A stretch of DNA of 64,000 nt from contig CAZDLU010000008.1 of the NCBI GenBank assembly GCA_964506725.1, positions 73 to 64,072 on the forward strand. The letters run 5' to 3'. The notes beneath the pieces are model-generated. The model was not told the origin of the DNA. It saw only the letters and a list, made by a program, of their open reading frames with translations, and searched no databases. The position numbers and the translations under genes were made by a program. Positions 1-64,000 of this stretch are shown here, piece after piece; position 1 is the first letter of the stretch, and each line of letters begins with the position of its first letter. This stretch comes from an uncultured Rhizobium sp. GTDB lineage: Bacteria > Pseudomonadota > Alphaproteobacteria > Rickettsiales > UBA1997.

Positions 1-56
1 ATAAAAAGTTTCTGGGTGCGCGACTGGGTTTGTAACCCCGTCGCAACTTTCATTTC

Positions 57-1493
57 CTAAAACCAATTCATCAATTTAGAATAAATAGTTTCCTTACCTC
101 TAATCAAATCCACATCAATTACACCTTCATCATTTAAATCAATTTTTTTTACAATTCGGCCAAAAGGATCGACATAGGCTGTAATGCCAGTATTTGCAAC
201 TCTTGCCAAGGCAATTCCATACTCAGCGGCGCGCATTCTTGCCATATTTAAATGTTGATAAGGACCTGAACTTACGCCAAACCAAGCATCGTTAGTAACA
301 TTTACTAATAAATCAGGACGCGAATTTTTATTTACGGTTTCGCCGGAAAAAATAATTTCATAACAAATTAGCGGACTAAAAGTAAATCCTTGTGAGACCA
401 GTGTTTTAGCGCCTTCGCCTTCACTAAAACCAACGGCACCTTCAGTAATTTTATCAATAAAAGGTAAATATTTTTGTAATGGCACATATTCGCCGAAAGG
501 CACTAAGTGATGTTTGTCGTAAAAATTTTCTACACCATTTCTACTGATTGTAAAAACACTGTTAAAGGCTTTGAATTCATAATCATTTTCAATGCGTAAT
601 GCACCTGTAATCAAGCGTCCATGCGGAGGAATAGCTGATTTTAATTTTGTAATTAATTCATCGGAAATTGCATAAGGAACTGAAGTTTCTGACCAAATTA
701 CGCTGTTAATATTTTTTAAATCAGTGGAATTTGTCAGGTCAATTGTTTTAACCAGATTTAAATATTTTATTTCCGGATCCCATTTCATTTCTTGTTTGAT
801 ATTTGCTTGAACCAGGCGTAGCTTGGTCTTGTCGTCAATTACCAATTCGGTATTTTTAATATAAAAAAATCCGTAAAAGAAATTAGCAGCGAATAAAATT
901 ATTAAAAATACAGCAAAAATTCTGTCGGATTTATTTTGTTTTTGTAAAAATAAAATCGGTAGCAAAGAAATTAAAACGGCCAGAAAGCTTAAGCCAAGCA
1001 CTCCGAAGAGATTAGCGCTTTGGAAGAAATTTTCATTAAACATCCAAATATAACCAAGCAAATTCCATGGAAATCCGCTAAAAAGATGCGAGCGCAAAAA
1101 TTCAAAAATTATCCAAAGCGCGGCAAATATTAAAACTTTTTGATAATTTTCTTTGTAATTAAAATATTTATAACATAGCGCAAATAGCGCCAAATATAGC
1201 GCCAAAACGGATGGAATGATTGTAATCGTAAAGGGAATTAACCAAGCAAATCTTGCCGCATCAACTAAAAGTGAAATACAAATCCAATAATTTCCGGCAA
1301 GAAAAAATCCATAACCGAATAAAAATCCGCGCCAAAAAGTTGTTTTTTTATTTTTAGAATCTTCTAGAAGAAGAAAAAAAATTGTTAAAGAAATTATTGC
1401 AGCGGGAAAAAAATTAAATGGCGCAAAGGCAAGAGCAAGTAAGCTTCCGCTGATTAGTGAAAAAATTTTAGGATTGTTTATCAATAATTTCAT
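57..1493 (-). CDS. lnt: apolipoprotein N-acyltransferase
   Basis: 478-aa ORF. Multi-TM N-terminal half followed by a carbon-nitrogen hydrolase domain (WSETSVP, HHLVPFGEYVP, SPLICYEIIF with the catalytic Cys context, NVTNDAWFG). Confidence 0.9.
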   Translation of the reverse strand: MKLLINNPKIFSLISGSLLALAFAPFNFFPAAIISLTIFFLLLEDSKNKKTTFWRGFLFGYGFFLAGNYWICISLLVDAARFAWLIPFTITIIPSVLALYLALFALCYKYFNYKENYQKVLIFAALWIIFEFLRSHLFSGFPWNLLGYIWMFNENFFQSANLFGVLGLSFLAVLISLLPILFLQKQNKSDRIFAVFLIILFAANFFYGFFYIKNTELVIDDKTKLRLVQANIKQEMKWDPEIKYLNLVKTIDLTNSTDLKNINSVIWSETSVPYAISDELITKLKSAIPPHGRLITGALRIENDYEFKAFNSVFTISRNGVENFYDKHHLVPFGEYVPLQKYLPFIDKITEGAVGFSEGEGAKTLVSQGFTFSPLICYEIIFSGETVNKNSRPDLLVNVTNDAWFGVSSGPYQHLNMARMRAAEYGIALARVANTGITAYVDPFGRIVKKIDLNDEGVIDVDLIRGKETIYSKLMNWF

Positions 1494-1497
1494 AATT

Positions 1498-3483
1498 TTA
1501 TTTTCTTACATAAACTTCAAAATCAAATACGGTTTTTTTGGTAGCCGGTTTAACATTGTCAAAAACATCCGGTTTTTCTTTGCTGTAAAATTTTATTTTG
1601 CTAATTGGCTTAATTGTTTTTTCAATTATTACGCGATTTTCAAAATGGAAATTTTCAAAAAATAATTTTCTAAATTCATAATCTAAAAAATAATATTCTA
1701 AACTTCCAATCAAACAGCGATCGCTTTTTTCTAAGTTCGAAAAATCATTATTAACAAAAATAACTTTTATATTTTTATTTTTTAACTGCTGTTTTAAATC
1801 ATCAAATAAATAAGAAAAAGTAAAGGCGCGCATTTTATCGCCGCTAAACATCATTTTATTATTGCCATTTCCGGCTGAGGCCTGTGTTGACGCGATGTGG
1901 AAGGTTTGATAATTTTCCTTGTTTAAATATTTAATCAGCGGAAATTGGTGAACAATCCAATTTGAAATTGCAATTACGCCATCACTTTTTTTGTCGGCAA
2001 ACTTATTGATGTAATAGGCTCTGGCATCAGAAAATGGGCTGGGAGATAAAGCCAAATCATCTTTTTTCATAATATTTGCAATCGAAATAATATAAGAATA
2101 AAGCAAACTGGCGATTGCAGCCATTATCATAAAATTGGTGAAGCTAGAAAATTTTTGTGCCGGATTTTTTTTCTCAAAGAAAAATAGTAATAAAAATAAT
2201 AGAGATAAATTAAATGTTATATAGAGCCAGCCGTTGTTTTTTATGGCTAAAACAGCACAAAGCGCCGCTAAAATATAAATAAAAATTGCGATAGTTATTT
2301 TTTTTAAATTAAGATTTTTTCTAAAAATAAATGGTAGAAAAAATGCCAAAAGCCACCAACTATTGGCAAAGCCGCCAAGCCCGAATATTGCGGCAGGCAG
2401 AATTTCTAAATCAAATAGCGGAATAAAGAACAAGCAAAGCGTTATGAATTTATTTTTATCAAAAATAAATTGTGGCATGGTAAAAAAATCATAAGCTAAT
2501 TTTAAATAAGTGATGGTAATGATTGCATAAAAAATTGTGATTTGATCTATGGTGGCAGCGCTTTCAGCGATGAGAAGTAGTGATGCGCCAATATAACTGG
2601 CGATTAAAATTTTGTCATTTTCGCTGGGTTTTTTGTAAGCAAAAATAAGAAAAATAAAAATGAAAACCAGAATTCGGGCGCTGAAATGAATTAGCGTATT
2701 ACTTAAAAATAAATTTAAATTGTCATAAGCGCTGTAAAATTTTTGCCACATCGGCACCATGAAAATGAAAAAATCCGGGGTGAATCTTAGCATTAAATGC
2801 AGGTAAATCGCGCCTGTAAGATACATTGCGAGTTTGTCGGTTTGGAAAAAAAATAAGAAATTTTTCTTTTGTAGAAATTTATAAAATTCAATTGCGGCAA
2901 TTAACAAAATATATTGCGGCTTAATGCATGGAATCAGTCCCATCAATATTCCGCGTTGTATTAATTGTGATTTTGTCAGCAGGTTTTGACGCTCAAAAGA
3001 AAAAGAAAGATAGGGATAAAAAGTAATCAATAGCAAACTGGTTTTGGTGCCGAACTCGCCGATTGTAAGAGCGAAAGGACGTAAGAAGAAACCGAGGAAA
3101 TAACTAATAAGGATTAAGTTGTAATATTTTTTATCAAAAGTTGTTTCTTTTAAAATTTTCGCTGAATAGAAAATTGAAAGAAGTGCTAAAATATTTATGA
3201 TAATTTCAGAAAAAATTATTGGATTTATGTGAAGTGCTTTGGATGCGTGATATTCAAGGGCGTAAAGATAAAAAGAAAAAGGGAAATTACTTTCAAAAAA
3301 GCCGGAAAAATATTTTTTTCCTTCCGCAATTTTTTGGCCTAAATCAATGTAAACTGCAGTGTCGGCACCAATGTCAATTAATGAGCGCAAAAAAATGCTG
3401 AGCAAAAAAATTATAACGCAGGAAAAATAAAGAAATTTTTTATTTTCTAACATAAACCTCAAAGTCGCGTTCAATGATTTCAT
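1498..3483 (-). CDS. polytopic membrane protein, GT-C (ArnT/PMT-like) glycosyltransferase-like, paralog 1
   Basis: 661-aa ORF with more than 10 predicted TM helices. N-terminal loop DIGADTAVYIDLGQKIAEGKKYF resembles GT-C family loops. The C-terminal soluble domain ends FDFEVYVRK, like the upstream paralog. Confidence 0.45.
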   Translation of the reverse strand: MKSLNATLRFMLENKKFLYFSCVIIFLLSIFLRSLIDIGADTAVYIDLGQKIAEGKKYFSGFFESNFPFSFYLYALEYHASKALHINPIIFSEIIINILALLSIFYSAKILKETTFDKKYYNLILISYFLGFFLRPFALTIGEFGTKTSLLLITFYPYLSFSFERQNLLTKSQLIQRGILMGLIPCIKPQYILLIAAIEFYKFLQKKNFLFFFQTDKLAMYLTGAIYLHLMLRFTPDFFIFMVPMWQKFYSAYDNLNLFLSNTLIHFSARILVFIFIFLIFAYKKPSENDKILIASYIGASLLLIAESAATIDQITIFYAIITITYLKLAYDFFTMPQFIFDKNKFITLCLFFIPLFDLEILPAAIFGLGGFANSWWLLAFFLPFIFRKNLNLKKITIAIFIYILAALCAVLAIKNNGWLYITFNLSLLFLLLFFFEKKNPAQKFSSFTNFMIMAAIASLLYSYIISIANIMKKDDLALSPSPFSDARAYYINKFADKKSDGVIAISNWIVHQFPLIKYLNKENYQTFHIASTQASAGNGNNKMMFSGDKMRAFTFSYLFDDLKQQLKNKNIKVIFVNNDFSNLEKSDRCLIGSLEYYFLDYEFRKLFFENFHFENRVIIEKTIKPISKIKFYSKEKPDVFDNVKPATKKTVFDFEVYVRK

Positions 3484-4921
3484 GGTCTAACGATATGTTT
3501 GGAATTTCTTTGTCGGCAAAAAATTCGATATTTTTTTGGTAAGATTTTGTTGAAGTCAAGCGATTTAAGAAAGCATAATTTTCTAAAAATAATTTTTTAA
3601 ATTCTTCATCTTTAAAAGCTTCTTCAAGAACGCCGATTTTACATTCGCTATCAGAATTGTAATTCTTTTTTTCGATAAAAATTAAGTCGGGGAAATTTTT
3701 AATAGTAACGATTGATGATAATTCGATTGAACTTTTACTGTAATTTTTTAGAGAAAAATTATTGTAAGAATTAGAAGATACGACCAATGTTTTCAGGGCT
3801 TTATTGTTGTTTATGGTTTGTAATATTTCATTGCTGATTTTGTTTGGTGATTTATAGCGCGCGGAAGGAGAATTATAGCCAAAAATTGCCGACAAATAGA
3901 GACTTGCAATATAAGAAATTGCCGTGAAAAAAATTGCAGTATGAACTTTATTAAAAGAGGTTGGTCTTAGAAAGATATAGATCGCGAGCCATAAAATAAA
4001 AAAATAAAGAGCAATGCTAAAGAAATTTGCGGCATCAAATTGCGGAACTATTAAAATAAATAATATCATTAAAGCATCGCGGCGCCAGTTGATTTGAGGG
4101 GCGATTTTGTAAATTGCCAATGTGATTAAGGGAAGGGAGATGGAAAAGAAAATTGTGCGATTGTCGTAATTGTCGGGAAAAAGAAAGAGTAGGATTGTGG
4201 CATATATTAAAACGGGATATGAAAGTGGCAAAAAGGTGTCAGAGACCTTTTCCGGAGAAGTGTGTAAGTTAGTAGTTGCCACTCTTATGCCCAATAGAAT
4301 TATTAGTACCGGCAAAATATCTTCCTTAAAAATCACAAATCTGGCATTATTTTCAAAATCTATCATCGAAAATAAAATGGCCACCAAGCCAAGCAATAGT
4401 AGGCCAAAAACTATTTTATCAATTTTATTTTTCTTAACTAAAAAATAACAAATTGCCGGAAAGGCTAATGCCAAAATCAAACTTGTTTTGGTAAAAAATT
4501 CATTAAATTGCAAAGTATAAGCGCGCCAAAAAAAACCGATGGCTATGCTTGTAATTAGCAGGTTCAACAAAAAGGGGTCAGAAAAGGGGTCAGACCCCTT
4601 TTTTAGGATTTTATAACAAAAAATGATAGTAAAAATTCCAAGTAAATTTACTAAAATTTCACCGTCAATTATTGGTAGATGAAGTTGCCATAAATTTAAG
4701 GCAGAAGCGGGCCCACCATCTATTGCAGATCTTACTAGAATACTGCTTAAAATTACTAATGAGCAGGTAAAAAATGCGCTGGATTTTTTAGATAAAACTT
4801 TATGCAAAAAAGCAATTAATAATTGCAATTTTTCTAGCAAAAATTTTTCGATTTTAAGCGCTAAGATTAACCTTTTTTCTTCGATTTTTCCTTGTATAGT
4901 TACAATGTCTAGTTTATGCAT
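3440..4921 (-). CDS. polytopic membrane protein, GT-C-like, paralog 2
   Basis: The ORF runs to 4939, but that start is a TTG inside a palindrome, so I chose the first ATG (MHKLDIV...) at 4921. Multi-TM. The C-terminal domain (EFKKLFLENYAFLNR...RDFEVYVRK) parallels paralog 1 (EFRKLFFENFHFENR...FDFEVYVRK). Confidence 0.45.
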   Translation of the reverse strand: MHKLDIVTIQGKIEEKRLILALKIEKFLLEKLQLLIAFLHKVLSKKSSAFFTCSLVILSSILVRSAIDGGPASALNLWQLHLPIIDGEILVNLLGIFTIIFCYKILKKGSDPFSDPFLLNLLITSIAIGFFWRAYTLQFNEFFTKTSLILALAFPAICYFLVKKNKIDKIVFGLLLLGLVAILFSMIDFENNARFVIFKEDILPVLIILLGIRVATTNLHTSPEKVSDTFLPLSYPVLIYATILLFLFPDNYDNRTIFFSISLPLITLAIYKIAPQINWRRDALMILFILIVPQFDAANFFSIALYFFILWLAIYIFLRPTSFNKVHTAIFFTAISYIASLYLSAIFGYNSPSARYKSPNKISNEILQTINNNKALKTLVVSSNSYNNFSLKNYSKSSIELSSIVTIKNFPDLIFIEKKNYNSDSECKIGVLEEAFKDEEFKKLFLENYAFLNRLTSTKSYQKNIEFFADKEIPNISLDHEIIERDFEVYVRK

Positions 4922-4935
4922 GTTTATATTTTGCA

Positions 4936-4984
4936 GCAACCCTCACCCTAACCCTCTCTCTCAAGGGAGAGGGTGAGGGGTTGC
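4936..4984. repeat. nested GC-rich palindrome (gcaaccctcaccct...agggtgaggggttgc)
   Basis: Read directly. Outer arms of 14 and 15 nt (the right arm has one extra g) and an inner ccctctc/gagaggg stem, in the divergent spacer between the membrane-protein gene and icd. Confidence 0.7.
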
Positions 4985-5015
4985 TTGGGTAAGGCTAAAA
5001 ACTATAGGTAAACAA

Positions 5016-6500
5016 ATGACAAAAACAATCACAATCGCTTACGGCGACGGCATTGGTCCGGAAATCATGGAAAGCGTTCTTGCGATATTGCGCGAGTCCG
5101 GTGCCGATGTGCGCTTTAATATTATCGAAGTTGGCGAAAATATTTATGAGAAAGGGTTTGACTCGGGCCTTATGCCATCTGCTTGGGAGGCGCTTGCCGA
5201 GAGTCGTGTTTTGTTGAAAGCTCCGATTACAACTCCGCAAGGCGGCGGTTATAAAAGTTTGAATGTGACTTTGCGAAAAAAGCTTGGACTCTTTGCCAAT
5301 GTAAGACCGGTAGTTTCTTTTTATCCTTTTGTTGCCACGAATTTTAAGAAAATGGATGTGGTTATTGTGCGTGAAAATGAGGAAGATTTATATGCCGGAA
5401 TTGAATATCGCCAATCCATGGAAACCTATGAGTGCTTGAAATTAGTGACTCGCGAGGGATGCGAGAAAATTATTCGCTATGCTTTTGAATATGCTTTGGC
5501 GAATGGTCGCAAAAAAGTTAGCTGTTTTTCTAAAGATAATATTATGAAAATAACTGATGGTTTATTTCATAAAACTTTTAATGAAATTGCAAAAGAATAT
5601 CCGCAAATTGAAAATGATCATTACATTGTGGATATAGGAACGGCTCGTCTTGCCGCCAAACCGCAAATTTTTGATGTGATTGTGACAATGAATTTATATG
5701 GCGATATTATTTCGGATGTAGCGGCAGAAATTTCAGGTTCGGTAGGCTTGGCGGGTTCAGCAAATATCGGGCGTGATTACGCGATGTTTGAAGCAATTCA
5801 TGGCTCGGCGCCTGATATTGCCGAAAAAAATATCGCTAATCCTACGGGTTTGCTTAATGCTGCGGTGATGATGTTGGTGCATATCGGGCAATATGAGGTG
5901 GCAAATAAAGTCAGGAATGCACTTTATAAAACGCTGGAAGATGGAATCCATACGGTGGATATATATAATGAAAATAATAGCAAAAAACAGGTCGGAACCA
6001 AAGAGTTTTCCGATGCAGTAATTGCAAGGCTTGGACAAGTTCCGGAAAAATTGGCGTTGGCTAATTTTGCTAAAATTTCTGCAACAAACTCTGAAATTAA
6101 AAAACTGGAAAAGCCAACAGAAACAAAGTCTCTCATTGGTTTTGATTTATTTATAGAATGGAATGATGAATTTGAGAATTTAATTGCGCTGTTAAATAAA
6201 TTGGAAAGTGAAAAATTGGAAATAAAAATGATTAGTGCCAAGGGTCTGCTATTGTGGCCGCATCTCGATAAACACATGATGCCGAATTTTAATCGGGGCC
6301 AAGTTGTTTTGCGTTTTATCGGCAAAGGAATTACTGGTAAAAATAGTAATGATATTATAAATTCCGCTAAAACAATTTCGCGCCAAGACATTATTGAAAT
6401 GCTCAATATTTTAGATGAAGAAAATATTGATTTTATAAAATATGAAGGCTTGTATTTGTTTGACGGAAAGCCAGGTTATACATCGGGGCAGGGCGAATAA
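5016..6500 (+). CDS. icd: NADP-dependent isocitrate dehydrogenase, long Rickettsia-type
   Basis: 494 aa. Isocitrate/isopropylmalate dehydrogenase signatures (ITIAYGDGIGPEIM, LKAPITTPQGGGYKSLNVTLRK, NLYGDIISDVAAEISGSVGLAGSANIG, HGSAPDIAEKNIANP) plus a ~140-aa C-terminal extension ending ...GYTSGQGE, as I remember for Rickettsia Icd. Confidence 0.92.
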   Translation: MTKTITIAYGDGIGPEIMESVLAILRESGADVRFNIIEVGENIYEKGFDSGLMPSAWEALAESRVLLKAPITTPQGGGYKSLNVTLRKKLGLFANVRPVVSFYPFVATNFKKMDVVIVRENEEDLYAGIEYRQSMETYECLKLVTREGCEKIIRYAFEYALANGRKKVSCFSKDNIMKITDGLFHKTFNEIAKEYPQIENDHYIVDIGTARLAAKPQIFDVIVTMNLYGDIISDVAAEISGSVGLAGSANIGRDYAMFEAIHGSAPDIAEKNIANPTGLLNAAVMMLVHIGQYEVANKVRNALYKTLEDGIHTVDIYNENNSKKQVGTKEFSDAVIARLGQVPEKLALANFAKISATNSEIKKLEKPTETKSLIGFDLFIEWNDEFENLIALLNKLESEKLEIKMISAKGLLLWPHLDKHMMPNFNRGQVVLRFIGKGITGKNSNDIINSAKTISRQDIIEMLNILDEENIDFIKYEGLYLFDGKPGYTSGQGE

Positions 6501-6514
6501 TTTTAAAAAAATTT

Positions 6515-7783
6515 ATGGCAGAAAATAATGACGCAATTATCAGCATTATTTCCAATAGTTTGGCTGACAATAATTTTTGTTGGCAATTTTTAGCGATTGC
6601 ATCTTGTTTTGTTTTGGCTTTTTTCTTCTACAAAATCCTGCGCCGTTTTGTGATGCCGAAAATTATTTCACGAACTTTTAAAAATAATGCTGAATTAAAT
6701 CGCTTGATGACACGCTATTTGATTCCGCTGCTTTATCCTTTGACGCTGTTTATCCTACTTGTGCTTGGCTTGATGATCTATGGCGGATTTTTTTGCGAGA
6801 CTTTGGTTTTTGTAGTGATGATAAAATTAATCGCACTTTTTGTTTTTTTGCGTTTCTTAAAAATTTCGTCAAATAATAATTTTATCACTAATGCTGCCGG
6901 ATTGTTTTTAATTCCGGCTGTTACACTTGATGCCTTTGGTTTACTGGATCCGACTATTGAATTTCTTGATCAATATGCCATTAAAATCGGTAGTGTAAAA
7001 ATTTCGATTTATCTTGTGATGAAAGCTTTTGTTGTTTTATTAATTGTTTTTTGGTCATCAAATTTAATAAGTCGAAAAAGCAAAATTTACATCGACCGTA
7101 ATCGTAATATCAAATCAAGTACTAAAAATATTTTAAGCAAATTCGTTGATATTATAATTTATTCAATAATTACCATAATTCTGCTTAAAACCTTCGGTGT
7201 TGATATGACAACTCTTGCGGTGATTGGAGGTGCTGTCGGTGTTGGTATCGGATTTGGTTTGCAAAAAATTACTTCAAATTTTATTAGCGGAATTATTTTG
7301 CTTTTTGAAAAATCAATTGAGATCGGTGATATTGTTGAGCTTGAAAACTCCGGAACTTATGGCACGGTAAAACATTTCAGTAGTCGTTACACTTTGATTG
7401 AAGGCACTGACGGCAAGGAAATAATGGTGCCAAATGAGGAATTTATTATCAACAAAGTTACAAACTGGACTTATTCAAATAATCGCGCGCGTATTGAAAT
7501 CAGGCTTGGCGTGGTGCATGGCTCTGATTTAAAATTAGTAAAAGAAATTATGTTGCAATGTGCGAAAGAATGCGCGCGTTGTTTAAGTTATCCGGAAGTT
7601 GAGTGTTTTGTTACCGATTTCGGTGAATCAGATGTTAAATTTGTTTTATATTTTTGGGTTAGCGATATTGTTGCCGGCAGAATGGGACCAAAAAGCGAAG
7701 TGATTATGAATATTTGGAAAAAATTTGAAGAAAATAATATTAAAATTGCTTTGCCGCAAAGGGAAGTAAAAGTAGTAAATTAA
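6515..7783 (+). CDS. mechanosensitive ion channel, MscS family
   Basis: 422 aa. N-terminal TM helices, then an MscS core (LAVIGGAVGVGIGFGLQKITSNFISGIILLFEKSIEIGD...VPNEEFIINKVTNW). Confidence 0.85.
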   Translation: MAENNDAIISIISNSLADNNFCWQFLAIASCFVLAFFFYKILRRFVMPKIISRTFKNNAELNRLMTRYLIPLLYPLTLFILLVLGLMIYGGFFCETLVFVVMIKLIALFVFLRFLKISSNNNFITNAAGLFLIPAVTLDAFGLLDPTIEFLDQYAIKIGSVKISIYLVMKAFVVLLIVFWSSNLISRKSKIYIDRNRNIKSSTKNILSKFVDIIIYSIITIILLKTFGVDMTTLAVIGGAVGVGIGFGLQKITSNFISGIILLFEKSIEIGDIVELENSGTYGTVKHFSSRYTLIEGTDGKEIMVPNEEFIINKVTNWTYSNNRARIEIRLGVVHGSDLKLVKEIMLQCAKECARCLSYPEVECFVTDFGESDVKFVLYFWVSDIVAGRMGPKSEVIMNIWKKFEENNIKIALPQREVKVVN

Positions 7784-7784
7784 C

Positions 7785-8162
7785 ATGGCAAAAATAATTA
7801 TAGCAAAAAATTTTTCAGATGCGCGCGGTTCGCTCACTGTTACAGATGAAAGAGAATTAGGTTTTTCGGTTAAAAGAATTTTTAATATTTATAACTTGAA
7901 ACCAAATTCCGAGCGCGGTGGTCATGGTCATAAAAAATCGGTAATGGCGATGTCTTGTCCGACCGGATCTTGTGAAATTTACATTAATGACGGCGAAAAA
8001 ATTTCAACTTTTAAGCTAGATAATCCAACGCAATTTATTGTTTTACAACCCCATGAATGGCATAAGATGTATGATTTTGCCGAAGGCACTTCAATTCAGG
8101 TTTTAGCTTCGGAATTTTACAGTCCTGATGATTATTTTTACGAAGAACCGAAATTGAAATAA
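7785..8162 (+). CDS. WxcM/FdtA-like sugar 3,4-ketoisomerase (cupin)
   Basis: 125 aa. FSDARGSLTV...KRIFNIY...ERGGHGHKK...PHEWHKM matches the FdtA/QdtA/WxcM small cupin pattern. It lies next to the dTDP-sugar genes. Confidence 0.7.
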   Translation: MAKIIIAKNFSDARGSLTVTDERELGFSVKRIFNIYNLKPNSERGGHGHKKSVMAMSCPTGSCEIYINDGEKISTFKLDNPTQFIVLQPHEWHKMYDFAEGTSIQVLASEFYSPDDYFYEEPKLK

Positions 8163-8168
8163 AAGCCT

Positions 8169-8203
8169 CGATGTCATGCTTCGACAATCTCAGTATGACA
8201 TCG
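8169..8203. repeat. short copy of the gtcatgc...gcatgac palindromic element (family 2)
   Basis: cgatgtcatgcttcgacaatctcagtatgacatcg. Terminal 9-nt inverted arms. The core is related to the copies at 35231, 62912 and 26904. Confidence 0.6.
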
Positions 8204-8222
8204 AAAATGTTTATAATAATTT

Positions 8223-9899
8223 ATGAATTCAGCACCTCTAGTAATTTTTGCCTATAACCGCCCCTTGCACTTAAAGCAAGTTGTTGAGGCTGTTGCAAGT
8301 AATGATTTAGCGGATCAAACCAATGTCATATTTTTTTGCGATGGCGCGAGAAATGAAAAGGATGAAATCAAAGTTGCCGAAGTAAAAAATTACTTAGAAA
8401 GCATAAAGGATTCTAAAATTTTTAAATCAATTGCGATTAATTATTCTTCGATAAATAAAGGCTTGGCGCGTTCGATCATTGAGGGAGTGAGCGCAATAGT
8501 TAGTGAGTTTGGTCGGATAATTGTTCTTGAAGATGATTTAGTGCCGGCGAAATATTTTCTAACTTACATGAATGAAGCGCTTGATTTATATGAAAGCGAT
8601 GTAGAAGTTGCAAGTATTCACGCCTATATTTATCCGATAAAAAAAGCTTTGCCGAAAACATTTTTTATTCGTGGCGCCGACTGTTGGGGCTGGGCCACTT
8701 GGAAGCGCGGTTGGGATTTATTTGAAAAAGACGGCAGCAAACTTTTGTGTGAATTAGAAGAAAAAAATCTGACAAAAAAATTTGATTTTGATGGTTGTTA
8801 TCCCTACACGCAAATGCTTCGCGACCAAATTTCAGGTAAAAATAATTCTTGGGCGATTAGATGGTATGCTTCAGCATTTTTGAAAAATAAATTCACGCTT
8901 TATCCGTATAAATCATTCGTAAAAAACATTGGCAATGATGGCAGCGGCACGCATTGCGCCGATATTGACGATTTTGACAGTGCTATAAATAATGAAAAAA
9001 TAATACTTAAAAAAATTGCCGTTAAGCAAGAAGAAAAAGCTTACAATTTAATGAAAGAAGCTTTGAAACCACAAAGAAATTTATGGCAAAAAATAATACA
9101 TAAATTACAAAAAAAATTAAAAAAACGTCAGAAGAAAAAAGAAAAATATGGTTGGTTTTTTACTGATTTAAATTGGCATGAGGCTAAGAGCGCATGCAGT
9201 GGATATGATGATGCAAAAATTTTGGAAAAATGTAAGAATGCTCTCCTTCGCGTAAAAAATAATGAAGCGGTTTTTGAACGCGATTCGGTGCTTTTTGATA
9301 AAATAGAATATTCTTGGCCGGTTTTATCGGGACTGCTTTTGTCGGCATCGCTTAATTCAGGAAAGCTTGAAATCATTGACTTCGGAGGATCTTTGGGAAG
9401 TTGTTATTTTCAAAATAGAAAATTTTTAAATTTATTGCCGGAAGTGAAATGGAATATTGTTGAACAAAAAAACTTTGTTGAATGCGGTAAAAGATATTTT
9501 GAGGATGAAAAATTAAAATTTTATTACGACATTGATTCTTGTTTAAAAGAAAATTCCGTTAATGCAATTTTACTTTCCAGTGTTATTCAATATTTAGAAG
9601 AGCCCTACAAAATGCTGGATGAAATCATATCTAAAAAATTTGAATTCATTATTTTTGATCTAACGGGTTTTTACAATCAGGATAAGGATGTTTTGACAAT
9701 TCAAAAAGTTTGGCCGGAAGTTTATGAAGCCAGCTATCCTTGCTGGTTTTTTAGCAAGACAAAGTTTTTTGCAAAAATTTTAGAAAAATATGATTTGATC
9801 GAAGAATTCGAGTCGCATTTCGGTGCTGATATTTCAATAGACGGTAGAGTGGAAGCTAAATATTTGGGTGCAATTTTTAAAATAAAAAAAGATGCTTAA
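8223..9899 (+). CDS. bifunctional glycosyltransferase / SAM-methyltransferase-like fusion
   Basis: 558 aa. The N-terminal half is GT-A-like (IVLEDDLVP). A Lys-rich linker follows (KKLKKRQKKKEK). The C-terminal half resembles the TIGR04325/LIC12133-type methyltransferase (YGWFFTDLNWHEAKSACSGYD..., IIDFGGSLGSCYFQN). Confidence 0.6.
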   Translation: MNSAPLVIFAYNRPLHLKQVVEAVASNDLADQTNVIFFCDGARNEKDEIKVAEVKNYLESIKDSKIFKSIAINYSSINKGLARSIIEGVSAIVSEFGRIIVLEDDLVPAKYFLTYMNEALDLYESDVEVASIHAYIYPIKKALPKTFFIRGADCWGWATWKRGWDLFEKDGSKLLCELEEKNLTKKFDFDGCYPYTQMLRDQISGKNNSWAIRWYASAFLKNKFTLYPYKSFVKNIGNDGSGTHCADIDDFDSAINNEKIILKKIAVKQEEKAYNLMKEALKPQRNLWQKIIHKLQKKLKKRQKKKEKYGWFFTDLNWHEAKSACSGYDDAKILEKCKNALLRVKNNEAVFERDSVLFDKIEYSWPVLSGLLLSASLNSGKLEIIDFGGSLGSCYFQNRKFLNLLPEVKWNIVEQKNFVECGKRYFEDEKLKFYYDIDSCLKENSVNAILLSSVIQYLEEPYKMLDEIISKKFEFIIFDLTGFYNQDKDVLTIQKVWPEVYEASYPCWFFSKTKFFAKILEKYDLIEEFESHFGADISIDGRVEAKYLGAIFKIKKDA

Positions 9900-10842
9900 T
9901 TTTTGTACTTTATTTGATTCAAATTATTTAAATTACGGTTTGGCTTTGCTCGAATCTTTACAAAAAAATTGTGCAAATTTTCATTTATATATTTTTGCTT
10001 TTGATGAAATTGCTGAAGAAAAATTAAAAAGTTTGTCATTAAAAAATGTTACGGTTATTTCTTTAAAAGAATTTGAAGATGAAAAATTATTGGCTATAAA
10101 GCCAAGCAGAAGTAAGGGCGAATATTGTTGGACTTGTACGCCTTCAACCGTGCTTTATGTTTTAGAAAAATTTAAAGTTGCAAGCTGTACTTATGTTGAT
10201 GCCGATTTATATTTCTTTTCTGATCCAAAAATTTTAATTGATGAACTGGCAGAAAAATCAGTTTCAATAATCTCGCATCGCTATACAAAAAAATATGATC
10301 AAAGCGCAATTTCCGGAAAATATTGCGTGCAATTTATGACTTTTAAAAATGATGAATCAGGTTTGGAAGTGTTAAATTGGTGGCGCGATCGTTGTATTGA
10401 ATGGTGTTACGCCAAACCTGAAGATGGTAAATTCGGCGACCAAAAATATTTAGATGACTGGCTTGAGAGATTCAATTCAGTTTGTGAATTGCAAAATTTA
10501 GGTGGCGGAGTCGCGCCTTGGAACGTGCAACAATATGAATTGTTTTTAGAAAATGGAAAGGTTTTTGGAAAAGAAAAAATTAGTAAAAAGATCTTTCCTA
10601 TAATTTTCTTTCATTTTCACGGTTTTAAATTTTTAGAAAAAAATAAGGTGAGATTGACAGGAAATTATGAAATAGCAAAAGCCATTAAAGCCTTGATTTA
10701 CAAGCCTTACATTGAAAATTTTCTTCGGCTGCAAAATGTTAAGACAAGTGATAATATTTTAAGGAAAATAATAATTAGAATTATTAATTCCTACAAAAAT
10801 ATTTTTTGCTCGGCGAAGAAAAATAATGTGATCTGGTTATAA
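9892..10842 (+). CDS. nucleotide-diphospho-sugar glycosyltransferase-like protein
   Basis: 316 aa with a DxD-type motif (TYVDADLYFF). Its start overlaps the stop of the upstream GT-MT gene, and it sits in the sugar cluster. Confidence 0.5.
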   Translation: MLNFCTLFDSNYLNYGLALLESLQKNCANFHLYIFAFDEIAEEKLKSLSLKNVTVISLKEFEDEKLLAIKPSRSKGEYCWTCTPSTVLYVLEKFKVASCTYVDADLYFFSDPKILIDELAEKSVSIISHRYTKKYDQSAISGKYCVQFMTFKNDESGLEVLNWWRDRCIEWCYAKPEDGKFGDQKYLDDWLERFNSVCELQNLGGGVAPWNVQQYELFLENGKVFGKEKISKKIFPIIFFHFHGFKFLEKNKVRLTGNYEIAKAIKALIYKPYIENFLRLQNVKTSDNILRKIIIRIINSYKNIFCSAKKNNVIWL

Positions 10843-10843
10843 T

Positions 10844-11725
10844 CTAATGTATCAACTCTAAATATTTCCGATAATCAGAACCTTTCTTATAGCTTTTAAT
10901 TATCTCTTCCATCTTTTCTTTATTGATAAAATTTTTGCGGAAGGCCATTTCTTCTAGGCAGGCGATTTTTAAACCTTGTCTTTTTTCGATGGTATGGACG
11001 AATTGAGAGGCTTCAAGTAAAGAATCGGGAGTACCGGCATCAAGCCAGGCGAAACCGCGTTTTAATTGAATTACGCCCAGTTTTTTTTGCTTTAAATATG
11101 CGTTATTGACATCGGTAATTTCAAGTTCGCCGCGAGCTGAAGGTTTTATTTTTTTAGTGATTTTTACTATATCATTATTGTAAATATAAAGCCCGGTAAC
11201 AGCCCAATTTGACTCAGAATTTTTTGGTTTTTCATGAATGGCAAGCGCTTTTTCTTCATCTTTGTCAAAGGTTATGACACCGTATCTTTCTGGGTCTGAT
11301 ACGTGATATGCAAAAACATAAGCGCCGATTTTTTTATTATTTATTTCAGTAATTTTTCCCTTCAGATTTTCGCCGCTAATTTCGGAACCATAGAAAATAT
11401 TGTCTCCTAAAATTAAACAAACATTGGAATTTCCGATAAACTTTTCGCCGATTAAAAAAGCTTCGGCAATGCCATTTGGTTTTTCTTGAACGGCATAAGA
11501 AATTTTAAGACCGTAATTTTTGCCATCACCTAAAAATTTTTCGATATTTGGCGTATCTTGCGGGGTAGAAATTATTAAAATTTCGGTAATTCCAAGATTC
11601 ATCAAAGTGGCAAGCGGATAGCAAATCATTGGTTTGTCATAAACCGGAAGCAATTGTTTGCTGGTAACATTTGTAAGTGGCGCAAGCCTTGTGCCGGAAC
11701 CGCCGGCGAGGATTATTCCTTTCAT
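10844..11725 (-). CDS. rfbA: glucose-1-phosphate thymidylyltransferase
   Basis: 293 aa. MKGIILAGGSGTRLAPLT, YDKPMICYPL, LGDNIFYG, LEITDVN, GFAWLDAGT. Confidence 0.93.
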   Translation of the reverse strand: MKGIILAGGSGTRLAPLTNVTSKQLLPVYDKPMICYPLATLMNLGITEILIISTPQDTPNIEKFLGDGKNYGLKISYAVQEKPNGIAEAFLIGEKFIGNSNVCLILGDNIFYGSEISGENLKGKITEINNKKIGAYVFAYHVSDPERYGVITFDKDEEKALAIHEKPKNSESNWAVTGLYIYNNDIVKITKKIKPSARGELEITDVNNAYLKQKKLGVIQLKRGFAWLDAGTPDSLLEASQFVHTIEKRQGLKIACLEEMAFRKNFINKEKMEEIIKSYKKGSDYRKYLELIH

Positions 11726-11726
11726 G

Positions 11727-12029
11727 TTATTTTTGGATAATTTCGTAATTTTGATTAATTATTTTAGCAAAATCAGCGTTGATATTATTTAAATCTACTA
11801 TGTCAATTCTGATGCTAAGATTTGATTCTTCAAATTCATTGCGCAATTTTGCCATTATGTCTGATTTTATTTTTTCATCATTTTTTGCTCTTAAAGCTAA
11901 ATCAATATCAGAAAATTTTTTTAAATGTTGGCCATGAACACGTGATCCGAAGGCTCTGACCTCAATATTCGGTACAATTTGTTGTAAAATATTTTTAACT
12001 ATTGCCAAATCTTCTTTGCTAATTTGCAT
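11727..12029 (-). CDS. minimal nucleotidyltransferase (MNT), antitoxin of a HEPN-MNT pair
   Basis: 100 aa. AFGSRVHGQHLKKFSDIDLAL matches the GS-x(n)-SD-x-D MNT motif. It overlaps the upstream HEPN gene by 11 nt. Confidence 0.8.
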   Translation of the reverse strand: MQISKEDLAIVKNILQQIVPNIEVRAFGSRVHGQHLKKFSDIDLALRAKNDEKIKSDIMAKLRNEFEESNLSIRIDIVDLNNINADFAKIINQNYEIIQK

Positions 12030-12429
12030 TAATTTCTTGGAATTTTGTTAACAGATTTTCAACGTGTTTTATAAATTCAGGAATGGTTTTTAATATTTCA
12101 TGTGATTTTTCTTCGTCATAAGTATGAGAGGTAATATTTCTTTTTTCGCGATATTCGAACCATTGTTTTGGATCATCAATAAAATTTGATTCGGCTCCAA
12201 TCCTTACTAATTCCTTGAATGAAACCAGTTTTAGTTCCTCTTCTGATGATAAATTTTCTCGTAAAAATCTTTTTAATAATTTGACTGAAATTTCGTAAAC
12301 ATATTCAAATGATTTCACAGTGGCAGTTTCAAAAGCGAATTTTTTTTCGGGATTATTTTCACTTTGAGACAATTCATAATGATTCTTTAATTGCGTCAAA
12401 GCTTTTTTAAGATTTGAAATTTCAATCAT
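12019..12429 (-). CDS. HEPN-domain protein (HI0074-type nucleotidyltransferase substrate-binding protein), toxin of a HEPN-MNT pair
   Basis: 136 aa, helical, with the R-x4-H HEPN motif (KRNITSHTYD). Its start overlaps the rfbB stop by 4 nt. Confidence 0.8.
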   Translation of the reverse strand: MIEISNLKKALTQLKNHYELSQSENNPEKKFAFETATVKSFEYVYEISVKLLKRFLRENLSSEEELKLVSFKELVRIGAESNFIDDPKQWFEYREKRNITSHTYDEEKSHEILKTIPEFIKHVENLLTKFQEINAN

Positions 12430-13403
12430 TTTAAATACCAGTTGATTGTAGTTTTTAATTTATCTTCAAAACTCCCACTAATCTTAAATCCTAATTCATT
12501 TTTCGCTTTATTTGAATCGATCGCATAACGGAAATCATGGCCCATTCTGTCGGTTACAAAACTGATTTGTTTTTTGTAAGAAATGCCGTCAGACCTTGGT
12601 TTTACTTGATCCAAGATTTCACAAATTTTATTTGCGATATTTATATTTTCCATTTCAGCGTCACCGCCAAAACAATAGCTTTCGCCAATTTGGCCTTTTG
12701 CAATTGCTAAATTAATGCCGGCGCAGTGATCTTCAACATAAATCCAGTCGCGGATATTTTTACCATTGCCGTAAATCGGAATATTTTTTTGATTTAGTGC
12801 CGAAAAAATTACGGTTGGAATTAGCTTTTCTTTATGTTGGCGCGGGCCGAAATTATTAGAGCAATTGGTGATGATTGTCGGTAATTTGTAAGTCTCAAAC
12901 CAGGCGCGCACTAAATGATCAGAAGAGGCTTTGGAAGCAGAGTAGGGTGAGTTCGGGCGGTAGTTACTTTCTTCAGTAAATCTGGCATCATCAATTTTTA
13001 ATGAACCAAAAACTTCGTCAGTTGAAATATGAATAAATTTAAAATTATTTTTCTTTTTGTAAAAATTAAGTGCAACATTTAGCAAAGAAAAAGTGCCGAC
13101 TATATTAGTGTTTATAAAGCTTCGCGGATTGGCAATTGAATTATCAACATGGCTTTCGGCAGCGAAATTTACTAATAAATCAATGTCGAATTTTGTTAAA
13201 ATTTCACTGACTAAATTTTGATCGCAAATGTCACCTTTGATAAATTGATAATTTTTGTGATCCTTTATAGAAGCAAGATTATCAAGGTTTGCGGCATATG
13301 TTAGGATATCAAGATTTACAACAAAATTTCCTTTGGCAATTTGTTCTAGGACAAAGCAACTGCCGATAAATCCGTAACCGCCGGTGACAAGAATTTTTTT
13401 CAT
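12426..13403 (-). CDS. rfbB: dTDP-glucose 4,6-dehydratase
   Basis: 325 aa. VTGGYGFIGS Rossmann motif, HISTDEVFG, YSASKASSDHLV (YxxxK), NNFGPRQHKEKLIP. Confidence 0.93.
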   Translation of the reverse strand: MKKILVTGGYGFIGSCFVLEQIAKGNFVVNLDILTYAANLDNLASIKDHKNYQFIKGDICDQNLVSEILTKFDIDLLVNFAAESHVDNSIANPRSFINTNIVGTFSLLNVALNFYKKKNNFKFIHISTDEVFGSLKIDDARFTEESNYRPNSPYSASKASSDHLVRAWFETYKLPTIITNCSNNFGPRQHKEKLIPTVIFSALNQKNIPIYGNGKNIRDWIYVEDHCAGINLAIAKGQIGESYCFGGDAEMENINIANKICEILDQVKPRSDGISYKKQISFVTDRMGHDFRYAIDSNKAKNELGFKISGSFEDKLKTTINWYLK

Positions 13404-13408
13404 TGATA

Positions 13409-14374
13409 CTAGAGAATCATAGTTCCAGCGCCGCTTTCGGTAAAGATTTCCATCAGCAAAATATTATCAACTGCGCCGTTTAAAATATGAGAAAAATCAA
13501 CGCCATGTTCTAAAGCGTGAATACAAGTTTCAATTTTCGGAATCATGCCGCCGGTGATGATTCCGTCGCGAATCATCTGTTTAGCAGTCGCCATATTTAA
13601 ATGACTTACCAGTTCGCCATTTGGCAACATTACGCCGTCAACGTCAGAAAGGATAATTAATTTTGAAGCCTGAATGGCGCTAGCAATAGCGCCGGCCGCG
13701 GTATCGGCATTAATGTTGAAAGTTTCACCATTTTCACCAATGCCGATTGGTGCAATCACCGGAATAATGTCGGAATCTTCAAATATGGCAAGAACTTCCG
13801 GATCAACGTGGCAAGGCTCGCCAACAAAGCCGAGATTTAAAATTTTTTCAATATTGGAATCAGGATCTTTTTTAGTGCGTGTTAATTTTTTCGCCTTAAT
13901 CAAATTGCCGTCTTTACCGCAAATTCCAATTGCTTTGCCGCCGGCCAGGTTAATTTCTTTGGCGATCATTTTATTTATTGAGCCGGCCAAAACCATTTCA
14001 ACTACATCAACCGTATCGGAATCGGTAACGCGAAGCCCGTCAATAAAGGAAGTTTTAATATTTAATTTTTCCAACATCTGCCCGATTTGCGGGCCACCGC
14101 CGTGGACTATGATTGGATTAATGCCGACCTGTTTTAACAAAACTACGTTTTTAGCAAAGTTTTTTAAGTTTTTATCACCACCCATCGCACTGCCGCCGAA
14201 CTTTATTACGAAAGTTTCACCGGCAAATTTTTTCATGTAAGGTAAAGCCTCGCAAAGCACTTCTGCCTTACGCGCCCATTCCTGGATAGTATGCTCTTTT
14301 TGCAGAGAAATTTTTTCCAAAGGGGTGATTGCAACTTCTTTTTTGCCGTTGTTAAAATCGATGATGTTAGTCAT
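13409..14374 (-). CDS. argB: acetylglutamate kinase
   Basis: Amino-acid kinase family (FVIKFGGSAMG, IVHGGGPQIG, GLRVTD, INADTAAGAIA). I chose the start at ATG 14374 (MTNIIDF...). The longer ORF to 14557 would overlap the divergent yceI-like gene and add a non-conserved 61 aa. Confidence 0.87.
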   Translation of the reverse strand: MTNIIDFNNGKKEVAITPLEKISLQKEHTIQEWARKAEVLCEALPYMKKFAGETFVIKFGGSAMGGDKNLKNFAKNVVLLKQVGINPIIVHGGGPQIGQMLEKLNIKTSFIDGLRVTDSDTVDVVEMVLAGSINKMIAKEINLAGGKAIGICGKDGNLIKAKKLTRTKKDPDSNIEKILNLGFVGEPCHVDPEVLAIFEDSDIIPVIAPIGIGENGETFNINADTAAGAIASAIQASKLIILSDVDGVMLPNGELVSHLNMATAKQMIRDGIITGGMIPKIETCIHALEHGVDFSHILNGAVDNILLMEIFTESGAGTMIL

Positions 14375-14498
14375 TAGTTGAAGGTTAATTGTTAAAGGGA
14401 GGGAATTAAAAATAATTTTGCTTTGATAAGCAAGGAAATTCTTGATTAATTGAGGGCGAATTTGTTTACTGGGATCAACTTTAAACAAAGAAAAATCT

Positions 14499-15149
14499 AT
14501 GATAAAAAAACTAAAATTTTTGGTAATTTTAATTGCCTTTTCTTCTTGTGTCTCCAACCAGCAAAGACTGGCGTTAAAACAGGCGCATGAAGTGCCGGCT
14601 GGTGAGTATGTTCTTGATAAAACTCATGCCAGTTTGATTTTTAAAGTAAACCATTTGGGATTTTCCAATTATACGGCGCGTTTTAAAAAATTTGATGCCA
14701 AGTTGCAATTTGAGCCGTTGCATCCTACAAAATCAAGTATTGAGGTGACAGTTGACCCGAAATCTTTAGAAACTGATTATCCGAATCTTAAACCTGATTT
14801 TAACAAGCAGCTACAAGGTTTTGCCTGGCTTGATGCTAAAAAATTTCCGGAGATAAAATTTAAATCAACCAAGATTGAACTTGTAGGAATTAACGGCGCG
14901 CGCGTTATCGGCGATTTAGAAATGCATGGTGTAAAGAAACCGGTAAGTTTTGATGTTAAATTCAATGGCGGCTATGCTTCGCATCCGCTTGATCCGATGG
15001 GTGCGCGCATAGGTTTTTCAGCACTTGGCAAATTGAAACGTTCGGATTTCGGAATTGCTTTCGGCATTCCGGCGGCTGGTTCAAATATGGGCGTGGGCGA
15101 TGAGGTTGAATTTATAATCGAAGTTGAATTTGTTAAGAAAAACAAATGA
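14499..15149 (+). CDS. YceI-like periplasmic polyisoprenoid-binding protein
   Basis: 216 aa. Signal peptide, then YceI signatures (THASLIFKVNHLGFSNYTARF, GDLEMHGVKKPVSFDV). Confidence 0.8.
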   Translation: MIKKLKFLVILIAFSSCVSNQQRLALKQAHEVPAGEYVLDKTHASLIFKVNHLGFSNYTARFKKFDAKLQFEPLHPTKSSIEVTVDPKSLETDYPNLKPDFNKQLQGFAWLDAKKFPEIKFKSTKIELVGINGARVIGDLEMHGVKKPVSFDVKFNGGYASHPLDPMGARIGFSALGKLKRSDFGIAFGIPAAGSNMGVGDEVEFIIEVEFVKKNK

Positions 15150-15670
15150 TAGTTTGTAAGGCCAATTATCAAGATTTGGAAGATGTCGTAAAAATCTGCC
15201 GGGAAAATTTACTTGTTAATAAAAGGCCGGAAGAAATTTCGGCGCGTGGATTTTTGATGTCGGAGCTTACGGAAGATGTTGCGAAAAAGATGCTTGATGA
15301 AGGTGCGATTTTCCTGGTTGCAAGGCGTGATGAAAAAATTTGTGGTTATTTGACAGCGCATGATTTGGTAAATGAAGATGAGATTTTTCGTACGGAAGTT
15401 CTGAAAATAAAAGATTTAAAAAATGCTAAAATTATTTATTACAAACAAATTGCTAAAAGTTTGGATGAAGTTGGTATTGGAAAAAATTTGGTAGAAGCGA
15501 TGTGTGATGAAGCCAAGAAACGCGGCTATTCTTATGTGGTTTGCAAAATTGTGCTACAACCATTTTATAATCAGGCTTCAGTGAAATTTCATGAAAAAAA
15601 CGGTTTTGTGAAGATGAAAGAGGTGCAAGAGAAGAGTAGGGTGGTTGGGGTGTTTGCAAGAAAGTTGTAA
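15146..15670 (+). CDS. GNAT-family N-acetyltransferase
   Basis: 174 aa. An acetyl-CoA binding-like segment (QIAKSLDEVGIGKNLVEAMCDEAKKRGY) and a C-terminal FHEKNGF motif. Confidence 0.6.
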   Translation: MIVCKANYQDLEDVVKICRENLLVNKRPEEISARGFLMSELTEDVAKKMLDEGAIFLVARRDEKICGYLTAHDLVNEDEIFRTEVLKIKDLKNAKIIYYKQIAKSLDEVGIGKNLVEAMCDEAKKRGYSYVVCKIVLQPFYNQASVKFHEKNGFVKMKEVQEKSRVVGVFARKL

Positions 15671-15707
15671 AATTTTGAATTTGGCGGGCGAAAGTTGTCC
15701 AATACTC

Positions 15708-16928
15708 TTATCCAACAATCATCGCTATCGCTGCTGCAGTCATCAAGATAATTGTCAGTAAAACTACCACCTGATTTAATTTTGAACTAGGGCGGTTGTT
15801 CATGATTTTTTTGTCGCGCGCTACCAAAAAAATTCCGACGAGAAGAATCGGCGCGATCAGGCCGTTGACGATGGAAGAATAGAAAAGCGTTTTGAGCGGA
15901 TTGATGTTTAGTGAATCGAGTAAAATGGCAACTGCAATTGAAAACATGATGATGGTATAAAAGGTCGGAGCTTCGCGAAACTTACTGTCAAGGCCTTGCC
16001 TCCAATTAAAAATTTCGGCGAAAGCGTAAGCGCTTGAGGCGGCAAGTGTAGGAATTGCTAAGAATCCTACTGAAATTATTCCGATGGTAAATAAAAGCAT
16101 GGCAGAGTCGCCAGCCAAGGGACGCAAGGCTTCGGCGGCTTCTTTGGTGGAAGTGATATTGGTAATGCCGGCTTTGTTTAAAGTAAGAGCGGTGGTTAAT
16201 ATGATGAAGAACATCACTAAATTGGAAAGAAAAGTGCCTACGCCTACATCTAAAGCGCGTTCAGAAAGTTGGGCTTTGATTTTTTCCTCCTTTTCTTGCG
16301 CGGTCTGCCAGAAGAAAAGGTAAGGGCTAATGGTAGTTCCAAGAATTGCCACCAACATGCTCCATTCTTGGCCTTGCGGCATTTTGAAAGTAAGGGTTTG
16401 TTTTAGAATTAGCGACCAATCCGGTTTTATTAAAAAAGCTACACTGATATAAGTAAAGAGGCTGAGAGTCAGCCATTTAAGCACGTTGGCGATTTGTTGA
16501 TAGCGAAATTTTATGATGGCGTAGGAAATCAAACAGCCGAAAATTATGATGCAAGATGATGAATTAAATCCACTTAAAACTTCGACAGCATCGGCCATTC
16601 CGGCCAGATCAGCCGCGATGTTAACGACATTGGCAATCAATAATAAAATTGCCAATAAAATTAAAAAAGATTTGGGAAATTTTTTGGCTAATACTTGCGT
16701 TAAACCTTTTTCCGTTACAATGCCGATGCGGGCGCACATCATTTGTACGCCTGCCATTAACGGCCAGGTTAAGAATGCTGACCATAATAAATTTGTTCCG
16801 GTGGCAGAGCCTGCAATTGAATAAGTGGCAATTCCTGATGGATCATCATCGGCGGCGCCCGTTACAAGGCCGGGGCCTAAAATTTTAAAGAATTTTTTTA
16901 GTTGTTTTTTCATGTTAACTTTTTTCAA
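15708..16928 (-). CDS. NRAMP-family divalent metal cation transporter
   Basis: 406 aa. ILGPGLVTGAADDDPSGIATYS motif and about 11 TM helices. Confidence 0.8.
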   Translation of the reverse strand: MKKVNMKKQLKKFFKILGPGLVTGAADDDPSGIATYSIAGSATGTNLLWSAFLTWPLMAGVQMMCARIGIVTEKGLTQVLAKKFPKSFLILLAILLLIANVVNIAADLAGMADAVEVLSGFNSSSCIIIFGCLISYAIIKFRYQQIANVLKWLTLSLFTYISVAFLIKPDWSLILKQTLTFKMPQGQEWSMLVAILGTTISPYLFFWQTAQEKEEKIKAQLSERALDVGVGTFLSNLVMFFIILTTALTLNKAGITNITSTKEAAEALRPLAGDSAMLLFTIGIISVGFLAIPTLAASSAYAFAEIFNWRQGLDSKFREAPTFYTIIMFSIAVAILLDSLNINPLKTLFYSSIVNGLIAPILLVGIFLVARDKKIMNNRPSSKLNQVVVLLTIILMTAAAIAMIVG

Positions 16929-18099
16929 CTAAATGTTTTAGTAAGAACGCTGTGCTGGTGAGTAATAAAAATCCGACAATCATCGGGGTCAGACTGTTGT
17001 TGTAAGCCTGGCCGATAATACTTCCTATTAGTGCCGAAATTACTGATGACAAAAATCCGATTACGGCGGCGGCAATGCCGGCAACGTGTCCCATTGGTTC
17101 CATGGCTAGTGCATTTAGATTGCCGAAGAGCAGACCGAGGCAAAAAAATGTGGTAAGAGTGAATGTCATAAATTGCCAAAGCATAATTTTTTGGTGTTGT
17201 AAAATGTTGATGAACAAAAAAATTACTGTGGCCGCAATCATTATTTTCAAGGCTTGGTGGCATATTATTTTCATGCCGTAACGTCTGACAATCATGGAAT
17301 TTACAATCGAAGAAATGCCGATTGAAAGAGCGGAAGCACCGAAATAAAGCGGAAATAAATTTCCCACTTGAAAGTAATCCTGAAAAATTTGGCGTGATGA
17401 AGTTAAATAACCGATCATGGCTGCAAATATAAGACCGGCGCAGATCGCGTAAGTCATGGTAATTTTATTTTGAAAAACTTTTACGAAATCATGCCAAATG
17501 GCTTTTATGTTAAAAGGTCGTACATCGTTTGTTTTCAAGGTCTCCGGCAATCTTAGGAAAGTCCAAATGGTGGCTATTAATGAGAAGATAAGAAAAATAA
17601 AAAACATCACGCGCCAGCTTGCAACCAGTAAAATCGCTTGTCCGATGCTTGGTGCAATTACCGGAACTAAAATAAATATTGTCATAATAAATGACATTAC
17701 GCGCGCCATTTCGCGGCCTTGATATAAGTCGCGCGTGATGGCGACACTTATGATGCGCGGTGCAGCGGCACCAAAACCTTGCAGTAAGCGGCCTAAAATC
17801 ATAAGATGAAAATTGCCGGCGATCATGCCAAGAACGCTGCCGCAGGCAAAAATTATGAGACCGATATAAATTGTGAATTTGCGTCCGAAGCTGTCAGCTA
17901 TTGGGCCATAAATGATTTGCCCGAAAGCAAATCCCAAAAAAATTGCGCCTATTACAAATTGCGTTTCATTTTCATCAGGCAGCGCAAATTCTTGCTGCAT
18001 GAAAGATAATGCCGGCAAAATCATGTCAATTGACATGGCCATAAGCGACACATAAAGCGCCATTAAAGTTACAAATTCCGGAAATAATATTTTTTTCAT
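16915..18099 (-). CDS. MFS transporter, Bcr/CflA-type
   Basis: 394 aa, 12 TM. GPIADSFGRKFTIY loop motif and LLQGFGAAAPR. Confidence 0.8.
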   Translation of the reverse strand: MKKILFPEFVTLMALYVSLMAMSIDMILPALSFMQQEFALPDENETQFVIGAIFLGFAFGQIIYGPIADSFGRKFTIYIGLIIFACGSVLGMIAGNFHLMILGRLLQGFGAAAPRIISVAITRDLYQGREMARVMSFIMTIFILVPVIAPSIGQAILLVASWRVMFFIFLIFSLIATIWTFLRLPETLKTNDVRPFNIKAIWHDFVKVFQNKITMTYAICAGLIFAAMIGYLTSSRQIFQDYFQVGNLFPLYFGASALSIGISSIVNSMIVRRYGMKIICHQALKIMIAATVIFLFINILQHQKIMLWQFMTFTLTTFFCLGLLFGNLNALAMEPMGHVAGIAAAVIGFLSSVISALIGSIIGQAYNNSLTPMIVGFLLLTSTAFLLKHLVEKS

Positions 18100-18109
18100 C
18101 AGAAATTTT

Positions 18110-18397
18110 TTAAAGTCGATGATAAGTTACGGCCTTGCCGTCGCGGACCAGAACGTAACCGCGATTCATGAATCTATTGTAAGAATAAACTTCATCGCCT
18201 TCATAATAATAACAACCAAAAATCTTTTTGGCTTGATTTGGATTCATACTCATTTTTCTGGTAGTAAATTCTCCAAGCAAAGCTTTTGCCTCAGCTTTTT
18301 CTTCATAAGACGGCATGCCGCAACCCATGTGGGAGAAGAGCTCCGGAGAGCATGAGATTGCAAGAAATAACGGAATTACAAAACAAATTTTTTTCAT
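18110..18397 (-). CDS. small putative lipoprotein
   Basis: 95 aa. Signal peptide with a lipobox-like LAISC. No recognisable family. Confidence 0.45.
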   Translation of the reverse strand: MKKICFVIPLFLAISCSPELFSHMGCGMPSYEEKAEAKALLGEFTTRKMSMNPNQAKKIFGCYYYEGDEVYSYNRFMNRGYVLVRDGKAVTYHRL

Positions 18398-18398
18398 T

Positions 18399-19382
18399 TT
18401 ATTTATTTGTTAAATTTAAATGCCACTGATAAGCGGTCGCAATAATTTCATTTATATCACTGTAATTTTCCTGCCAGTTTAAAATTTTTTTAATTTTTTC
18501 ATTATCAGCAAAAAGCATAGTTGGATCGCCGTTGCGCCTGGCCCCGAGGATTACTTCAAAATCTTTTTTGGAAATTTTTTTTACGGCATCAATAATTTCT
18601 TTTACCGAAAAACCTTTGCCAATGCCGACATTAAAATAATCGCTTTGATTTTTTTCGATTAAATATTCCAGCGATTTTACATGGGCATTTGCTAAATCTT
18701 CGACGTGAATATAATCACGAATACAGGTTCCGTCCTTTGTTTCGTAATCATCGCCATAAATCGTAATATTTTTTCTTTTCCCTAAAGCGGCCTCAATAAC
18801 CAACGGAATTAAATGTGTTTCCGGTTCATGCAATTCACCGATTTCGCCATCACGCGAAGCGCCGCAAACATTGAAATATCTAAGACAAATATGTTTTATA
18901 TTATGAGCAATTTCGAAATCTTTTAAAATTTCTTCAACCATCAATTTGCTTCTGCCGTAAGGACTTAAGGGATTTTTTGGTAAATTTTCACTGATAGGTA
19001 ATTGAGTTGGATTGCCGTAAATAGCGCAAGTGGAAGAAAAAATAATTTTATCAATTTTTTCCATTGCCATTGCCTTCAGCAAATTCAAGCTTCCGTAAAC
19101 ATTATTTTCGTAATATTTGTAAGGATTTTCAACCGATTCGCCGACATAAGCAAATGCTGCAAAATGCATTATTGCAATGGGTTGGTGTTTTTTTATAACT
19201 TCAAGAAGGCGCGCAAAATCAAGCAAATCGCCTTTTTCAAATTCACCCCATTTTACATGCTGAGCGTGACCGTAAGACAAATTATCAAAAGTTATTGGAT
19301 TAAATCCGGCGGCGCGCAAAGCCTTGCAATTATGGGCTCCGATATAGCCGGCACCACCGGTGACGAGAATATTTTTTGTCAT
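18399..19382 (-). CDS. galE: UDP-glucose 4-epimerase
   Basis: 327 aa. VTGGAGYIGAH, FSSTCAIYG, YGRSKLMVE (YxxxK), RYFNVCGA, IRDYIHVEDLA. Confidence 0.9.
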   Translation of the reverse strand: MTKNILVTGGAGYIGAHNCKALRAAGFNPITFDNLSYGHAQHVKWGEFEKGDLLDFARLLEVIKKHQPIAIMHFAAFAYVGESVENPYKYYENNVYGSLNLLKAMAMEKIDKIIFSSTCAIYGNPTQLPISENLPKNPLSPYGRSKLMVEEILKDFEIAHNIKHICLRYFNVCGASRDGEIGELHEPETHLIPLVIEAALGKRKNITIYGDDYETKDGTCIRDYIHVEDLANAHVKSLEYLIEKNQSDYFNVGIGKGFSVKEIIDAVKKISKKDFEVILGARRNGDPTMLFADNEKIKKILNWQENYSDINEIIATAYQWHLNLTNK

Positions 19383-19450
19383 GTTTTAAATTGATGAATG
19401 TGAGAAATAAGGGGATATTAGGAGGAGGATTTATTTCGGCAAGGCAAAGG

Positions 19451-19681
19451 TTAATATTTGGGCGGTTTGATATCGCGTTTTTTTTCTTTTGGTTGATTGT
19501 CAAAAAAATTATTGTGAATTTCATTTTGCTCTTCCTGATCTTCGATTTTGTTTTCGCTTAAGGCATCATCTTCTTCGGAAGTGGCAAATTTTTTGCGCAA
19601 TATTTTTTCTTTGTGAGCTTCAGAATTTTCTTCATATTCTTCTTTGAAATTTCCGATATAAATCATGTCATTTTTCTTCAT
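19451..19681 (-). CDS. small acidic hypothetical protein
   Basis: 76-aa ORF, Glu/Lys-rich, no family recognised. Its coding status is uncertain. Confidence 0.25.
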   Translation of the reverse strand: MKKNDMIYIGNFKEEYEENSEAHKEKILRKKFATSEEDDALSENKIEDQEEQNEIHNNFFDNQPKEKKRDIKPPKY

Positions 19682-19692
19682 AAAACCTCTTT

Positions 19693-19798
19693 AAATTTAG
19701 GAAAGGTACCTGGAACCTTTTTTTATTCTTAAATTTAGGAAAGGTACCTGGAACCTTTTTTATTAGGAAAGGTACCTGGAACCTTTTGGAACCTTTTT
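19693..19798 (+). repeat. three tandem copies of a ~25-30 nt hairpin unit (ttaggaaaggtacctggaacctttt) plus a partial fourth
   Basis: Read directly at about 19693-19722, 19731-19761 and 19762-19786, with a stub ggaacctttttt at 19787-19798. Each unit has an aaaggt/accttt stem followed by a T-run. Confidence 0.8.
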
Positions 19799-19897
19799 TA
19801 AAAATTTAATTAGAAAGAGCAGAAGATGGTTTGATTTATATCAATTTAAAATTAGGAAAATAAATTATTAACTAACATATCAATTAAAATAAATTTT

Positions 19898-20341
19898 ATG
19901 CCAAATTCTATAAAACTTCATTTAGTTCTAACTGCGTCGCCGCAAAAAATTTATCGCGCTTTTACTGAAAGCCAGGCAATGGCCAGATGGCTTGCGCCTG
20001 ATGGGTTTACCTGCGAAGTTTTTAGCTTTGATGCGAAAGTTGGCGGGAAATTTAAAATGGCTTTTACCAATTTTACTAACAAAAAATCTCATACTTTTGG
20101 GGGGGAATTTTTGGAATTGGTGCCGGATGAAAAAATAAAATATAGTGATAAATTTGACGATCCAAATTTGCCGGGTGTTATGGTGACAACGGTAATTCTG
20201 GAAAAAGTTTCTTGTGGAACTGATGTGACTATAACTCAGGAAGGCTTACCGGAGATGATTCCAACGGAGCAATGCTATTTAGGGTGGCAACAATCTTTAC
20301 AATATTTAGCCAAATTAGTTGAGCCTAATATCGAAGGATAA
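19898..20341 (+). CDS. SRPBCC/AHSA1-domain protein
   Basis: 147 aa. IYRAFTESQAMARWLAPDGFTCEV...GGKFKM...HTFGGEFLELVPDEKIKY fits the Aha1/BPI-like SRPBCC pattern. Confidence 0.7.
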   Translation: MPNSIKLHLVLTASPQKIYRAFTESQAMARWLAPDGFTCEVFSFDAKVGGKFKMAFTNFTNKKSHTFGGEFLELVPDEKIKYSDKFDDPNLPGVMVTTVILEKVSCGTDVTITQEGLPEMIPTEQCYLGWQQSLQYLAKLVEPNIEG

Positions 20342-20343
20342 TT

Positions 20344-21021
20344 ATGAAAATATTAATAAAAATTTTGCTATTTTTATTTTTATGTGGGATTGCTGCTAAA
20401 AGTTGGAGTGACCAGAAATGCCGAGAATACGGGGTTGCTTTGCTGATGCCACAGGAATATTTGCAGGAAGCGCAAAGAATTAATAATGAAATTGTAGCAC
20501 AGATAAGAAAAGAAAATTTGCCGAACGTTTTTCACATAACCTTATTTCAGGGATGTTTTTTTCGTAGTGATATTGATGAGTTATATCAGAAAGTAAAAAG
20601 CTGGCGCTTGAAAGCGATAAAAATTGCTTTAGTAAAAGAGATAAAAGGTTTGGAAAAAAAATATATCAATTGGCCGGTTTACAATAATAATGCTTTAAAT
20701 GATTTGCATATTCTAATGCTTAATAATTTCGGCCCGCAACATCACGGAGCCCTGGCGCGCTACATTGATTCTTATAGGGAGTTAAATGCCAAACAACGGC
20801 GGCAAGTTGATTTTTATGGAGTGGCGGGAGTGCTTGATGAATATGCTCCGCATGTGACATTATTTTATTTTGCGAATAAAAATTCCGAAATTGATGATAT
20901 AATAAAAAATATTGCTCCACCAAGATTTGGTGATGAGGTAATGGCAGGAACTGTGGCGATTGGCGAGCTTGGTTATAATGGTAATATGGAGAAGGTTTTG
21001 TATAGTGTTGAGTTGGAATGA
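20344..21021 (+). CDS. secreted 2H-phosphoesterase superfamily protein
   Basis: 225 aa. N-terminal signal peptide and two H-x-T-x motifs (FHITLFQG and PHVTLFYF) at the spacing typical of LigT/CPDase-type 2H enzymes. Confidence 0.6.
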   Translation: MKILIKILLFLFLCGIAAKSWSDQKCREYGVALLMPQEYLQEAQRINNEIVAQIRKENLPNVFHITLFQGCFFRSDIDELYQKVKSWRLKAIKIALVKEIKGLEKKYINWPVYNNNALNDLHILMLNNFGPQHHGALARYIDSYRELNAKQRRQVDFYGVAGVLDEYAPHVTLFYFANKNSEIDDIIKNIAPPRFGDEVMAGTVAIGELGYNGNMEKVLYSVELE

Positions 21022-21040
21022 ATTTCTTTTCTTTTGAAAA

Positions 21041-21085
21041 GGGGCCAGGCTACTTTTCACCAAAAGTAGCCTGGCCCCTTTTTTT
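21041..21085 (+). terminator. rho-independent terminator, full copy of the GGGGCCAGGCTACTTTT palindrome family
   Basis: ggggccaggctactttt-cacc-aaaagtagcctggcccc (17-bp stem) followed by T7, 20 nt after the stop of 20344..21021. Confidence 0.8.
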
Positions 21086-21244
21086 ACTGGAGAGCTTTGG
21101 TATAGGATTAAGTTGGAATAAAAGGAGGCAAGCTACTTTTTACAAAAATACTGGAGGTCCTTCTATCACCCGTATATTTAGGTGATAGTTGGTATAGTCT
21201 GAAAAACCTGAGCTATTCTTAATAAAATTGGATGAGAGGTTTAT

Positions 21245-23680
21245 TCATTTTCTGTTATAGTTTGTTTGGTTAGGTTCATGAATATTTTTATTACAAAAAT
21301 TATCTAACATACTGTAAGTGTGATCATTGAGTTGTGTCGCGATTGCTTTCATTTCTTCAACGAAATCTTCTTTGGATTTACATACCGAAATGAAATCATT
21401 ATTTTTACCAAAATTATTTGTACCAGATGGTTTTGGACCAAAGTATTTACATACAATATGTAAAGCTCCGGGATTCTTGTTCTCAGAATCAGGACCTATA
21501 TTTAAGCCGCGGGTTAAAGTTATTGAATAATTTGGAAAGGCTACTTCTGTTATATCTCGCGAAGCGGTCAAATCAAATATTATACCTAACTTATCATCCC
21601 GGGATTTTTCAGAAGCTAAAGTGGCAGAGCTACGAGTTGGAGCTGAAGTGGGGTGGCCGCCTGCACCTGTAGCTTTATGGCTACTACTTGCGCTTGCAGC
21701 AGCTTCAGAGCTACTACTTGCACTAGTTTTATAACTAGGATCATTAAGTTGGTTTATCGCGGCATCGCAGAATTGTTCTATATCTATGAAAGTATTAGAT
21801 TGATTGCAATTCGTACGATTAATCATTTTCATCATCAAAATTGCAAATTCTAAGTCGCGACGCTCTCCAAGTGGACTGGTTTTTGCCTCCTCAAATTTTT
21901 CCACCATTTCTTGTAAACCTGTTTTAATATAAATTTCTTCTTTCAAAAGATTAATATTTATATCAGCGTCTTCAAATTTAATATTAAATGATCCTCCCGC
22001 CTTGGAAATTAATGGATATAAATTAGCTAGTTTTAAAATTAGCCGTTCTTCGCCTTTATCAAGGGTGCCCACATCAGAGGTTGCAGCCGGTGTTGGAACT
22101 GTGCTATTAGTTACAGCAGCCGATCCACTGAGAATAGACGGAAGTTGTGCACGGCCGGTATCGCATAAGACATCAAGGTCTAGGAAACCCCCATTTATTT
22201 CGGCAAGATCTGCATTTGTACTATTTATTGCTGTTAACATAGTGAGTGCGAATTCTGTTTGTGGATCTGTGCTGGCCGTATTAAAATCTTCTACAATAGC
22301 GCTGTCTGGGTAAGCTGTTTGATTAATAGAAATTTTTCCTTCAGAAAGATTAATCCTTATTAATACAGGTCCAAAAATAACATTAATTGATCCGCCTACC
22401 TCGGAAATTAATTGGTATAAACCTTTTAGTTTTTCGATTTGCTGTGATTCTGCTGTATTATCTGCGGAAGAGTTGGTGGAAAGTGTATGCGCTATATCAT
22501 GTAGTGTTTCTTTGCCTGGTTCTATAGATTTACCAATTACTATGGAAGCCGCACCTTCTTTTTTTGTACTTTCTTCAAACAATTTTTCTAATGCCTCTTT
22601 GCAATTTTCAGGATTAATTAATTTATTATCATATATTAGATATGTAAGATTTTTTGGATTAATTTCCGGACGTGTTTTAGCTTCCTCTGCCATGGCAGCA
22701 ATAAGATTTTTATAGAGTTCCCTACTTCCTAGCGCCATATCCCAATTAATATTTATTGGATATACTATTTTTCCATTAGAAGTAGAAGTTCTTAATTTTA
22801 TATTTCTTACGGAAGAGAGTGTTGAAGTGGGGTGGCCGTCTGCACCTGCAGCTTTATGGCTACTGCTTGCGCTTGCAACAGCTTCAGAGCTACTACTTGC
22901 ACTGGTTTTATAACTAGGATCAATTCGGTTTATTGCATCGCATAACTTGTCTGTATCGATGACTAGATGATATAACCCTTGATCTACGATGTTGGAATTT
23001 GCTTTAGCTATCGCTAAACGCATACCCACCACGAATCTATCTTGAGCATTATCTTTTTTAACATCATCAAATGGTATTAATATAGGAACGTTGTTGCCAG
23101 GTGTTGTAATAAGGATTGTTTCTTTAGAAAGATTGATATCTATTATTGTTCCTTTAAACTCAATTTTAACAGTATCACTATGGCGATTAATGTTATTTTG
23201 ATTAATGTAGTCATATAAATTGCCTAGTTTTAAGGTTTGTTGCAATTCGGATATTTGTCCAGGGGTTAATGAGATTGAAGCGGAAGCGCTTGCTTTTCCA
23301 GAGCCAACAGCCGAAGCTTCACCAGCAGCATCCTTTCTTGCTTGTGGTGATAACAATTTTCTGAAGTCTGGATTAATTACACTTGATAAGGTTTCCCCTC
23401 TTCCATTTTGTAAAGATAGACAGTCAATCTTAGCTTCGTTATAATGTGGAAGTAGGATATGAAGTACATCAATATTGCCAATTTCATTAGCAATGTGAAG
23501 AAGAGTTTGCTTGTCGGACAGCTCGCTTCTGTGGGTTAATAATCTATTGAAAAGATGAGGATAAGAGCGTTTAAAAGAGAGAAGCTCAGCTTTGAAATTT
23601 GTTAAATCAAATAAGTTGTTAGTTAATGAATTAAAAGAAAGTTCTAGAATTTGATTCTCATTACCTTTTTCCGGAAGCAT
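21245..23680 (-). CDS. large modular repeat protein, candidate secreted effector
   Basis: 811 aa. An ankyrin-like segment near the N-terminus (TLLHIANEIGNIDVLHILLPHYN). Three copies of a ~150-aa module (L.LGNLY..I......I.F....ININL..E.I.I...), separated by Ser/Ala-rich linkers. No family recognised. Confidence 0.6.
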   Translation of the reverse strand: MLPEKGNENQILELSFNSLTNNLFDLTNFKAELLSFKRSYPHLFNRLLTHRSELSDKQTLLHIANEIGNIDVLHILLPHYNEAKIDCLSLQNGRGETLSSVINPDFRKLLSPQARKDAAGEASAVGSGKASASASISLTPGQISELQQTLKLGNLYDYINQNNINRHSDTVKIEFKGTIIDINLSKETILITTPGNNVPILIPFDDVKKDNAQDRFVVGMRLAIAKANSNIVDQGLYHLVIDTDKLCDAINRIDPSYKTSASSSSEAVASASSSHKAAGADGHPTSTLSSVRNIKLRTSTSNGKIVYPININWDMALGSRELYKNLIAAMAEEAKTRPEINPKNLTYLIYDNKLINPENCKEALEKLFEESTKKEGAASIVIGKSIEPGKETLHDIAHTLSTNSSADNTAESQQIEKLKGLYQLISEVGGSINVIFGPVLIRINLSEGKISINQTAYPDSAIVEDFNTASTDPQTEFALTMLTAINSTNADLAEINGGFLDLDVLCDTGRAQLPSILSGSAAVTNSTVPTPAATSDVGTLDKGEERLILKLANLYPLISKAGGSFNIKFEDADININLLKEEIYIKTGLQEMVEKFEEAKTSPLGERRDLEFAILMMKMINRTNCNQSNTFIDIEQFCDAAINQLNDPSYKTSASSSSEAAASASSSHKATGAGGHPTSAPTRSSATLASEKSRDDKLGIIFDLTASRDITEVAFPNYSITLTRGLNIGPDSENKNPGALHIVCKYFGPKPSGTNNFGKNNDFISVCKSKEDFVEEMKAIATQLNDHTYSMLDNFCNKNIHEPNQTNYNRK
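21645..21743. repeat. intragenic ~100-bp repeat, copy 1 (encodes DPSYKTSASSSSEAAASASSSHKATGAGGHPTS)
   Basis: Near-identical at the DNA level to 22824..22922 (gaagtggggtggccg.ctgcacctg.agctttatggctact.cttgcgcttgca.cagcttcagagctactacttgcact.gttttataactaggatca). Confidence 0.85.
22824..22922. repeat. intragenic ~100-bp repeat, copy 2
   Basis: See copy 1. A handful of substitutions over ~100 bp inside the same ORF. Confidence 0.85.
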
Positions 23681-23949
23681 TTTGAATTAGAATTTAAGTT
23701 AAGAAAAATTTGAAGAGTTTTATGTAGATGAGTTAACACCTAATTAAATAAAATAATAAAGTCAATATATAAAATAACCCTTTTTTTGTTGACAATCTCA
23801 CAGAAATTTTTAACTTAATTTTTGTCACAATTTCACTACTTGCTTTCTTGAATTTAAAAGAAGCACAGCCACCAATTTTCATCACATCTCACCAAATTTT
23901 CTCGCCACTTTCATCACGAAATTTGTTAAAGTTTTAAGTTTTTTGGTGA

Positions 23950-26889
23950 ATGGAAAAATTGCTGCCTCACGATTTATTTATTCAATCGCCATTTTGGAAA
24001 TCGCATCTTGAAAGTTTGTCTCATCCTGTCGCCGTGAGGATGGCGCAGGATTTGGAAATTGCTTCGCCGCTTGGAATTGGTGATGCTAACAAAATTTTTT
24101 GGAAAGGTTTCAAGCATAATTTTGGCGCTGCTGATTCCAATATTGATTTTCTTTTTCGCATCAAAAAAAAGCATCCGCAAAAAATTGTTTTAATTCAAAT
24201 CGGCGAATTTTACGAAACTTGGGGCATTGATTCGGTTTTTTTAGTTGAGCATTGCGGCATAAATAGAATGGGGCGCAAAGGCCCGCGTGCCGGGATGCCG
24301 CTTGCCAATATCCAAAGTGTTTTGGATGATTTAACGGCGGCCGGATTTTCAATTGTAGTTTGCGAGCAGGCTGACGATATTCACAAAAAAGGTCGCAAAA
24401 TAAGATTCATTTCTGAAATCATAACTCCTTCCTCACCTACTTACACCTATGGCTTGGCCATGAGTCATAAAGCAAATATTGTCTTTCCGGAAGCACCGCC
24501 AGAATTTGGTTTGGCTGCAAATAGCAAAGGAATAAAGTTGGTTGAAATTAATCCTGACTTAAGAACTTCGCTCATCTTGGAAGGCTTGACGGAAGAGGCG
24601 GCGCTTATTCGTTTAAACAAATATAGCGGACGTTTAAATCGAATTTTTTTGCATGAAAAATTACCGCAAACTTTATTTGATGCCGCTAATTTCAAATTTC
24701 ACAATTTAGTAAAAATTTCCGGCTATTCTTTGCGCGCTTTTGCCAAGCGCATGGAAGAATTAATAAAAATTGATTTGGATTTAGATGCTAATATTGAATT
24801 TTTAAAAACAGAAAATTTAGGTGAAGAAAATGCGCCGAAAGCTCTCTATCAGCATACCGCCGAGCAAATCGGAATTTTGCCGAAAAGCGGAATTCCGGAT
24901 TTAGTGCAATTAATGTTGCCGAAATCAAGCCCCGCAACTTGCAAATATATTGTGCGAAATTTGTTGTTAAGTCCCGCGCCAAAAAAATATGCCGATTGTT
25001 TAAGGCAAGCAATTATTGAATTGCAGTCAAGTGATAAAAAGCTGCCAACCCTTCTAGTGTCTAATCCGGTGAGATATATAAAAACTTTAAATAAAAATGA
25101 AGCCCATCCCGAAATTTTAAAAGATTTATTTTCTTTGGCGGAAATTTTTCTAACTTGCCAAAAAAATTTTTCGCCGAATTTTATTAAAAATATTTTAGAA
25201 AATGTTTCTTATATTTCTGCGATAAGAACGGAAGAAAAAATTTTGCGTCAAACCGGTAAAAAAATAATTGAACTGCTTGCAGAAATTTTACCCAAAGAAG
25301 AAGATTTTTCGTACACACCAAAAAACGAATTAGTTCCACACACGCTATTTGAGCGGCTTGAAGAGGAGTTTCGCGGCAGGATTTCTAAAAATTCTAATGC
25401 AGAAATTTTTTCGCTTTATGAAAAAATTCATGAGTCGGCCAAAAAATATGAAGAAGCTTTAGTAAAAAATTTAATTCCGATTATTGCAGAAGAAGGCAAG
25501 TCAAAAAGAGTGGCGCTTTCTTACGATATGCATAATGAAGCGATTTGGTTGATTGGCAATGTGAATGCCAAGCACCAATTGATTCGACCCCTTGATCGTT
25601 ATGGCAAAGAAGTTAAGGATCGCTGGAGTACTAAGGAAGTTGAAGAGGCTTTGAGCGAATATAAAGCGGATGTTTTAAAAATTTTTGAAGCGATAAAAAA
25701 AGTTTTGAAACAGGCATCGAAGGATCTTGCGCCTTACTGCATGCCGATAATTCATTTGGCGACTTTTTCTAATTTGACGAAGACGCTTTATCTTCACATT
25801 AAAGAATGTCAGGTAAAAAATTGGACGGCGAATTTTATTAGTGAAGGTGAAAATAAAATCGCGCTGACAGATTTTTTTCCTTATTGGATAAAGGCGGGCG
25901 AGGCGGTAGCAAATTCATTTGCTTTTGACGGCACTTGTTTGTTGACGGGCCACAATATGGCGGGCAAATCAACTTTGATAAGATCGCTTGCAGCCGCGAC
26001 TTTGCTTGGTTCGTGTGGCTTTATGTTTCCGGCAAAAAAAATTGTTGTCGGGCAAGAAATTGATGGTTGGTATGTGAGAACCGGTGCGGGAGATGATCCC
26101 GAGGCCGGTCTTTCGGCCTTTGCCGTTGAAATGACAGATGTGAAAATTGCGCTTCGCGATGCGACTAATAAAAGTTTTTTACTAATTGACGAACTTGGCA
26201 AAGGCACGGAATCAAAGGCCGGACACGCCATTGCGGCGAGTGTTTTGGAATATTTGGCGAAGAAAAATATCAGGTCAATTTTTGCAACGCACTGGCATGA
26301 AATTTTTGTAAATAAGGCGGTTGATTTAAAAAATATTCGCTTGATAAAAATGTTGTGTGACGCAGATGTTGCAACTTACAAAGTTGTTGACGGAGTTGAT
26401 TTAAATTCTTCGGCATTTTATACGGCAACTCAAGTAGGAGTTGATGCTGAGATTGTTGCAAGAGCCGAAGAAATTGCTAAAAGTTACGAACATTTTGTTG
26501 ATGGAAATTCCCAAAATCTTTCCAAAAAAATTCCTGATCTAAAAGAAATTTTAGCCGAAATAACGACAAGCGAAATTGCAAAAATCAAAACCCTAAACGA
26601 AAACGAAACTCCGCCGTTAAACGATATCGGTCACAGCATAGTTTATATTTTGCGCACCAAAAATAATTTCCACTACGCCGGCGAAACTGATAATTTTTTG
26701 CACCGCGTGGTGGCGCATCGCGCCAACAATAATTGCGAATTTATCTACGCCCAAATCCCCCAAGGCAAAAGCCACGCGCGCCAGTTGGAGCAGAGGTTGA
26801 TTACAAGATTGAAGAATAGCGGATTCGCTATGATTTCGATTGAGGATGCGGGAAATTTGAGTTTTGGTATAGCTCTGAAGGCAAAATAA
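23950..26889 (+). CDS. MSH1-like DNA mismatch repair protein: MutS domains fused to a C-terminal GIY-YIG endonuclease domain
   Basis: 979 aa. MutS domain I (IQIGEFYETWGIDSVFLVEHCG), Walker A (LLTGHNMAGKST), Walker B (LLIDELGKGT), STHW-like ATHWHE, and a C-terminal GIY-YIG-like module (VYILRTKNNFHYAGETDNFLHRVVAHR...GKSHARQLEQRLITRLKNSGF). Collinear with plant MSH1 as I recall it. Confidence 0.85.
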   Translation: MEKLLPHDLFIQSPFWKSHLESLSHPVAVRMAQDLEIASPLGIGDANKIFWKGFKHNFGAADSNIDFLFRIKKKHPQKIVLIQIGEFYETWGIDSVFLVEHCGINRMGRKGPRAGMPLANIQSVLDDLTAAGFSIVVCEQADDIHKKGRKIRFISEIITPSSPTYTYGLAMSHKANIVFPEAPPEFGLAANSKGIKLVEINPDLRTSLILEGLTEEAALIRLNKYSGRLNRIFLHEKLPQTLFDAANFKFHNLVKISGYSLRAFAKRMEELIKIDLDLDANIEFLKTENLGEENAPKALYQHTAEQIGILPKSGIPDLVQLMLPKSSPATCKYIVRNLLLSPAPKKYADCLRQAIIELQSSDKKLPTLLVSNPVRYIKTLNKNEAHPEILKDLFSLAEIFLTCQKNFSPNFIKNILENVSYISAIRTEEKILRQTGKKIIELLAEILPKEEDFSYTPKNELVPHTLFERLEEEFRGRISKNSNAEIFSLYEKIHESAKKYEEALVKNLIPIIAEEGKSKRVALSYDMHNEAIWLIGNVNAKHQLIRPLDRYGKEVKDRWSTKEVEEALSEYKADVLKIFEAIKKVLKQASKDLAPYCMPIIHLATFSNLTKTLYLHIKECQVKNWTANFISEGENKIALTDFFPYWIKAGEAVANSFAFDGTCLLTGHNMAGKSTLIRSLAAATLLGSCGFMFPAKKIVVGQEIDGWYVRTGAGDDPEAGLSAFAVEMTDVKIALRDATNKSFLLIDELGKGTESKAGHAIAASVLEYLAKKNIRSIFATHWHEIFVNKAVDLKNIRLIKMLCDADVATYKVVDGVDLNSSAFYTATQVGVDAEIVARAEEIAKSYEHFVDGNSQNLSKKIPDLKEILAEITTSEIAKIKTLNENETPPLNDIGHSIVYILRTKNNFHYAGETDNFLHRVVAHRANNNCEFIYAQIPQGKSHARQLEQRLITRLKNSGFAMISIEDAGNLSFGIALKAK

Positions 26890-26903
26890 TTTCTTGATGC
26901 ATA

Positions 26904-26980
26904 ACTCACGGTTAACTGAGCCAGTCGAAGGATGTTTAGATTTCGAATTCAAACATATCCTTCGATAGCTCAGGGTGACT
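26904..26980. repeat. diverged family-2 palindromic element, probable bidirectional terminator
   Basis: Between convergent genes. ...ctgagccagtcgaaggatg...catatccttcgatagctcag... forms an imperfect long hairpin related to ctgagcctgtcgaagcat / atgcttcgacaggctcag. Confidence 0.55.
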
Positions 26981-27028
26981 TTTGAGTTTTATGTTTTATC
27001 TAAAACAAAAAAGACGGTCGAAATATTT

Positions 27029-30000
27029 TTAATCAAATTGTGTTCTGACGCCTTGAGCTTTACCCGCAGAAGCAGCAGCGGCATCGGTAACTGCAATTAC
27101 AGTAGGTGGATTTTGTTTTGCTTGGTCAATTATTAGTTGTGCTAAGGCTGAGGATAAGATTTCATTATCTTCGCAATTGGTTTTGATTGATATATCATCG
27201 TCATTCTCGCTCATAACATCTATTTCAAATTTATCAGGAGGTAATAATTTTTGAAGTTTTGTTAATGTTTCTTTACTGCTTTCAATAAAAAATTTTCCTT
27301 CATATAGCATAGCAGTAATATTTGGAGAAGTGCTTAACTGCGAGGACCCACCACTTTCTTTTAAGATACGTAGCTTAGAATTAATTTCTTGATTAATTAA
27401 ATCTTTATGCTGCTTATCAATAATGATGTCTGTTAATTTTGATGATAAGGTTTTTATGGTTGCTTCATCAGTATAAACTGACTTGATATCTGACTCTACT
27501 ATAACGGTAAAGTTTTTTTCCGTTTTATTTTTTAATATTTCAATTTCATAGTCCGGAATACTTAAACTTTCTTTTTCTGTTGCTTGAAGATTTTCAATCA
27601 ATGATAAAAGATGATTAGCTGTAACGGCCTTTGCTAGAGCTAAAGATAGAAATTTAATGTTTTCCGGAGTTACGTGTTCTTGTTTTATAAAATAAATTCC
27701 ATCTTTATTCTCTAGTCCAAATTCTCTATCATTGTTAAGCTTTCTCAATGTTGTAACAAGAGTATCTTCGATTTGCGGAGGGCATGTAATAATTAAATTA
27801 GAAGCATCATCTAAACATAAACAAAAAAGCCCGGATGAATGTCTAACGTCATCTCTTTTTCTATTCAAAAGATCATTAATTGCTTCTTTAATTTCAATTG
27901 CATTAATAGGTTGATATGTTGGAAAGTCTGAATTAGTAAATCCTGGTATGGTATCTACTAAAAAAGCTCCGGAGCCGCCGGCAGCAGCTATCACGGGCTG
28001 TGGCGCGGCAGTCGCCGAAGCCTTTCCGTCAGAACTTTCGCCGGTTGAATGAATCTCTTCTGCTAAGAGAAATCCAGGATTTTTTAAATTAAAATAATTC
28101 CGCATCATGCCGCATAAGTTTTTTACGACTTCTTTTTCTGCGTCATTTTTTCCTAATTCTGATTCTAAAGTTTTTAATATATTGCCAAATTCCGGTAGGA
28201 ATTTTCTATCTTCAAAAATAATATTCATCGTGCTCATTAGTGATGACACGGATCTTATATAAGCGTTGTCTTTATCTTGTGGACTTGCATTTTGAATAAG
28301 AGTCAATCGCGCTTCGAGAGAAATTCTAAGACTTCTTATTTCGCTACTTTTCATTATTGTCGGTGACACAAGAGACCTTGACGCAGAAGCGGCTGCGGCA
28401 GCATCTGTTCTGCTTTTTGCACTTTCTTCATGAAAAATAGCGGCGACTTCTTGGCTATTTTTCATTTTAGAAAGTTCATCAATATATTTTAGAGCGGCAT
28501 CGCATAAAAATGATCTTCCTTCCGTTGCCGGATTTGAATCGCGATATTTAATTATATGACTGCGAGCATCTTTATAATTGCCACCCAAACTTGAAATAAC
28601 GTGCTGTGTCAGCTCTTGTACTTTTAAAGAAAATTCTATGCAGGCCGGCGCTAAGTGTTGGTTAAAAGTTTCATATTTTTTGATTCTTTCTAGAGTAGTA
28701 CTTACTGTTGTTTCTAATTTATCAATAAAGCGTTCTAGGTCTTTTACGTTATCATTTCTTGAATCTATCGCATCATCATATTTCGATTCAGTTGCTTCAC
28801 CTCCTGATCCAGCTTTGGCAGAAGCGGCTTCTGTAGGTGCGCCAGGAAGTTTTGATTTATCTTTAAAAGTTTCAAGATATTCCAAAGCCAAACCGCACAA
28901 AGCTACTCTTCCGCCGGTTTTTTCGCTTGTTCTTAAATAATCATCAATTACATAATCGCAGAATTCTCGACCACATTCCTGACCTTTATTATAGGTTTCA
29001 AAAAGATGCCGCATCCTACTTTCTAATTCTGCAAAAATTCTTTTACATTCATCGGCATCTTCACCTATATATTCATTAGTTCTATCCGGATTTCTTCCTA
29101 GCTTTGTTAAAAAATCATATACGGTTTTTTCTGATTTATTAATGAATTGTTTAAGCTCTTCTGCGGCAGTTATATAAGGTACCGGTTTTTTGTCGTCGGT
29201 AGGCGTTTCAACTCGAGTTAGATTCCAAAAGTGAGATTGTTTAAAAGGTGATGAATCTGCGGAAGCTGCCCCTGCGCCTGTTGCGGCATAATGAAAATCA
29301 TAGGAATAAAGTGGTACGCAGAATCGTTGCGCTGTGTCAAATGGAGTATATGCTGAATAATCTTTTTCTTTTTCTAAATCCTTATAGTCATATATCATTT
29401 TTTTTACATCATAGTTATCGTCTTCTAATATTTCTAACATTTCTCCCAATGTTTCTTTAAAAACTTTTCTATAACGAGCGCCATATCCATTATTTATTGC
29501 TATGTCTTGCGGAGTTTTGCCTTCTCTATTCTTGTTATTAAAAACTTCATAAGCTTTTCCTTCTTGGTGACGCTCAATAAAAACATGATTAACATCCGGG
29601 CATGGGACTTCAGCCGCTAAATGAGCAAGAGAATTTCCGTTATGGTCTGTGGTTTTTAATAACTTATTTAATTTTTCACTATCATCTTCTCCTCTATAAA
29701 AAGGAGAACGAACAACACCATCCCAAATATTATGAATATTTTGAAAATCTTCTAAAGACATCTCTGATAGCTTATACCGATTGAGTCCATTTTTTAATTT
29801 TAGGAAGTCGTTTACTATTGTTTTATTTTCTTGATATTCTTTGCCATACCCCGATTCAATTGCAATTTCTTCTGCGTCTTTATTATCGGCATTTTTCCTT
29901 GCAAGAAATTCAGAAGCTTGCGGAACCGCTAAATAGCTATGAAGAACAACATTATTAATATCGGAAGATTCAATGCGAGCTGCAAGATGAGCAAGGGTAT

Positions 30001-31384
30001 TACCGTCTTCGTCTATAAAACCCAATAATTCCCGCAATCTTTCTTCTCCATTTATTCCACCACGTGCGGATATAGTTTCATCGGTATAATGAGGAAGGTT
30101 TATGATATGATAAAAAACTTCTTTAAATTGCTGTAAATCTTGCGGCGTTTTAGTTGATGCGGAATAAGTAGTAATCACGTCCTTTAATCTATGGAAATCA
30201 TCGGCTACAAATTCGTAATTACCGATACTTGCAATAGCACTTGCTGGATTGAAAGGTCGATCATACGCATCAATTTCGTCTTTAGTTATTTCAGCTTCAA
30301 CCTCTGTTATTGCTTGAACCAGCGTTTCAATATAATCTCTGGTGATATATAGCGATCCATTTTCAATAAGAGCAGAGTTTGTAAATGCATCATTAGTTTC
30401 TTCTAACTTCTTACATTTGGCAAAAATCTTTTCTCTAATTAGCGGATGACAGCTAATTCCAAGAAAATGACTATAATTAATTGCGGCAAGTTGTTGTTGG
30501 TGCTTGAAAGGTATTAAAACATACTCCTCTAAATCAAGATTTTTAAGTAGCTCGCATGTTTGACTAGCTTTGGGTGAGAGTGATGAAGATACAGCACCGG
30601 CTCTGGCTTTTCCATCGCTTCCGCTTGTTACGGCCGCTGTCGCTTCTGTAATTCCCAAGATGAAGTTATTTTTCTCTAAAGCTTGCGGAAAAATATGTGC
30701 AACACTTCTAAAAAAATCTGTAAAATCATTCGGGCTTGTTTTTTTAAGTTCTCCCGTAACTCTATCTCTATCTACTACGGCCGGAGATACTGAATAAGAA
30801 TCTCCGTTATTTTCTAATTTTATTCCGCAGAAATTGCTGTCATTGCTTTCAAGGGTATCTGAATTGTGTAAACTTTTTTTACCTTCCTTTTGGATTCTAA
30901 TTAAATATTTATCTTTGGTGTGATTTTCTATAAGGTTCCAATTAATTCCGGGATTTTCTCCTTTGCTTTCCATTTCTCTTAGACGAATAAAACAATGAAG
31001 CAAAATTTCTTCCTGATTACTACAATTATCGATGTCTTTATATTTTGAGAGATTTTCAGCCAATCTATCACTTGCTCTTCTATCTTCTTCAAGCTTTTTT
31101 TGTTTTTCAGCATCATCAAATAATGGTGGAAACACTCCATCATTATTCCTTCTTTGCACTAAATGCATTGTAGTAACTGTCCCTATGTCATTATAAGTCT
31201 CAGTGGTTATATCTCTGCCGCGATCTATAAGCCTTGTATTAGAAATGCCGATTCTTCTTAGATCATCAAGAAAATCGCTTATTGTAAAGCCTGGTTCAAA
31301 AATTACCGGTATCCTTAATGTTGAGCCATCAAGAGTTCTGGTTAGTGCATATTTTTTTCCAAGAAGAAGGGAATTGTTGGGCAT
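27029..31384 (-). CDS. giant ankyrin-repeat-containing modular protein, candidate effector
   Basis: 1451 aa. Two clear ankyrin-type units (DEDGNTLAHLAARIESSDIN...; DHNGNSLAHLAAEVPCPDVN...KNREGKTPQDIAINNGY). Internally duplicated helical modules. Ser/Ala/Gly-rich linkers like those in 21245..23680. The N-terminal ~80 aa look ubiquitin-like. Confidence 0.7.
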   Translation of the reverse strand: MPNNSLLLGKKYALTRTLDGSTLRIPVIFEPGFTISDFLDDLRRIGISNTRLIDRGRDITTETYNDIGTVTTMHLVQRRNNDGVFPPLFDDAEKQKKLEEDRRASDRLAENLSKYKDIDNCSNQEEILLHCFIRLREMESKGENPGINWNLIENHTKDKYLIRIQKEGKKSLHNSDTLESNDSNFCGIKLENNGDSYSVSPAVVDRDRVTGELKKTSPNDFTDFFRSVAHIFPQALEKNNFILGITEATAAVTSGSDGKARAGAVSSSLSPKASQTCELLKNLDLEEYVLIPFKHQQQLAAINYSHFLGISCHPLIREKIFAKCKKLEETNDAFTNSALIENGSLYITRDYIETLVQAITEVEAEITKDEIDAYDRPFNPASAIASIGNYEFVADDFHRLKDVITTYSASTKTPQDLQQFKEVFYHIINLPHYTDETISARGGINGEERLRELLGFIDEDGNTLAHLAARIESSDINNVVLHSYLAVPQASEFLARKNADNKDAEEIAIESGYGKEYQENKTIVNDFLKLKNGLNRYKLSEMSLEDFQNIHNIWDGVVRSPFYRGEDDSEKLNKLLKTTDHNGNSLAHLAAEVPCPDVNHVFIERHQEGKAYEVFNNKNREGKTPQDIAINNGYGARYRKVFKETLGEMLEILEDDNYDVKKMIYDYKDLEKEKDYSAYTPFDTAQRFCVPLYSYDFHYAATGAGAASADSSPFKQSHFWNLTRVETPTDDKKPVPYITAAEELKQFINKSEKTVYDFLTKLGRNPDRTNEYIGEDADECKRIFAELESRMRHLFETYNKGQECGREFCDYVIDDYLRTSEKTGGRVALCGLALEYLETFKDKSKLPGAPTEAASAKAGSGGEATESKYDDAIDSRNDNVKDLERFIDKLETTVSTTLERIKKYETFNQHLAPACIEFSLKVQELTQHVISSLGGNYKDARSHIIKYRDSNPATEGRSFLCDAALKYIDELSKMKNSQEVAAIFHEESAKSRTDAAAAASASRSLVSPTIMKSSEIRSLRISLEARLTLIQNASPQDKDNAYIRSVSSLMSTMNIIFEDRKFLPEFGNILKTLESELGKNDAEKEVVKNLCGMMRNYFNLKNPGFLLAEEIHSTGESSDGKASATAAPQPVIAAAGGSGAFLVDTIPGFTNSDFPTYQPINAIEIKEAINDLLNRKRDDVRHSSGLFCLCLDDASNLIITCPPQIEDTLVTTLRKLNNDREFGLENKDGIYFIKQEHVTPENIKFLSLALAKAVTANHLLSLIENLQATEKESLSIPDYEIEILKNKTEKNFTVIVESDIKSVYTDEATIKTLSSKLTDIIIDKQHKDLINQEINSKLRILKESGGSSQLSTSPNITAMLYEGKFFIESSKETLTKLQKLLPPDKFEIDVMSENDDDISIKTNCEDNEILSSALAQLIIDQAKQNPPTVIAVTDAAAASAGKAQGVRTQFD

Positions 31385-31414
31385 AGATTTTAATTAAAAA
31401 TGATATAGAACTTT

Positions 31415-31442
31415 GAGTGATTTTAAAATCACTCGAGTGATT
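31415..31442. promoter_or_regulatory. perfect 20-bp palindrome plus an extra half-site upstream of the giant effector gene
   Basis: gagtgatttt|aaaatcactc (31415-31434), followed at once by gagtgatt (31435-31442). It lies 31-58 nt upstream of the start codon at 31384 (minus strand). Operator-like; its function is unknown. Confidence 0.3.
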
Positions 31443-31552
31443 AAGTTAACTAACTCTATTAAGCAAGTATAAACTTTCTCATATTTCTGCCGGTGATTTT
31501 GAAGATCAGAACTGATATTTTTCCCCTGATCCTGAAAAAATAAATTTAATTT

Positions 31553-31894
31553 ATGACAGTAAAAATTTATCACAATCCAAAATGCAGCAAGTCACGCCAG
31601 GTCTTGGATCTTATAAAAAACAAAGGCATTGCGCCTGAAATGGTTTTATATTTAGAAAAGCGTTTAAGTTTTGCTGAAGTTGAAGAGATATTGCAAATGC
31701 TGAAATTGCGGCCGCGTGATATTATGAGAAAAGGGGAAGAGGAATATAAAAATTTTGCTGATCTGAATCTGAGCGATCATGATTTAATTGCGGCGATAGT
31801 AGAAAATCCGAAATTGTTGGAAAGGCCGATTGTAGTTAATGGTAACAAAGCTGCTATTGGCAGGCCGCCGGAAAATGTTTTGGGGATTTTGTAG
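31553..31894 (+). CDS. arsC: arsenate reductase, glutaredoxin-coupled ArsC family
   Basis: 113 aa. IYHNPKCSKSRQVL matches the R773 ArsC catalytic-Cys motif (YHNP.C..SR). ERPIVV... near the C-terminus. Confidence 0.75.
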   Translation: MTVKIYHNPKCSKSRQVLDLIKNKGIAPEMVLYLEKRLSFAEVEEILQMLKLRPRDIMRKGEEEYKNFADLNLSDHDLIAAIVENPKLLERPIVVNGNKAAIGRPPENVLGIL

Positions 31895-31943
31895 ATCTTG
31901 GGAAAAAAGATTTTGTTATAGTTGATGAGTCGGCTCTACTTTC

Positions 31944-33326
31944 TTATATAAGATGTTTCCGTTTTAAATGTCGTGGTGAAATCGCGCCGCAAGAATGAGC
32001 AATCATTTCAACTTCAGTAATTATACTGTTTACATAATTGGCGACATGAACCGCTTTCGTTTGTGGCTTCAAGGATTTCTGCAAATATTTATTATGCGTG
32101 GCAATTCCGGTTGGACAAGTGTCTTCGTCGCAGCGTAGTGATTGAATGCAACCTAAAGTAAACATAAATCCTCGTGCCGAATTAATATAATCAGCTCCTT
32201 GTGCCAACGCCCAAGCGACTTCGAGCGCTGTTACTAATTTTCCTGATGCAATTATTTTTATGCGCTCGCGCAAATTATGTTCAGTAATTTTATCAACAAC
32301 TAAAGGTAGCGATTGCTTAATCGAAAGACCAACTCCTTGCATCAATAAAATCGGCGCGGCGCCGCTGCCGCCTTCAGCGCCGTCAATTGTGATAAAATCC
32401 GGCGCATCTTTTAAATCGCGTTTTTTTACTTCATTACAAAATTCATCTAACCAATCTGCTTCTGAAATTACTGTTTTAAATCCGACCGGTTTGTCACTTA
32501 ATTTTTTAAGTTGGGAAATGAAATCAAGCAATTCACAAGTGTTGGAAATTTCTTCGTGACGATTCGGTGAAATGGAATTTTGGCCTTCGGGAATTAAACG
32601 CATTTCAGCAACTTCGCGCGTAACTTTTTTACCGGGCAAAATCCCGCCTTTGCCTGGTTTGGCACCTTGGCTTAATTTTAATTCGATCATTTTTACTTGC
32701 GGATGCGAGGTTAATATTTGAAATTTTTCGGGACTAAAATGACCGTCTATGGTGCGTGCGCCGTATTTGGCAGTTCCCATTTGATAAACTATGTCGCAAT
32801 TACCTTCCAAATGATGCGGCGAAATTCCGCCTTCACCGGTGTTTAAAAAACATCCGGCAAGTTTGGCACCATGCGAAAGCGCTCTGACAGCGGCTTCGGA
32901 AAGCGCGCCGTAACTCATTGCGGAAATATTAAAAAAAGAATTTGGGCGGTAAGGATTTTTGCAATAAGGGCCGATCACTAATTTTGCGGCAGGTTTTCCT
33001 TCACTTACTTTGATGGGAAATACGGCACTGGCAAAAACTATGTCAGATTTAAAATTAATTTTTTTAGTTGAACCAAAACCTTGCAAATGAAAGTCATCAC
33101 CATTTTTTGCTTTCTCGATATATTCCATAACGCCGCGCGAAAAAGGTAGACCTTCCCAATTTTTTAGTGAAAAATAATCACGGAAAAAAACGCCAAGTTT
33201 AATGAGGAGAGGGCGTAGATGGCCGATTATGGGATAGTTGTGGTAGAGGGGATTTTTATTTTGGAGTAAATCGTAGAGAAATATTATGAGGGTGACGGTG
33301 AATATAAAAGTTAGTAAAGTGAGCAT
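31944..33326 (-). CDS. FMN-binding glutamate synthase family protein (GltB domain-2-like)
   Basis: 460 aa. N-terminal TM helix, then LKLSQGAKPGKGGILPG, ITIDGAEGGSGAAP, GKLVTA...ALGAD. Confidence 0.8.
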   Translation of the reverse strand: MLTLLTFIFTVTLIIFLYDLLQNKNPLYHNYPIIGHLRPLLIKLGVFFRDYFSLKNWEGLPFSRGVMEYIEKAKNGDDFHLQGFGSTKKINFKSDIVFASAVFPIKVSEGKPAAKLVIGPYCKNPYRPNSFFNISAMSYGALSEAAVRALSHGAKLAGCFLNTGEGGISPHHLEGNCDIVYQMGTAKYGARTIDGHFSPEKFQILTSHPQVKMIELKLSQGAKPGKGGILPGKKVTREVAEMRLIPEGQNSISPNRHEEISNTCELLDFISQLKKLSDKPVGFKTVISEADWLDEFCNEVKKRDLKDAPDFITIDGAEGGSGAAPILLMQGVGLSIKQSLPLVVDKITEHNLRERIKIIASGKLVTALEVAWALAQGADYINSARGFMFTLGCIQSLRCDEDTCPTGIATHNKYLQKSLKPQTKAVHVANYVNSIITEVEMIAHSCGAISPRHLKRKHLI

Positions 33327-33354
33327 AAATTAAGCTAAATTTTTCTTGATCTTG

Positions 33355-33473
33355 TCATCCTTTCCTTGAGGGATGATCGGTTAACGAAGTGAGCCGAGGA
33401 GGGGATAATTTCCGAGTAAAACCCCTCCTCGAAGCTGTTGCACAGCTTCGATCCTCCCTCAAGGGGAGGATGA
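33355..33473. repeat. RPE-like palindromic element (family 1), intergenic copy
   Basis: 119 bp: tcatcctttccttgagggatgatcgg...gaggagggg...cccctcctcgaagctgttgcacagcttcgatcctccctcaaggggaggatga. Same architecture as the copies at 37423, 40729 and 41780. Confidence 0.85.
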
Positions 33474-33503
33474 TAAGATCGAGGAAACTAATTAAACACA
33501 AAA

Positions 33504-33546
33504 ATGGGCCATGCTACTTTCGAGCAAAAGTACATGGCCCATTTTT
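33504..33546 (-). terminator. rho-independent terminator of the poxB-like gene
   Basis: atgggccatgctacttt...aaagtacatggcccat hairpin starting 3 nt past the stop. On the minus strand it is followed by a T-rich tract (ttttgtgttt). Confidence 0.7.
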
Positions 33547-35212
33547 AAAAATTTTCTTTAATTTTGGCTTTTGCATAATTAAAAACTTCTGTCGCAGAAA
33601 TTTTTGGTGGCATGAAAAGTTCGTCCGGATCAATCATAACATTTACGATGAAAGGTAATTCGCTGCTGAAAGCCTCGTCCAACGCTGCTTGCAAATATTT
33701 TTCCTCGCGCACCAAAATTCCATCACCGCCGCAAATTTTGGCAAACTCGGCAAAATCACAATTGCGCATGTCGGTTTCATAATCAGGCACGCCGGCTTTT
33801 CCTTCTTGTTCGAGCGTGATTAAACCAAGTTTGGAATTGTTAAAAATGATTATGACAATTTTTAAATTATGTTTTACCGCCGTAATAAAATCAGTCATCA
33901 ACATCGAAAATCCGCCGTCTCCGGTGACGCATATTATTTGTTTGTCAGGATATAAAAGTTTGGCGCCGATAGACGCGCCAAGGCTGAAAGCCATGGTGGC
34001 GAGCGAGCCTGATAAAATATAACGCTGTCCTTTTTTCATTTGTAAATAGCGCGCGTTCCACGCTGTCACAAGTCCGGTGTCAGAAATTATAATCGCATTT
34101 TTATCAGCCGTTTCGCCGATGAGATAAGCCAAGCGCTGTGGTTTTATCGGGTTTGATTTGTTGTTAACGTCTCTTGCAACTTCATTTTGCCAATCACTTT
34201 TATGTTGCTTTATTAGCTGTAAAAAATCTTGATTTGGTTTTTCTTTTATCAAAGGCAGAAGTTGATTGAGAATTATTTTAGCGTCTCCGGCAAGTGCTAC
34301 GTCTAGCGGAATTCTGCGGCCTAAGTGATGCGGATTAATGTCAATTTGAATGGCTTTTTTTTGTGCCGGTAAAAAATCAAAATAAGGAAAATCAGTTCCG
34401 ATCAACATTATCAAATCACAATCTTCCAAGGCTTTGGCACTAGGTTTTACGCCAAGCGCGCCAATTCCGCCAATTGACAAAGGATGATTTTCTAAAAATA
34501 ATTCCTTGCCTTTTAAAGCGTGAACAATCGGCGCGGACAAACGCTTCGCCAGTTCAAATACTTCGTCAACTGCATCATAACAACCAATGCCGCCGACTAT
34601 TACAATTTTGTCGTGATTGTTTAGTAAATCTGTTGCGGCTTTAATGGAATTGGCATTCGCGAGAGTTCCAATTTTTGGCGTTGGTGTAAATTTCCATTTA
34701 TCGGGATTCGGCACTTTTTGACTGGCAATATCAACCGGAATATTTAAATGCGCCACACCGCGATGAGTGAGAGCGGCCTTGATTGCTTGCAGTGCTGCGT
34801 AAGGAAATTGTTCAGCGTTGGTGATGACTTGGTTATAAATGGCCACATCGCTAAATAATTTATGCAGATCAACTTCTTGATGATAATTGCTGCCGATAAA
34901 GCGAGTTTCAACTTGTCCGGTAATGGCGAGCATCGGCGCAAAATCAGCTTTCGCATCATATAAACCGTTGAGAAGATGTATAGCGCCGGGGCCCGCCGTT
35001 CCACAACAAACTCCCAAGTTTCCGCTTAACTTTGCTTGGGCAGAAGCCGCAAAAGCGCCGTTTTCTTCGTGATTCACGTGGACGAATTTTATTTTATCTT
35101 GAAGGCGAATGGCTTCGGTTAGGGCATTGATAGCATCTCCCGGCACACCGAATATTTGGCGCACGCCGGTATCGCTGAGTAATTTTATTAGAACGTCGCA
35201 TACTGTGCTCAT
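33545..35212 (-). CDS. poxB: pyruvate oxidase / pyruvate dehydrogenase (quinone)-like TPP enzyme
   Basis: Collinear with E. coli PoxB as recalled (GVRQIFGVPGD, HEENGAFAASAQAKLSG, GDGGFSMLM, IIFNNSKLG, C-terminal membrane-binding tail). I chose the start at MSTVCDV (35212). The ORF extends to 35248, but those 12 codons lie inside a palindromic element. Confidence 0.8.
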   Translation of the reverse strand: MSTVCDVLIKLLSDTGVRQIFGVPGDAINALTEAIRLQDKIKFVHVNHEENGAFAASAQAKLSGNLGVCCGTAGPGAIHLLNGLYDAKADFAPMLAITGQVETRFIGSNYHQEVDLHKLFSDVAIYNQVITNAEQFPYAALQAIKAALTHRGVAHLNIPVDIASQKVPNPDKWKFTPTPKIGTLANANSIKAATDLLNNHDKIVIVGGIGCYDAVDEVFELAKRLSAPIVHALKGKELFLENHPLSIGGIGALGVKPSAKALEDCDLIMLIGTDFPYFDFLPAQKKAIQIDINPHHLGRRIPLDVALAGDAKIILNQLLPLIKEKPNQDFLQLIKQHKSDWQNEVARDVNNKSNPIKPQRLAYLIGETADKNAIIISDTGLVTAWNARYLQMKKGQRYILSGSLATMAFSLGASIGAKLLYPDKQIICVTGDGGFSMLMTDFITAVKHNLKIVIIIFNNSKLGLITLEQEGKAGVPDYETDMRNCDFAEFAKICGGDGILVREEKYLQAALDEAFSSELPFIVNVMIDPDELFMPPKISATEVFNYAKAKIKENF

Positions 35213-35230
35213 AAATATTTTGTATTTATT

Positions 35231-35329
35231 AAAACCATTCATAGTCATGCTGAGCCTGTCGAAGCATATGTCTCAAGCTCGGAGCGCACCACATGCTTCG
35301 ACAGGCTCAGCATGACTATTAATGGTTTT
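35231..35329. repeat. family-2 palindromic element, full copy
   Basis: aaaaccattcatagtcatgctgagcctgtcgaagcat (35231-35267) and its near-perfect reverse complement atgcttcgacaggctcagcatgactattaatggtttt (35293-35329). Confidence 0.85.
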
Positions 35330-35431
35330 AAATAATTAAATTTTTTGATCTAAATCCATGAGTTCTATTCAAGTTTAAAGTTGAATAAAAAATCAGTTCT
35401 AAAAAATTTGCTAAATATAAAGGAGACATAA

Positions 35432-36262
35432 ATGTGCAGATGGATCGCCTATAAGGGAGCGCCGATTTTTATTGATACTCTTGTCACCAAACCTGATTAT
35501 TCCTTGGTCGCGCAAAGCATGAATTCGCGTTACTCTTACAAAGCAGATGGAAGTATTTTGGCGGTAAATGGTGATGGCTTCGGTCTTGGGTGGTATGCTT
35601 ATAGGAATGAGCCCGCTTTATTTAAAACGGCGGAACCGGCTTGGGCCAATGAAAACATTAATGAAATTTGCTCGCATGTTAAAGCTCATATTTTTATGTC
35701 TCATGTGCGCGCCGCATCTTCCGGTGCAATTGAGCGCAACAATGCTCATCCGTTTAAATATAAAAATTGGTTGTTTCAACATAACGGTTATTTGAATCAG
35801 TTTGCTTTGATAAAAAGAGATCTGCAATTTGCCATAGTTCCGGAATTTTTTAATTATCTTCAAGGAACGACTGATAGCGAAGTTTTATTTCTTTTGGCTC
35901 TAACTTATGGGCTTGAAAATAATCCGAAAATGGCGTTGGAAAAAGTGATAAATAAAACACAGGAAATATGTGAGAAAAATAAGGTTGCATTTGATCTGGT
36001 AATGTCCTGTGCGCTAAGTGACGGCAATTCGCTTTATACTATTCGCTTTGCGACTGGGAATTTTATACATACTCAATATTATTCTACTCACGAAGATTGT
36101 ATGAAAAGCATCGATAAAAATGGCGTTTCAATTCCTCGAGGAAGTTTCGTTGTCGTTTCCGAGCCGTTGGATAAGGATATGGAACATTGGGAAGAGATGC
36201 CGGTTGGGGCTTTCGCTACTATTAATAGCGGCAAAATCAAGATAGAAGTTTTAAATATCTGA
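35432..36262 (+). CDS. class II (Ntn-type) glutamine amidotransferase, EgtC/YafJ-like
   Basis: 276 aa, starting MCRWIAYKG (the N-terminal nucleophile Cys follows Met). NGDGFGLGWY, HVRAASSG...NAHPF, FQHNGY. Confidence 0.75.
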   Translation: MCRWIAYKGAPIFIDTLVTKPDYSLVAQSMNSRYSYKADGSILAVNGDGFGLGWYAYRNEPALFKTAEPAWANENINEICSHVKAHIFMSHVRAASSGAIERNNAHPFKYKNWLFQHNGYLNQFALIKRDLQFAIVPEFFNYLQGTTDSEVLFLLALTYGLENNPKMALEKVINKTQEICEKNKVAFDLVMSCALSDGNSLYTIRFATGNFIHTQYYSTHEDCMKSIDKNGVSIPRGSFVVVSEPLDKDMEHWEEMPVGAFATINSGKIKIEVLNI

Positions 36263-36430
36263 TCTTGAATACAGGCTCTAGAAGACCAAAAAGATCAGGA
36301 GTTCCTACCATTAAATAGGTGCCAGGTACCTTTTTATATTTTTTGCTATATTGAAATAAATTTTTAAATTATTACGTTAGAAAAATTGCATCCACTCAAA
36401 CTCATCCATTTTCAATTTAATTCTTTAAAT

Positions 36431-37288
36431 ATGATTCTAAAAATTATCAAAAATTCTGCGTTAGCATTAGCGCTAAGTGCAGGTGTGGCCTTTGCTGCAG
36501 ATGATGTAAAAATCACTGAAAGCGTAACTTTTCATTACGATAAATATCCGCCAAGCGCCTATAGCAAAGAAGTGGCGGTTGTTAATTGGAACAGTCAAGA
36601 AGGAATTGAAAGATTTAATCGCAGCGAATTTAAAGGCGATTTTTTCCGTTTGGCTCATCATTACGCGCCGCAGCCAAATCCGGTAGCCTGCGGACAAGCA
36701 GCGGCCACAATAGTTTTGGGCGCAATTTATGAATTAAATAAAACGCCGTTCCCGCTTGTTGAAGAATGGCCGGTGGCAATTGGCGATAAAAAATATCCGC
36801 TGCAATATCGCTTATTTAACGAAGGAAATTTTTTCAATGAAGCAACTGATAAAATTTTAAACAGAAAAACAATTTACATGAAAATGACCAAAGCTGACGG
36901 CACGTTCGGCGGCGGCGTTGATATTGATGAATTGCAAGCAATGCTTAAAGTTCACGGTGTAAAATCGAAATTGGTTTTTGCTGATAAATATGATGATGAA
37001 AAACTTGCAGAGTTTAGAAAGTTAGTTAAGGAAGTTGTAAATTCTGACAAAAAGTTTTTGATTTTGAATTACGATCATTCATACAAGAACCTTATGGGTG
37101 GCCATTTCTCGCCGGTTGCGGCCTATGATGAAAAATCTGATTCGGTTTTAATGTTAGATGTTGCAGCACACAGAAATCCTTGGATTTGGATTAATCTAAG
37201 CGACATTTATCACGCGATGAATACTAAAAATTATGCCGGAACTAATTATCGCGGTTATTTGATTATTGATAGTAAGTTGCGGAAGTAA
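36431..37288 (+). CDS. secreted phytochelatin-synthase-like (NsPCS-type papain-fold) protein
   Basis: Start at ATG 36431 (MILKIIKNSALALALSAGVAFA signal peptide); the track ORF starts at an upstream TTG. Catalytic Cys context ACGQAAATIVLGAI. GGHFSPVAAYDEKSDSVLMLDVA and IWINLSDIYHAMNT closely parallel Nostoc NsPCS as recalled. Confidence 0.8.
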   Translation: MILKIIKNSALALALSAGVAFAADDVKITESVTFHYDKYPPSAYSKEVAVVNWNSQEGIERFNRSEFKGDFFRLAHHYAPQPNPVACGQAAATIVLGAIYELNKTPFPLVEEWPVAIGDKKYPLQYRLFNEGNFFNEATDKILNRKTIYMKMTKADGTFGGGVDIDELQAMLKVHGVKSKLVFADKYDDEKLAEFRKLVKEVVNSDKKFLILNYDHSYKNLMGGHFSPVAAYDEKSDSVLMLDVAAHRNPWIWINLSDIYHAMNTKNYAGTNYRGYLIIDSKLRK

Positions 37289-37332
37289 TTATTAAAAAGT
37301 AGCTTGGCCCCTTTTCCAAAAACTCGATCTAT

Positions 37333-37385
37333 TCATCCTCTCCTTGAGGGAGGATCGAAGCTACGCCATTAGCTTCGAGGAGGGG
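37333..37385. repeat. RPE-like element (family 1), partial copy
   Basis: tcatcctctccttgagggaggatcgaagctacgccattagcttcgaggagggg. This is the left terminus and central stems only. Confidence 0.75.
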
Positions 37386-37422
37386 CTGCGATGTAGAATA
37401 CAAATAATTTTTCTCACAATAA

Positions 37423-37538
37423 TTATCCTCCCCTTGAGGGAGGATCGAAGAGCGAAGCGATTCGAGGAGGGGTTTATCTGTGAGACGACCCCTCCTCGAA
37501 GCTGTTGTACAGCTTTGATCCTCCCAAGGGGAGAATAA
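37423..37538. repeat. RPE-like element (family 1), full intergenic copy
   Basis: 116 bp: ttatcctccccttgagggaggatcgaagagcgaagcgattcgaggagggg...cccctcctcgaagctgttgtacagctttgatcctcccaaggggagaataa. Confidence 0.85.
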
Positions 37539-37646
37539 TTAAACCGAGCAACAAGCCCTTCATTTACGCAGTCTCTGACTCGGAAAAGGTGAACATGAAA
37601 TGACAAATTTTTCCGGACATAAAGTAGTCTGACCCTTTTTAAGAAA

Positions 37647-37753
37647 ATATACCAAAACATAAATCTATACTCCTAACCAACTTCGTCTTTTTGGTAAAAA
37701 TTTGCTCGAAAATACTTTGTTGGTTAGGAGTATAGATTTATGTTTTGGTATAT
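37647..37753. repeat. perfect 35-bp inverted repeat with a 37-bp spacer upstream of cyoA
   Basis: Arms atataccaaaacataaatctatactcctaaccaac (37647-37681) and gttggttaggagtatagatttatgttttggtatat (37719-37753). It ends 88 nt upstream of the cyoA start. Confidence 0.85.
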
Positions 37754-37840
37754 GAAAAATTTACAAATTTTTCCCAGCTAATCATAGATAATTGACAGGC
37801 AGAAATCGAAAATTTACTGATCTAATTAAATCAGTAAAAA

Positions 37841-38680
37841 ATGTTGAAAAACCTGATTATATTTTTTCTTCTTACAGGATGCGACTTAACGCTCCTTGAT
37901 TCTAAAGGCCAAATAGGAGTTGAGGAAAAATGGCTTATGTTGGTTTCGCTTGGCGCGATGCTGATTGTGGTGATACCTGTTATAGTGATGGCGGTTTTTT
38001 TTGCTTGGAAATATCGCGCTTCGAATCCTCACGCAACTTACAAACCGCACTGGAATTTTTCTTACAAAATCGAAGCTGTCATTTGGGGAATTCCTTGTTT
38101 GATTATTATGGTGCTTGCAACTATTTGCTGGCAATCAACTCACAAGCTTGATCCGGCAAATCCGATTAAATCAGATGTGGAGCCGATTGAAATTGATGTG
38201 ATAGCTCTTGATTGGAAATGGTTATTTATTTATCCCAAAGAACATATTGCAACTGTTAATCAAGTAGCATTTCCGGTGAATGTTCCGGTGCGATTTGAAA
38301 TTACTTCCGATTCGGTAATGAATTCTTTTTTTATTCCGCAACTCGGCAGCCAGATTTACGCTATGGCCGGCATGGATGCAAGGCTACATTTAATCGCCAA
38401 TCACATCGGTACTTATGACGGAATTTCTGCCAACTTTAGCGGCGAAGGATTTTCGGGAATGAATTTTAAAGCGCTGGTAGTTTCTAAAGATGATTTCGAT
38501 AAATGGTTAGCAAAAGTTCGGCTTTCTAAAAATGTGCTGGAAGATAAAAGTTATGCGGAACTAGCGAAGCCAAGTGAATATGATGCGGTGAAATATTATT
38601 CGAAAATTGATGCGGAGATTTTTCGAAAGATTATTGGGAAATATATGAAGATGGATCCGGATTTGAAAGTTAGGAATTAA
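37841..38680 (+). CDS. cyoA: cytochrome o ubiquinol oxidase subunit II
   Basis: 279 aa. Lipoprotein signal (FFLLTGC), two TM helices, cupredoxin-like domain (VRFEITSDSVMNSFFIPQLGSQIYAMAGM). Confidence 0.9.
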   Translation: MLKNLIIFFLLTGCDLTLLDSKGQIGVEEKWLMLVSLGAMLIVVIPVIVMAVFFAWKYRASNPHATYKPHWNFSYKIEAVIWGIPCLIIMVLATICWQSTHKLDPANPIKSDVEPIEIDVIALDWKWLFIYPKEHIATVNQVAFPVNVPVRFEITSDSVMNSFFIPQLGSQIYAMAGMDARLHLIANHIGTYDGISANFSGEGFSGMNFKALVVSKDDFDKWLAKVRLSKNVLEDKSYAELAKPSEYDAVKYYSKIDAEIFRKIIGKYMKMDPDLKVRN

Positions 38681-38695
38681 ATAATTTTTCTCGCA

Positions 38696-38714
38696 CTCCC
38701 CTTGAGGGAGGATG
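38696..38714. repeat. terminal fragment of the RPE-like element in the cyoA-cyoB spacer
   Basis: ctccccttgagggaggatg matches the element terminus and contains the first in-frame ATG (38712) of the cyoB ORF. Confidence 0.6.
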
Positions 38715-40694
38715 ATTATCGAGTTACTTAAATCAAATTTTATGCTAGGAAAACTTACTCTTGAAAACATTCCTTTCGACCAACCAATCATCATGGGCGC
38801 TGTTGCTTTCATGGCTTTAAGCGCTTTCTTCATCATTGCGGCATTAACTTATTTTAAGAAATGGCAATGGTTATGGACGGAATATTTAACCTCCGTTGAT
38901 CACAAGAAAATCGGCATCATGTATATTATTGTTGCTCTTATCATGTTATTGCGCGGGTTCATAGACGCAATAATGATGCGCTCGCAACAGGCTTTAGCAC
39001 TTGGCGCCAATCACGGTTATTTGCCGCCCGAACATTACGACCAAGTTTTTAGCGCGCACGGTGTTATCATGATTTTTTTTGTGGCGATGCCTTTTGTTGC
39101 AGGGTTAATGAATGTGATAGTGCCGTTGCAATTAGGCGCGCGCGATGTGGCTTTTCCTTTTTTAAATTCCGTAAGTTTGTGGTTAAATATAGTTGGTGCG
39201 GTGCTCGTCAATCTTTCGCTTTTCATCGGGGAATTCGCCAGAACAGGCTGGTCAGCCTATCCACCTTTATCGGAACTTACTTTTAGCCCCGATAGCGGAG
39301 TCGATTATTACATTTGGAGTTTACAAATTGCCGGAATAGGAACCTTGCTTACGGCAATAAATTTCTTTGTAACAATAATAAAAATGCGGGCACCCGGTAT
39401 GAAATTTATGGACATGCCGATTTTTTGTTGGAACGCTTTATGCACCAGCATTTTGATTTTGGCGGCCTTTCCGATTTTAACCGTGACGCTAGGTCTGCTC
39501 TCGCTTGATCGCTATCTTGACATGCATTTTTTTACCAATGAATTGGGTGGTTCGCCCATGCTTTACGTCAATCTTTTTTGGGCTTGGGGTCATCCGGAAG
39601 TTTATATTTTAATCTTGCCCGCTTTCGCTGTTTTTTCTGAAGTCAGCGCCACTTTTTCCAACAAAAAATTATTTGGTTACGCTTCGATGGTGTGGGCTAC
39701 GGTAGCAATTACCGTTTTATCTTTCATCGTGTGGCTGCATCACTTTTTTACGATGGGCGCGGGCGCTAATGTTAACGCCTTTTTTGGCATTGCGACGATG
39801 ATTATTGCAATTCCGACGGGCGTAAAAATATTTACGTGGCTTTTTACCATGTATCGAGGCCGCTTGCGTTTGAACACGCCGATTTTATGGACTGTTGGTT
39901 TCATTGTAACTTTTTCAATCGGCGGTATGACGGGTGTATTGCTTGCGATGCCGGGTGCTGATTTTATGTTGCATAACAGCTTATTTTTAATTGCCCATTT
40001 TCATAATGTAATTATCGGCGGCGCGCTGTTTGGCTATTTCGCGGGACTGGTTTATTGGTTTCCGAAAATGTTTGGATTTACGCTAAGTGAAAAGTTAGGG
40101 AAGGGTGCTTTCTGGTGTTGGATCGTAGGATTTTACACGGCCTTCATGCCGCTTTATATTTTGGGTTTTATGGGCATGACCCGCCGCCTTAATCATTATG
40201 ACAATCCGGCGTGGCAACCTTATTTGATTATCGCCGCGGCAGGTGTTGCAATTATTGCAATTGGTATTTTATTTCAAGTCGCGCAACTTGTTTTAGGTTT
40301 TAGAAATCGCCAAAAAAACATTGATGTAACGGGAGACCCGTGGGACGGACGCACGCTGGAATGGTCAACTTCTTCGCCGCCGCCTTTTTATAATTTTGCC
40401 GAAATTCCTTATGTTCATGGGCGCGATGAATTTACTTTTATGAAGGAAAATAAAATCGCTAAACCTATCAACTATCACGATATTCACATGCCGTGCAACA
40501 CTTCTATTGGCTTATTTATTGGCGTTTTTAGTTTTGTTTTCGGTTTCGCCATGATTTGGCATATTTGGTGGATGGCAATTTTGGGCGCGCTGGGAATTTT
40601 GGTTTCGACATTAATTAGAATGTTTGAAAAAAATATTGATTACTATGTGCCCGCCGCAGAAGTGGCGCGCATCGAGCAATTAGGAGGAAAATGA
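38712..40694 (+). CDS. cyoB: cytochrome o ubiquinol oxidase subunit I
   Basis: 660 aa. Heme-copper oxidase subunit I signatures ([48 protein letters not shown]). Alignment to E. coli CyoB (MFGKLSLDAVPF) suggests the true start may be ATG 38742 ([12 protein letters not shown]). Confidence 0.92.
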
Positions 40695-41449
40695 GCAAAA
40701 TTATTTCAATTGAATTTCCACGATTTTCTTATCCTCCCTTTGAGAGAGGATCGAAGAGCGCAGCGATTCGAGGAGGGGTTAATCTCGGAGATCAACCCCT
40801 CCTCGAAACTGCTTACACAGCTTCGATCCTCCCTCAAGGGGAGGATGAAAACCAGCAAGATTTTGAAAAAACACATAATGACGATCACGGCGATGAAAGC
40901 AGAACCGTGCTTGGTTTTTGGATTTATCTAATGACTGACTGCATATTATTCGCCACTTTATTTGCGGTATTTGCCGTGCTAAGAAATAATTTTTTCGGTG
41001 GTCCAACCGGTAAAGAAATATTTGAATTATCTTATGTGTTAATTGAAACAATTTTACTTTTAATTAGCAGCGTAACTTACGGAATGGCGATGCTGGCTTT
41101 TTTTAAACGCGCCAAAAAACAAGTTATTTTTTGGCTGTTGATTACTTTTTTATGCGGCTTGATTTTTGTTTTGATGGAAATAAATGAATTTCATCATTTG
41201 ATTGCAGAAGGCCACGGACCCAGTAAAAGCGCCTTTCTATCAAGCTTTTTTACTTTAGTTGCAACTCATGGTTTGCACGTTACTTTCGGTTTAATTTGGA
41301 TGATCGTTATGATAATTCAGATTTTGCAAAGTCATGAATTTGATACGGTTCTTCGCAAACGCTTGACTTGCCTCAGTTTGTTTTGGCACTTTCTTGATAT
41401 TATCTGGATAGGAGTTTTTACCTTCGTTTATTTAATGGGAGTAATATGA
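40691..41449 (+). CDS. cyoC: cytochrome o ubiquinol oxidase subunit III carrying an in-frame 40-codon palindromic-element insertion
   Basis: 252 aa versus ~204 in E. coli. Conserved core from [14 protein letters not shown] to [21 protein letters not shown]. The start ATG overlaps the cyoB stop (ATGA) and is preceded by aggagg. Residues ~14-53 are encoded by the 120-bp element. Confidence 0.88.
40729..40848. repeat. RPE-like element (family 1) inserted in frame in cyoC
   Basis: 120 bp: ttatcctccctttgagagaggatcgaagagcgcagcgattcgaggaggggttaatctcggagatcaacccctcctcgaaactgcttacacagcttcgatcctccctcaaggggaggatga. No stop codon in the cyoC frame. Confidence 0.88.
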
Positions 41450-41754
41450 AAGAAATTAATGCCGGCACTTTTTCATCTTACATTAGCGGTTTTATTCTTT
41501 CGCTTATTTTAACCGCTTTGCCATTTTGGATTGTGATGCACCCAGAGTTTTCGCGCTCTGTTATAATTGTTGCGATTGTTACTTTGGCGCTAATGCAAAT
41601 AATTATTCATCTTGTTTGCTTCCTACATTTAACTAGCACGCCCGAGCCTTTTTGGAATATTATTTCTTTTATTTTTACGATTCTGATCGTGGCGCTGTTG
41701 GTTGGAGGAACGGTTTGGATTATGATTAATTTGATGAATAATTTGATGCCATGA
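41446..41754 (+). CDS. cyoD: cytochrome o ubiquinol oxidase subunit IV
   Basis: 102 aa, three TM helices. Its start overlaps the cyoC stop, at the conserved operon position. Confidence 0.85.
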
Positions 41755-41779
41755 ATTTATTTAAAGAAGACTTTGTTTT

Positions 41780-41899
41780 TTATCCTCCCCTTGAGGGAGG
41801 ATCGAAGAGCACAGCGATTCGAGGAGGGGTGTGTCTCGGAGGTTAACTCCTCCTCGAAGCTGTTGGCACAGCTTCGATCCTCACTCAAGGGGAGGATAA
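41780..41899. repeat. RPE-like element (family 1) in the cyoD-cyoE spacer
   Basis: 120 bp: ttatcctccccttgagggaggatcgaagagcacagcgattcgaggagggg...ctcctcctcgaagctgttggcacagcttcgatcctcactcaaggggaggataa. Confidence 0.88.
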
Positions 41900-41928
41900 A
41901 ATATCGGGGCTTATTACGAAACTTTCCC

Positions 41929-42741
41929 ATGATTAAAAAATATCTCCAACTTACAAAACCGGGAATTGTTCTTGGTAATTTAATTTCAGCAACCGGCGGA
42001 TTTCTGCTGGCGGCGCATGGAAATTTTTTTTGGAAATTATTTTTTGTAACAATGACAGGTACGGCTTTGGTGATTGCTTCGGCCTGTATCTTCAACAATT
42101 ATATCGATCGTGATATTGACGCGAAAATGCAACGCACTTGCAAACGCATTATTCCGCCAAAAATAATTTTGCTTTACGCTTCGCTAATTTTTTTGGCCGG
42201 AATTTTCGTTCTTTATTTTTTAGTAAATCCGCTTTCGGCAATTCTCGCATTTTCAGGTTTTATAATTTATGTAGGAATTTACAGTCTTTGCTTAAAACGC
42301 CATTCAATTTTTGCAACATTGGTCGGAAGCTTGTCCGGCGCGATTCCACCGGTTATTGGTTATGTTGCAATCACCAACAATTTTGATCTCGGCGCTTTTT
42401 TGTTGATGCTAATTTTCATCCTCTGGCAAATGCCGCATTCCTACGCGCTTGGTATTCTTTATCTTAATGATTACAGCAAAGCCAAGATTCCGCTACTTCC
42501 TGTACAACTTGCCAAAGTTCATATTATTTTTTATATCGCCGCCTTAATTGTTGCCGAAGCAATGCTAACCATAAGCGGCTATACCGGCTATGCTTATTTA
42601 ATTATTGTAAGTCTAATTGGAATTTACTGGCTCTACACCGCATTATCAAAGGCTGAAAACCAACTCTGGGCCCGCAAAATTTTTATCATTTCGATTGTAA
42701 ATATCACACTTGTCAGCTTTATGATGGCGCTAAATAATTAA
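41929..42741 (+). CDS. cyoE: protoheme IX farnesyltransferase (heme O synthase)
   Basis: I chose the start at ATG 41929 (MIKKYLQLTKPGIVLGNLISATGGFLLA), which parallels E. coli CyoE [22 protein letters not shown]. The track ORF starts at TTG 41773 only because the upstream element is open in this frame. NNYIDRDIDAKM motif. Confidence 0.9.
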   Translation: MIKKYLQLTKPGIVLGNLISATGGFLLAAHGNFFWKLFFVTMTGTALVIASACIFNNYIDRDIDAKMQRTCKRIIPPKIILLYASLIFLAGIFVLYFLVNPLSAILAFSGFIIYVGIYSLCLKRHSIFATLVGSLSGAIPPVIGYVAITNNFDLGAFLLMLIFILWQMPHSYALGILYLNDYSKAKIPLLPVQLAKVHIIFYIAALIVAEAMLTISGYTGYAYLIIVSLIGIYWLYTALSKAENQLWARKIFIISIVNITLVSFMMALNN

Positions 42742-42804
42742 AAAGGTGACTGGCCTCTTTAAAGAATTAATCACCTTTGAGTTTTTTTTCACTCTTAGCT
42801 AATT

Positions 42805-43278
42805 TTACCTCTCAACAATCTCTTTTTCTAAACTTCTTTTTGCTTCTATATATTTTTCAACTTCCTCTGCAGTAGCTTTCCCCACTAATTTCGCAGCATG
42901 ATGATAAGAAAGTTTTTCTAATTCAACAATATTGTCCGATTTAAATAAAAGACGATTACAATCGCGCGAAATCCATCCTATTTGCGGCGACGAGCTTGAT
43001 TTTAGAAGAGCGCGACAGTTTTCTTGCAAAGCCATATAATCTTTTTCAAACCCGGTATAAACTGCACCCAAATCATGTTTTTGAGTTATGGTTTTAGTCT
43101 CTTCTTTAGATCCTAATTTATATAATTTCCCGTCTTCCCTAATTTCCCACATCGGCCCTTTGAGTAAAAAGTGCAAATTTTCCTGCAAATGTGATTGCCT
43201 GATTTGCTTATAAAATGGTTCAAGAGTTTGAAGATGATGGGCAAGTGGCAGTGCGAGAGGATTTATAACAGATTTCAT
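42805..43278 (-). CDS. hypothetical protein
   Basis: 157-aa ORF with ordinary composition. No family recognised. Confidence 0.4.
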   Translation of the reverse strand: MKSVINPLALPLAHHLQTLEPFYKQIRQSHLQENLHFLLKGPMWEIREDGKLYKLGSKEETKTITQKHDLGAVYTGFEKDYMALQENCRALLKSSSSPQIGWISRDCNRLLFKSDNIVELEKLSYHHAAKLVGKATAEEVEKYIEAKRSLEKEIVER

Positions 43279-43392
43279 GCGCTAATATAAGTTAATGAGG
43301 ATTTTTTTTAAGAATATTTTTTTAAAAGACAATTGGAAAAATAAAAGATAGTAGGAATAGGATTGATAAAAAGGGGCCAGGCTACTTTTACC

Positions 43393-43745
43393 TATGTTTA
43401 CCTTTTTCCTCACGATAAACGTGAAATGAAGAAACGGAGAGAAAATTGCCGAAAATTAAAGAAAATCCGGAAGAATTTGAAGACTAAGATAAACGTGAAA
43501 TGAATATTAAAAAAGCCGCGAAGTCCGCAAACGCAGGGGCTTGGAGAGGAATAAGAAAAATCACTAAAATCCACGAGAGATTTAGTGCGAAATTTTAAAT
43601 GGCGGTGTGGGTGATACCCATTTCGAACTATTCTCACAATTTTTAAAACCTTGATTTACATAGCTCCAGAGGCACTTTTCATATCAACCGGAAAGTTCGA
43701 AAGTGATTCAAGTGAACATGCGGGTGATACCTTTTGCGAACTAAC
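43393..43745 (+). repeat. island boundary repeat, copy A (tRNA-Ser-flank-like unit with pseudo tRNA 3' ends)
   Basis: Contains two ataaacgtgaaatg boxes (43415, 43489), gccgc.aa.tccgcaaacgcaggggcttggagagg, then tggcgg-tgtgggtgatacccatttcgaac (43600-43628) and a second ...gggtgataccttttgcgaac fragment. Alignable to copies B, C and D. Confidence 0.75.
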
Positions 43746-43796
43746 TTTTAGGACGCGTGAAAATTGATCACTGGATGCTCACCAAAAAAAATTAAT

Positions 43797-44405
43797 TTAT
43801 TGTTTTTTCCTTCCCATCCAAACCGTATGTCCCTGACAATTAGGATCTTCTTCTTTATACCTAACTACTTCAAATCCAAATTTTTTAAATAATTCCTGAT
43901 ATTCTTTTTTTGAAAGTGATGCGTGATAAAGATTTTCTCCATTATTATCGCTCCAAATTTCTCCTGCTTCTGGACCGCTAGTAAAAAGGAGGATTCCGCT
44001 CGGTTTGATCTGAGATTCAAAAATTTCAAACATCTTTCTTTGATCATCTTGCGTCAAATGAAAGAAACTGTCCCAGGCAATGATCGCATCAAATTTTTGG
44101 CGCAATTTTATTTTTCTCATATCGGCGAAAATAAAATTTGCATTTGGGAATTTTGCAGGAGGAAATTTCTTTAAAAAAAGATCCATCATTTTTTCGCTAC
44201 CATCAATGCCAGTTAAATCATAACCTTTTTCAATAAAAAATTTAGCAATCGGATCTCCTGCACCGCAGCCTAAATCAAGTATTGAAGAGCTTGTAGGAAT
44301 TGCCTTTACAATTAAATCTAAGTATTCTTTTTCTATCAAATTCTTCGATCGGTTTTGATCAAACCATTCCCCGATTTTATTGTAAGATTCGCAGATTTTT
44401 GTCAT
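43797..44405 (-). CDS. class I SAM-dependent methyltransferase (small-molecule type)
   Basis: 202 aa. Motif I ILDLGCGAGD, post-I LTGIDGSEKM, FDAIIAWDSFFHL. Confidence 0.8.
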   Translation of the reverse strand: MTKICESYNKIGEWFDQNRSKNLIEKEYLDLIVKAIPTSSSILDLGCGAGDPIAKFFIEKGYDLTGIDGSEKMMDLFLKKFPPAKFPNANFIFADMRKIKLRQKFDAIIAWDSFFHLTQDDQRKMFEIFESQIKPSGILLFTSGPEAGEIWSDNNGENLYHASLSKKEYQELFKKFGFEVVRYKEEDPNCQGHTVWMGRKKQ

Positions 44406-44438
44406 AAATTTTTTGTCATAAATAAGTACTGGCTAATT

Positions 44439-45491
44439 TTATTTAACTTTAGAAATCCAGTTTGGATCGCAATTAACGTTATATTTTTCAGGATCAAGAT
44501 TGGCTTTAATCCAAAGACGAAAAGCTATTATAAAGTCCTTATCTAAGCCTCGTAATTCTTTAAAGTTTGGTAAAGTCTTTAAGATAGCGCCAATCGCATT
44601 TTCACGAAGATTCATTGTCACACTATCATCAACAACATTATCCATATGTTTTAGTGCATTGATACAGAACATATCATTAATTTCTTTTCCTATTTCCGGA
44701 ATTGTTTTCTTTGGATCGTTTTCAGACTTGAGAACATAATCGGTAAAGTTTTCTTCCTCCTTATCCTTAATAAGTTGGCATAAAATTACATCAGCTGCCC
44801 CTGCAAGGGTTATTGAAGAAATGAGATCTTGACCTTTGAGAAACAAAATAATTGCTGTTTGAAGCTGGAATTCTGCTAAATCTATAATTTTATATGCTTT
44901 TGTAGAAGTATTTTTATCAATTTGATTTGGTAAAACTTCATGAGGTTTAGCTTTTTGACCATTTTTTTTCTCAAGTTGTTTTATTAACGGTTCATAATCT
45001 TTCATCATTTTTTGACCATCTTTCACTACCCATAAATAATTCAAAAAATTTCTTATGGCAGGCTCATTATCACCATATAGCTTGATGTGGTCGAGAACTG
45101 CAGCAGTAATTGCTTTCTCTGATGCATCTTCCCAATCCATCTCTAATTCATCTGGACAATTTTCCCCCTTATGTCTTAGCGAATAGATTCCAGTAATAGT
45201 TCTGAAGTGATTAATATATTTTGATTTTGAGTGAGCATCGTGCCCAAAAAGTTTTTGAAATAATGTCCGTCCATATTCAAAAAATGACTGCTGACCGCTA
45301 AATTCTAGAATTTTATGAAGAAGTTCTCCTGCTGCTCCAGCTAGAGTAACCGCTGATGGTAAATCTATTCTATTGAGAAATAACCAAATTGCTGTGTGAA
45401 GCTGCTGCTTTGCTATTTCACTTTTACTATAAGTCTTCTCAATATCTGCCCAAGAGTGATTTATTTTTTTCCAATAATCTGTTTCCATCAA
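44439..45491 (-). CDS. hypothetical protein made of two tandem homologous helical domains
   Basis: 350 aa. Half 1 QQLHTAIWLFLNRIDLPSAVTLAGAAGELLHKIL...IYSLRHKG. Half 2 FQLQTAIILFLKGQDLISSITLAGAADVILCQLI...INALKHMD. No family recognised. Confidence 0.6.
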   Translation of the reverse strand: MMETDYWKKINHSWADIEKTYSKSEIAKQQLHTAIWLFLNRIDLPSAVTLAGAAGELLHKILEFSGQQSFFEYGRTLFQKLFGHDAHSKSKYINHFRTITGIYSLRHKGENCPDELEMDWEDASEKAITAAVLDHIKLYGDNEPAIRNFLNYLWVVKDGQKMMKDYEPLIKQLEKKNGQKAKPHEVLPNQIDKNTSTKAYKIIDLAEFQLQTAIILFLKGQDLISSITLAGAADVILCQLIKDKEEENFTDYVLKSENDPKKTIPEIGKEINDMFCINALKHMDNVVDDSVTMNLRENAIGAILKTLPNFKELRGLDKDFIIAFRLWIKANLDPEKYNVNCDPNWISKVK

Positions 45492-45559
45492 TAATTGTTA
45501 ATTAAGTTGCTAGGTGAACTAACCGACAGTTTATCTAATAGAAATCTTCTTTCAATATT

Positions 45560-46100
45560 TGACTAGAAATTCTCTAAATCTCCATTTCACGTTCACCGAA
45601 TTTTGATCACTAATATCAAGGCTTTACACAGTACGATTACAAAAAAATCTCCAATTTTCTCCGCTTTCCTGAGCAAAAAAAACAAATTTTCCAGCAATTG
45701 AAAATTCTCTGAGAAGTTTGCAAAAAGGTTCACCCGCTATGCAGTTATGTTTTCGAACTTTTTTGAGTAGAAGTGACCTAAAGCCAGTATTTACCGATGC
45801 GTACCGTTTTTAAAAAGGTGAACGTGAAGCAAAAAAATAGGGGTAAAAAATGGTAAAATTGAGGGGATTTTGAGAGAAAAATTTAATTTTTCTAACTCAC
45901 GGTGAACATCGATGCAGCTTTGATTTGTAAGGGTTTGTGAGGCTAAAATAGATGAAAAAAAGTAGTGGCGGGGCAGCTGATACAATTTGCGAACCATTCT
46001 CCAATCGTGGAAACCCTTGATTTTATTAGCTTCTCATGCGTACCGAAAAGTTAGAGAAAAATCATCTGGGTGCGGTTGATATAACCTGCGAACTTTTTGC
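45560..46100 (+). repeat. island boundary repeat, copy B (extended ~540-bp unit)
   Basis: Left part atctccatttcacgttcaccgaattttgatcac...; core with ggtgaacgtgaag and tggcgg-ggcagctgatacaatttgcgaacc (45966-45995); right part ...gggtgcggttgatataacctgcgaact. Collinear with copy C. Confidence 0.75.
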
Positions 46101-46187
46101 TGCTTTTGTTAAAAGTGCTCTGAAGCCTTGCTTATACTGGTCATTTCATGTTTACCTTCTGATCGGTTAGAAATTCCAAAACTACGA

Positions 46188-49100
46188 TCAAGAATTTTTA
46201 AACTCTGCCTGATAGTTGCCAGCAATTTTGGATTTTTTATTCAAGATGTAAGAGCCATTGATTTCAAGCCTGCCAAAGTTTCTTGAGTGACCGCCAATCA
46301 TCAATTTTTCACCAATTAACGTCCAAAAAATAGAACAATTATTTTCGTTTAAGAAAGTGCTGAAACTTTTTTTATCGATTAATAATGCTGAAGGATATTT
46401 TTTCTCAAAAATATCTGTAGTGAATGCAATTAAGTTATCTTCTTTATCAAAGAATCTGCCATCAAAATTTTGATGTAGATGCATTCTGTCGATGATCCAC
46501 TTGCAAGGAAGGCTAATTGAGATACCCTTATTCAATGAGTAATCTAAGGAGTTTGAGTAAGAGTCATCAGTTACGATCATTGGAATTTTTGATTCGTTTG
46601 GCTTCACTCCAACATTGTAATCTTCCTTCCTCAAATCTTGAAACGCAGAGTAATCAGGATATTCTCCTAAAAACGTTTCATAAAAAGAGTATGATTCAGG
46701 CATCCATCTTCCATAAAAATTAGTTTTTTTCATCCAGCTAAGCAGATTTTTAGAGTCTTCGTTTTTTACGATATAACTTTTTGTCATGTACCAAAGCTGC
46801 TGAACTGGTACATTATATTTATCGATGATTTCAGGTTGAATCTCGTCTTCCCATTGCATGTAGCTCTCTAGGACTAGCCATTCTTTGCCATTATCATCCG
46901 TAATTGAAATTATATTGGCTGGATTCGGCAAATCTTTTTCATTCCTCATCCATTCGTTATTATTTTTCTTCTTCTGCCAACCTCTGTAACGACCACCTGA
47001 TGATTTCCATTTTGAAAAAGTTACCAATTCTTTGAGGTGATCATCATTTCTTACGATGAATGATGGATCAACGTCTCTTAAATGGGGATGCCAAGGACCC
47101 TTATATTGTTTCTTCGATTTATCCCAATCGTTTCCATTAAATGCGAAATGATCTGATAATAATGCAGTAAATTCGTGATAAGCTATCAGTCGATATTTTT
47201 CCCATATTCTTTCAGAAACATTTTCTGTTTCACTTCCATAATATCTGCCTACCCTTTTATCAAACTCTCCGTGTAAGTCTGGATCATATCCCAATTCTAT
47301 TACTCGGTTAAAAATCCATCTTTTTGCAGTTTCTTTATCAAAAGATTTAAGCGGATCAATTAAATGACCTCGATCATCAAGAAATGGTTCTATCTCATTT
47401 TCAAAGTGATTTTTCTTCGTTGGAGACAGAGATTGTTTAAAGGTTACAAGAAATTTTTTCTGCTTTGTAATTCTTGCTTTCTTTCTTTTATTTTCCGCGA
47501 TTTGAAGGGTTTTTAAATGTTTCTCATCTTTGACGCCTACAAAATTAATTTTAATTTTCGGCATGTCGTCTACCAAAGATAAATTCCAGAACATGGAGTT
47601 TATTGCAGTGCCAAGCAGTTCTTTTTGCTCTTGCGATAAACTCTCTTTAAATTTTTCAAAAAGTTTTTCTCTATCTGGTTCGCCACGATATAATTTTCTG
47701 CTGCTCCAAGCTGATATTTGCATGTGCTTGTCAAAGTCTCCATATCCAGTTATGGAAAACTGCAAATTCGAAAATTTTGAGTTGTCGTCCTTTAAGTTAA
47801 ATTCTTTCTCCAAAAATTGCTGAGTAGGAATTTCGGGCCATTTACTTTTATAGGGAGGGTTAACCTTTTTCTCTAAAATGTTTTTTGGGCAAGTATCGTG
47901 TTTTAGCGCTACCTCGATAATGCCGCGCGCATAATCCCGAAGTAAAATATGTACAGGCGGTCTGTTGCTTTCAAAAATATTTTTATACACCCATTCGGCC
48001 AATTTTTTTAAACCAGCTTTGTTTGATGTATTTCTTAAGGCGCAACCATACGCAACCGCATATAATCTTTCTGCCACATAAGGATCGTTTACTTCTTTAA
48101 ATTCTTCTAAGATTTCAGAAATTAATTCTATTCTGTTATCTAAAATCGAGACCAATCCTTTTGTTGCCTTTCCCCTAACAAGTTTATTTGAGGATGTTAA
48201 GAACCAAGATAATGCTATAGAAACAAGAACTACTGAATCTTCATTTATATTTGATTTATTATGAGGTGACCAAGACCAATCCAACAATCTGCTGACAGCT
48301 TCATGTTCTCCATGTCCATAGTGCAAAAATGATAGCCACCATGAATCTCGCTGAGGCATAGTAAGTTTTGATAAGTACCTATGTAAAAATCTTGCATTAA
48401 ATGGATGATCTTTAATCGGAGAAACCGATAGAAAAGCATTTAATAATTTGTGATGTTCGGACTCTGTTCTGATGTATTTATTTATAATCTTCCTAACTTT
48501 CTCGAAAGAAAAGTCTTTAGGATTTCTCCATATTATGCTTGAGATAAAAGCATCTACAGCAGTACTTCTGAGATAGTCATCTGTCACCAAATACGGAGCG
48601 GCTTCGATGAATTCTATTTGTTGCAATTGCTCTGGGCATTCAATAGATAGAGCCTCGATAATGCCGTGGTTCCATGAGGTAGATATAAATTTTCCAAGAT
48701 CAGTACTCTTTGAAAAAAATGATCTAGCCTGGTTGATAATTTCCGTCCGGTTACGACCTTTATTTGATTTGTCAAATTGAGCCCTATATTGCTTAAAAAT
48801 ATATCTGGCTATGATGTGATCGCTGAATTTCTGAAAAGGAAACCTAACATTAAATTTACCCTTATTCTCGTAGTCTGGAACTCTTGTAATTAGCATGCTC
48901 TTTTCGAGCTGAATAATAAAAGCAGGAATATCATTAATCTCAGGATGGGATTCCTGAATAATTCTTACCAAGTCATCCTCTGGTATTCTGTCTTGATTCT
49001 TCTTAGCCATTTCTTCGGCAATTTTTTCTATCACCGTATCCCAAACAAAATATTGTCCTTTTGTATTTCGTCCTGTTTTTAGCCCTAGCTTCGCAGCAAC

Positions 49101-50381
49101 TTTATCAGCTGCCTCTTTCACGAAAGATTCAAAAATATGAGTTAGCCCAACTTGGCCTCTAAATGGTTTTTTCTTTTTAATTTCATTTACGGTTTTGTTT
49201 TTGAGTTGACCTTGCAGAGGATTATTAAAATCTCTTTTTTTATCCCCAAATGCTTCACAAAATAATAACAGAAAAAGTGGGTTTGTAAATTCTGGCGTTA
49301 AAAGCGGTATCTCCGGCAATGGTATAGAAAATGCCGTAAAAAATTTATTAACCGCTTCCCATTCTTTAAAGTGCAGGCCACGATGCTCTTCTGAAATAAA
49401 CAATAATTTTTGTTCTTCGTTTAAAACTTGGTTTTCAAAACCAGAGCGGATGCTTACAGCCAATGCAACATGAGGATATTTTTTTACTGCCGAAATTATA
49501 GATGAGATATTTTTTTGCCAAAAATCATGAGTTTTTGTTTCGTTTAAAGCATCCACAATTAATAGAGACCGACTCTCACTCTTCTTGCCAAGTTCATTCA
49601 ATTTTTGTAAGAAATGATCCTTATTACTAAAAGTATTACTAAGTCCTAATTGCTCTATAATCTGTAGCCAAACATCACCCTTATCTGAAAAATTTTCGCC
49701 AAATACCAGAATTGTAGGCAAGATTTTATTTTCGTTGCTTACTCTTCGCGCAACTAAATCACAGAATAAGTGTGTTTTTCCATTTCCAGCCGAGCCAGTA
49801 AGTAGTAAGAATTGATTATTTGACAGGCTAGCTTGTGAGCTAGAGGCTAACTCTTTTAAGTTGTTAACTATGCTTTGAGCTGCGTAAGAGTGGTTAATGC
49901 AGGAATTATACTTGCTCTCCAAAGAAGGCCTGTGCCCGTTAGCTATTACCGGCTCAGCTTCCTCATCCTTTTTTATCTGTTCTTTATCCTCCGCTGCCTT
50001 TCTTAGTTCTCTGACAAGTTCCCACGAAGCTTCTAAGAATGATTCTGAAGCTTCAGAAATTTTGTTCCATGGAATGACTTTGGTATTATATTTTTTGACA
50101 CCTGAAAGAATTTCGGATAGTGATTTTAGTCTAGTTCTAACGAGATCATAGTTTTTTTGTATCTCGTCATTTTTATATTTGCTGGCAATGTAATTGACTT
50201 CTTTCAGAAGTTTGCCGTGCTGCTTTCTGATCCTAAAATAAAATTCTTCTGTTCTGCTGATTCCATCAAAAATTTCAGAAATTGGCAAATCAACATTTAG
50301 CTCCGAAGTGTACCTTGGGCCGGCTTTTTGTTTGATTTCTTTTAGATGAGTTCTGTGCCAAATTTTATTATCCATGATCAT
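46188..50381 (-). CDS. giant STAND-like P-loop NTPase with HEAT-like repeats and a large uncharacterised C-terminal region (candidate single-gene defence protein)
   Basis: 1397 aa. Walker A LLLTGSAGNGKTHLF (~aa 194-208), Walker B SLLIVDALNE. A winged-helix-like segment. HEAT-like stretch (NKLVRGKATKGLVSIL...VNDPYVAERLYAVAYG). About 550 C-terminal aa with no recognisable motifs. Confidence 0.7.
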   Translation of the reverse strand: MIMDNKIWHRTHLKEIKQKAGPRYTSELNVDLPISEIFDGISRTEEFYFRIRKQHGKLLKEVNYIASKYKNDEIQKNYDLVRTRLKSLSEILSGVKKYNTKVIPWNKISEASESFLEASWELVRELRKAAEDKEQIKKDEEAEPVIANGHRPSLESKYNSCINHSYAAQSIVNNLKELASSSQASLSNNQFLLLTGSAGNGKTHLFCDLVARRVSNENKILPTILVFGENFSDKGDVWLQIIEQLGLSNTFSNKDHFLQKLNELGKKSESRSLLIVDALNETKTHDFWQKNISSIISAVKKYPHVALAVSIRSGFENQVLNEEQKLLFISEEHRGLHFKEWEAVNKFFTAFSIPLPEIPLLTPEFTNPLFLLLFCEAFGDKKRDFNNPLQGQLKNKTVNEIKKKKPFRGQVGLTHIFESFVKEAADKVAAKLGLKTGRNTKGQYFVWDTVIEKIAEEMAKKNQDRIPEDDLVRIIQESHPEINDIPAFIIQLEKSMLITRVPDYENKGKFNVRFPFQKFSDHIIARYIFKQYRAQFDKSNKGRNRTEIINQARSFFSKSTDLGKFISTSWNHGIIEALSIECPEQLQQIEFIEAAPYLVTDDYLRSTAVDAFISSIIWRNPKDFSFEKVRKIINKYIRTESEHHKLLNAFLSVSPIKDHPFNARFLHRYLSKLTMPQRDSWWLSFLHYGHGEHEAVSRLLDWSWSPHNKSNINEDSVVLVSIALSWFLTSSNKLVRGKATKGLVSILDNRIELISEILEEFKEVNDPYVAERLYAVAYGCALRNTSNKAGLKKLAEWVYKNIFESNRPPVHILLRDYARGIIEVALKHDTCPKNILEKKVNPPYKSKWPEIPTQQFLEKEFNLKDDNSKFSNLQFSITGYGDFDKHMQISAWSSRKLYRGEPDREKLFEKFKESLSQEQKELLGTAINSMFWNLSLVDDMPKIKINFVGVKDEKHLKTLQIAENKRKKARITKQKKFLVTFKQSLSPTKKNHFENEIEPFLDDRGHLIDPLKSFDKETAKRWIFNRVIELGYDPDLHGEFDKRVGRYYGSETENVSERIWEKYRLIAYHEFTALLSDHFAFNGNDWDKSKKQYKGPWHPHLRDVDPSFIVRNDDHLKELVTFSKWKSSGGRYRGWQKKKNNNEWMRNEKDLPNPANIISITDDNGKEWLVLESYMQWEDEIQPEIIDKYNVPVQQLWYMTKSYIVKNEDSKNLLSWMKKTNFYGRWMPESYSFYETFLGEYPDYSAFQDLRKEDYNVGVKPNESKIPMIVTDDSYSNSLDYSLNKGISISLPCKWIIDRMHLHQNFDGRFFDKEDNLIAFTTDIFEKKYPSALLIDKKSFSTFLNENNCSIFWTLIGEKLMIGGHSRNFGRLEINGSYILNKKSKIAGNYQAEFKNS

Positions 50382-50454
50382 ATTTTAAATTACATTCAGT
50401 CTGCAGAATAATATTTTTGTCTAGATTTGGATGCAGGGCAATAAAAAATTCAGC

Positions 50455-51040
50455 AAAATCTAAATAATCTCCAAATCTCCGTTTCATGTACACCGAATTT
50501 TGATCAGCAAAATCAAGGCCTCACATAATATTATTCGTAAAAAATTCTCTGATTTTCTTTATTTCAAAAACATTTCAGCTACACAGTCAGCCCCTCAAAC
50601 AAAAGTTCGCAGGTTATATCAACTGCCACCACTTTGAGAAGTTCGATGAAAAAGCTACGAGACCAGTATTTATCGATGTGTACCTTTTTCACGCGGTAAA
50701 CGTGAAACGGAGAAATGGAGACAAAAATTGCTGAAAAATTGCAAAATTTTGGAAATTTTTCGGGGAGTTTTTGAGCGGAAGGTAAACGTGAAATGTAAGT
50801 CGTAAAATCTGCGGAGCGTTGCCAATAAAGGCGGGATCAGGCGCGTTGAGAATTTTTAAAAATTTACTCGGAGATTTTGGTTCGCAAAAAAAGTAGTGGC
50901 GGTGGATGGGGGTTAGTTTGCTAAATTGGTCGCACTTTTTTGGAATCAGTAAAATCAAGGTTTCAAAGCCATTTTCATCCATACCGAAAAGTTCGATAAA
51001 AATCAGATGCTTTCACCTCAACCACTTTGCGAAACTTCGT
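50455..51040 (+). repeat. island boundary repeat, copy C (extended ~585-bp unit)
   Basis: Left part atctccgtttcatgtacaccgaattttgatcagc...; core gaagttcgatgaaaaa...ccagtatttatcgatgtgtacc...ggtaaacgtgaaac...ggtaaacgtgaaatg...ggttcgcaaaaaaagtag-tggcgg-tggatggggg (50897-); right part ...accgaaaagttcgataaaaatcag.... Confidence 0.75.
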
Positions 51041-51051
51041 AAGGGTTTTTG

Positions 51052-51067
51052 CCGTGAGTTCGAATCT
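51052..51067 (+). repeat. inverted 16-nt copy of the tRNA-Ser T-arm
   Basis: ccgtgagttcgaatct on the plus strand is identical to the T-stem/loop segment of the minus-strand tRNA-Ser at about 62196-62211. The downstream acceptor part is degenerate. Confidence 0.6.
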
Positions 51068-51187
51068 TCCTGCGCTACACAAATTGGACATAATTGGACA
51101 TTTTTGTGGATATTTGCTGATTTGTTAAACCGATTGCCTTATAGTAGCAATATTGCATAAATCGCAATGTTTCTACTATGACATGCA

Positions 51188-51226
51188 TTGACTTTTGCAT
51201 TTTTAATGATATTATAGTCGTATAAT
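51188..51226 (+). promoter_or_regulatory. putative sigma-70 promoter of the abiE operon
   Basis: TTGACT (51188-51193), a 16-17 nt spacer, TATTAT/ATTATA (51210-51216), and a second perfect TATAAT at 51221-51226. It lies 25-60 nt upstream of the abiEi ATG and is flanked by atagtag...ctactat repeats. Confidence 0.4.
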
Positions 51227-51250
51227 TACTATTTTAGCAATTTTTCTACT

Positions 51251-52057
51251 ATGGCAAAGTTTTCAGAATATTTAAAAGACTTAAGAAAATCAGGGCGGCT
51301 TTCTTTCACAGTGGATGAGGCTGCGAGCGATTTAAAGATCTCGAAATATAATGCTTTATCTTCGATATGCCGCATAAAAAAACGCGGAGAAATTATCAGT
51401 CCTGCAAAAGGATTTTATGTGATAATCCCACCTGAACATCAATTGCAGGGTTGTTTGCCTGCAGCAGAATTAGTGCCAATTTTAATGCAGCATTTGGGAG
51501 TAAATTATTATGCAGGCTTGCTTAGCGCTGCAATGTATCACGGAGCAACTCATCAAAAGCCAAATTCATTTCAAGTAATTTCTGATAAGCAAATCCGCAA
51601 AAGTTTAAAATTTGGGCAAATAAGCATTGATGTAATTTACAAAAAATCTCTAGCCAATCTTCCTCTAAAAGAAATTGCTGTTGATAGCGGATATTTAAAA
51701 ATTTCCTCACCGGAACTAACCGCTATGGATTTACTACTTTACCCTGAAAGAAGTGGCGGGCTAAATCATATCGCAACTGTTCTATCAGAGTTGGTGCAAT
51801 CAATTGATCTTAAAAAATTGATCGAGCTGGCAAAAATTTCCAACCAAAAATTCTGGCTGCAAAAATTGGGCTATATCTTGGAAAAAATTGATGTCGAAAA
51901 TCTTGATCAGAAGCAGGAAATCATTAACGGTCTGCAAGATTATCTATCTTCGGATAAAAAACTCGTTGCCCTCGCTCCAGAAATTCCAATTAAAGGTTAT
52001 CCAAGATGTAAGAAATGGATGATTATCGAAAACACTTCAATTGAGAGCGACTTATGA
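51251..52057 (+). CDS. abiEi: type IV toxin-antitoxin system antitoxin, AbiEi family
   Basis: 268 aa. N-terminal wHTH (FTVDEAASDLKISKYNALSSICRIKKRGEIISPAKGFY) and C-terminal AbiEi_4-like region (YYAGLLSAAMYHGATHQ). Confidence 0.85.
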   Translation: MAKFSEYLKDLRKSGRLSFTVDEAASDLKISKYNALSSICRIKKRGEIISPAKGFYVIIPPEHQLQGCLPAAELVPILMQHLGVNYYAGLLSAAMYHGATHQKPNSFQVISDKQIRKSLKFGQISIDVIYKKSLANLPLKEIAVDSGYLKISSPELTAMDLLLYPERSGGLNHIATVLSELVQSIDLKKLIELAKISNQKFWLQKLGYILEKIDVENLDQKQEIINGLQDYLSSDKKLVALAPEIPIKGYPRCKKWMIIENTSIESDL

Positions 52058-52869
52058 TTCCAAAGATTTTTATAGAAAAATGGCAACAAAATGCTCCTTG
52101 GCAAAGCCTTGATATGGTTGAGCAAGACTTAATTATTAACAGGGCTTTGGTAAGTCTTTACCAAAATCAGAAAATTAAAGAAAGCCTGATTTTTCGTGGC
52201 GGAACTGCGCTCAATAAAATTTACCTCAAACCCTCAGCGCGTTATAGTGAAGATTTAGATTTTGTCCAAACCAAAGCACAGCCAATTGGTGAAACAATAG
52301 ACGCTATCAGAATCGCACTTAATTGGCTTGGAGAACCAAACCGCCTTTTGACTGAGCGATCAGCAAAGTTAGTTTACAAATATACTTCTGTTAACGGCCT
52401 ACCGATGAAGCTAAAAATTGAAATTAATACCACTGAGCATTTTCAGGTAATGGATATTAACAATGTAGCTTTTGGTTTTGAGTCGAAGTGGTTTAGCGGC
52501 GAAAGCATAGTTGCGGTTAATCAGCTAGAAGAGCTGATGGCAACTAAGATAAGAGCCTTATACCAAAGACGCAAAGGCAGGGATTTATTCGATCTGTGGA
52601 TGGTCTTCAGTAAAGATTTAGCAAACATTGACGAAACGCTGAAAATTTTCAAAAAATATTGCGAGTATGGTGGGTTAAAAATTTCCAAAGATTTGTTTTT
52701 AAAAAACCTCGAATTGAAGCGCTTAAATAAAGACTTCCAGCTTGATATGAATATTTTGCTGCCCCAAGGGTTTCCGCAAACTTTTCCTATTACTTTTCGT
52801 GAGTCAACCAACTGGAATTTTGATGAGGCTTTTGAGTATGTAACAAGTGAAATTATTAACCGAATTTAA
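52054..52869 (+). CDS. abiEii: nucleotidyltransferase toxin, AbiEii/AbiGii family
   Basis: 271 aa. LIFRGGTALNKIYL...RYSEDLDF motif, KIRALYQRRKGRDLFDL. Its start overlaps the abiEi stop by 4 nt. Confidence 0.87.
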   Translation: MIPKIFIEKWQQNAPWQSLDMVEQDLIINRALVSLYQNQKIKESLIFRGGTALNKIYLKPSARYSEDLDFVQTKAQPIGETIDAIRIALNWLGEPNRLLTERSAKLVYKYTSVNGLPMKLKIEINTTEHFQVMDINNVAFGFESKWFSGESIVAVNQLEELMATKIRALYQRRKGRDLFDLWMVFSKDLANIDETLKIFKKYCEYGGLKISKDLFLKNLELKRLNKDFQLDMNILLPQGFPQTFPITFRESTNWNFDEAFEYVTSEIINRI

Positions 52870-52875
52870 TCGTGT

Positions 52876-53736
52876 ATGAAAAAATCGCTAAAATATCTTC
52901 CGGAATCTAAACAAAACGAATTGCAAAAAATCATTTCTGCAATTCAAAAAACTTGTAAAGATGTTGAGAAGATTATTCTGTTTGGTTCTTACGCGCGCGG
53001 GGATTACAAGGAAGCCAAAGACTTAAAAGATGATAGAAGAACTGGTCACATTTCTGACTATGATATTCTGGTGGTGACAGAAAAAAAGAAATCCACAGAC
53101 AAGTTTTCTTCTTGGAATAAAACAGAAAAACTAAAACTAACCGCACCAGTTAGAGCAATCGCTCATGATATTGAAAGCCTGAATATTAACCTTGCCGAAG
53201 GGCAATATTTCTTTACCGACATTAAGAAAGAAGGTATCTCGCTCTTCGATTCTAAAAAATATAAGCTGGCCAATAAAAGAAAATTAAAACCAAAAGAAAA
53301 ACAAAGGATTGCGCAAGATCACTTTGAGGAATGGTTTAGAAGTGCTGTTAATTTTTTTGATGCGTTTGAATTAATGATGTCAAAGGAGCAATATAAAAAT
53401 GCAGCATTTCAATTGCATCAGGTTGCAGAATCATGCTACAAAACAATTCTTTTGGTTTTCACCAATTACAATCCCAACGAGCATTTTCTATGGATGCTGG
53501 GACAAAGATCTGCCAAATATCACCCTGATCTAAAAACTCTTTTTCCTAAAAAAAATCAGAAAGATAAGGATCGATTTAAGCTACTAGATGATGCTTATAT
53601 TGGTGGCAGGTATGATCCGGACTTTCGAATTTCAAAACGTGATTTGGAAATTTTGGCAAAAGATGTGAAGAAATTATTGGAGCTTACTGAAGAAATCTGT
53701 GAGCAAAAAATACAAAGTTTAATCGAGAAAAAATAA
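52876..53736 (+). CDS. fused nucleotidyltransferase (MNT) - HEPN domain protein
   Basis: 286 aa. N-terminal MNT motif (LFGSYARGDYKE...SDYDILVV). C-terminal HEPN-like helical domain (AQDHFEEWFRSAV...AFQLHQVAESCYK...AYIGGRYDPDF). Confidence 0.75.
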   Translation: MKKSLKYLPESKQNELQKIISAIQKTCKDVEKIILFGSYARGDYKEAKDLKDDRRTGHISDYDILVVTEKKKSTDKFSSWNKTEKLKLTAPVRAIAHDIESLNINLAEGQYFFTDIKKEGISLFDSKKYKLANKRKLKPKEKQRIAQDHFEEWFRSAVNFFDAFELMMSKEQYKNAAFQLHQVAESCYKTILLVFTNYNPNEHFLWMLGQRSAKYHPDLKTLFPKKNQKDKDRFKLLDDAYIGGRYDPDFRISKRDLEILAKDVKKLLELTEEICEQKIQSLIEKK

Positions 53737-55163
53737 TGCCAATTTTACACTGGTTAGATAGGGACAAGACTATAAAGCAAACAAGCCGAGCCCCCTATCG
53801 TTTGCTTGAAGTTGATCCTCAACTTTCCTATGGGGATCAAAATTCGCAAAATCTCTTAATTCAAGGTGATAATTTAGAAGCTCTAAAAGCTCTTCTTCCT
53901 TACTACGCTGGCAAAGTAAAATGCATTTTTATCGATCCACCATACAACACAAAAAGCGCATTCGAGCATTACGATGATAATTTAGAGCATACAAAGTGGC
54001 TGGAGATGATGTATCCAAGATTGGAATTGTTGCGTGAGTTGTTGAGTGAGGATGGAAGTATCTGGGCAACTATTGATGATAACGAGGTTCACTATCTAAA
54101 AGTAGTGATGGATGAAGTTTTTGGGCGTAAAAATTTTATTTCAAATGTGGTCTGGCAGCACAGCATACAAGGACAAGGGTATCAAGGAAAATTCACACTG
54201 AACCATAATCATATTCTGTGCTATAAAAAATCTGATAACTTTTTATTAGGAGTGCTTCCGAGAGAAGAGCATCACAACAAAGCTTATTCCAATCCAGACA
54301 AAGATCCTAAAGGATTATGGAGAACTGGAGATGTTAGAAATGGATTATACCGACCAAACCTAAAATATAACATCACAACACCGAGTGGAAAGGTAATAGA
54401 GCCACCAGCTAATGGTTGGAGATGGTCACAAGACACTCTTGCTGAAAAAATCAAATCTGGAGAGATTGTTTTTTCTCCAGATGAAACAAGGATAATCAGA
54501 AAAATATATCTCTGCAATCAGGAAGGACGAGTTCCGGATTCTTGGTGGAATGGTGACGAAATGGGAACAACTCGTCAGGCAAAATCAGAGCTAAAAAGTA
54601 TTTTTGAAGAAGATCTGTTTGATACCCCAAAGCCGGAAAAACTGATTCAGAAAATTTTACAGCTTTCAACAAAGGAAAATGATTTAGTTCTCGACTCATT
54701 TCTTGGCTCCGGCACTACTGCTGCAGTTGCTCACAAAATGAATCGTCAATGGATTGGAATTGAAATGGGTGAGCATGCAAAGACTCACTGCGCTGCTCGT
54801 TTACAAAAAGTGATTAACGGTGAACAAGGTGGAATTTCAAAAGATGTTAATTGGCAAGGTGGTGGTGGATTCCATTTTTACAGTCTTGGTGAAGCGATTT
54901 TTGATGAAGATGGTCAGATTAATAAAAGCATCAGGTTCGAGCACCTAGCAGCACATATTTGGTTTTCAGAAACCAAAACTACTTTTAACAAAAAAGAAAA
55001 ATCCACACTTTTGGGCGCTCATAATGGCGTTGCTTATTATCTGTTATTCAACGGTATTTTGGGTGATAAAAGCATTTCTGGTGGAAATGTTTTAACCTCA
55101 AAAACTTTGGCAAAAATTCTTTCAGCTCTACCAAATGGCTTTGGAGCCAATAACTTCCGCTGA
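53736..55163 (+). CDS. mod: beta-class N6-adenine/N4-cytosine DNA methyltransferase (type III Mod-like), apparently 3'-truncated and without a Res partner
   Basis: 475 aa. Motif [11 protein letters not shown] precedes motif [14 protein letters not shown] (beta order). [18 protein letters not shown] box. The conserved tail breaks off after ...[14 protein letters not shown], and the last ~9 codons overlap copA. Confidence 0.7.
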
Positions 55164-57144
55164 AAATAATGGCTTTGATGAAGAATTTTCTTGTTTGAAG
55201 AAACGATTTTTAATCGCGCTGATTCTGACTTTGCCGATTTTATTTTTGGAAATGGGCGGGCATTTTTTTCAGTTTATTGATGTCAGAGTTTCGCAGGTGA
55301 TTCAGATGATTTTATCATTCGCTGTCGTGTTTTGGAGTGGTTGGATATTTTTTGTCAAAGCTTTCGAATCGGTAAGAAATCGTATGCCGAACATGTTTAC
55401 ACTTATTGCTCTTGGAACCGGTGTAGCATGGATTTACAGCTTCGTTGCAATTTTATTTCCGCAAATTTTCCCTACTGAATTTTTAGATGATCAAGGTCAC
55501 ATCGCTGTTTATTTTGAATCGGCTGCTGTCATTACTTTACTAATTTTGCTTGGCCAAATTCTTGAAGTTAAAGCGCGCAAAAATACCTCCAGTGCCATCT
55601 CTGCTTTATTAAAACTTACTCCAACAAAAGCCTATCGTTTTACTAAAAATGGCGAAGAAGAAATTAGCATCGAGCAAATTCAAGTTGGAGATTTATTGCG
55701 CGTTCGTCCTGGCGATAAAATTCCAACTGATGGTGAAATTACTGAAGGCACAAGCAACATTGACGAATCCATGATTACCGGTGAATCAATGCCGGTTAAA
55801 AAGCAAATTGGTGATAAGGTGATTGGAGCTACAATCAATCAAGATGGCAGCTTTGTGATGAAAGTTTTGCAAGTTGGTGAAAGCACTGTTCTCCAACAAA
55901 TAATCAAAATGGTAACAGAGGCCAAGCAAGGACAAACCAAAATTCAGAAATTGGTTGATCAGGTTGCGGCATGGTTTGTGCCACTCGTTATTGTAATTGC
56001 TATCGCAACATTTTTTAGTTGGATGATTTTTGCTGATAATTCGGCGCATGGTTTGATTGCAGCAGTGTCGGTTCTGATTATTGCCTGTCCTTGCGCTCTT
56101 GGCCTTGCAACTCCAATGTCAATAATTGTCGCGCTTGGAAAAGGAGCGGCAAATGGCGTGTTGGTTAAAAATGCTGAGAGCTTAGAAAAAATGGCGAAAG
56201 TAAAAGTGATCGTTGTTGATAAAACCGGAACGCTAACGGAAGGAAAACCACAACTAACAAAAATTATTACAGTAAAAGATTTTACCGAAGAAAAAATTAT
56301 TCAACTTGCTGCAAGCCTTGAAAATCAGAGTGAACATCCACTTGCTAAAGCAATCACTAACTATGCCAAAGAAAAGAAAGTCTCTTTTTTGAAAGTAGGA
56401 AATTTTACAACTCCAATTGGAAAAGGAGTTAGCGGTGAAGTTGAAAATCAAAAAGTTTTAATCGGCAATGCCAATTTCATGGCAGAAAATTCCGTTGATT
56501 ATGAAGAATTAAAGGCAGCGGCGGAAGAATTGAAAACAGGCGGCGCAACGGTGATTTTCATCGCAATTAATCAAAAGCTCGCCGGTTTGTTTGCCATTGA
56601 AGATGCGCTAAAATCAACAAGTCTCGCAGCTGTAAAAGAGCTACAAAATCTTGGTCTCCGAATTGTCATGCTTACCGGAGATAGTAAAAAAACTGCTGAC
56701 AAAGTTGCTAAAGAATTAGGAATCACAGAAGTATTTGCTGAAATTCTTCCGCAAGAAAAAAGTAAAATTATTGCCCAATTAAAAGCTGAAGGAAATGCTG
56801 TAGCAATGGTCGGAGATGGCATTAATGATGCTCCAGCCTTAGCAATTGCCGATGTTGGAATTGCAGTGGCAAATGGAACTGATGTCGCAATTGAAAGTGC
56901 CGGAATTGTTCTGCTACATGGTGATTTGGCAAAGCTGGTTAAAGCTTTTCATCTTTCGCAAAAAACTATCCGCAATATTAAGGAAAATTTGTTTTTTGCT
57001 TTTGGTTACAATGTGTTCGCGATTCCTTTGGCTGCTGGTTTATTTGGTTTTCAATTGAGTCCGATTATTGCTGCGGCAGCGATGGCTTTAAGCGATGTAT
57101 CAGTGGTGGCAAATGCTCTTCGTCTAAAAACAATTAAAATTTAA
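55135..57144 (+). CDS. copA: copper-translocating P1B-type ATPase lacking the N-terminal HMA domain
   Basis: 669 aa. CPC motif ([13 protein letters not shown]), [19 protein letters not shown]. The sequence starts in the linker just before TM1 ([19 protein letters not shown]). No GMTCxxC domain. Confidence 0.88.
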
Positions 57145-57145
57145 A

Positions 57146-58762
57146 ATGCGAAAATACTTCCTGATTTTTTTACTTCTTTTGGGGTCTGCTCCAGCCTTGG
57201 CTAAAACCTATGATCTTGAAATCAAAAAGCAGAATGTTTTTATCACCGGAAAAGCAATTGAAGCAATAACCATCAATGGTGGAGTTCCTGGTCCGACCTT
57301 GCGCTTAAAAGAAGGAGAAGATGTTACGATCAATGTCAAAAACTCGATGGATGAAACTACCTCAATTCATTGGCACGGAATTTTACTTGATGGAAAATTT
57401 GATGGTGTGCCTGGTTTAAATGGTTTTCACGGTATTGCGCCACATACAACTTTCACCTATAAATTCAAAGTCAGGCAAAAAGGAACTTACTGGTATCACT
57501 CCCATTCAAACTTGCAGGAGCAGCAAGGTGTTTATGGCTCAATTGTAATTGAGCCAAGCGAAGCCAAAGCTGACCGTGAGCATGTTATTGTTCTCTCTGA
57601 TTTTACTGAGGAAAATCCCAACACAGTTTTAAACAATCTCAAAATTGATTCCGGCTATTATAATTTTAACAAGCGCACAATTTTTACTTTTTTCTCTGAC
57701 ATAAAAAAGAACGGATTTTCTGCAACGCTGCGCAATTACATGGATTGGGGTTCAATGCGCATGGATCCTACAGACTTATCAGATGTCACCAGATATTATT
57801 TCTTAACAAACGGCAAAACCGCAGAGCAAAATTGGACGGGAATTTTTAAGAAAGGTGAACGCGTAAAACTTCGCTTCATCAATGCTTCAGCGATGACAAT
57901 TTACGACATTTCAATCCCTGGTCTAAAAATGAAGTTGGTTGAAGCGGATGGTCAACCGGTAAAACCAACCTCAATTGACGAATTCCGTTTTGGCGTTGCC
58001 GAAACTTACGATGTGATTGTTGAGCCAAAAGAAGATAAGGCTTACACAATTTTTGCCGAATCAATTGACCGCACCGGATACGCCAGAGGAACTCTTGCAC
58101 CAAAAGAAGGAATGGAAGGCAAAATTCCACCAATGCGTCCAAGGGCGGTTTTAACTATGGCAGATATGGCAATGGGAGGTATGGATCATAGCAGCATGCA
58201 AGGAATGAGTGATATGAAAAATATGGATCACTCAAAAATGGGTCATGACATGAGTGGCATGGATATGGGCGGAATGAATATGGCCGAGGGGATGAATAAT
58301 GTAAAAAGTGGCTGGGCGCAGCGTGGTACTCCAAAAGGTAATAAAGCTTTAGAATATTCCGATCTAATTTCTCTTTACCCTCAAAAAGATTTACGTCAAC
58401 CAACTCGTGAGATTGAATTCAAATTTGGCGGCACGATGAATCGCTATATCTGGACGATCAACGGCGAAAAATTTCCAAAACCAATGCGCTTAAAATATGG
58501 AGAACGAGTGCGTCTACAGTTTGTTAATGAAACCATGATGGCACATCCAATTCATTTACATGGTATGTTCATGCAGCTTGAAAATGGTCAGCCAATGAAA
58601 TGGATGCCAAATAAACACACAGTTCTTTTGCCTCCCGCACAAACTGTTACATTGCTTTTAACCGCCGATGAAGCGGGCGAATGGGCACTCCATTGTCACC
58701 TTCTTCTGCATATGGCAAGCGGCATGATGACTTCTGTTACCGTTGATAAGGAGGGCAAATAA
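57146..58762 (+). CDS. pcoA: periplasmic multicopper oxidase, CopA/PcoA family
   Basis: 538 aa. Signal peptide. Cu-binding HWHG, WYHSH, HPIHLHG, HCHLLLHMASGM. Met/His-rich loop (MADMAMGGMDHSSMQGMSDMKNMDHSKMGHDMSGMDMGGMNM). Confidence 0.9.
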   Translation: MRKYFLIFLLLLGSAPALAKTYDLEIKKQNVFITGKAIEAITINGGVPGPTLRLKEGEDVTINVKNSMDETTSIHWHGILLDGKFDGVPGLNGFHGIAPHTTFTYKFKVRQKGTYWYHSHSNLQEQQGVYGSIVIEPSEAKADREHVIVLSDFTEENPNTVLNNLKIDSGYYNFNKRTIFTFFSDIKKNGFSATLRNYMDWGSMRMDPTDLSDVTRYYFLTNGKTAEQNWTGIFKKGERVKLRFINASAMTIYDISIPGLKMKLVEADGQPVKPTSIDEFRFGVAETYDVIVEPKEDKAYTIFAESIDRTGYARGTLAPKEGMEGKIPPMRPRAVLTMADMAMGGMDHSSMQGMSDMKNMDHSKMGHDMSGMDMGGMNMAEGMNNVKSGWAQRGTPKGNKALEYSDLISLYPQKDLRQPTREIEFKFGGTMNRYIWTINGEKFPKPMRLKYGERVRLQFVNETMMAHPIHLHGMFMQLENGQPMKWMPNKHTVLLPPAQTVTLLLTADEAGEWALHCHLLLHMASGMMTSVTVDKEGK

Positions 58763-59502
58763 TGAGAGTAAAATTTTTCTTAAAATCAGGTCTGATATTT
58801 TTCTTTTTTGGCGGAATTGCTTTTGCCCAAAATGTAGAACCAAAAATGGATCATGGTGATGATCATGCGCAAATTTATCACGCTTTTACTGTCGAAGCAG
58901 ATGTTGGTGAAGCTCAAGATGGCCGCTCAAAAGGCTTCGATCTTTCCGGTTGGGTTGGTGGCGATTACAACCGACTATGGATTAATAGTGAGAAAAAAAA
59001 TTACGGAAATTATGAGGAAATATTTGAAGCCCAAGCGCTTTATAGTCGTAACGTTGCTCAATTTTGGGATGCGCAAATCGGTGTCGCTCATGATTTTAGC
59101 ACCGATTTTACTCCAACAAATGTAAATTATTTTGTAATTGGTGTTGAAGGTCTGGCGCCACAAATGTTTGAAACCAAGGCGCAATTTTTTCTAAGTGATG
59201 AGGGAAACTACAGTGCCAGATTCAAGCAGGAAGTTGATATTTTTCTGACACAACGATTGATTACCCAACCTTATTTTGAGACCGAAATTTTTGCTCAGGA
59301 TGTTGAAAAGTTAGAAGTGAAATCAGGAATTTCTGATTTTGAAGTTGGTATTGCAACACGCTACGAAATCAGCCGCAAGTTCGCTCCATACTTCGCTCTA
59401 CGTTATCACACTAAAACTTTTGGCACGGCAGATTTAGCAAGGCAGCTTGGAGAAAGAGTCGATAATTTTATCGTTGCCGCAGGGATAAGATTGAGATTTT
59501 AG
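58762..59502 (+). CDS. pcoB: copper resistance protein B (outer-membrane), CopB/PcoB family
   Basis: 246 aa. Signal peptide and beta-barrel-like C-terminal part ending ...AAGIRLRF. Its start overlaps the stop of the MCO gene. Confidence 0.8.
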   Translation: MRVKFFLKSGLIFFFFGGIAFAQNVEPKMDHGDDHAQIYHAFTVEADVGEAQDGRSKGFDLSGWVGGDYNRLWINSEKKNYGNYEEIFEAQALYSRNVAQFWDAQIGVAHDFSTDFTPTNVNYFVIGVEGLAPQMFETKAQFFLSDEGNYSARFKQEVDIFLTQRLITQPYFETEIFAQDVEKLEVKSGISDFEVGIATRYEISRKFAPYFALRYHTKTFGTADLARQLGERVDNFIVAAGIRLRF

Positions 59503-59588
59503 TGAAATTTTTAGCGACTTTTTGCTAAAAATCCGTCTAAAATATTTCCGCTAAGGAAATAATTTTTATTAACAAAACTTTTAAAATT

Positions 59589-59906
59589 ATGAAAAAAATA
59601 TATCTGCTTATTGCCACCATTTTTTTATCTTCTTCAGTTGCGGCTAATGCGGAGCAATCTCATTCTACCCATCAGGATGAAATGAAGAATATTGATCACA
59701 GCAATGCCGCTCATAAGTCTGAAATGGAAGCTGTAGATCATGAAAAAGCTGCTCATAAATCTCAAATGAAAGCGGTAGATCACACAGACAAAATTCATAA
59801 AAATAAAATGAAAGCTGTAGATCGCGCTAACAAACATCATAAATCTAAAATGAGTGAATCGCAGGAAAAAGAATCCGATGATCACGGCAGTCATCATGTT
59901 AACTAG
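59589..59906 (+). CDS. secreted His/Lys/Met-rich tandem-repeat protein, putative periplasmic metal-binding protein
   Basis: 105 aa. Signal peptide, then about 4.5 copies of a 14-aa unit (HKS.MKAVDH....) and a DDHGSHHVN tail. It sits between the copper and arsenic genes. Confidence 0.6.
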   Translation: MKKIYLLIATIFLSSSVAANAEQSHSTHQDEMKNIDHSNAAHKSEMEAVDHEKAAHKSQMKAVDHTDKIHKNKMKAVDRANKHHKSKMSESQEKESDDHGSHHVN

Positions 59907-59999
59907 AAAAAATCATGTGATCATGGCGACAGAATAAAATTATTCTTCTGTCGTCACATTTGAATGAATTATCAATTATAGCAATATCAATTTTTCTCA

Positions 60000-61007
60000 T
60001 CATTTGCTGAATTTCTTTGCGGTTTTATTGGCAATATTAACCAGCAAAAGCATTGCCGGAACTTCGACCAAAACACCAACTACTGTTGCAAAGGCCGCGC
60101 CGGAATTTAAACCAAACAGGCTGATTGCCACCGCAACTGCTAATTCAAAGAAATTGGAAGAACTGATCATGGATGCGGGAGCCGCGATGTTGTGTGGAAT
60201 TTTGGCTTTATACATCCAGAAGTAAGTCAAACCAAACATCAGAAAACTTTGTAGAATTATTGGCACTGCCACCATCAGAATTGGTGCGGGATTTTTTAAC
60301 AAAATATTAGCCTGAAATCCAAACAGCAAAACTACCGTTATTAATAATCCACTTACTGAATAAGGCTTGAGATGATTCAAAAAAAAATCGAGTTTTTTTG
60401 CCGAAAGTTTCTGGCGCGTAAAATATCCACCAAACATCGGAATTAAAACATAAAGCAAAACTGATAAAATTAGCGTGTTCCACGGCACTTCAATTTTTGC
60501 CACACCAAGCAGAAAAGCTACAATTGGCGCATAAGCAAAAATCATGATCAGGTCATTTAGTGAAACCTGAACCAAAGTGTAGTTGGCATTTCCTTTTACC
60601 AATTTGCTCCAGACGAAAACCATTGCCGTGCAAGGCGCACCACCAAGCAAAATCAGACCAGCCAGATATTCTTTAGAATCAAGTTCGGGAATAAAATCTT
60701 TGAAGACATGTTGTAAAAAAAGCGCTCCAAGAGCAGCCATACTGAAAGGCATAATCAACCAGGTGACAACAAAACTAATTCCAAATGCTTTTGGTTTCTT
60801 TGTTACTTCTTTGATCGTTGAGAAATCAATTCCCACCATCATCGGATAAATCATCACCCAAATCAAAATGGCGATGACGAAATTAACATTGGCATATTGA
60901 AGTTGACTTAAAATTTCAAAGATTTGCGGAAACAATTTTCCAAGCACGACTCCAGCAACAATTGATAAGGCAACCCAGAGGCTTAAATATCTTTCAAAAA
61001 TTCCCAT
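60000..61007 (-). CDS. acr3: arsenite efflux transporter, ACR3 family
   Basis: 335 aa. MGIFERYLSLWVALSIVAGVVLG start, IWVMIYPMMVGIDF, GGAPCTAMVFVWS. Confidence 0.9.
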   Translation of the reverse strand: MGIFERYLSLWVALSIVAGVVLGKLFPQIFEILSQLQYANVNFVIAILIWVMIYPMMVGIDFSTIKEVTKKPKAFGISFVVTWLIMPFSMAALGALFLQHVFKDFIPELDSKEYLAGLILLGGAPCTAMVFVWSKLVKGNANYTLVQVSLNDLIMIFAYAPIVAFLLGVAKIEVPWNTLILSVLLYVLIPMFGGYFTRQKLSAKKLDFFLNHLKPYSVSGLLITVVLLFGFQANILLKNPAPILMVAVPIILQSFLMFGLTYFWMYKAKIPHNIAAPASMISSSNFFELAVAVAISLFGLNSGAAFATVVGVLVEVPAMLLLVNIANKTAKKFSK

Positions 61008-61010
61008 AAA

Positions 61011-61487
61011 TTATTTTAGTTTTGCGATTTTATTAAATTTAGAAATTAACTCTTCTTTGGAGAGGCTCAAATCTACACCTGACAAAGCCTTAATTCGCTT
61101 TTCTATAATTGAAAAAATCCTCTCAAATTCAGCTTCGACTTCCTCACTGCTACCGGTAAATTTTGCTGGGTCTTCTAATCCTAAATGCACTTTGATAAAG
61201 TTGCCTAGAAATAACGGACAAGATTCATTGGCAGCATTATCACAAACTGTGATCACAATATCGAAGCGCTCATTTTTGAATTCACCCCAGCTTTTGCTTC
61301 TTAGGTTTGTAGTAGAAATGCCGTGTTTTTGCAGAGTTTTAATTGCCAGCGGATGAACATATCCAGCAGGAAAACTTCCGGCACTAAATGCCTCAAATTT
61401 ATCGCCAGCATAGTGATTAATCGCAGCTTCAAACATTATACTGCGGCATGAATTGCCAGTGCAGAGAACGAGGATTTTGGTTTTCAT
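61011..61487 (-). CDS. arsC: arsenate reductase, thioredoxin-coupled LMW-PTP type
   Basis: 158 aa. CTGNSCRS P-loop and the downstream Cys pair (VCDNAANESCP). Confidence 0.85.
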   Translation of the reverse strand: MKTKILVLCTGNSCRSIMFEAAINHYAGDKFEAFSAGSFPAGYVHPLAIKTLQKHGISTTNLRSKSWGEFKNERFDIVITVCDNAANESCPLFLGNFIKVHLGLEDPAKFTGSSEEVEAEFERIFSIIEKRIKALSGVDLSLSKEELISKFNKIAKLK

Positions 61488-61822
61488 TTTTTCTTACAGT
61501 CATTAAATAAATTTGAATCAATACAGGATTTTTCTCCTGAATCAGCGCAACAATTTTCAAACAGAAATTTTATCAGATTTTCCATAGCTTTAAAGTTGGC
61601 CGTGTAAGTAATACATCTGCCGCTTTTACTTTTCTTGATCAGCTTATTTTTCTCCAGATGCGCCAGATGAAAAGACATAGTATTTTGTGGCACATCCATC
61701 TTCTTACTGATTTCGCCTGCAAGTAAACCATCAAAGCCCGCCTTAACCAACAGCTTAAAAGCCCTCAAACGAGTTTCTTGAGATAAAGAACTAAGTGCTG
61801 ATGCCGCTTCTTTTAAATTCAT
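61484..61822 (-). CDS. arsR: ArsR/SmtB-family metalloregulator
   Basis: 112 aa. wHTH (AGEISKKMDVPQNTMSFHLAHLEKNKLIK) and C-terminal Cys cluster (ENCCADSGEKSC). Confidence 0.85.
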   Translation of the reverse strand: MNLKEAASALSSLSQETRLRAFKLLVKAGFDGLLAGEISKKMDVPQNTMSFHLAHLEKNKLIKKSKSGRCITYTANFKAMENLIKFLFENCCADSGEKSCIDSNLFNDCKKK

Positions 61823-61934
61823 AACTGCAATATAATTAATCTAAATATCCAGAATTATGGATATTCCTAAACAAAAGTCAATATGCGACAAGTTTGCAAA
61901 AAAGTCGGAAACATCACTTGAGGTAGCATAGCAT

Positions 61935-62180
61935 GAAGTTCGATGAAAAACCCACGAAGCCAGCATTTATCAATGCTTACCGTTTTCAAAAAGGTAAACG
62001 TGAAGCGGAGAAACAGAGAGAAAAATACCCCAAAAATGCAGAAAATTTTGCTGACAAGAGAGAGGAAGGTAAGCGTGAAATGGAAATTCAAATGTGGAGA
62101 GAAGCCGCAAACACAGGGGCTGGAGACGGGTAGAGAATTTTGCTAAAACCTATGGGAGATTCGGTTCGCAAAGGTATGTA
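61935..62180 (+). repeat. island boundary repeat, copy D (reference copy abutting the tRNA-Ser 3' end)
   Basis: gaagttcgatgaaaaa...ccagcatttatcaatgcttaccg...ggtaaacgtgaag (61993)...ggtaagcgtgaaatg (62068)...gccgcaaacacaggggctggagacgg...ggttcgcaaaggtatgta, followed directly by tggcgg of the tRNA. Confidence 0.75.
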
Positions 62181-62270
62181 TGGCGGACAGGGTGAGATTC
62201 GAACTCACGGAACGCTTGCACGTTCGGCAGTTTTCAAGACTGCTGCCTTAAACCGCTCGGCCACCTGTCC
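62181..62270 (-). tRNA. tRNA-Ser (anticodon UGA)
   Basis: Minus-strand read: GGACAGGTGGCCGAGCGGTTTAAGGCAGCAGTCTTGAAAACTGCCGAACGTGCAAGCGTTCCGTGAGTTCGAATCTCACCCTGTCCGCCA. 7-bp acceptor stem, anticodon stem GCAGT/ACTGC with loop CTTGAAA, long variable arm, T-arm GTGAG-TTCGAAT-CTCAC, encoded CCA. Confidence 0.93.
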
Positions 62271-62484
62271 GTATTAGATAGCTGTCTCTTCACCAGAGGA
62301 CACTTATCCTATTTTCTTAGAAGAAGCTTCGCTTCGCCTTAGAACGATTTGTCCGCCGCAGTTCGGGAACCGAACTTAAGGAAGACTGTACTATTTAAAC
62401 GCGGAAATTTAAAAAGAGCAGGGCATTGTAATTATTCGGTTTTTAATTGCAATGCGCTTGTGGTTTTTTTGATATGAATTTTAA

Positions 62485-62505
62485 GACGGGGTTAAGAACC
62501 CCGTC
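62485..62505 (-). terminator. possible terminator downstream of gcvH
   Basis: gacgggg-ttaagaa-ccccgtc hairpin 27 nt after the gcvH stop. The following T-tract on the minus strand is weak. Confidence 0.35.
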
Positions 62506-62531
62506 CTGTGCTTATTCTTGGTTTTTTTATT

Positions 62532-62897
62532 TTACTGATTTTTCAAAAATTCTTTGTACTCAGCTTCGCTCATCGCGTCAGCCAACTCGCTGTCATCTTT
62601 AATTTTAACTTTTGCGATCCAGCCGTCTTGGTAAGAAGAATTATTTACCAATTCTGGTTGTGAAGTAAGGCTGTCATTGGCTGCGATTACTTCGCCGCTT
62701 ACCGGGATATAAACATCGCTCGCGGATTTTGAAGATTCAACAACTGCGAAAGCGTCGCCTTTGTTGTAAGCGTTGCCAACTTTTGGCAGTTCGACGTAAA
62801 CTAATTCGCCCAAGGCTTCAGCGGCGTATTCTGTAATGCCGATAGTGGCTGTGTTGCCTTCGATTTTTACCCATTCGTGATCTTTTGTGTATTTCAT
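62532..62897 (-). CDS. gcvH: glycine cleavage system H protein
   Basis: 121 aa. YTKDHEWV, lipoyl-lysine motif VESSKSASDVY. Confidence 0.93.
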   Translation of the reverse strand: MKYTKDHEWVKIEGNTATIGITEYAAEALGELVYVELPKVGNAYNKGDAFAVVESSKSASDVYIPVSGEVIAANDSLTSQPELVNNSSYQDGWIAKVKIKDDSELADAMSEAEYKEFLKNQ

Positions 62898-62911
62898 AAG
62901 TTAAAAATTCT

Positions 62912-62981
62912 GTCATGCTGAGCCTGTCGAAGCATGACTTTGCTTTCGAGTAATGTCATGCTTCGACAGGCTCAGCATGAC
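62912..62981. repeat. family-2 palindromic element in the gcvT-gcvH spacer
   Basis: gtcatgctgagcctgtcgaagcatgac (62912-62938) and its reverse complement gtcatgcttcgacaggctcagcatgac (62955-62981). Confidence 0.85.
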
Positions 62982-62988
62982 TACTAAA

Positions 62989-64000
62989 TTATTTTTTCGC
63001 AGTTTTAGTTCTTGCAGCCACAAACGTAGGTGACTGTAGGATCGCTGGGATGGCGCGGTCTCTTACAATTGCCTGAACTTCGTCGCCGACCTTAGCCATA
63101 CTAGTGTCGAAATAGCCTTGGCCGATGGAAGTTTTTAAGTTGGGTGAAAAGCCACCGGAACTTAAGAACCCGATTTTTTTACCATCTTTAGTTTGAATTT
63201 CCGTTCCTTCGCGCGCGATGCCGCGGTCTAATAATTTTACGCCGATTCTTTTTCTTTTTACGCCTTCAACTTTTTCTTTTAAAATTCGGTCAGCACCGAT
63301 GAAAGTTGTGTTAGTTTTGCTAATTACCCAACCTAGAGCCGCCTCGATTGGCGAAGTTGTGTCGTCTAAATCATGGCCGTAAAGCGGATAGCCGACTTCA
63401 AGACGTAAAGAGTCGCGAGCGCCCAAACCGATTGGCTTTACTTCCGTTTGTGCAGACAAATCAAGCCAAAATTTTGGTGCAGAATCATTTTTAATTGAAA
63501 CTTCAAAACCGTCTTCGCCTGTGTAGCCTGTACGGCTGACAAAAACTTCTTCACCAGTTTTTAATTTATAAAAACCGATATTCATGTATGGTAAATCGGC
63601 TAAATTTTTATCAACGAATCTATTTAAAACTTCTTCCGCTTTAGCGCCTTGCACCGCGATTAAAGAGCGGTCGTCAAGTGCCGTAAATTTAATATTTGAA
63701 GGTAAATTCTTTCTAATCCAAGCTGAATCTTTTTCTTTGCAACCGGCGTTTAACACGATGAAGAACTTAGTATCTGTAAGTTTAGTAATGATTAAATCAT
63801 CAATAATTCCGCCGTTTTCATTTGTTAAAACTGTGTATTTTGCAAGGTTTGGCGTGCTTAAAGTAAAATCAGTCGGCGTAATTTTTGACAGGAATTGCGC
63901 CACATTTTCGCCTTCAATAAAAAATTGTCCCATGTGCGAAACGTCGAAGATGCCGACATTGTCAGCGCGCACCCACTCATGCTCTTTCAACATTCCTTCT
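62989..64000 (-). CDS. gcvT: glycine cleavage system aminomethyltransferase T (5' end outside the window)
   Basis: GIFDVSHMGQF, RTGYTGEDGFE, GLGARDSLRLE. The reading frame stays open to the window edge, and the conserved N-terminal ~40 aa are missing. Confidence 0.9.
   Translation of the reverse strand, partial: EGMLKEHEWVRADNVGIFDVSHMGQFFIEGENVAQFLSKITPTDFTLSTPNLAKYTVLTNENGGIIDDLIITKLTDTKFFIVLNAGCKEKDSAWIRKNLPSNIKFTALDDRSLIAVQGAKAEEVLNRFVDKNLADLPYMNIGFYKLKTGEEVFVSRTGYTGEDGFEVSIKNDSAPKFWLDLSAQTEVKPIGLGARDSLRLEVGYPLYGHDLDDTTSPIEAALGWVISKTNTTFIGADRILKEKVEGVKRKRIGVKLLDRGIAREGTEIQTKDGKKIGFLSSGGFSPNLKTSIGQGYFDTSMAKVGDEVQAIVRDRAIPAILQSPTFVAARTKTAKK

Follow-up and report, generated by a model that had tools for sequence, protein, structure and literature searches.

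A complete gene at positions 23950..26889 (+ strand) of the bacterial DNA analysed here, a stretch of 64,000 nucleotides hereafter referred to as the window, encodes a MutS protein that is neither a MutS1 nor a MutS2 but a bacterial representative of the plant-type MSH1 subfamily. In plants, MSH1 is the single factor credited with exceptionally low mutation and suppressed repeat recombination in organelle genomes. Targeting to mitochondria and plastids is a feature of the plant MSH1 proteins, not of the subfamily as it is now defined. The assignment draws on the domains present, on conserved catalytic residues and on the predicted fold, as well as on a distance tree, profile scores taken in both directions and an alignment that is collinear with MSH1 of angiosperms and green algae over the full length. 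An earlier reading, made from the sequence only, had proposed that this gene is an MSH1, a MutS fused to a GIY-YIG endonuclease, carried by a bacterial chromosome, and every test that we ran supports this proposal: the C-terminus is a GIY-YIG domain and the protein does not nest within MutS1 or MutS2. The frame is the one given in that reading, running exactly from ATG to stop. It comprises 979 amino acid residues plus the stop codon and is monocistronic.

The protein can be described from its N-terminus as follows, with all coordinates on the + strand. The N-terminal region, residues 1-66 (23950..24147), consists of nearly invariant alignment columns, includes the motif FWKGFKH and is without any transit-peptide-like extension. 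MutS domain I, residues 67-162 (24148..24435), is matched by Pfam MutS_I with an E-value of 1e-13 and carries the segment GEFYE, in which F87 and E89 form the Phe-x-Glu mismatch-binding motif. This domain aligns with residues 22-120 of Taq MutS, with GEFYE opposite GDFYE of Taq. The middle region, residues 163-663 (24436..25938), has a MutS-like connector, lever and clamp fold with an MSH1-specific sequence; it aligns to plant MSH1, has no Pfam MutS_II, III or IV match and has no sequence similarity to MutS1. Domain V, the ABC-type ATPase, comprises residues 664-845 (25939..26484), is matched by Pfam MutS_V (E 3e-38) and by MutS structures in the PDB, and contains the Walker A motif GHNMAGKST, the segment SAFAVEM, the Walker B motif DELGKGT and the segment THWHE. 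A short, poorly conserved linker, residues 846-895 (26485..26634), with low pLDDT at residues 848-859, connects the ATPase to the C-terminal GIY-YIG nuclease, residues 896-975 (26635..26874), which is supported by Pfam, a family profile and the predicted fold. Over about 850 columns, the AlphaFold model can be superposed on the complete MutS of Taq and of E. coli, with TM values of 0.56/0.70.

For the single sequence, the Pfam GIY-YIG match (residues 897-955, E 4e-4) is marginal, scoring 21.0 bits where the gathering threshold is 22.6. The assignment is nevertheless secure, because 12 of 13 family members match the Pfam model (best E 1.8e-7) and, when searched against the PDB, a profile of the family C-terminus matches mostly GIY-YIG nucleases, the top 6 of its 7 matches being GIY-YIG proteins. 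The structures matched include 1zg2, T4 EndoII (2wsh), I-TevI (1mk0) and Slx1, and the predicted fold of the domain has the order β-β-α-β-α. Its characteristic residues are Y899 (GIY), Y909-x-G911 (YIG), R919, H923, E947 and D966. Conservation was assessed over 102 family members, 75 bacterial and 27 other. Residues F87, E89, K673, S722, E727, D747, E748, H781, Y899, G911, R919 and H923 are invariant in 102/102; Y909 and D966 are each kept in 101/102 and E947 in 100/102. Such conservation of the mismatch-binding, ATPase and nuclease catalytic residues suggests selection for a predicted activity.

Plant MSH1 (Arabidopsis CHM/MSH1, AT3G24320) has the same order of parts, i.e. an N-terminal region, domain I, an MSH1-specific middle, domain V and GIY-YIG. 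The comparison was made through the bona fide angiosperm MSH1 of Victoria cruziana (P0319), together with green-algal MSH1 (P0127, P0281). The strings quoted from the window protein, IQIGEFYETWGIDSVFLVEHCG, RKIRFIS...SSPTYTYGL, GLTEEAALIRL, TAEQIGILPKSGIPDLVQLMLP, LLTGHNMAGKST, LLIDELGKGT, VYILRTKNNFHYAGETDNFLHRVVAHR, GKSHARQLEQRLITRLKNSGF and NLSFG, are all found in its translation, and Victoria MSH1 has near-identical strings at aligned positions, namely VGDFYEALGFDACILVEYAG, GLTEEAVVTKL, ATQVGVLPTEGIPSLINVLFP, VYAVIRPDRKIYIGQTDDLAGRVRAHR, GKSLACQLETLLINQL and HRNFG. The collinearity claimed over the full length was recovered by BLASTP against the Victoria protein, well above anything that chance would give, at residues 15-842 with an E-value of 4e-96 and, for the nuclease part, at residues 882-975 with an E-value of 2e-11. 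Identity to plant MSH1 is 28% over about 830 residues and 35% in the nuclease domain, and the catalytic residues are common to both. Residues 15-66 of the window protein align to residues 80-124 of the Victoria protein, and since the alignment begins at residue 15 of the former and residue 80 of the latter, the plant N-terminus is longer by about 65 residues. The organelle-targeting extension for mitochondria or plastids is absent from the window protein, as is expected for a bacterial protein, and this has no bearing on its membership of the subfamily. Between the ATPase and GIY-YIG alignment blocks there are about 115 residues in the plant protein and about 40 in the window protein. The Walker A motif reads GHNMAGKST in the bacterial clade and GPN..GKS in plant MSH1.

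Canonical MutS1 from E. coli and Taq shares with the window protein the overall fold, the Phe-x-Glu motif of domain I and the ATPase motifs of domain V. However, similarity in sequence is limited to domains I and V, and the window protein bears its own nuclease. MutS1 was ruled out by NCBIfam scores of 183 bits against a cutoff of 480 (NF003810) and 171 against 642 (TIGR01070), together with the lack of Pfam MutS_II, III and IV matches. The statement of the sequence-only reading that this is not an ordinary MutS1 agrees with the profiles, as the window protein scores 766 bits on a profile built from eukaryotic MSH1 only and 153 bits on a MutS1 profile; of the Pfam domains, MutS_I, MutS_V and GIY-YIG were matched, GIY-YIG marginally when taken alone. 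MutS2 is also a fusion of a MutS ATPase to a C-terminal nuclease, but it has no domain I and its C-terminal domain is Smr, whereas domain I and GIY-YIG are both present in the window protein. MutS2 was ruled out, with 119 bits against a cutoff of 400 (TIGR01069), domain I present and no Smr match. A third subfamily, MutS7, is found in octocoral mitochondria, giant viruses and Epsilonproteobacteria; it is a fusion to an HNH nuclease and is built on an analogous plan, in that the MutS body brings its own nuclease at the C-terminus. In a BFVD fold search, no viral protein matched the structure better than the MutS7 of Tetraselmis virus 1 (TM 0.55). This candidate was also ruled out: there is no HNH match, the C-terminus is GIY-YIG and identity to viral MutS7 is 12-14%. 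MutS7 is a separate MutS subfamily (PMC12292046).

The gene is native to the bacterial chromosome, because its composition is host-like, its neighbours are housekeeping genes and its divergence is like that of ICDH and of an MFS transporter. Its GC content is 0.388 and its GC3 0.356, compared with 0.385 and 0.345 for ICDH, and its neighbours in the window include lnt, icd, rmlAB, argB and cyoABCE. The divergence of MSH1 from relatives (64-75%) is similar to the values for ICDH, 74-87%, and for the MFS transporter next to it, 65-69%. The MFS transporter is the only recurrent neighbour, at 5/13 loci; the neighbourhood is otherwise variable, and no conserved operon partner was found across the 13 loci. 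No mutL adjoins the gene here or at 12 related loci, and there is no canonical mutS or mutL within the 64-kb window.

About 78 close relatives, with 45-76% identity, come from bacterial MAGs, most of which bear the label Rickettsiales or Alphaproteobacteria; they lie on independent bacterial contigs of up to 6.9 Mb and include 13 GTDB species genomes. A neighbour-joining tree was calculated from Kimura-corrected distances with 100 bootstraps and a MutS1 outgroup. In this distance tree, which leaves out viruses, a long branch (1.17 substitutions per site) lies between MutS1 and the MSH1-type sequences, and the window protein belongs, with 100% bootstrap support, to a bacterial clade with Agarilytica (Cellvibrionaceae). 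Deeper nodes have at most 50-64% support and were not interpreted. Within the clade, the window protein falls in a subgroup with 100% support, separate from the gammaproteobacterial MSH1 of Cellvibrionaceae. When clustered at 90% identity, this subgroup comprises at least 60 clusters, and the MAGs that it comes from bear the labels Rickettsiales, Alphaproteobacteria or Pseudomonadota. The 'MutS-related protein' of Agarilytica rhodophyticola (P0072) has 48% identity to the window protein over 99% of its length, and it has the same length class and motifs, including FWKGFKH and DELGKGTE. Bacterial MSH1 had already been described from Gammaproteobacteria of the family Cellvibrionaceae (Wu et al. 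2020, bioRxiv 10.1101/2020.02.13.947598; Plant Cell 2024, PMC12292046). Thus, since its clade takes in Agarilytica, a member of this published bacterial home of MSH1, the window protein is not a new system. What appears to be new is the breadth, namely a large alphaproteobacterial MSH1 clade and other prokaryotic MSH1-type lineages. The alphaproteobacterial subgroup has no mention in the literature searched, and in uncultured Alphaproteobacteria the family is common across a whole lineage, with apparently vertical inheritance. In three other prokaryotic MSH1-type lineages, the gene follows directly after dnaB and a giant dnaE-like gene; these more distant genes adjoin a divergent dnaB/dnaE module, with TraG and Mrr nearby once.

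We propose that the window protein is a functional MSH1, which probably acts through mismatch- or heteroduplex-triggered cleavage by its own GIY-YIG domain, followed by recombinational repair. Each biochemical step of this proposal is drawn from homology (28-35% identity) to Arabidopsis MSH1. The protein would form a MutS-like clamp, in which domain I would use Phe87-x-Glu89 to detect mismatches or imperfect heteroduplex DNA, and the conformational switch would be driven by the ABC ATPase of domain V. The tethered GIY-YIG domain would then cut close to the lesion or inside the mismatched recombination joint, with no recruitment of MutL and MutH, and RecA-dependent homologous recombination with another copy of the chromosome would mend the break. 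The net effect would be fewer point mutations and the rejection of recombination between diverged repeats. Recombinant Arabidopsis MSH1, the only member for which a mismatch- or D-loop-dependent endonuclease activity is known, is reported in a 2026 preprint to make coordinated double incisions at U:G mismatches in vitro, with mismatch-triggered staggered double-strand cleavage (bioRxiv 10.64898/2026.06.10.731485). Plant msh1 mutants show a large rise in point mutations and in repeat-mediated rearrangements (PMC12225983; PMC12292046). Some observations count against the proposal: the identity to plant MSH1 is only 28%, repair of a double-strand break by recombination needs a second genome copy, and no operon partner conserved across the 13 loci corroborates a pathway. 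The shorter linker could also have changed the geometry of cutting.

The same protein may have anti-recombination, and not the repair of replication errors, as its main job, aborting or cleaving D-loops and heteroduplex joints between diverged dispersed repeats, such as the palindromic elements that abound in this genome, and so stabilising the chromosome. We consider this possible, though doubtful. The palindromic repeats pointed out in the sequence-only reading are real and fit this explanation: the window has at least two dispersed families, of 5 and 9 copies where 0 are expected, and one copy lies just past the MSH1 stop codon. As cited in PMC12292046, plant MSH1 suppresses short-repeat recombination, and the recombinant protein acts on recombination intermediates. 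Against it stand the strict conservation of the Phe-x-Glu mismatch motif and the point mutations that plant msh1 mutants acquire as well (PMC12225983). A role in anti-recombination is moreover compatible with cleavage-coupled mismatch repair, and does not exclude it. It is unlikely that the protein serves as the mismatch sensor of a conventional MutL-dependent repair, with GIY-YIG replacing MutH or the MutL endonuclease as a nickase and no double-strand break being made. The MutS-like fold extends over all of the MutS body and takes in the connector, the region through which E. coli MutS contacts MutL, and many GIY-YIG enzymes, such as UvrC, are nickases. Yet the connector, lever and clamp are unrelated in sequence to those of MutS1, mutL is not a neighbour at any of the loci, and the only biochemical precedent, Arabidopsis MSH1, makes double incisions.

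A gene for conflict or defence, or a part of a mobile element, which would cut incoming or invading DNA that forms imperfect heteroduplexes with the chromosome or would be a selfish nuclease fusion, is a still weaker candidate and a very improbable one. GIY-YIG domains are frequent in homing endonucleases, a defence island with Avs2, AbiE and a Type III methyltransferase is located about 20 kb away in the window, and the distant dnaB/dnaE-linked genes once have TraG and Mrr nearby. The MSH1 gene is, however, outside this island, PADLOC models gave only weak P-loop-level matches to it (mad8, E 1.4e-6, no significant stretch), its variable neighbourhood is one of housekeeping genes, its composition is native, and its divergence parallels that of housekeeping genes. 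Furthermore, the MutS-GIY-YIG fusion is fixed across the family and not sporadic. The unusual taxonomic distribution, and nothing else, would favour an artefact, i.e. eukaryotic DNA from a host or alga mis-assembled into a bacterial contig, or an ordinary MutS1 or MutS2 with a chance C-terminal resemblance. This reading, which has almost no probability left, is refuted by an uninterrupted frame without N-terminal extension, by bacterial genes of the same composition on either side of it, by about 78 close relatives on independent bacterial contigs and by MutS1 and MutS2 scores far below threshold.

On the origin of plant MSH1, the currently favoured view is that giant viruses donated the gene to plants, and the prokaryotic breadth described here bears on it. 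Tentatively, MSH1-type proteins might be ancestrally prokaryotic and have passed to green plants and other eukaryotes from a bacterial reservoir, not from giant viruses, such a reservoir being formed by the large Rickettsiales-labelled alphaproteobacterial clade, its gammaproteobacterial relatives and the deeper lineages whose gene follows directly on a divergent dnaB and giant dnaE replication module. Among IMG/VR viral contigs, a bacterial-family MSH1 profile gave no confirmed match and a eukaryote-type profile found no MSH1-type gene, the remaining matches being ATPase-only MutS7/8-like proteins; one match, L019, is an ordinary MutS1 with 960 bits on the MutS1 profile. The BFVD fold search returned only giant-virus proteins of MutS7/8 type, with 12-14% identity. 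These searches did not recover the published viral MSH1 copies, and the tree has no viral sequences. The denser prokaryotic sampling obtained here could let phylogeny test a bacterial against a viral origin. If the origin is prokaryotic, the bacterial enzyme would be a tractable system for nuclease-coupled mismatch surveillance. The bacterial orthologs, intron-free and without transit peptides, may lend themselves better than the plant protein to expression for biochemical and structural work. For the window genome, MSH1 is a probable genome-stability factor in a repeat-rich chromosome.

The sequence-only reading had also placed the gene in a Rickettsiales-like endosymbiont, flanked by eukaryote-like repeat proteins, and this description found little backing. 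The Rickettsiales placement comes from the submitters' labels of related MAGs, and the gene content of the window, with cyo oxidase, Cu/As resistance, rml genes, Avs2 and AbiE, is unlike that of a strongly reduced endosymbiont. A search with ICDH gave homologs bearing uncultured-MAG labels only, none of them from a cultured or host-associated relative. The sole Pfam match at low stringency in the neighbouring 811-aa and 1451-aa ORFs is a sub-threshold ankyrin (E 0.03) in the 811-aa ORF. Between the start of this ORF, on the minus strand, and that of MSH1 there is a divergent, AT-rich intergenic segment of 269 bp (23681..23949), presumed to be the promoter region. Promoter-like matches in this segment (e.g. 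23733-23762) are no commoner than in shuffles, and therefore no specific promoter is claimed; a scan for promoter and terminator consensus around the gene likewise did not rise above the shuffled background, and the hairpin downstream of the gene is the one feature that does stand out. On the other side, between the convergent stops of MSH1 and of the 1451-aa ORF, a long imperfect hairpin is followed by a U-rich tract (26895..26998). It folds with -39.1 kcal/mol (z -4.15), and 0/200 shuffles are as stable. The hairpin carries, at 26916-26930 and 27 nt past the MSH1 stop codon, the dispersed palindromic repeat core CTGAGCCAGTCGAAG, which has 5 copies in the window against 0 expected, and it is likely a bidirectional terminator and/or a repeat element.

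The gene occupies positions 23950-26889 of the + strand, begins with an ATG codon and encodes a protein of 979 amino acids; all of the window peptides quoted in the sequence-only reading, which had proposed a plant-type MSH1 here, were found in its translation. In the Pfam domain check, MutS_I was detected at residues 67-162 (E 1e-13) and MutS_V at residues 664-845 (E 3e-38), while MutS_II, MutS_III and MutS_IV gave no match. The GIY-YIG domain, at residues 897-955, was marginal in this protein alone (E 4e-4, 21.0 bits, slightly below the gathering score of 22.6); the same model matched 12 of 13 diverse family members, with a best E of 1.8e-7. A profile of alignment A2, which comprises the last 115 residues of 17 family members, was run against the PDB and matched mainly GIY-YIG proteins, including the UPF0213 protein BH0048 (1zg2, E 9e-5), T4 endonuclease II (2wsh), the catalytic domain of I-TevI (1mk0) and Slx1. 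The sole match outside GIY-YIG was weak (E 0.77). In these alignments Y899, Y909-x-G911, R919 and H923 of the window protein fall on the GIY, YIG, Arg and His positions, and the AlphaFold model has the beta-beta-alpha-beta-alpha order expected of GIY-YIG at residues 896-956. Together with the residue conservation described below, the Pfam matches across the family, the PDB profile matches and the fold order in the model identify the C-terminus as a GIY-YIG domain.

The rest of the protein was compared with ordinary bacterial MutS1 and MutS2 and with MSH1. The curated NCBIfam models of MutS1 and MutS2 gave only partial matches (183 vs 480, 171 vs 642 and 119 vs 400 bits, score vs cutoff), and alignment to Taq or E. 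coli MutS (PDB sequences) was limited to domains I and V. For comparison, named Viridiplantae MSH1 proteins were gathered by exhaustive profile search and name look-ups. They came from the angiosperm Victoria cruziana (P0319, 1163 aa), Heliosperma and the green algae [Myrmecia] bisecta, Trebouxia, Chlorella sorokiniana ('mitochondrial-targeted muts 1'), Mesostigma, Tetraselmis and Caulerpa; apicomplexan MSH1 was also retrieved. By BLASTP, residues 15-842 of the window protein aligned collinearly with Victoria MSH1 in a single block (28% identity, E 4e-96), and the nuclease domain, at residues 882-975, aligned in a second one (35%, E 2e-11), whereas a canonical MutS1 matched only in domains V (189 aa) and I (102 aa). 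The window protein scored 766 bits on a profile made only from eukaryote-type MSH1 (A3) vs 153 bits on the MutS1 profile, and the bacterial-family profile scored Victoria MSH1 at 584 bits. In a bootstrapped neighbour-joining tree of 909 trimmed columns, a branch of 1.17 substitutions per site parts the MSH1-type sequences from MutS1. The collinearity with Victoria MSH1, the profile scores and this branch bear out the assignment to plant-type MSH1 rather than to MutS1 or MutS2. Neither a C-terminus foreign to GIY-YIG nor nesting within the MutS1 or MutS2 clades, the two outcomes that would have told against MSH1, was found. The evidence supports a bona fide bacterial MSH1-type MutS-GIY-YIG protein.

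The AlphaFold model of the window protein has a mean pLDDT of 78.7. When superposed on the full-length MutS proteins of Taq and E. coli, it matches across about 850 alignment columns, with TM scores of 0.56 (query) and 0.70 (target). Since the model superposes on full-length MutS, the middle 500 residues, whose sequence is MSH1-specific and invisible to Pfam, are predicted to keep the connector, lever and clamp architecture of MutS. Conservation was followed in an alignment of 102 sequences, composed of 75 full-length members of the bacterial family and 27 eukaryotic or deep-branching members. The mismatch-stacking Phe-x-Glu motif (F87, E89), the Walker A lysine K673, the signature residues S722 and E727, Walker B D747 and E748, and H781 are unchanged throughout. 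In the nuclease, Y899, G911, R919 and H923 are identical in 102/102 members, Y909 and D966 in 101/102 each and E947 in 100/102. Judged from sequence, this is the pattern of an enzyme that selection keeps able to bind mismatches, hydrolyse ATP and cut DNA, and the window protein is probably active.

According to a 2026 preprint, recombinant Arabidopsis MSH1 recognises U:G mismatches and incises both strands in a coordinated manner, about 12-15 nt from the mismatch, leaving double-strand breaks with 2-3-nt 3' overhangs (bioRxiv 10.64898/2026.06.10.731485). Plant msh1 mutants show a very large rise in organelle point mutations (PMC12225983) and in repeat-mediated rearrangements (PMC12292046). By homology, in the window protein a mismatch or heteroduplex would trigger cutting by the protein's own nuclease; the cut would pass to recombinational repair, and/or the protein may reject homeologous recombination. 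These functions appear the most likely because all the mismatch-recognition, ATPase-cycle and GIY-YIG catalytic residues are conserved. The plant proteins differ in having a much longer linker before the nuclease, which makes this reading less certain. Substrates for ectopic recombination exist in the window, since dispersed palindromic repeats are present.

The MSH1 gene is monocistronic. An AT-rich spacer of 269 bp separates it from a divergent ORF of 811 aa (21245-23680, -), and 139 nt lie between it and a convergent ORF of 1451 aa (27029-31384, -); the latter spacer folds as a long hairpin (-39 kcal/mol, z -4.15) with a U-rich tract behind it. Both giant flanking ORFs have Ala/Ser-rich linkers and internal repeats; in one of these repeats, 100 nt long, the copies at 21644 and 22823 are 95% identical. 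Pfam assigned no significant domain to either ORF, the sole match being a sub-threshold one to ankyrin (E 0.03) in the 811-aa ORF, and the two proteins could be lineage-specific secreted or effector-like products. The composition of the MSH1 gene is housekeeping-like (GC 0.388 and GC3 0.356 vs 0.385 and 0.345 for the ICDH gene). The window also carries lnt, an alphaproteobacterial-type ICDH (TIGR02924), mscS, rmlA, rmlB, argB, Nramp and MFS transporters, glutamate-synthase-like and TPP enzymes, cyoABC, cyoE, copA, a multicopper oxidase, acr3, arsC and gcvT. It is an ordinary segment of a bacterial chromosome, and the MSH1 gene is native to this uncultured alphaproteobacterium. No canonical mutS or mutL lies within the 64-kb window, and the PADLOC defence models gave no match for the MSH1 protein.

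A word-indexed search returned about 78 clusters (90% identity) of full or near-full-length relatives that are 45-76% identical; next below them were one eukaryotic protein (27%) and then canonical MutS1 (19% coverage). Among the labels of the relatives are 'Rickettsiales bacterium', 'Pseudomonadota/Proteobacteria bacterium', an 'Elusimicrobia' MAG and the cultured gammaproteobacterium Agarilytica rhodophyticola (48%). A GTDB species scan gave 13 loci, 11 of them from Rickettsiales, Alphaproteobacteria or mislabelled 'Rhizobium' MAGs (67-75%), the others from a 'Chromatiales' MAG (50%) and Candidatus Endobugula sertula (43%). In the neighbour-joining tree the bacterial MSH1 family has 100% support, as does the alphaproteobacterial subgroup that holds the window protein, which is sister to the group containing Agarilytica. 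The best matches of the window ICDH are 74-87% identical and come from uncultured MAGs of Alphaproteobacteria or Rickettsiales, and the MFS transporter near MSH1 is 65-69% identical to its counterparts at four MSH1 loci. Judged by these identities, MSH1 has diverged at roughly the pace of host genes, consistent with vertical inheritance inside this lineage. No partner gene conserved across the MSH1 loci was found, and synteny is otherwise poor. Of the 'Rickettsiales-like endosymbiont' proposed earlier, Rickettsiales stands at the level of MAG labels only, and the resistance, respiratory and defence genes do not suggest a highly reduced endosymbiont. In Candidatus Endobugula sertula and one Rickettsiales MAG the MSH1-type gene is split into two overlapping or adjacent ORFs (L013 9965-13019; L012 10091-13004), which indicates a frameshift, either in a pseudogene or through assembly error.

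According to Wu et al. 2020 (bioRxiv 10.1101/2020.02.13.947598), plant-like MSH1 with GIY-YIG occurs in stramenopiles, alveolates, haptophytes and cryptomonads; among bacteria it was found in two species of Cellvibrionaceae and another gammaproteobacterium, and some environmental viruses carry it too. The family and its bacterial occurrence are thus already known, and this is not a new kind of system. Full-text literature on MSH1 and Rickettsiales or Alphaproteobacteria yielded no report of an alphaproteobacterial plant-type MSH1, and, within the searchable literature, the large clade in Alphaproteobacteria seems not to have been described before. The window gene greatly widens the known bacterial range of the family and gives a bacterial entry point to the biochemistry and origin of MSH1.

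The exhaustive profile search returned 3813 proteins at E<=1e-30; the 150 representative clusters listed all have E<=6e-91, many being matched over their full length. Profile scans of viral contigs and a viral fold search recovered no viral MSH1-type sequence. Gene contexts were sampled for several MSH1-type lineages, the contigs of P0122 and P0193 being too short for a context class. Four lineages have prokaryote-type neighbourhoods: P0125 (locus L014), P0128 (L015), P0185 (L017) and P0149, the last with Lon, secretin, Vsr and MazE genes. GIY-YIG is kept in P0125, P0149, P0185 and P0193. P0153, P0169 and P0187 are short members of the eukaryote-type branch that lack the N-terminal extension and lie in eukaryotic contexts (Ribosomal_L13e, P4-ATPase, MA3, WD40 and DnaJ-X genes). 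The neighbour-joining tree separates the sampled prokaryote-context lineages, P0193 excepted, from the eukaryotic ones, with support of only 50-64%. In L014 (213-12371), L015 (1583-13066) and L017 (192-11183), a DnaB-like helicase gene and a highly divergent Pol III alpha-like gene (1902-2095 aa) lie immediately upstream of the MSH1-type gene, an arrangement that suggests a replication-coupled, possibly mobile MSH1 module. These three prokaryotic contigs are mutually divergent, and their distant MSH1-type genes carry MutS_I, MutS_V and GIY-YIG. The giant Pol III alpha-like genes have large unassigned insertions, and TraG-like and Mrr genes are close by in L014.

Elsewhere in the window, an Avs2-type antiviral STAND NTPase of 1397 aa (46188-50381, PADLOC 1181 bits) lies between two pairs of direct repeats (45563-45648 with 50460-50545; 46031-46064 with 50972-51005) and one pair in inverted orientation (46067-46097 with 50601-50631). 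With these repeats (45563-46097 and 50460-51005) it resembles an insertion cassette. Beyond it come, in this order, an AbiEi/AbiEii toxin-antitoxin/abortive-infection pair (51251-52869), a small ORF that weakly matches PDC-S09 and a Type III-like DNA methyltransferase (53736-55163); no restriction subunit was identified in 51251-55163. The metal-resistance cluster at 55135-61487 encodes a CopA P-type ATPase, a CopA-type multicopper oxidase, an Acr3 arsenite efflux transporter and an ArsC arsenate reductase, a content unlike that of a strongly reduced endosymbiont. A phytochelatin-synthase-like protein is encoded at 36386-37288 (+; PF05023, E 3e-35); this family is best known from plants and other eukaryotes.

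At least two families of dispersed palindromic repeats are present. The core of family 1, ATCCTCCCCTTGAGGGAGGAT, has 9 matches vs 0 expected, clustered round the cyo operon (33351-33476, 37323-37525, 38693-38713, 40725-40850 and 41776-41901). Two copies fall within the 5' ends called for cyoC and cyoE, in which family matches begin only at about residues 59-72 and 53, respectively; either the starts are mis-called or the copies are in-frame insertions like Rickettsia palindromic elements. The core of family 2, CTGAGCCNGTCGAAG, has 5 exact matches vs 0 expected, and its repeats (8171-8212, 26916-26930, 35211-35349 and 62912-62994) sit in intergenic hairpins, one being that directly past the MSH1 stop codon. 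Intergenic DNA also carries two short tandem arrays: three 33-nt units upstream of an AHSA1-like gene (19691-19789) and three 29-nt units at 42-nt spacing past a 246-aa ORF (59711-59823).

Follow-up and report, generated by a model that had tools for sequence, protein, structure and literature searches.

A probably translated, RPE-like palindromic repeat in cyoC of an uncultured freshwater alphaproteobacterium, apparently from an undescribed family

In-frame palindromic repeats in essential genes are a textbook curiosity, the evidence for which comes mainly from Rickettsia. The DNA analyzed here, a 64,000-nucleotide stretch from an uncultured alphaproteobacterium (hereafter the window), raises the question of how a 120-bp palindrome has come to lie inside cyoC, a gene for a respiratory oxidase subunit, and whether it is read as protein. 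Our answer is that a non-autonomous convergent doublet of a small repeat module probably inserted about 30 nt into cyoC, where it would be translated and tolerated as selfish DNA. The gene itself is delimited by the following features.

40691..41449, plus strand: cyoC open reading frame of 252 codons (Pfam COX3 at residues 73-250; NCBIfam CyoC model TIGR02842)
40682..40687, plus strand: Shine-Dalgarno sequence AGGAGG of cyoC, in the 3' end of cyoB (identical GGAGGAAAATGA in the element-free orthologue L003)
40691..40720, plus strand: ancestral first 10 codons of cyoC, 5' of the insertion (aligning with MIKNNAIKFP in L003 and MTKNTPIQLP in L001)
40907..40909, plus strand: in-frame GTG (Val73), the sole candidate internal start before the conserved core

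As a preliminary description of the locus had claimed, the cyoC ATG (40691-40693) overlaps the TGA of cyoB (40692-40694) as ATGA, within ggaggaaaATGA. The AGGAGG precedes it at 40682-40687. The cyoC stop in turn overlaps the ATG of cyoD, and a single frame runs uninterrupted up to 41449. The late onset of the conserved core noted there (residue ~74, against ~27 in E. coli) is borne out as well, with the COX3 match beginning at residue 73 and LGFW aligning to E. coli residue ~27. The encoded protein scores 271 bits against TIGR02842 (cutoff 224) with positions 1-180 of 180 covered, and all 59 of the 59 columns that are invariant across 52 homologues are kept. Pfam finds a full set of intact cyoA, B, D and E beside it, placing the gene in the CyoC family and in a cyoABCDE operon. 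The Shine-Dalgarno sequence and the AUG are unpaired in the centroid fold, and a scan for promoters and terminators around the element returned nothing exceeding the shuffle expectation.

Comparison with orthologues lacking the element locates the insertion. At 252 residues, the window protein stands against 198-216 for the 119 other listed CyoC homologues. The closest relatives among these are P0002 (85% identity, from L003) and P0003 (80%, from L001/L002), both of 215 residues and in cyoABCDE operons, no CyoC above 85% identity being among the homologues listed; neither a search for genomes of the same species, carrying or lacking the insertion, nor one of metagenome DNA gave a match. P0002 and P0003 have the same M.K...I.(F/L)P start, Shine-Dalgarno sequence and stop/start overlap as the window, and after Pro10 they continue with GEYSLYAPK, where the window CyoC has 47 residues. 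The insertion thus lies downstream of a conserved, translationally coupled start and leaves the core intact, as had been proposed. The 40 additional residues of the preliminary description, however, shrink to a net gain of 37-38 over the two closest orthologues. These positions derive from aligning the junction by hand on codons, the MAFFT placement being wrong there. PGEYS(L).APKP recurs as a conserved motif in several less closely related CyoC proteins, and the element would therefore have landed in a conserved N-terminal motif, a small one that it appears to have replaced or scrambled. At the junction, CGATTTTCT may be either the terminus of the element or a remnant of GAATATTCG(CTT).

The element is one copy of a family whose unit, as defined by alignment A5 of 42 copies, is a module of ~61 nt, two inverted modules forming a doublet. 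Each module consists, in order, of a terminus (CTCGRTCTAAT), a hairpin P1 (ATCCTCCC-CTTGA-GGGAGGAT), a hairpin P2 (CGAA-GA-[variable stem-loop]-GA-TTCG, with a conserved tandem GA/GA internal loop) and a tail, GAGGAGGGG. In A5 the stem of P1 is flanked by AAT(C/T) on its 5' side and by CGAAG on its 3' side. In the 42-module alignment paired cells make up 98%, and both sides have changed in 5 of the 12 pairs, a compensatory pattern reached by none of 500 shuffles, while slid controls were paired at 38-61%. Since the hairpins are maintained through compensatory changes, the module appears to be under structural constraint. In cyoC the doublet is laid out as follows, with scores from the covariance model R1.

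40729..40848, plus strand: core 120-bp palindrome, read as residues 14-53, stop-free in the cyoC frame
40718..40778, plus strand: left module with terminus CACGATTTTCT, hairpin P1, hairpin P2 and GAGGAGGGG tail (R1 69.1 bits, full-length match)
40779..40795, plus strand: 17-nt spacer between the modules, stop-free in the cyoC frame (from the sequence)
40796..40859, minus strand: right module, inverted (R1 62.9 bits)

That residues 14-53 come from the palindrome, in frame and without a stop, agrees with the preliminary description, but its exact coordinates are off the codon grid by one base, the codons of these residues spanning 40730-40849 and the palindrome 40729-40848. On the left, CACGATTTTCT (40720-40730) fits the family terminus CTCGRTCTAAT, and the element is possibly 9-11 bp longer on this side; the same letters could be that terminus or a remnant of GGCGAATATTCGCTT, and the borders are fuzzy. 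Terminal inverted repeats CTCGRTCTAAT / ATTAGAYCGAG are present. The outer terminus of the right module is degenerate or truncated relative to the family consensus GATTAGAYCGAG, and in other copies from the same metagenome the loose ends run on into TTAGATCGAG. No consistent target-site duplication was seen at the element, and no related insertion sequence was found within the window. Folded as RNA, the near-perfect 120-bp palindrome reaches -80.7 kcal/mol (z = -9.8 against shuffles), and an mRNA hairpin of some -80 kcal/mol could slow ribosomes or attract RNase III.

Further copies lie close by, as listed below.

33346..33483, no strand assigned: sibling doublet in the gap between the Glu_synthase-like and TPP-enzyme genes (R1 model, repeat search)
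37323..37385, plus strand: solo module upstream of cyoA (R1 63.3 bits)
37414..37548, no strand assigned: sibling doublet upstream of cyoA, its core 118 bp long from a 2-nt deletion (R1, repeat search)
38690..38722, no strand assigned: mini-palindrome in the cyoA-cyoB gap, with the P1 hairpin and both termini (R1 model)
41776..41903, no strand assigned: sibling doublet between cyoD and cyoE (R1, repeat search)
4939-4987: weak variant (R1 13.7 bits)

The three siblings named in the preliminary description (at 33355, 37423 and 41780) are recovered both by a 31-mer from the element, which has 3 matches in the window against 0 expected, and as repeat families. Its list was nevertheless incomplete, as R1 with filters off adds 37323-37385, 38690-38722 and 4939-4987. 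The four copies are pairwise 78-88% identical, and all five clear places fall into 8.6 kb around the cyo operon, with the variant at 4939-4987 as the sole outlier; under a uniform model such clustering has a probability of roughly 0.002, a post hoc estimate. Within the cyo operon, a copy sits at every junction with room. The cyoC copy sits as near to the cyoB/cyoC junction, which has no gap, as translational coupling permits.

No repeat module was detected in L001 or L003 over 21.8 kb, using the covariance search with filters off, and at the sites of window copies L001 has gaps of just 4 nt (between the Glu_synthase-like and TPP-enzyme genes) and 77 nt (cyoD-cyoE). Gene order is shared with L001, to which the products of cyoA-E are 66-83% identical. 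Given element-free relatives with such short gaps, all window copies are lineage-specific gains.

Is the cyoC copy translated? The AGGAGG, the ATG and the ten codons behind it are ancestral, so ribosomes should start at ATG 40691, and with no stop in the element they would have to continue into the core. We therefore infer that this is the start used, with read-through into the conserved part of the protein. The preserved frame is in itself weak evidence, because the subfamily has a canonical length of 120 bp, already a multiple of three; only the absence of a stop counts. The length as strong evidence of translation, a candidate argument, was rejected on the same ground, even if the multiple of three and the open frame reported earlier are both there in the uninterrupted 252-codon reading frame. 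In the frame equivalent to that of cyoC, each of the three siblings carries one stop, a TGA or TAA in the spacer for those at 37423 and 41780 and a TGA in the left arm for that at 33355, and among 18 combinations of frame and orientation in the siblings 5 are open. As the copies differ by 12-22%, the insertion is not brand new, and the cyoC copy has kept its frame over a non-trivial time.

The protein context is congruent with tolerance. The insert is hydrophilic, rich in Pro and Gly and devoid of any hydrophobic stretch, and it lies in a poorly conserved N-terminal tail before transmembrane helix 1, a tail that we presume to be cytoplasmic from the general topology of oxidase subunit III. In an AlphaFold model pLDDT is below 50 for residues 1-11 and 19-64, and residues 1-66 lack secondary structure, while the transmembrane helices are confidently placed (H67-96, H114-138, H142-172, H181-213 and H219-251). 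The deposited E. coli chain 8f68_C starts 4 residues ahead of the FGFW motif. In the Thermus caa3 oxidase (2yev) subunit I carries the subunit III homologue fused behind it, from which it follows that extra polypeptide at this end is structurally tolerated. The modeled structure thereby marks the insertion site as permissive.

The family has entered other coding sequences too. In QueA (L008/L037) 15 extra residues, PSSKSQATSILPQGE, form a loop relative to a solved homologue, as does an in-frame insert with a 20-letter peptide in RarA/MgsA (L039), and in the acetyl-CoA synthetase Acs (L058) a complete spacer-less doublet contributes ~37 residues between two aligned blocks; two further possible cases (L061, L086) are doubtful. 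The insert peptides repeat the motifs PP(L/F)E(G/R)GSKS and SILPQGED of the CyoC copy, and hence the same reading phases recur. RPE-like behavior, claimed for the cyoC copy alone at the outset, is strengthened by the in-frame copies in queA, rarA/mgsA and acs (PMC10969869; PMC3733652). The coding fraction is low, some 4 clear cases out of 158 modules. Among the 35 pieces of DNA fetched first, full-length copies are nearly all closed in six frames and intergenic, 12 of 84 combinations of frame and orientation being open over full-length copies. The coding cases came from the DNA census, short diverged inserts being below the reach of peptide searches: a two-frame concatenated peptide had no match in a word index of 5.8 billion proteins, and an exhaustive phmmer search with the 47-residue insert against 1.84 billion representatives gave just 6 weak or repetitive matches. 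Longer Icd homologues (511-545 residues) were also considered as repeat insertions and rejected, as their extra length consists of low-complexity linkers.

The census counts 158 modules across 84 fetched pieces of DNA (roughly 90 element sites, counted by hand), carried mostly by metagenome-assembled genomes (MAGs) labeled Rickettsiales or Alphaproteobacteria and by freshwater metagenomes. Nearly all modules form doublets, plus then minus, separated by 2 to about 170 nt; solo modules are a minority, and relative to genes both orientations are seen. A 19-mer taken from the arm matches exactly in 32 stretches among 185,579 species genomes, only in MAGs, most of them labeled Rickettsiales or Alphaproteobacteria, with eleven stretches in UBA2645, and in 55 stretches of metagenome contigs, mostly freshwater; it had no match in viral contigs, and 72,556 plasmids searched by blastn with the element were likewise without one. 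Four lake MAG records with the 19-mer are titled 'Rickettsia typhi', which we take as a labeling issue. Proteins named from Alphaproteobacteria and Rickettsiales MAGs share 74-77% identity with the isocitrate dehydrogenase of the window. The source run comes from a freshwater metagenome, and the three runs that contain the sequence are all DNA metagenomes. Neither a Y1_Tnp or RAYT domain nor any other transposase was detected in 46 of the 47 window ORFs (of at least 110 residues; that at 15708-16928 was outside the scan), and no module pairs flanking an ORF were found in the fetched DNA. As the scanned ORFs contain no transposase or RAYT, the mobility mechanism of the repeat is conjecture.

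How does the family relate to those already described? Rickettsia palindromic elements (RPE-1 to RPE-10; Ogata et al. 2000 and 2002, in the account of the reviews PMC10969869 and PMC1779305) are interspersed palindromes of 100-150 bp, intergenic as well as coding, that sit in frame at tolerated positions, and in the reviewed families nearly half of the copies are coding. The present repeat shares the palindromic build, the size range, the interspersed occurrence and the in-frame placement in housekeeping genes at positions tolerated by the fold, and, as in RPE, the hosts are Rickettsiales-affiliated alphaproteobacteria and no transposase is encoded. It differs in being far more intergenic, and no similarity of sequence or peptide to RPE was detected by NCBIfam or phmmer. 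Unlike RPE-1, which is strongly ORF-invading, it is built as a doublet of modules with variable spacers, not a described feature of RPE-1. NCBIfam, which we believe to hold domain models for RPE1-RPE5, was queried with CyoC, with the cyoC copy translated in three frames (two forward and one reverse) and with a single frame from either of the copies at 41780 and 37423; it showed no RPE domain, and no match of any kind for the frames, at E <= 10 in a search run with no positive control. An exact-match test did not find the 19-mer in named Rickettsia genomes. The earlier view that this is not a known RPE family therefore stands as far as tested here, with no NCBIfam match, no peptide relatives and a 19-mer confined to MAGs.

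A closer architectural relative is the REP sequence. RPE-4 and RPE-6 belong to the CGTC-tagged REPs of alphaproteobacteria, whose stems are 8-9 bp long and start A-T, with loops of 4-5 nt and head-to-head dimers (Di Nocera et al. 2013, PMC3733652). Similarly, P1 has an 8-bp stem beginning A-T, T-A and a 5-nt loop, and the modules mostly pair head to head, apart from some solo units; both also have the occasional in-frame copy within a gene, encoding 20-40 residues. On the other hand, there is neither a CGTC, TGTC, CCTC or GTAG tag beside the stem nor a CCA tail, setting the modules apart from CGTC and GTAG REPs, and a second hairpin with the GA/GA loop and a 9-nt G-rich tail makes the module about twice the size of a REP. 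With its mostly intergenic convergent doublets the family resembles BIMEs and REPINs and stands closer to REP/BIME than to RPE-1. For the cognate single-copy RAYT (Y1 transposase) gene that the repeats flank in the REPIN-RAYT system, no counterpart was found in the 46 of 47 window ORFs scanned. As with the MITEs ERIC, Correia and QMITE1, these are small non-autonomous palindromes, some fused in frame to ORFs (PMC10969869), in contrast to which neither a target-site duplication nor IS-like terminal repeats with a cognate transposase were identified here. Taken together, the family is apparently undescribed, with in-frame insertion of an RPE/REP-like type, the kind of event known from Rickettsia.

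Another resemblance is to whalefall-1 (RF01762), an orphan non-coding RNA motif described from a single metagenome and not as a dispersed repeat (PMC2864571). At Rfam gathering thresholds the window yields tRNA only, and below them whalefall-1 is the only family that repeatedly touches the modules, with 27.9 bits in L009, 24.7 in L025 and 18.9 in the window, all missing the gathering score of 37. The likeness consists of a hairpin CUCUCC-UUGG-GGAGAG, a second, variable hairpin and a G-rich tail in the same order. We regard it as conceivable, if doubtful, that the ~61-nt module is homologous to whalefall-1 and represents an unrecognized, widely dispersed structured element of uncultured freshwater alphaproteobacteria.

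This bears on an alternative that is compatible with selfish insertion, namely that the host has recruited the module as a structured RNA or DNA signal, for instance in processing or stability of operon mRNA, that it is a relative of whalefall-1, and that the cyoC copy is there by selection. The compensatory changes in both hairpins, the conserved GA/GA internal loop, the shared two-hairpin layout with its G-rich tail and the clustering of all five clear places around the cyo operon would fit such a signal. Conserved hairpins are however equally expected of a transposase recognition site, as in REP/RAYT, the modules occur in both orientations relative to genes and the whalefall-1 matches are below threshold, and we hold a selected host signal to be unlikely.

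Somewhat less likely again is that functional CyoC is made from GTG 40907, with the element a structured leader or intercistronic insert (a stabilizer, processing site or attenuator) and read-through incidental. Di Nocera et al. argued that REPs placed at the 5' end of an annotated ORF are for the most part non-coding (PMC3733652), which lends this reading some weight, as does the placement of the other cyo copies in true intercistronic gaps, of which cyoB/cyoC offers none. Moreover, a product starting at Val73 would hold all residues resolved in the E. coli structures and could hence be a working subunit. Indeed, as had been pointed out before, the GTG is the only in-frame ATG, GTG or TTG between the element and the core. 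The sequence upstream of it, GATGAAAGCAGAACC, is however without a GGAG-type motif, and the matching codon is GTG in L003 but GTA in L001. The element-free orthologues, in contrast, share the upstream ATG together with its AGGAGG and the 10 opening codons, so that, unlike in the 5'-end cases of Di Nocera et al., shorter homologues confirm the upstream start. The copy also lacks stops in precisely the frame in use, in contrast to its three siblings.

It is highly improbable that the insertion damaged cyoC, leaving a subunit on its way to loss through a translational block at the hairpin or cleavage of the mRNA. In favor are the very high stability of the hairpin and the disappearance of the GEYSLYAPK motif conserved in the clade, but cyoC has neither stop nor frameshift, every invariant residue is kept, the neighboring cyo genes are intact and the divergence of the copies represents time for a decay that did not occur. 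Least credible is a mis-join at the repeated arm that put the repeat into cyoC during assembly: the Logan contigs do break within the element, overlapping by 23 nt in the repeated arm with a k-mer depth about tenfold higher, but one contig covers cyoB, the start of cyoC and both arms (40300-40842) and another 40820-41500, their depths are equal (9.6x and 9.7x), no empty-site contig was found over the region in the source run and both flanks are collinear with cyoC and in frame; both element junctions are real, and it is unlikely that the arms enclose a larger hidden insert.

We thus return to insertion of a tolerated selfish element as the probable explanation. A palindromic repeat built like REP, BIME or REPIN and behaving like an RPE would have entered cyoC in this freshwater alphaproteobacterial lineage, within a family that spreads mainly into intergenic and operon-junction sites and whose hairpins, by analogy with REP/RAYT, are likely conserved as the recognition structure of a mobilizing enzyme. 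Ribosomes from the coupled ATG at 40691 would read straight through the element, yielding a CyoC with about 38 additional disordered, hydrophilic residues and an unchanged five-helix core. Because the extra residues are predicted to be disordered and the five-helix core is unaltered, the insertion is most likely tolerated rather than useful, presumably as nearly neutral selfish DNA at a permissive spot.

What is new is a family unrelated in sequence, in uncultured freshwater alphaproteobacteria, which has entered coding sequence four times independently, once in a gene for a membrane respiratory complex. Such genes could be mishandled by gene callers and by quality filters based on length, and model R1 is usable for masking or for a census of these repeats in MAGs. 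The link to whalefall-1 supplies a testable explanation for an orphan RNA motif: should the homology hold, whalefall-1 would be a REP-like mobile repeat, or else the repeats would be expressed RNAs used by the host at operon junctions, and the copies in cyoC, queA, rarA and acs would represent a second, independent origin of coding palindromes outside Rickettsia and Wolbachia. More broadly, the data suggest that REP-like repeats give rise to the phenomenon quite generally, as a by-product of their landing in permissive, disordered parts of proteins.

Within the 64-kb window, the repeat family occupies five clear places, all of them clustered at the cyo operon (33.3-41.9 kb), with copies upstream of cyoA (two places), between cyoA and cyoB, inside cyoC, between cyoD and cyoE, and one located 4 kb upstream. 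The corresponding sites in L001, DNA from a relative with the cyoABCDE operon, hold no copy of the family. The sole family place outside this cluster is a variant palindrome upstream of icd (window 4939-4987, CCCTCACCCT...CTCTCTCAAGGGAGAGGGTGAGGGG), where a P1-like hairpin is positioned between the G-rich tail and the complement of that tail, and which is weakly matched (13.7 bits) by R1, the covariance model of the ~61-nt module.

The cyoA-cyoB gap is occupied by a short member of the family:
window 38690-38722, mini-palindrome CTCGCACTCCCCTTGAGGGAGGATGATTATCGAG
The cyoB start called by the ORF finder, ATG 38712, falls inside this repeat, and the E. coli-like start lies 10 codons downstream at ~38742, so that the called start, whether spurious or an alternative one, may owe its existence to the mini-palindrome.

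In-frame insertions of a module or doublet were also recovered in three other genes, all from uncultured bacteria other than the source of the window:
L008/L037 902-958, in queA
L039 2113-2175 (uncultured bacterium), in rarA/mgsA
L058 2558-2669 (uncultured bacterium), in the acetyl-CoA synthetase gene
Comparison with solved structures indicates an extra loop in each of the three products. The RarA of L039 has one more insert (residues ~96-118), for which there is no explanation.

Further repeats and genes of the window were recorded alongside the module copies:
8171-8212, 35211-35349 and 62953-62994, second repeat family (CATGCTTCGACAGGCTCAGCATGAC), unrelated to that of the cyoC element
37647-37753, AT-rich palindrome between the repeat copies and cyoA, 45-nt arms, 91% complementary
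43414, 45563, 45817, 50460, 50638, 50695, 61935 and 61993, direct repeats
46188-50381, 1397-aa ORF
51251-59502, defence cluster, then copper-resistance genes
23950-26889, MutS-like protein of 979 aa, MutS domains I and V
21245-23680, 811-aa ORF

The 35211-35349 copy of the second family is itself a palindrome with arms of 60 nt, and the AT-rich palindrome may be a mobile repeat of a further kind, or else a hairpin with a regulatory role. A different perfect palindrome of ~130 nt, probably of another repeat family, was observed in the Rickettsiales MAG piece L009 (3634-3797), where it attracted spurious matches to miRNA and sRNA models.

The direct repeats comprise several families of 54-86 nt (43414-62048) on either side of the 1397-aa ORF and the block of defence genes (AbiEi/AbiEii, HEPN-nucleotidyltransferase, N6/N4 DNA methylase) and copper-resistance genes (P-type ATPase, multicopper oxidase, CopB), and may mark mobile-island borders. 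The MutS-like protein also has a weak C-terminal GIY-YIG nuclease match, which makes its architecture unusual. The 811-aa ORF has no Pfam match and includes a 100-nt direct repeat (21644-21743 and 22823-22922, 95% identity), hence its product probably has internal repeats.

Many module copies reside in lake MAG records titled 'Rickettsia typhi' (L004, L010, L016, L017, L023 and L025); because R. typhi is without such repeats according to published work (PMC3733652), these titles look like mislabelling. Finally, sub-threshold matches to Rfam whalefall-1 (RF01762) recur in modules (L009 4862-4915, L025 5909-5962, window 40795-40848), and the two share a two-hairpin layout. This dispersed module repeat and the orphan whalefall-1 'RNA' may be related to each other.

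Follow-up and report, generated by a model that had tools for sequence, protein, structure and literature searches.

The window, the whole 64,000-nucleotide (64 kb) stretch of DNA that was analysed, carries a 19-kb island of genes for phage defence and metal resistance that abuts the 3' end of an intact tRNA-Ser gene, with the core genes gcvH/T beyond the tRNA on its 5' side (Table 1). An earlier reading made from the sequence alone had proposed an island stacked at tRNA-Ser(UGA), and ARAGORN and Rfam both place tRNA-Ser(tga) there. The 3' terminus of this gene, read as TGGCGG on the plus strand (the complement of CCGCCA), is the junction point.

Table 1. Coordinates of the island features in the window
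Feature	Position	Strand	Remarks
Orphan 157-aa ORF	42805..43278	-	between cyoE and unit A
Unit A, most tRNA-distal, diverged	43356..43605	+	nhmmer 43377-43615, E 3e-26; 65% identity to unit D over 320 nt
Tail A	43606..43745	+	T1 (tRNA acceptor/T-arm-like), AAGTTCGAAAG motif, T2 (GCGGGTGATACCTTTTGCGAAC)
Cargo i	43797..45491	-	SAM methyltransferase and 350-aa protein
Left region B	45563..45739	+	ends in inverted T motif 45717-45739, matching tail A T2 (43716-43741)
Unit B, partly decayed	45707..45971	+	nhmmer E 6e-12
Tail B, left end of Avs2 cassette	45972..46156	+	92-95% identical to L016 8882-9072
Cargo ii, Avs2 (AVAST type 2) anti-phage STAND NTPase	46188..50381	-	NCBIfam NF041813; PADLOC Avs2
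Left region C	50460..50631	+	ends in inverted T motif 50601-50631
Unit C, diverged	50613..50902	+	nhmmer 50613-50911, E 3e-36; 71% identity to unit D
Tail C, left end of cargo segment iii	50903..51122	+	76-96% identical to sequence in six loci
Cargo iii, defence part	51251..55163	+	AbiEi, AbiEii, fused MNT-HEPN protein, type III mod methylase without res
Cargo iii, copper part	55135..59906	+	P-type ATPase, multicopper oxidase, CopB, His-rich 105-aa protein
Cargo iii, arsenic part	60000..61822	-	ACR3, ArsC, ArsR; contiguous with unit D
Unit D, tRNA-proximal	61878..62186	+	nhmmer 61878-62198, E 1e-107
tRNA-Ser(UGA)	62181..62270	-	intact, CCA encoded; ARAGORN; Rfam tRNA 58.3 bits

The three cargo segments have the contents first assigned to them, with two refinements: the 1397-aa NTPase of segment ii is Avs2 (NF041813, 1126 bits with a cut-off of 1000; PADLOC Avs2, 1181 bits), and segment iii is a composite whose modules occur apart in other loci, the arsenic block together with its unit being found also in L009 and L028. 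In segment i the methyltransferase (43797-44405) is mad2-like, and the 350-aa protein has an internal duplication and matches no family. The orphan ORF has no Pfam or NCBIfam match and no homologue among 5.8 billion proteins; it is either a last remnant of cargo or not a real gene.

The absence of any recognisable recombinase from the 19 kb, noted at first sight, extends to the 40 ORFs scanned over the whole window, none of which matches a recombinase Pfam family. No integrase, resolvase or DDE integrase was found among about 90 scanned ORFs (40 from the window and 50 from related loci), and precomputed annotations show none of these within ±10 kb in about 40 loci.

Units, tails and motifs at the junctions

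A nhmmer profile of the ~300-bp unit, built from 15 units of the tRNA-adjacent type, finds exactly four copies in the window, all on the plus strand. These are the diverged direct copies that the sequence-only reading had described as ending at 43605, 45971 and 50902 and the one next to the tRNA, and each ends in TGGCGG (43600-43605, 45966-45971, 50897-50902 and 62181-62186). Sensitive blastn among the four intergenic regions likewise recovers them as homologous: A to D as in Table 1 (E 6e-29), C to D at 71% over 269 nt (E 1e-32), A to C at 63% over 355 nt (E 6e-20) and B to D at 76% over 94 nt (E 3e-14). Unit B is recognisable only in 45707-45840 plus its terminal TGGCGG. Unit D starts with AAGTTTGCAAAAAAGT, contains two GGTAARCGTGAA repeats and ends GGTTCGCAA-N9-TGGCGG. 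Allowing up to one mismatch, GGTAAACGTGAA occurs nine times in the window (0.25 expected), always between 43.4 and 62.2 kb; the unit carries two direct copies of it and the cassette ends carry inverted copies. Motif search and nhmmer found no unit in the window's 43 kb of core genes.

Each TGGCGG in units A, B and C is followed by a tail, which had been thought to resemble a tRNA 3' end in every case. The resemblance is significant for copy A (p about 0.002 against shuffled sequences) and not for copies B (p 0.36) and C (p 0.32); elsewhere such likeness is significant only in L004. Tails move together with the cargo that lies to their right. A stretch that begins 13 nt ahead of TGGCGG and extends through AbiEi shows 96% identity between window and L016, whereas the units preceding this shared tail C/AbiEi stretch are unrelated, and relatives of tail C precede AbiEi or Fic genes in L007, L009, L014, L016, L018 and L020. 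The tail B match in L016 (92% identity, beginning exactly at TGGCGG) precedes different cargo. At the other end of the Avs2 cassette, the inverted T motif of left region C is 90% complementary over 31 nt to 46067-46097, so that the pair brackets the Avs2 gene. Copies of RGTTCGMAAA occur several times per junction in both orientations, and 11 of the 20 matches to RGTTYGMDAD fall in the 2.5 kb of junction DNA.

Junction breakpoints in related loci

The comparison covered about 40 related loci (L numbers), which come from uncultured Rickettsiales-like bacteria of fresh water; all are metagenome assemblies, in which a join made over the conserved 300-bp repeat and a tRNA may now and then be chimeric. 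Copies 85-93% identical to unit D are present in about 35 of them, and 29 ends of this conserved type read GGTTCGCAA-N9-TGGCGG. On their right stand tRNA-Ser(UGA) in 13 cases, tRNA-Ser(GGA) in one, the tail C family in six and three other cassette-borne tail families in another six. Homology switches exactly at TGGCGG, where at least seven different right-hand partners are joined to the one unit, as expected if elements were integrated serially at the tRNA 3' end. The polarity is common to 13 other loci, with the unit on the 3' side of the tRNA and core genes on the 5' side. In the window and related loci the 5' side is housekeeping (gcvH/T, IspG, RimM, NusB, RelA/SpoT, LysA), and the unit side holds accessory cargo for defence, resistance and transport, which varies from genome to genome.

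Two near-identical pairs locate the breakpoint most closely. L010 and L012 share 10,257 nt with zero mismatches (RND pump, ATPase, MCO, CopB and unit); the first mismatch comes 3 nt past TGGCGG, and from there on the two loci have tRNA alleles with 12 differences between them and unrelated flanks. Both tRNA contexts are independently present in other MAGs (L006/L008 and L011). L005 and L019 have 3 mismatches in 2,297 nt of cargo plus unit and diverge after TGGCGGAAGAG into tRNA-Ser(UGA) and tRNA-Ser(GGA), respectively. In both pairs identity is lost 3-11 nt beyond TGGCGG, where different tRNA-Ser genes and unrelated flanks follow, which indicates recent site-specific insertion at the tRNA 3' end. 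The left ends of both blocks run beyond the fetched loci and the integrase search there covered ±10 kb, so these elements may carry an integrase more than 10 kb away.

The unit had been taken for a long att-like footprint. It is carried by the cassette, however, and did not arise by duplication of an att core of the chromosome; the crossover segment that is shared comprises only ~6-11 nt. In L028 a small insert between unit and tRNA is flanked by direct 18-nt repeats of the tRNA 3' end. Arsenic genes plus unit (82-87%), AbiE (84-96%) and units (85-93%) are more alike between genomes than core gcvT/H (74-76%). Neither an excised circle nor an empty tRNA-Ser site was seen in the contigs, which are of low depth, and plasmid, phage and viral collections yielded no cognate element.

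Proposed mechanism and alternatives

The above comparisons support the view that the island was built by repeated insertion of gene cassettes without a recombinase of their own, each bringing a conserved ~300-bp non-coding module. We favour, at a probability of roughly 0.6, an additive island in which an enzyme acting in trans inserted one cassette after another, site-specifically, at the extreme 3' end of tRNA-Ser. Each cassette, as a circle, would carry a composite attachment region consisting of the unit, ending GGTTCGCAA-N9-TGGCGG, and then the tail, starting with a T-arm-like hairpin with loop TTTGCGAA. A hypothetical recombinase encoded elsewhere (on the chromosome, on a helper element or at the distant end of full-length relatives) would carry out strand exchange in the terminal ~6-11 nt of the tRNA gene (..CCGCCA). 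After insertion the intact tRNA would have the incoming unit as its neighbour, and the unit of the previous occupant, now bordered by the incoming tail, would be pushed distally and then decay. The conservation of unit D and the divergence of A, B and C would follow if the newest unit lies at the tRNA and older ones are displaced and decaying. The GGTAAACGTGAA and RGTTCGMAAA copies are putative protein-binding sites of the recombination assembly. The enzyme might be a tyrosine integrase with arm-type sites or, just as plausibly, a large serine recombinase whose substrate would be the ~45-bp dyad GGTTCGCAA-N27-TTCGAAC.

Could the same arrangement have arisen in another way? Rather improbably, the tRNA-proximal unit could be the fixed, attI-like site of an integron-like capture platform with an unlinked recombinase, the mobile part being the cargo between inverted, attC-half-like T motifs. 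Cargo is bracketed by cassette-specific inverted repeats (the 46067-46097/50601-50631 and 43716-43741/45717-45739 pairs and a GACCCC pair in L009), AAGTTCGAT(A/G)AAAA stands on both sides of bracketed segments, L016 has other cargo between the same end pair, and the cassettes lack a recombinase. However, the sharp breakpoints in the high-identity comparisons fall at TGGCGG and not at the inverted T motifs, units recur many times within arrays and away from any tRNA, which argues against a single fixed platform, and no intI-like gene lies beside the tRNA. We consider it unlikelier still that RecA-dependent homologous recombination across the unit, from circular or linear unit-bearing DNA with or without tRNA sequence, added or replaced cargo without a site-specific recombinase and left the direct repeats as a by-product. 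The repeat far exceeds a normal att core, its identity between genomes would suffice, and no recombinase was found; but both recent pairs lose identity within 3-11 nt of TGGCGG rather than at points scattered through unit or tRNA, one unit type is precisely joined at TGGCGG to many unrelated partners, and the two different tRNA-Ser targets share the acceptor end only, which calls for site recognition and not long homology.

There is very little to recommend the idea that the units are paralogous functional genes, encoding either a protein of 66 aa or a small RNA that is antisense to the tRNA or transcribed together with it, and the array a product of gene duplication. Gene callers do annotate the ORF in 23 clusters, mostly at 66 aa, and the whole unit is strongly conserved; yet this conservation runs on beyond the stop, the ATG is absent from about half of the copies, 9 of 15 have an in-frame stop or frameshift, and neither variable states (32, 26 and 28 by codon position) nor pairwise differences (718, 569 and 730) show a third-position excess. 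With no codon periodicity and stops in most copies, the ORF at 61933-62133 is ruled out as a protein-coding gene. A structured non-coding RNA is likewise ruled out, there being no conserved structure with compensatory changes (RNAalifold covariation terms of -1.06 and +0.02 kcal/mol, one compensatory pair per strand), a minimum free energy weaker than that of shuffles on both strands (z-scores +0.9 and +1.1 for unit D) and no Rfam match. Least credible is a dispersed, MITE- or REP-like repeat with no link to tRNA-Ser or gene flux. About half of the conserved-type copies are indeed not beside a tRNA, but in 14 of 29 cases the unit end meets a tRNA-Ser 3' end in one and the same register, in the others it meets recurring tail families in that register too, and all copies lie at edges of variable accessory cargo and none among the window's core genes, so the comparative data largely refute it.

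A single recombinase acting in trans does not readily account for the cassette-specific T-motif variants common to both ends of one cargo segment, and does not account for conservation over all 300 bp. The units may also be, as the sequence-only reading suggested in the alternative, the sites of an undescribed cassette-array system.

Comparison with known systems

We regard the region as a previously undescribed form of tRNA-anchored additive island. As in such islands, tRNA-3'-terminal direct repeats bound the inserts (TGGCGG ends four of four units) and gene content varies among relatives with the breakpoint at the att core, but the island encodes no integrase. In the additive tRNA islands of Prochlorococcus, tycheposons enter at the tRNA-proximal end and displace older material distally, the seven target tRNAs include tRNA-Ser(tga), partial tRNA copies separate tandem elements, most islands lack an active element or integrase, and the cargo has adaptive or defensive roles (Hackl et al., bioRxiv 10.1101/2020.12.28.424599). 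An integrase is encoded by the tycheposons themselves, along with other hallmark genes, and a partial tRNA of ~40 nt serves as their repeat (bioRxiv 10.1101/2020.12.28.424599). The island described here shares the tRNA-Ser(tga) target, the adaptive and defence cargo and, in our model, tRNA-proximal insertion with distal displacement. It differs in that no recombinase is within reach, only ~6-11 nt are shared with the tRNA, each cassette has a conserved ~300-bp non-tRNA module plus a tail, and the hosts are Rickettsiales-like freshwater bacteria. Tycheposon hallmarks (a tyrosine or large serine recombinase with replication or packaging genes) were absent from the window and from about 40 loci within ±10 kb.

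Integron cassettes also lack their own recombinase, are ordered at one site with the newest next to the anchor, and have imperfect inverted repeats at their boundaries; the present cassettes resemble them in the missing recombinase, in the inverted repeats and, according to the model, in the newest being beside the anchor. Integrons are defined by intI beside attI and the promoter Pc, and by attC sites, imperfect palindromes of 57-141 bp that fold single-stranded. Here the anchor is a tRNA 3' end with housekeeping neighbours and no intI beside the array, the junctions are 450-700 bp long without an attC-like 60-140-bp hairpin or excess folding of the unit, the inverted T motifs are kilobases apart, and the cassettes are multi-gene, with their own regulators and in both orientations. 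IMEX and pdif modules are mobile, encode no recombinase and use a host enzyme. The cassettes likewise encode none, and GGTTCGCAAAG resembles, by eye only, the XerC arm (GGTGCGCATAA) at 8 of 11 positions; however, neither an XerD-arm-like sequence nor the 28-bp dif architecture follows it, and the target is a tRNA end and not dif.

Streptococcal CIMEs, in ICE/IME accretion-mobilization, are reportedly att-flanked elements without recombination genes that stack in tandem through a related element's integrase. The present cassettes are similar in their att-like flanks (units plus tails at both ends of cargo i, ii and iii), their tandem stacking and their lack of recombination or conjugation genes, but no ICE/IME partner is visible, the att region is far larger and more complex, and tRNA-Ser 3' ends are the target. 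Dehalococcoides is said to carry tandem islands with direct repeats at ssrA, formed by repeated site-specific insertion at the 3' end of this small RNA gene, and the int elements of Dichelobacter nodosus are said to insert at more than one tRNA-Ser gene. Unlike the present cassettes, both kinds of element encode their own integrases. Nevertheless, the repeated 3'-end insertion and the tandem islands with direct repeats are alike, and D. nodosus provides a precedent for the use of different tRNA-Ser genes by one element family.

Repeat units and their non-coding character

The four intergenic regions in which the sequence-only reading had placed diverged direct repeats do contain them. A sensitive blastn run among these regions aligned copies A and D (65% identity over 320 nt, E 6e-29), C and D (71%, 269 nt, E 1e-32), A and C (63%, 355 nt, E 6e-20) and B and D (76%, 94 nt, E 3e-14), where D is the copy adjoining tRNA-Ser(UGA) and A the most distal. 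A nucleotide profile made from related units and searched against all 64 kb found exactly four copies, all on the plus strand (see table). TGGCGG is the terminus of every copy, and the end positions assigned to it in that reading match for all four. Since the tRNA gene is on the minus strand, its 3' end is the TGGCGG of the plus strand. The string GGTAAACGTGAA occurs 9 times in the window (0.25 expected), never outside the island. The repeats are real, non-random and restricted to 43.4-62.2 kb.

Positions of the features in the window
Feature	Position	Strand	Remarks
Nucleotidyltransferase/NTase_sub_bind pair	about 11727-12429	-	Polbeta-type; HEPN-like partner
979-aa MutS-like protein	23950-26889	+	MutS domains I and V
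Phytochelatin-synthase-like gene	36386-37288	+	
Unit A	43377-43615	+	profile match, E 3e-26
350-aa protein	44439-45491	-	no family match
Unit B	45707-45840	+	profile match, E 6e-12
Inverted pair around Avs2	46067-46097 / 50601-50631		31 nt, 90%
Unit C	50613-50911	+	profile match, E 3e-36
Type III mod methyltransferase	53736-55163	+	PADLOC MTase_III, 583 bits
105-aa His-rich protein	59589-59906	+	three 42-nt tandem repeats (HK..M.AVDH)
Unit D	61878-62198	+	profile match, E 1e-107
66-aa ORF in unit D	61933-62133		annotated by gene callers in 23 protein clusters
tRNA-Ser(UGA)	62181-62270	-	sole tRNA of the window
TGGCGG at the tRNA 3' end	62181-62186	+	
Palindrome between gcvH and gcvT	62912-62981		33 nt, 94% complementary

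The unit starts with AAGTTYGCAAAAAAGT, holds two GGTAARCGTGAA repeats at a spacing of ~75 bp and ends in GGTTCGCAA-N9-TGGCGG, where N9 is nine variable nucleotides. The motif RGTTYGMDAD is ~30-fold enriched at the junction regions, with 11 of its 20 matches in the window within 2.5 kb, and the numbers of promoters and terminators predicted in the island do not differ from those in shuffles. A small protein was rejected as the function of the unit on the following grounds: among 15 copies of the 66-aa ORF there is no codon periodicity (32, 26 and 28 variable states and 718, 569 and 730 pairwise differences at the three codon positions), about half of the copies lack the ATG, 9/15 carry in-frame stops or a frameshift, and sequence conservation runs on past the stop codon. 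A structured RNA was likewise rejected. The covariation terms from RNAalifold are -1.06 kcal/mol on one strand and +0.02 kcal/mol on the other, and each strand has a single compensatory pair; shuffled sequences fold more stably than the unit (z +0.92 and +1.06 for its minimum free energies); and an Rfam search, whether run at gathering or at E-value thresholds, matched only the tRNA. Because it is neither a gene nor a structured RNA, the unit is best described as a conserved non-coding DNA module of ~300 bp, and what is annotated as a conserved "hypothetical protein" across many MAGs is in reality a DNA site.

Junctions in related loci

With the 66-aa pseudo-ORF as a query handle and one exact-pattern scan, we retrieved ~40 loci, all of them metagenome assemblies (freshwater metagenomes and MAGs); their database labels are Rickettsiales or Alphaproteobacteria and, evidently in error, Rhizobium and Rickettsia typhi. 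Across all of them the unit is 85-93% identical. Among 29 unit ends of the conserved type, 13 run into tRNA-Ser(UGA) and 1 into tRNA-Ser(GGA), and the remainder run into a few recurring families of "tails" (the sequence to the right of the terminal TGGCGG), 6 of them belonging to the family of tail C and the others being tail B-like or of further types. Homology between junction types changes over exactly at TGGCGG in every case, and the N9 subtype is uncorrelated with the right-hand partner. Where a tRNA is present, its 5' side carries housekeeping genes (IspG, RimM, NusB, RelA/SpoT, LysA), and accessory genes, varying between genomes, occupy the unit side: copper, arsenic and chromate resistance, RND pumps, ClC and NhaA transporters, and SIR2, Mrr, type I restriction-modification, AbiE, Fic, HamA and beta-lactamase-fold proteins. 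The phytochelatin-synthase-like gene of the window has a homologue in locus L005 (11645-12514) on the housekeeping side of tRNA-Ser.

The cargo is modular in the same sense. Tail C and the adjoining AbiEi gene are 96% identical between the window and locus L016 from 13 nt before TGGCGG, and the units to their left are unrelated; in both L009 and L014, a Fic gene and MNT-HEPN pair also has a tail C relative upstream. From exactly TGGCGG onward, tail B matches its L016 counterpart at 92% identity, and in L016 it leads to an LD-carboxypeptidase-like gene and not to Avs2. The ars operon and unit form one block also in L009, where a tail follows, and in L028, where the tRNA follows, and the copper module plus unit recurs in four loci (L005, L010, L012, L019). 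Since these modules have their own junctions elsewhere, cargo iii (the segment between units C and D) is a composite of modules.

Two pairs of loci catch such blocks beside different tRNA genes. L010 and L012, from two different MAGs, are identical at 10,257 of 10,257 positions; this stretch takes in an RND pump, ATPase, multicopper oxidase, CopB and the unit and stops 3 nt beyond TGGCGG. The tRNA-Ser(UGA) alleles that follow show 12 differences, and the flanks further out are unrelated to each other. Both tRNA contexts are seen independently in other MAGs (L011; L006 and L008). L005 and L019 show 3 differences in 2,297 nt up to TGGCGGAAGAG, after which the first continues into tRNA-Ser(UGA) and the second into tRNA-Ser(GGA), which share only the acceptor end there. 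More generally, units and cargo are 82-96% identical versus 74-76% for the core gcvT/H DNA, and unit plus tRNA is 90-91% identical versus 75-85% for the adjacent core flank. It appears that the cassettes have passed from one bacterial species to another very recently, with no recombinase visible. A check for excision joints and empty sites, which covered the low-depth assembled contigs of the source metagenome, yielded no informative joints. In L028, at 457-640, the tRNA 3' end is directly duplicated over 18 nt around a small insert between unit and tRNA; the insert, 165 bp long, includes an inverted 15-nt copy of that end and, after it, a terminator-like hairpin, and may have been left by another small insertion or inversion.

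The sequence-only reading had also described the tails as tRNA-3'-like, and this holds for some of them. In tail A (p about 0.002) and in the L004 tail (p about 0.01), the opening 36 nt are similar to a tRNA acceptor and T-arm; for tails B, C and most others such likeness is not statistically demonstrable. The idea that whole tails are decayed 3' two-thirds of tRNA-Ser is unsupported for the family: z ranges from -1.5 to 2.5 over ten tails, 8 are clearly non-significant, and two are borderline, L004 (z 2.48, a score reached by 13/500 shuffles) and L007 (z 1.77; 31/500). Tails B, C and most others do share a hairpin-like stretch with TTTGCGAA at the place of the ATTCGAA of the tRNA, and this TTTGCGAA and the GGTTCGCAA of the unit form a ~45-bp dyad centred on TGGCGG.

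Proposed insertion at the tRNA end and its alternatives

That reading had recognised no integrase, excisionase or transposase in the 19 kb, and its observation extends further. Pfam was run on 90 ORFs (40 from the window and 50 from the loci), with NCBIfam and PADLOC on orphans and precomputed annotations in addition; none of the 40 ORFs across the entire window matches an integrase, resolvase, transposase or excisionase family, and the 50 locus ORFs and precomputed annotations include no recombinase gene within 10 kb of any unit. The only transposase among the loci, an ordinary one of the IS256 family (Transposase_mut; L009, 1259-2518, minus strand), is 7.5 kb from a unit and appears unrelated to the junction architecture. 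Plasmid, phage and viral-contig collections hold no copy of unit or tail and no free form.

These results fit the serial integration at the tRNA-Ser 3' end that had been proposed, in that near-identical blocks end at TGGCGG beside different tRNA-Ser genes. By this model, crossover would take place within the last 6-11 nt of the tRNA gene, the unit of the incoming cassette would end up against the tRNA and its tail against the previous unit, and older junctions would decay, which would be why A, B and C are only 63-75% like D. Because no recombinase was found within 10 kb of the units, the enzyme must act in trans or sit further off in full-length elements; the left ends of the two near-identical blocks lie beyond the fetched loci. 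The insertion model does not obviously account for the conservation of all 300 bp of the unit or for the cassette-specific variants of the T motifs described below.

Could the junctions be made in another way? Homologous recombination across the unit is a weaker rival, since its breakpoints would be expected to scatter and those observed do not. An integron-like arrangement, in which inverted pairs of the T motif (a repeated motif near cassette ends) would be the two halves of a cassette site, stays alive because the T motifs that bound a cargo segment carry, at both ends, the same cassette-specific variants; the inverted pair around Avs2 is an example, and the same pair encloses a different gene in L016. 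The array nevertheless falls outside integrons as such, as intI and attC sites are absent. A Tn7-like or CRISPR-associated-transposon origin of the repeated motifs was dropped because transposition genes are absent and the breakpoints are at TGGCGG.

It is well established that genomic islands can arise by serial insertion at tRNA genes, and to our knowledge each element supplies its own integrase in most described cases. Integrase-less cis-mobilizable elements are stacked by accretion, a logic that the array in the window matches. The additive tycheposon islands of Prochlorococcus share that logic as well, and they use tRNA-Ser(tga), mostly without active elements (bioRxiv 10.1101/2020.12.28.424599); the window's cassettes differ from tycheposons in that the hallmark genes are absent. 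A literature search found no published description of this unit or cassette system. We regard the array as part of an integrase-free, apparently still active family of cassettes whose non-coding recombination module is unusually large and which targets the CCA end of tRNA-Ser genes in an uncultured clade, always using one elaborate module and the same few tRNA-Ser bases. The fuller reading, to which we would give roughly one chance in four, is an undescribed gene-capture system: recombinase-free cassettes with the ~300-bp module would be inserted at the CCA end of tRNA-Ser (UGA and GGA) by a dedicated, unlinked recombinase conserved across an uncultured Rickettsiales-like freshwater clade, with integron-like logic, different sites and anchor and probably a different enzyme, and would now be carrying genes for defence and metal resistance from species to species. 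The cassettes carry anti-phage systems plus copper, arsenic, chromate and efflux determinants, and the enzyme, if found, would define a new trans-acting capture system and explain accessory-gene exchange in these reduced, uncultured bacteria.

Cargo, flanks and minor observations

The 1397-aa NTPase of the island is Avs2 (NCBIfam NF041813, 1126 bits with a cut-off of 1000; PADLOC, 1181 bits). Further cargo includes AbiEi/AbiEii, a fused MNT-HEPN protein, an ars module (ACR3, ArsC, ArsR) and a copper module (P-type ATPase, multicopper oxidase, CopB and the His-rich protein). The type III mod gene has no res gene beside it, and from position 55135 its 3' end is shared with the beginning of the P-type ATPase gene; it probably represents an orphan or the remnant of a truncated restriction-modification system. 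The His-rich protein looks secreted and has no family assignment, and its conservation downstream of CopB in L005 and L019 makes it a likely, though putative, periplasmic copper-binding accessory protein. The 350-aa protein is internally duplicated (repeats ...QLHTAIWLFLNRIDLPSAVTLAGAAGELL... and ...QLQTAIILFLKGQDLISSITLAGAADVIL...) and may be the partner of the adjoining mad2-like methyltransferase in a methylation-associated defence system.

To the left of the island lie a cytochrome bo operon with cyoE and then a 157-aa ORF at the distal edge, which is an orphan because a homologue search for it was empty. Elsewhere in the window the MutS-like protein has an unusual architecture, with a weak C-terminal match to a GIY-YIG nuclease, and the nucleotidyltransferase pair, whose annotation was taken from the identical contig L017, is inside a sugar-nucleotide/glycosyltransferase cluster. 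To the right of the tRNA are gcvH and gcvT. An exact-pattern search of the related loci for the palindrome between them found none, and ~80% similar stretches in other contexts (L011, 12618-12702; L012, 19416-19495) suggest a dispersed palindromic repeat. The closest gcvH relatives (82-83% identity), compared with the window in search of an empty site, have no tRNA-Ser beside gcvH; these contigs (L029 at 16.0-20.4 kb, L030-L032) encode type IV secretion components (VirB3/TrbL) and ankyrin-repeat proteins, which is consistent with a Rickettsiales-like, host-associated way of life in this clade.
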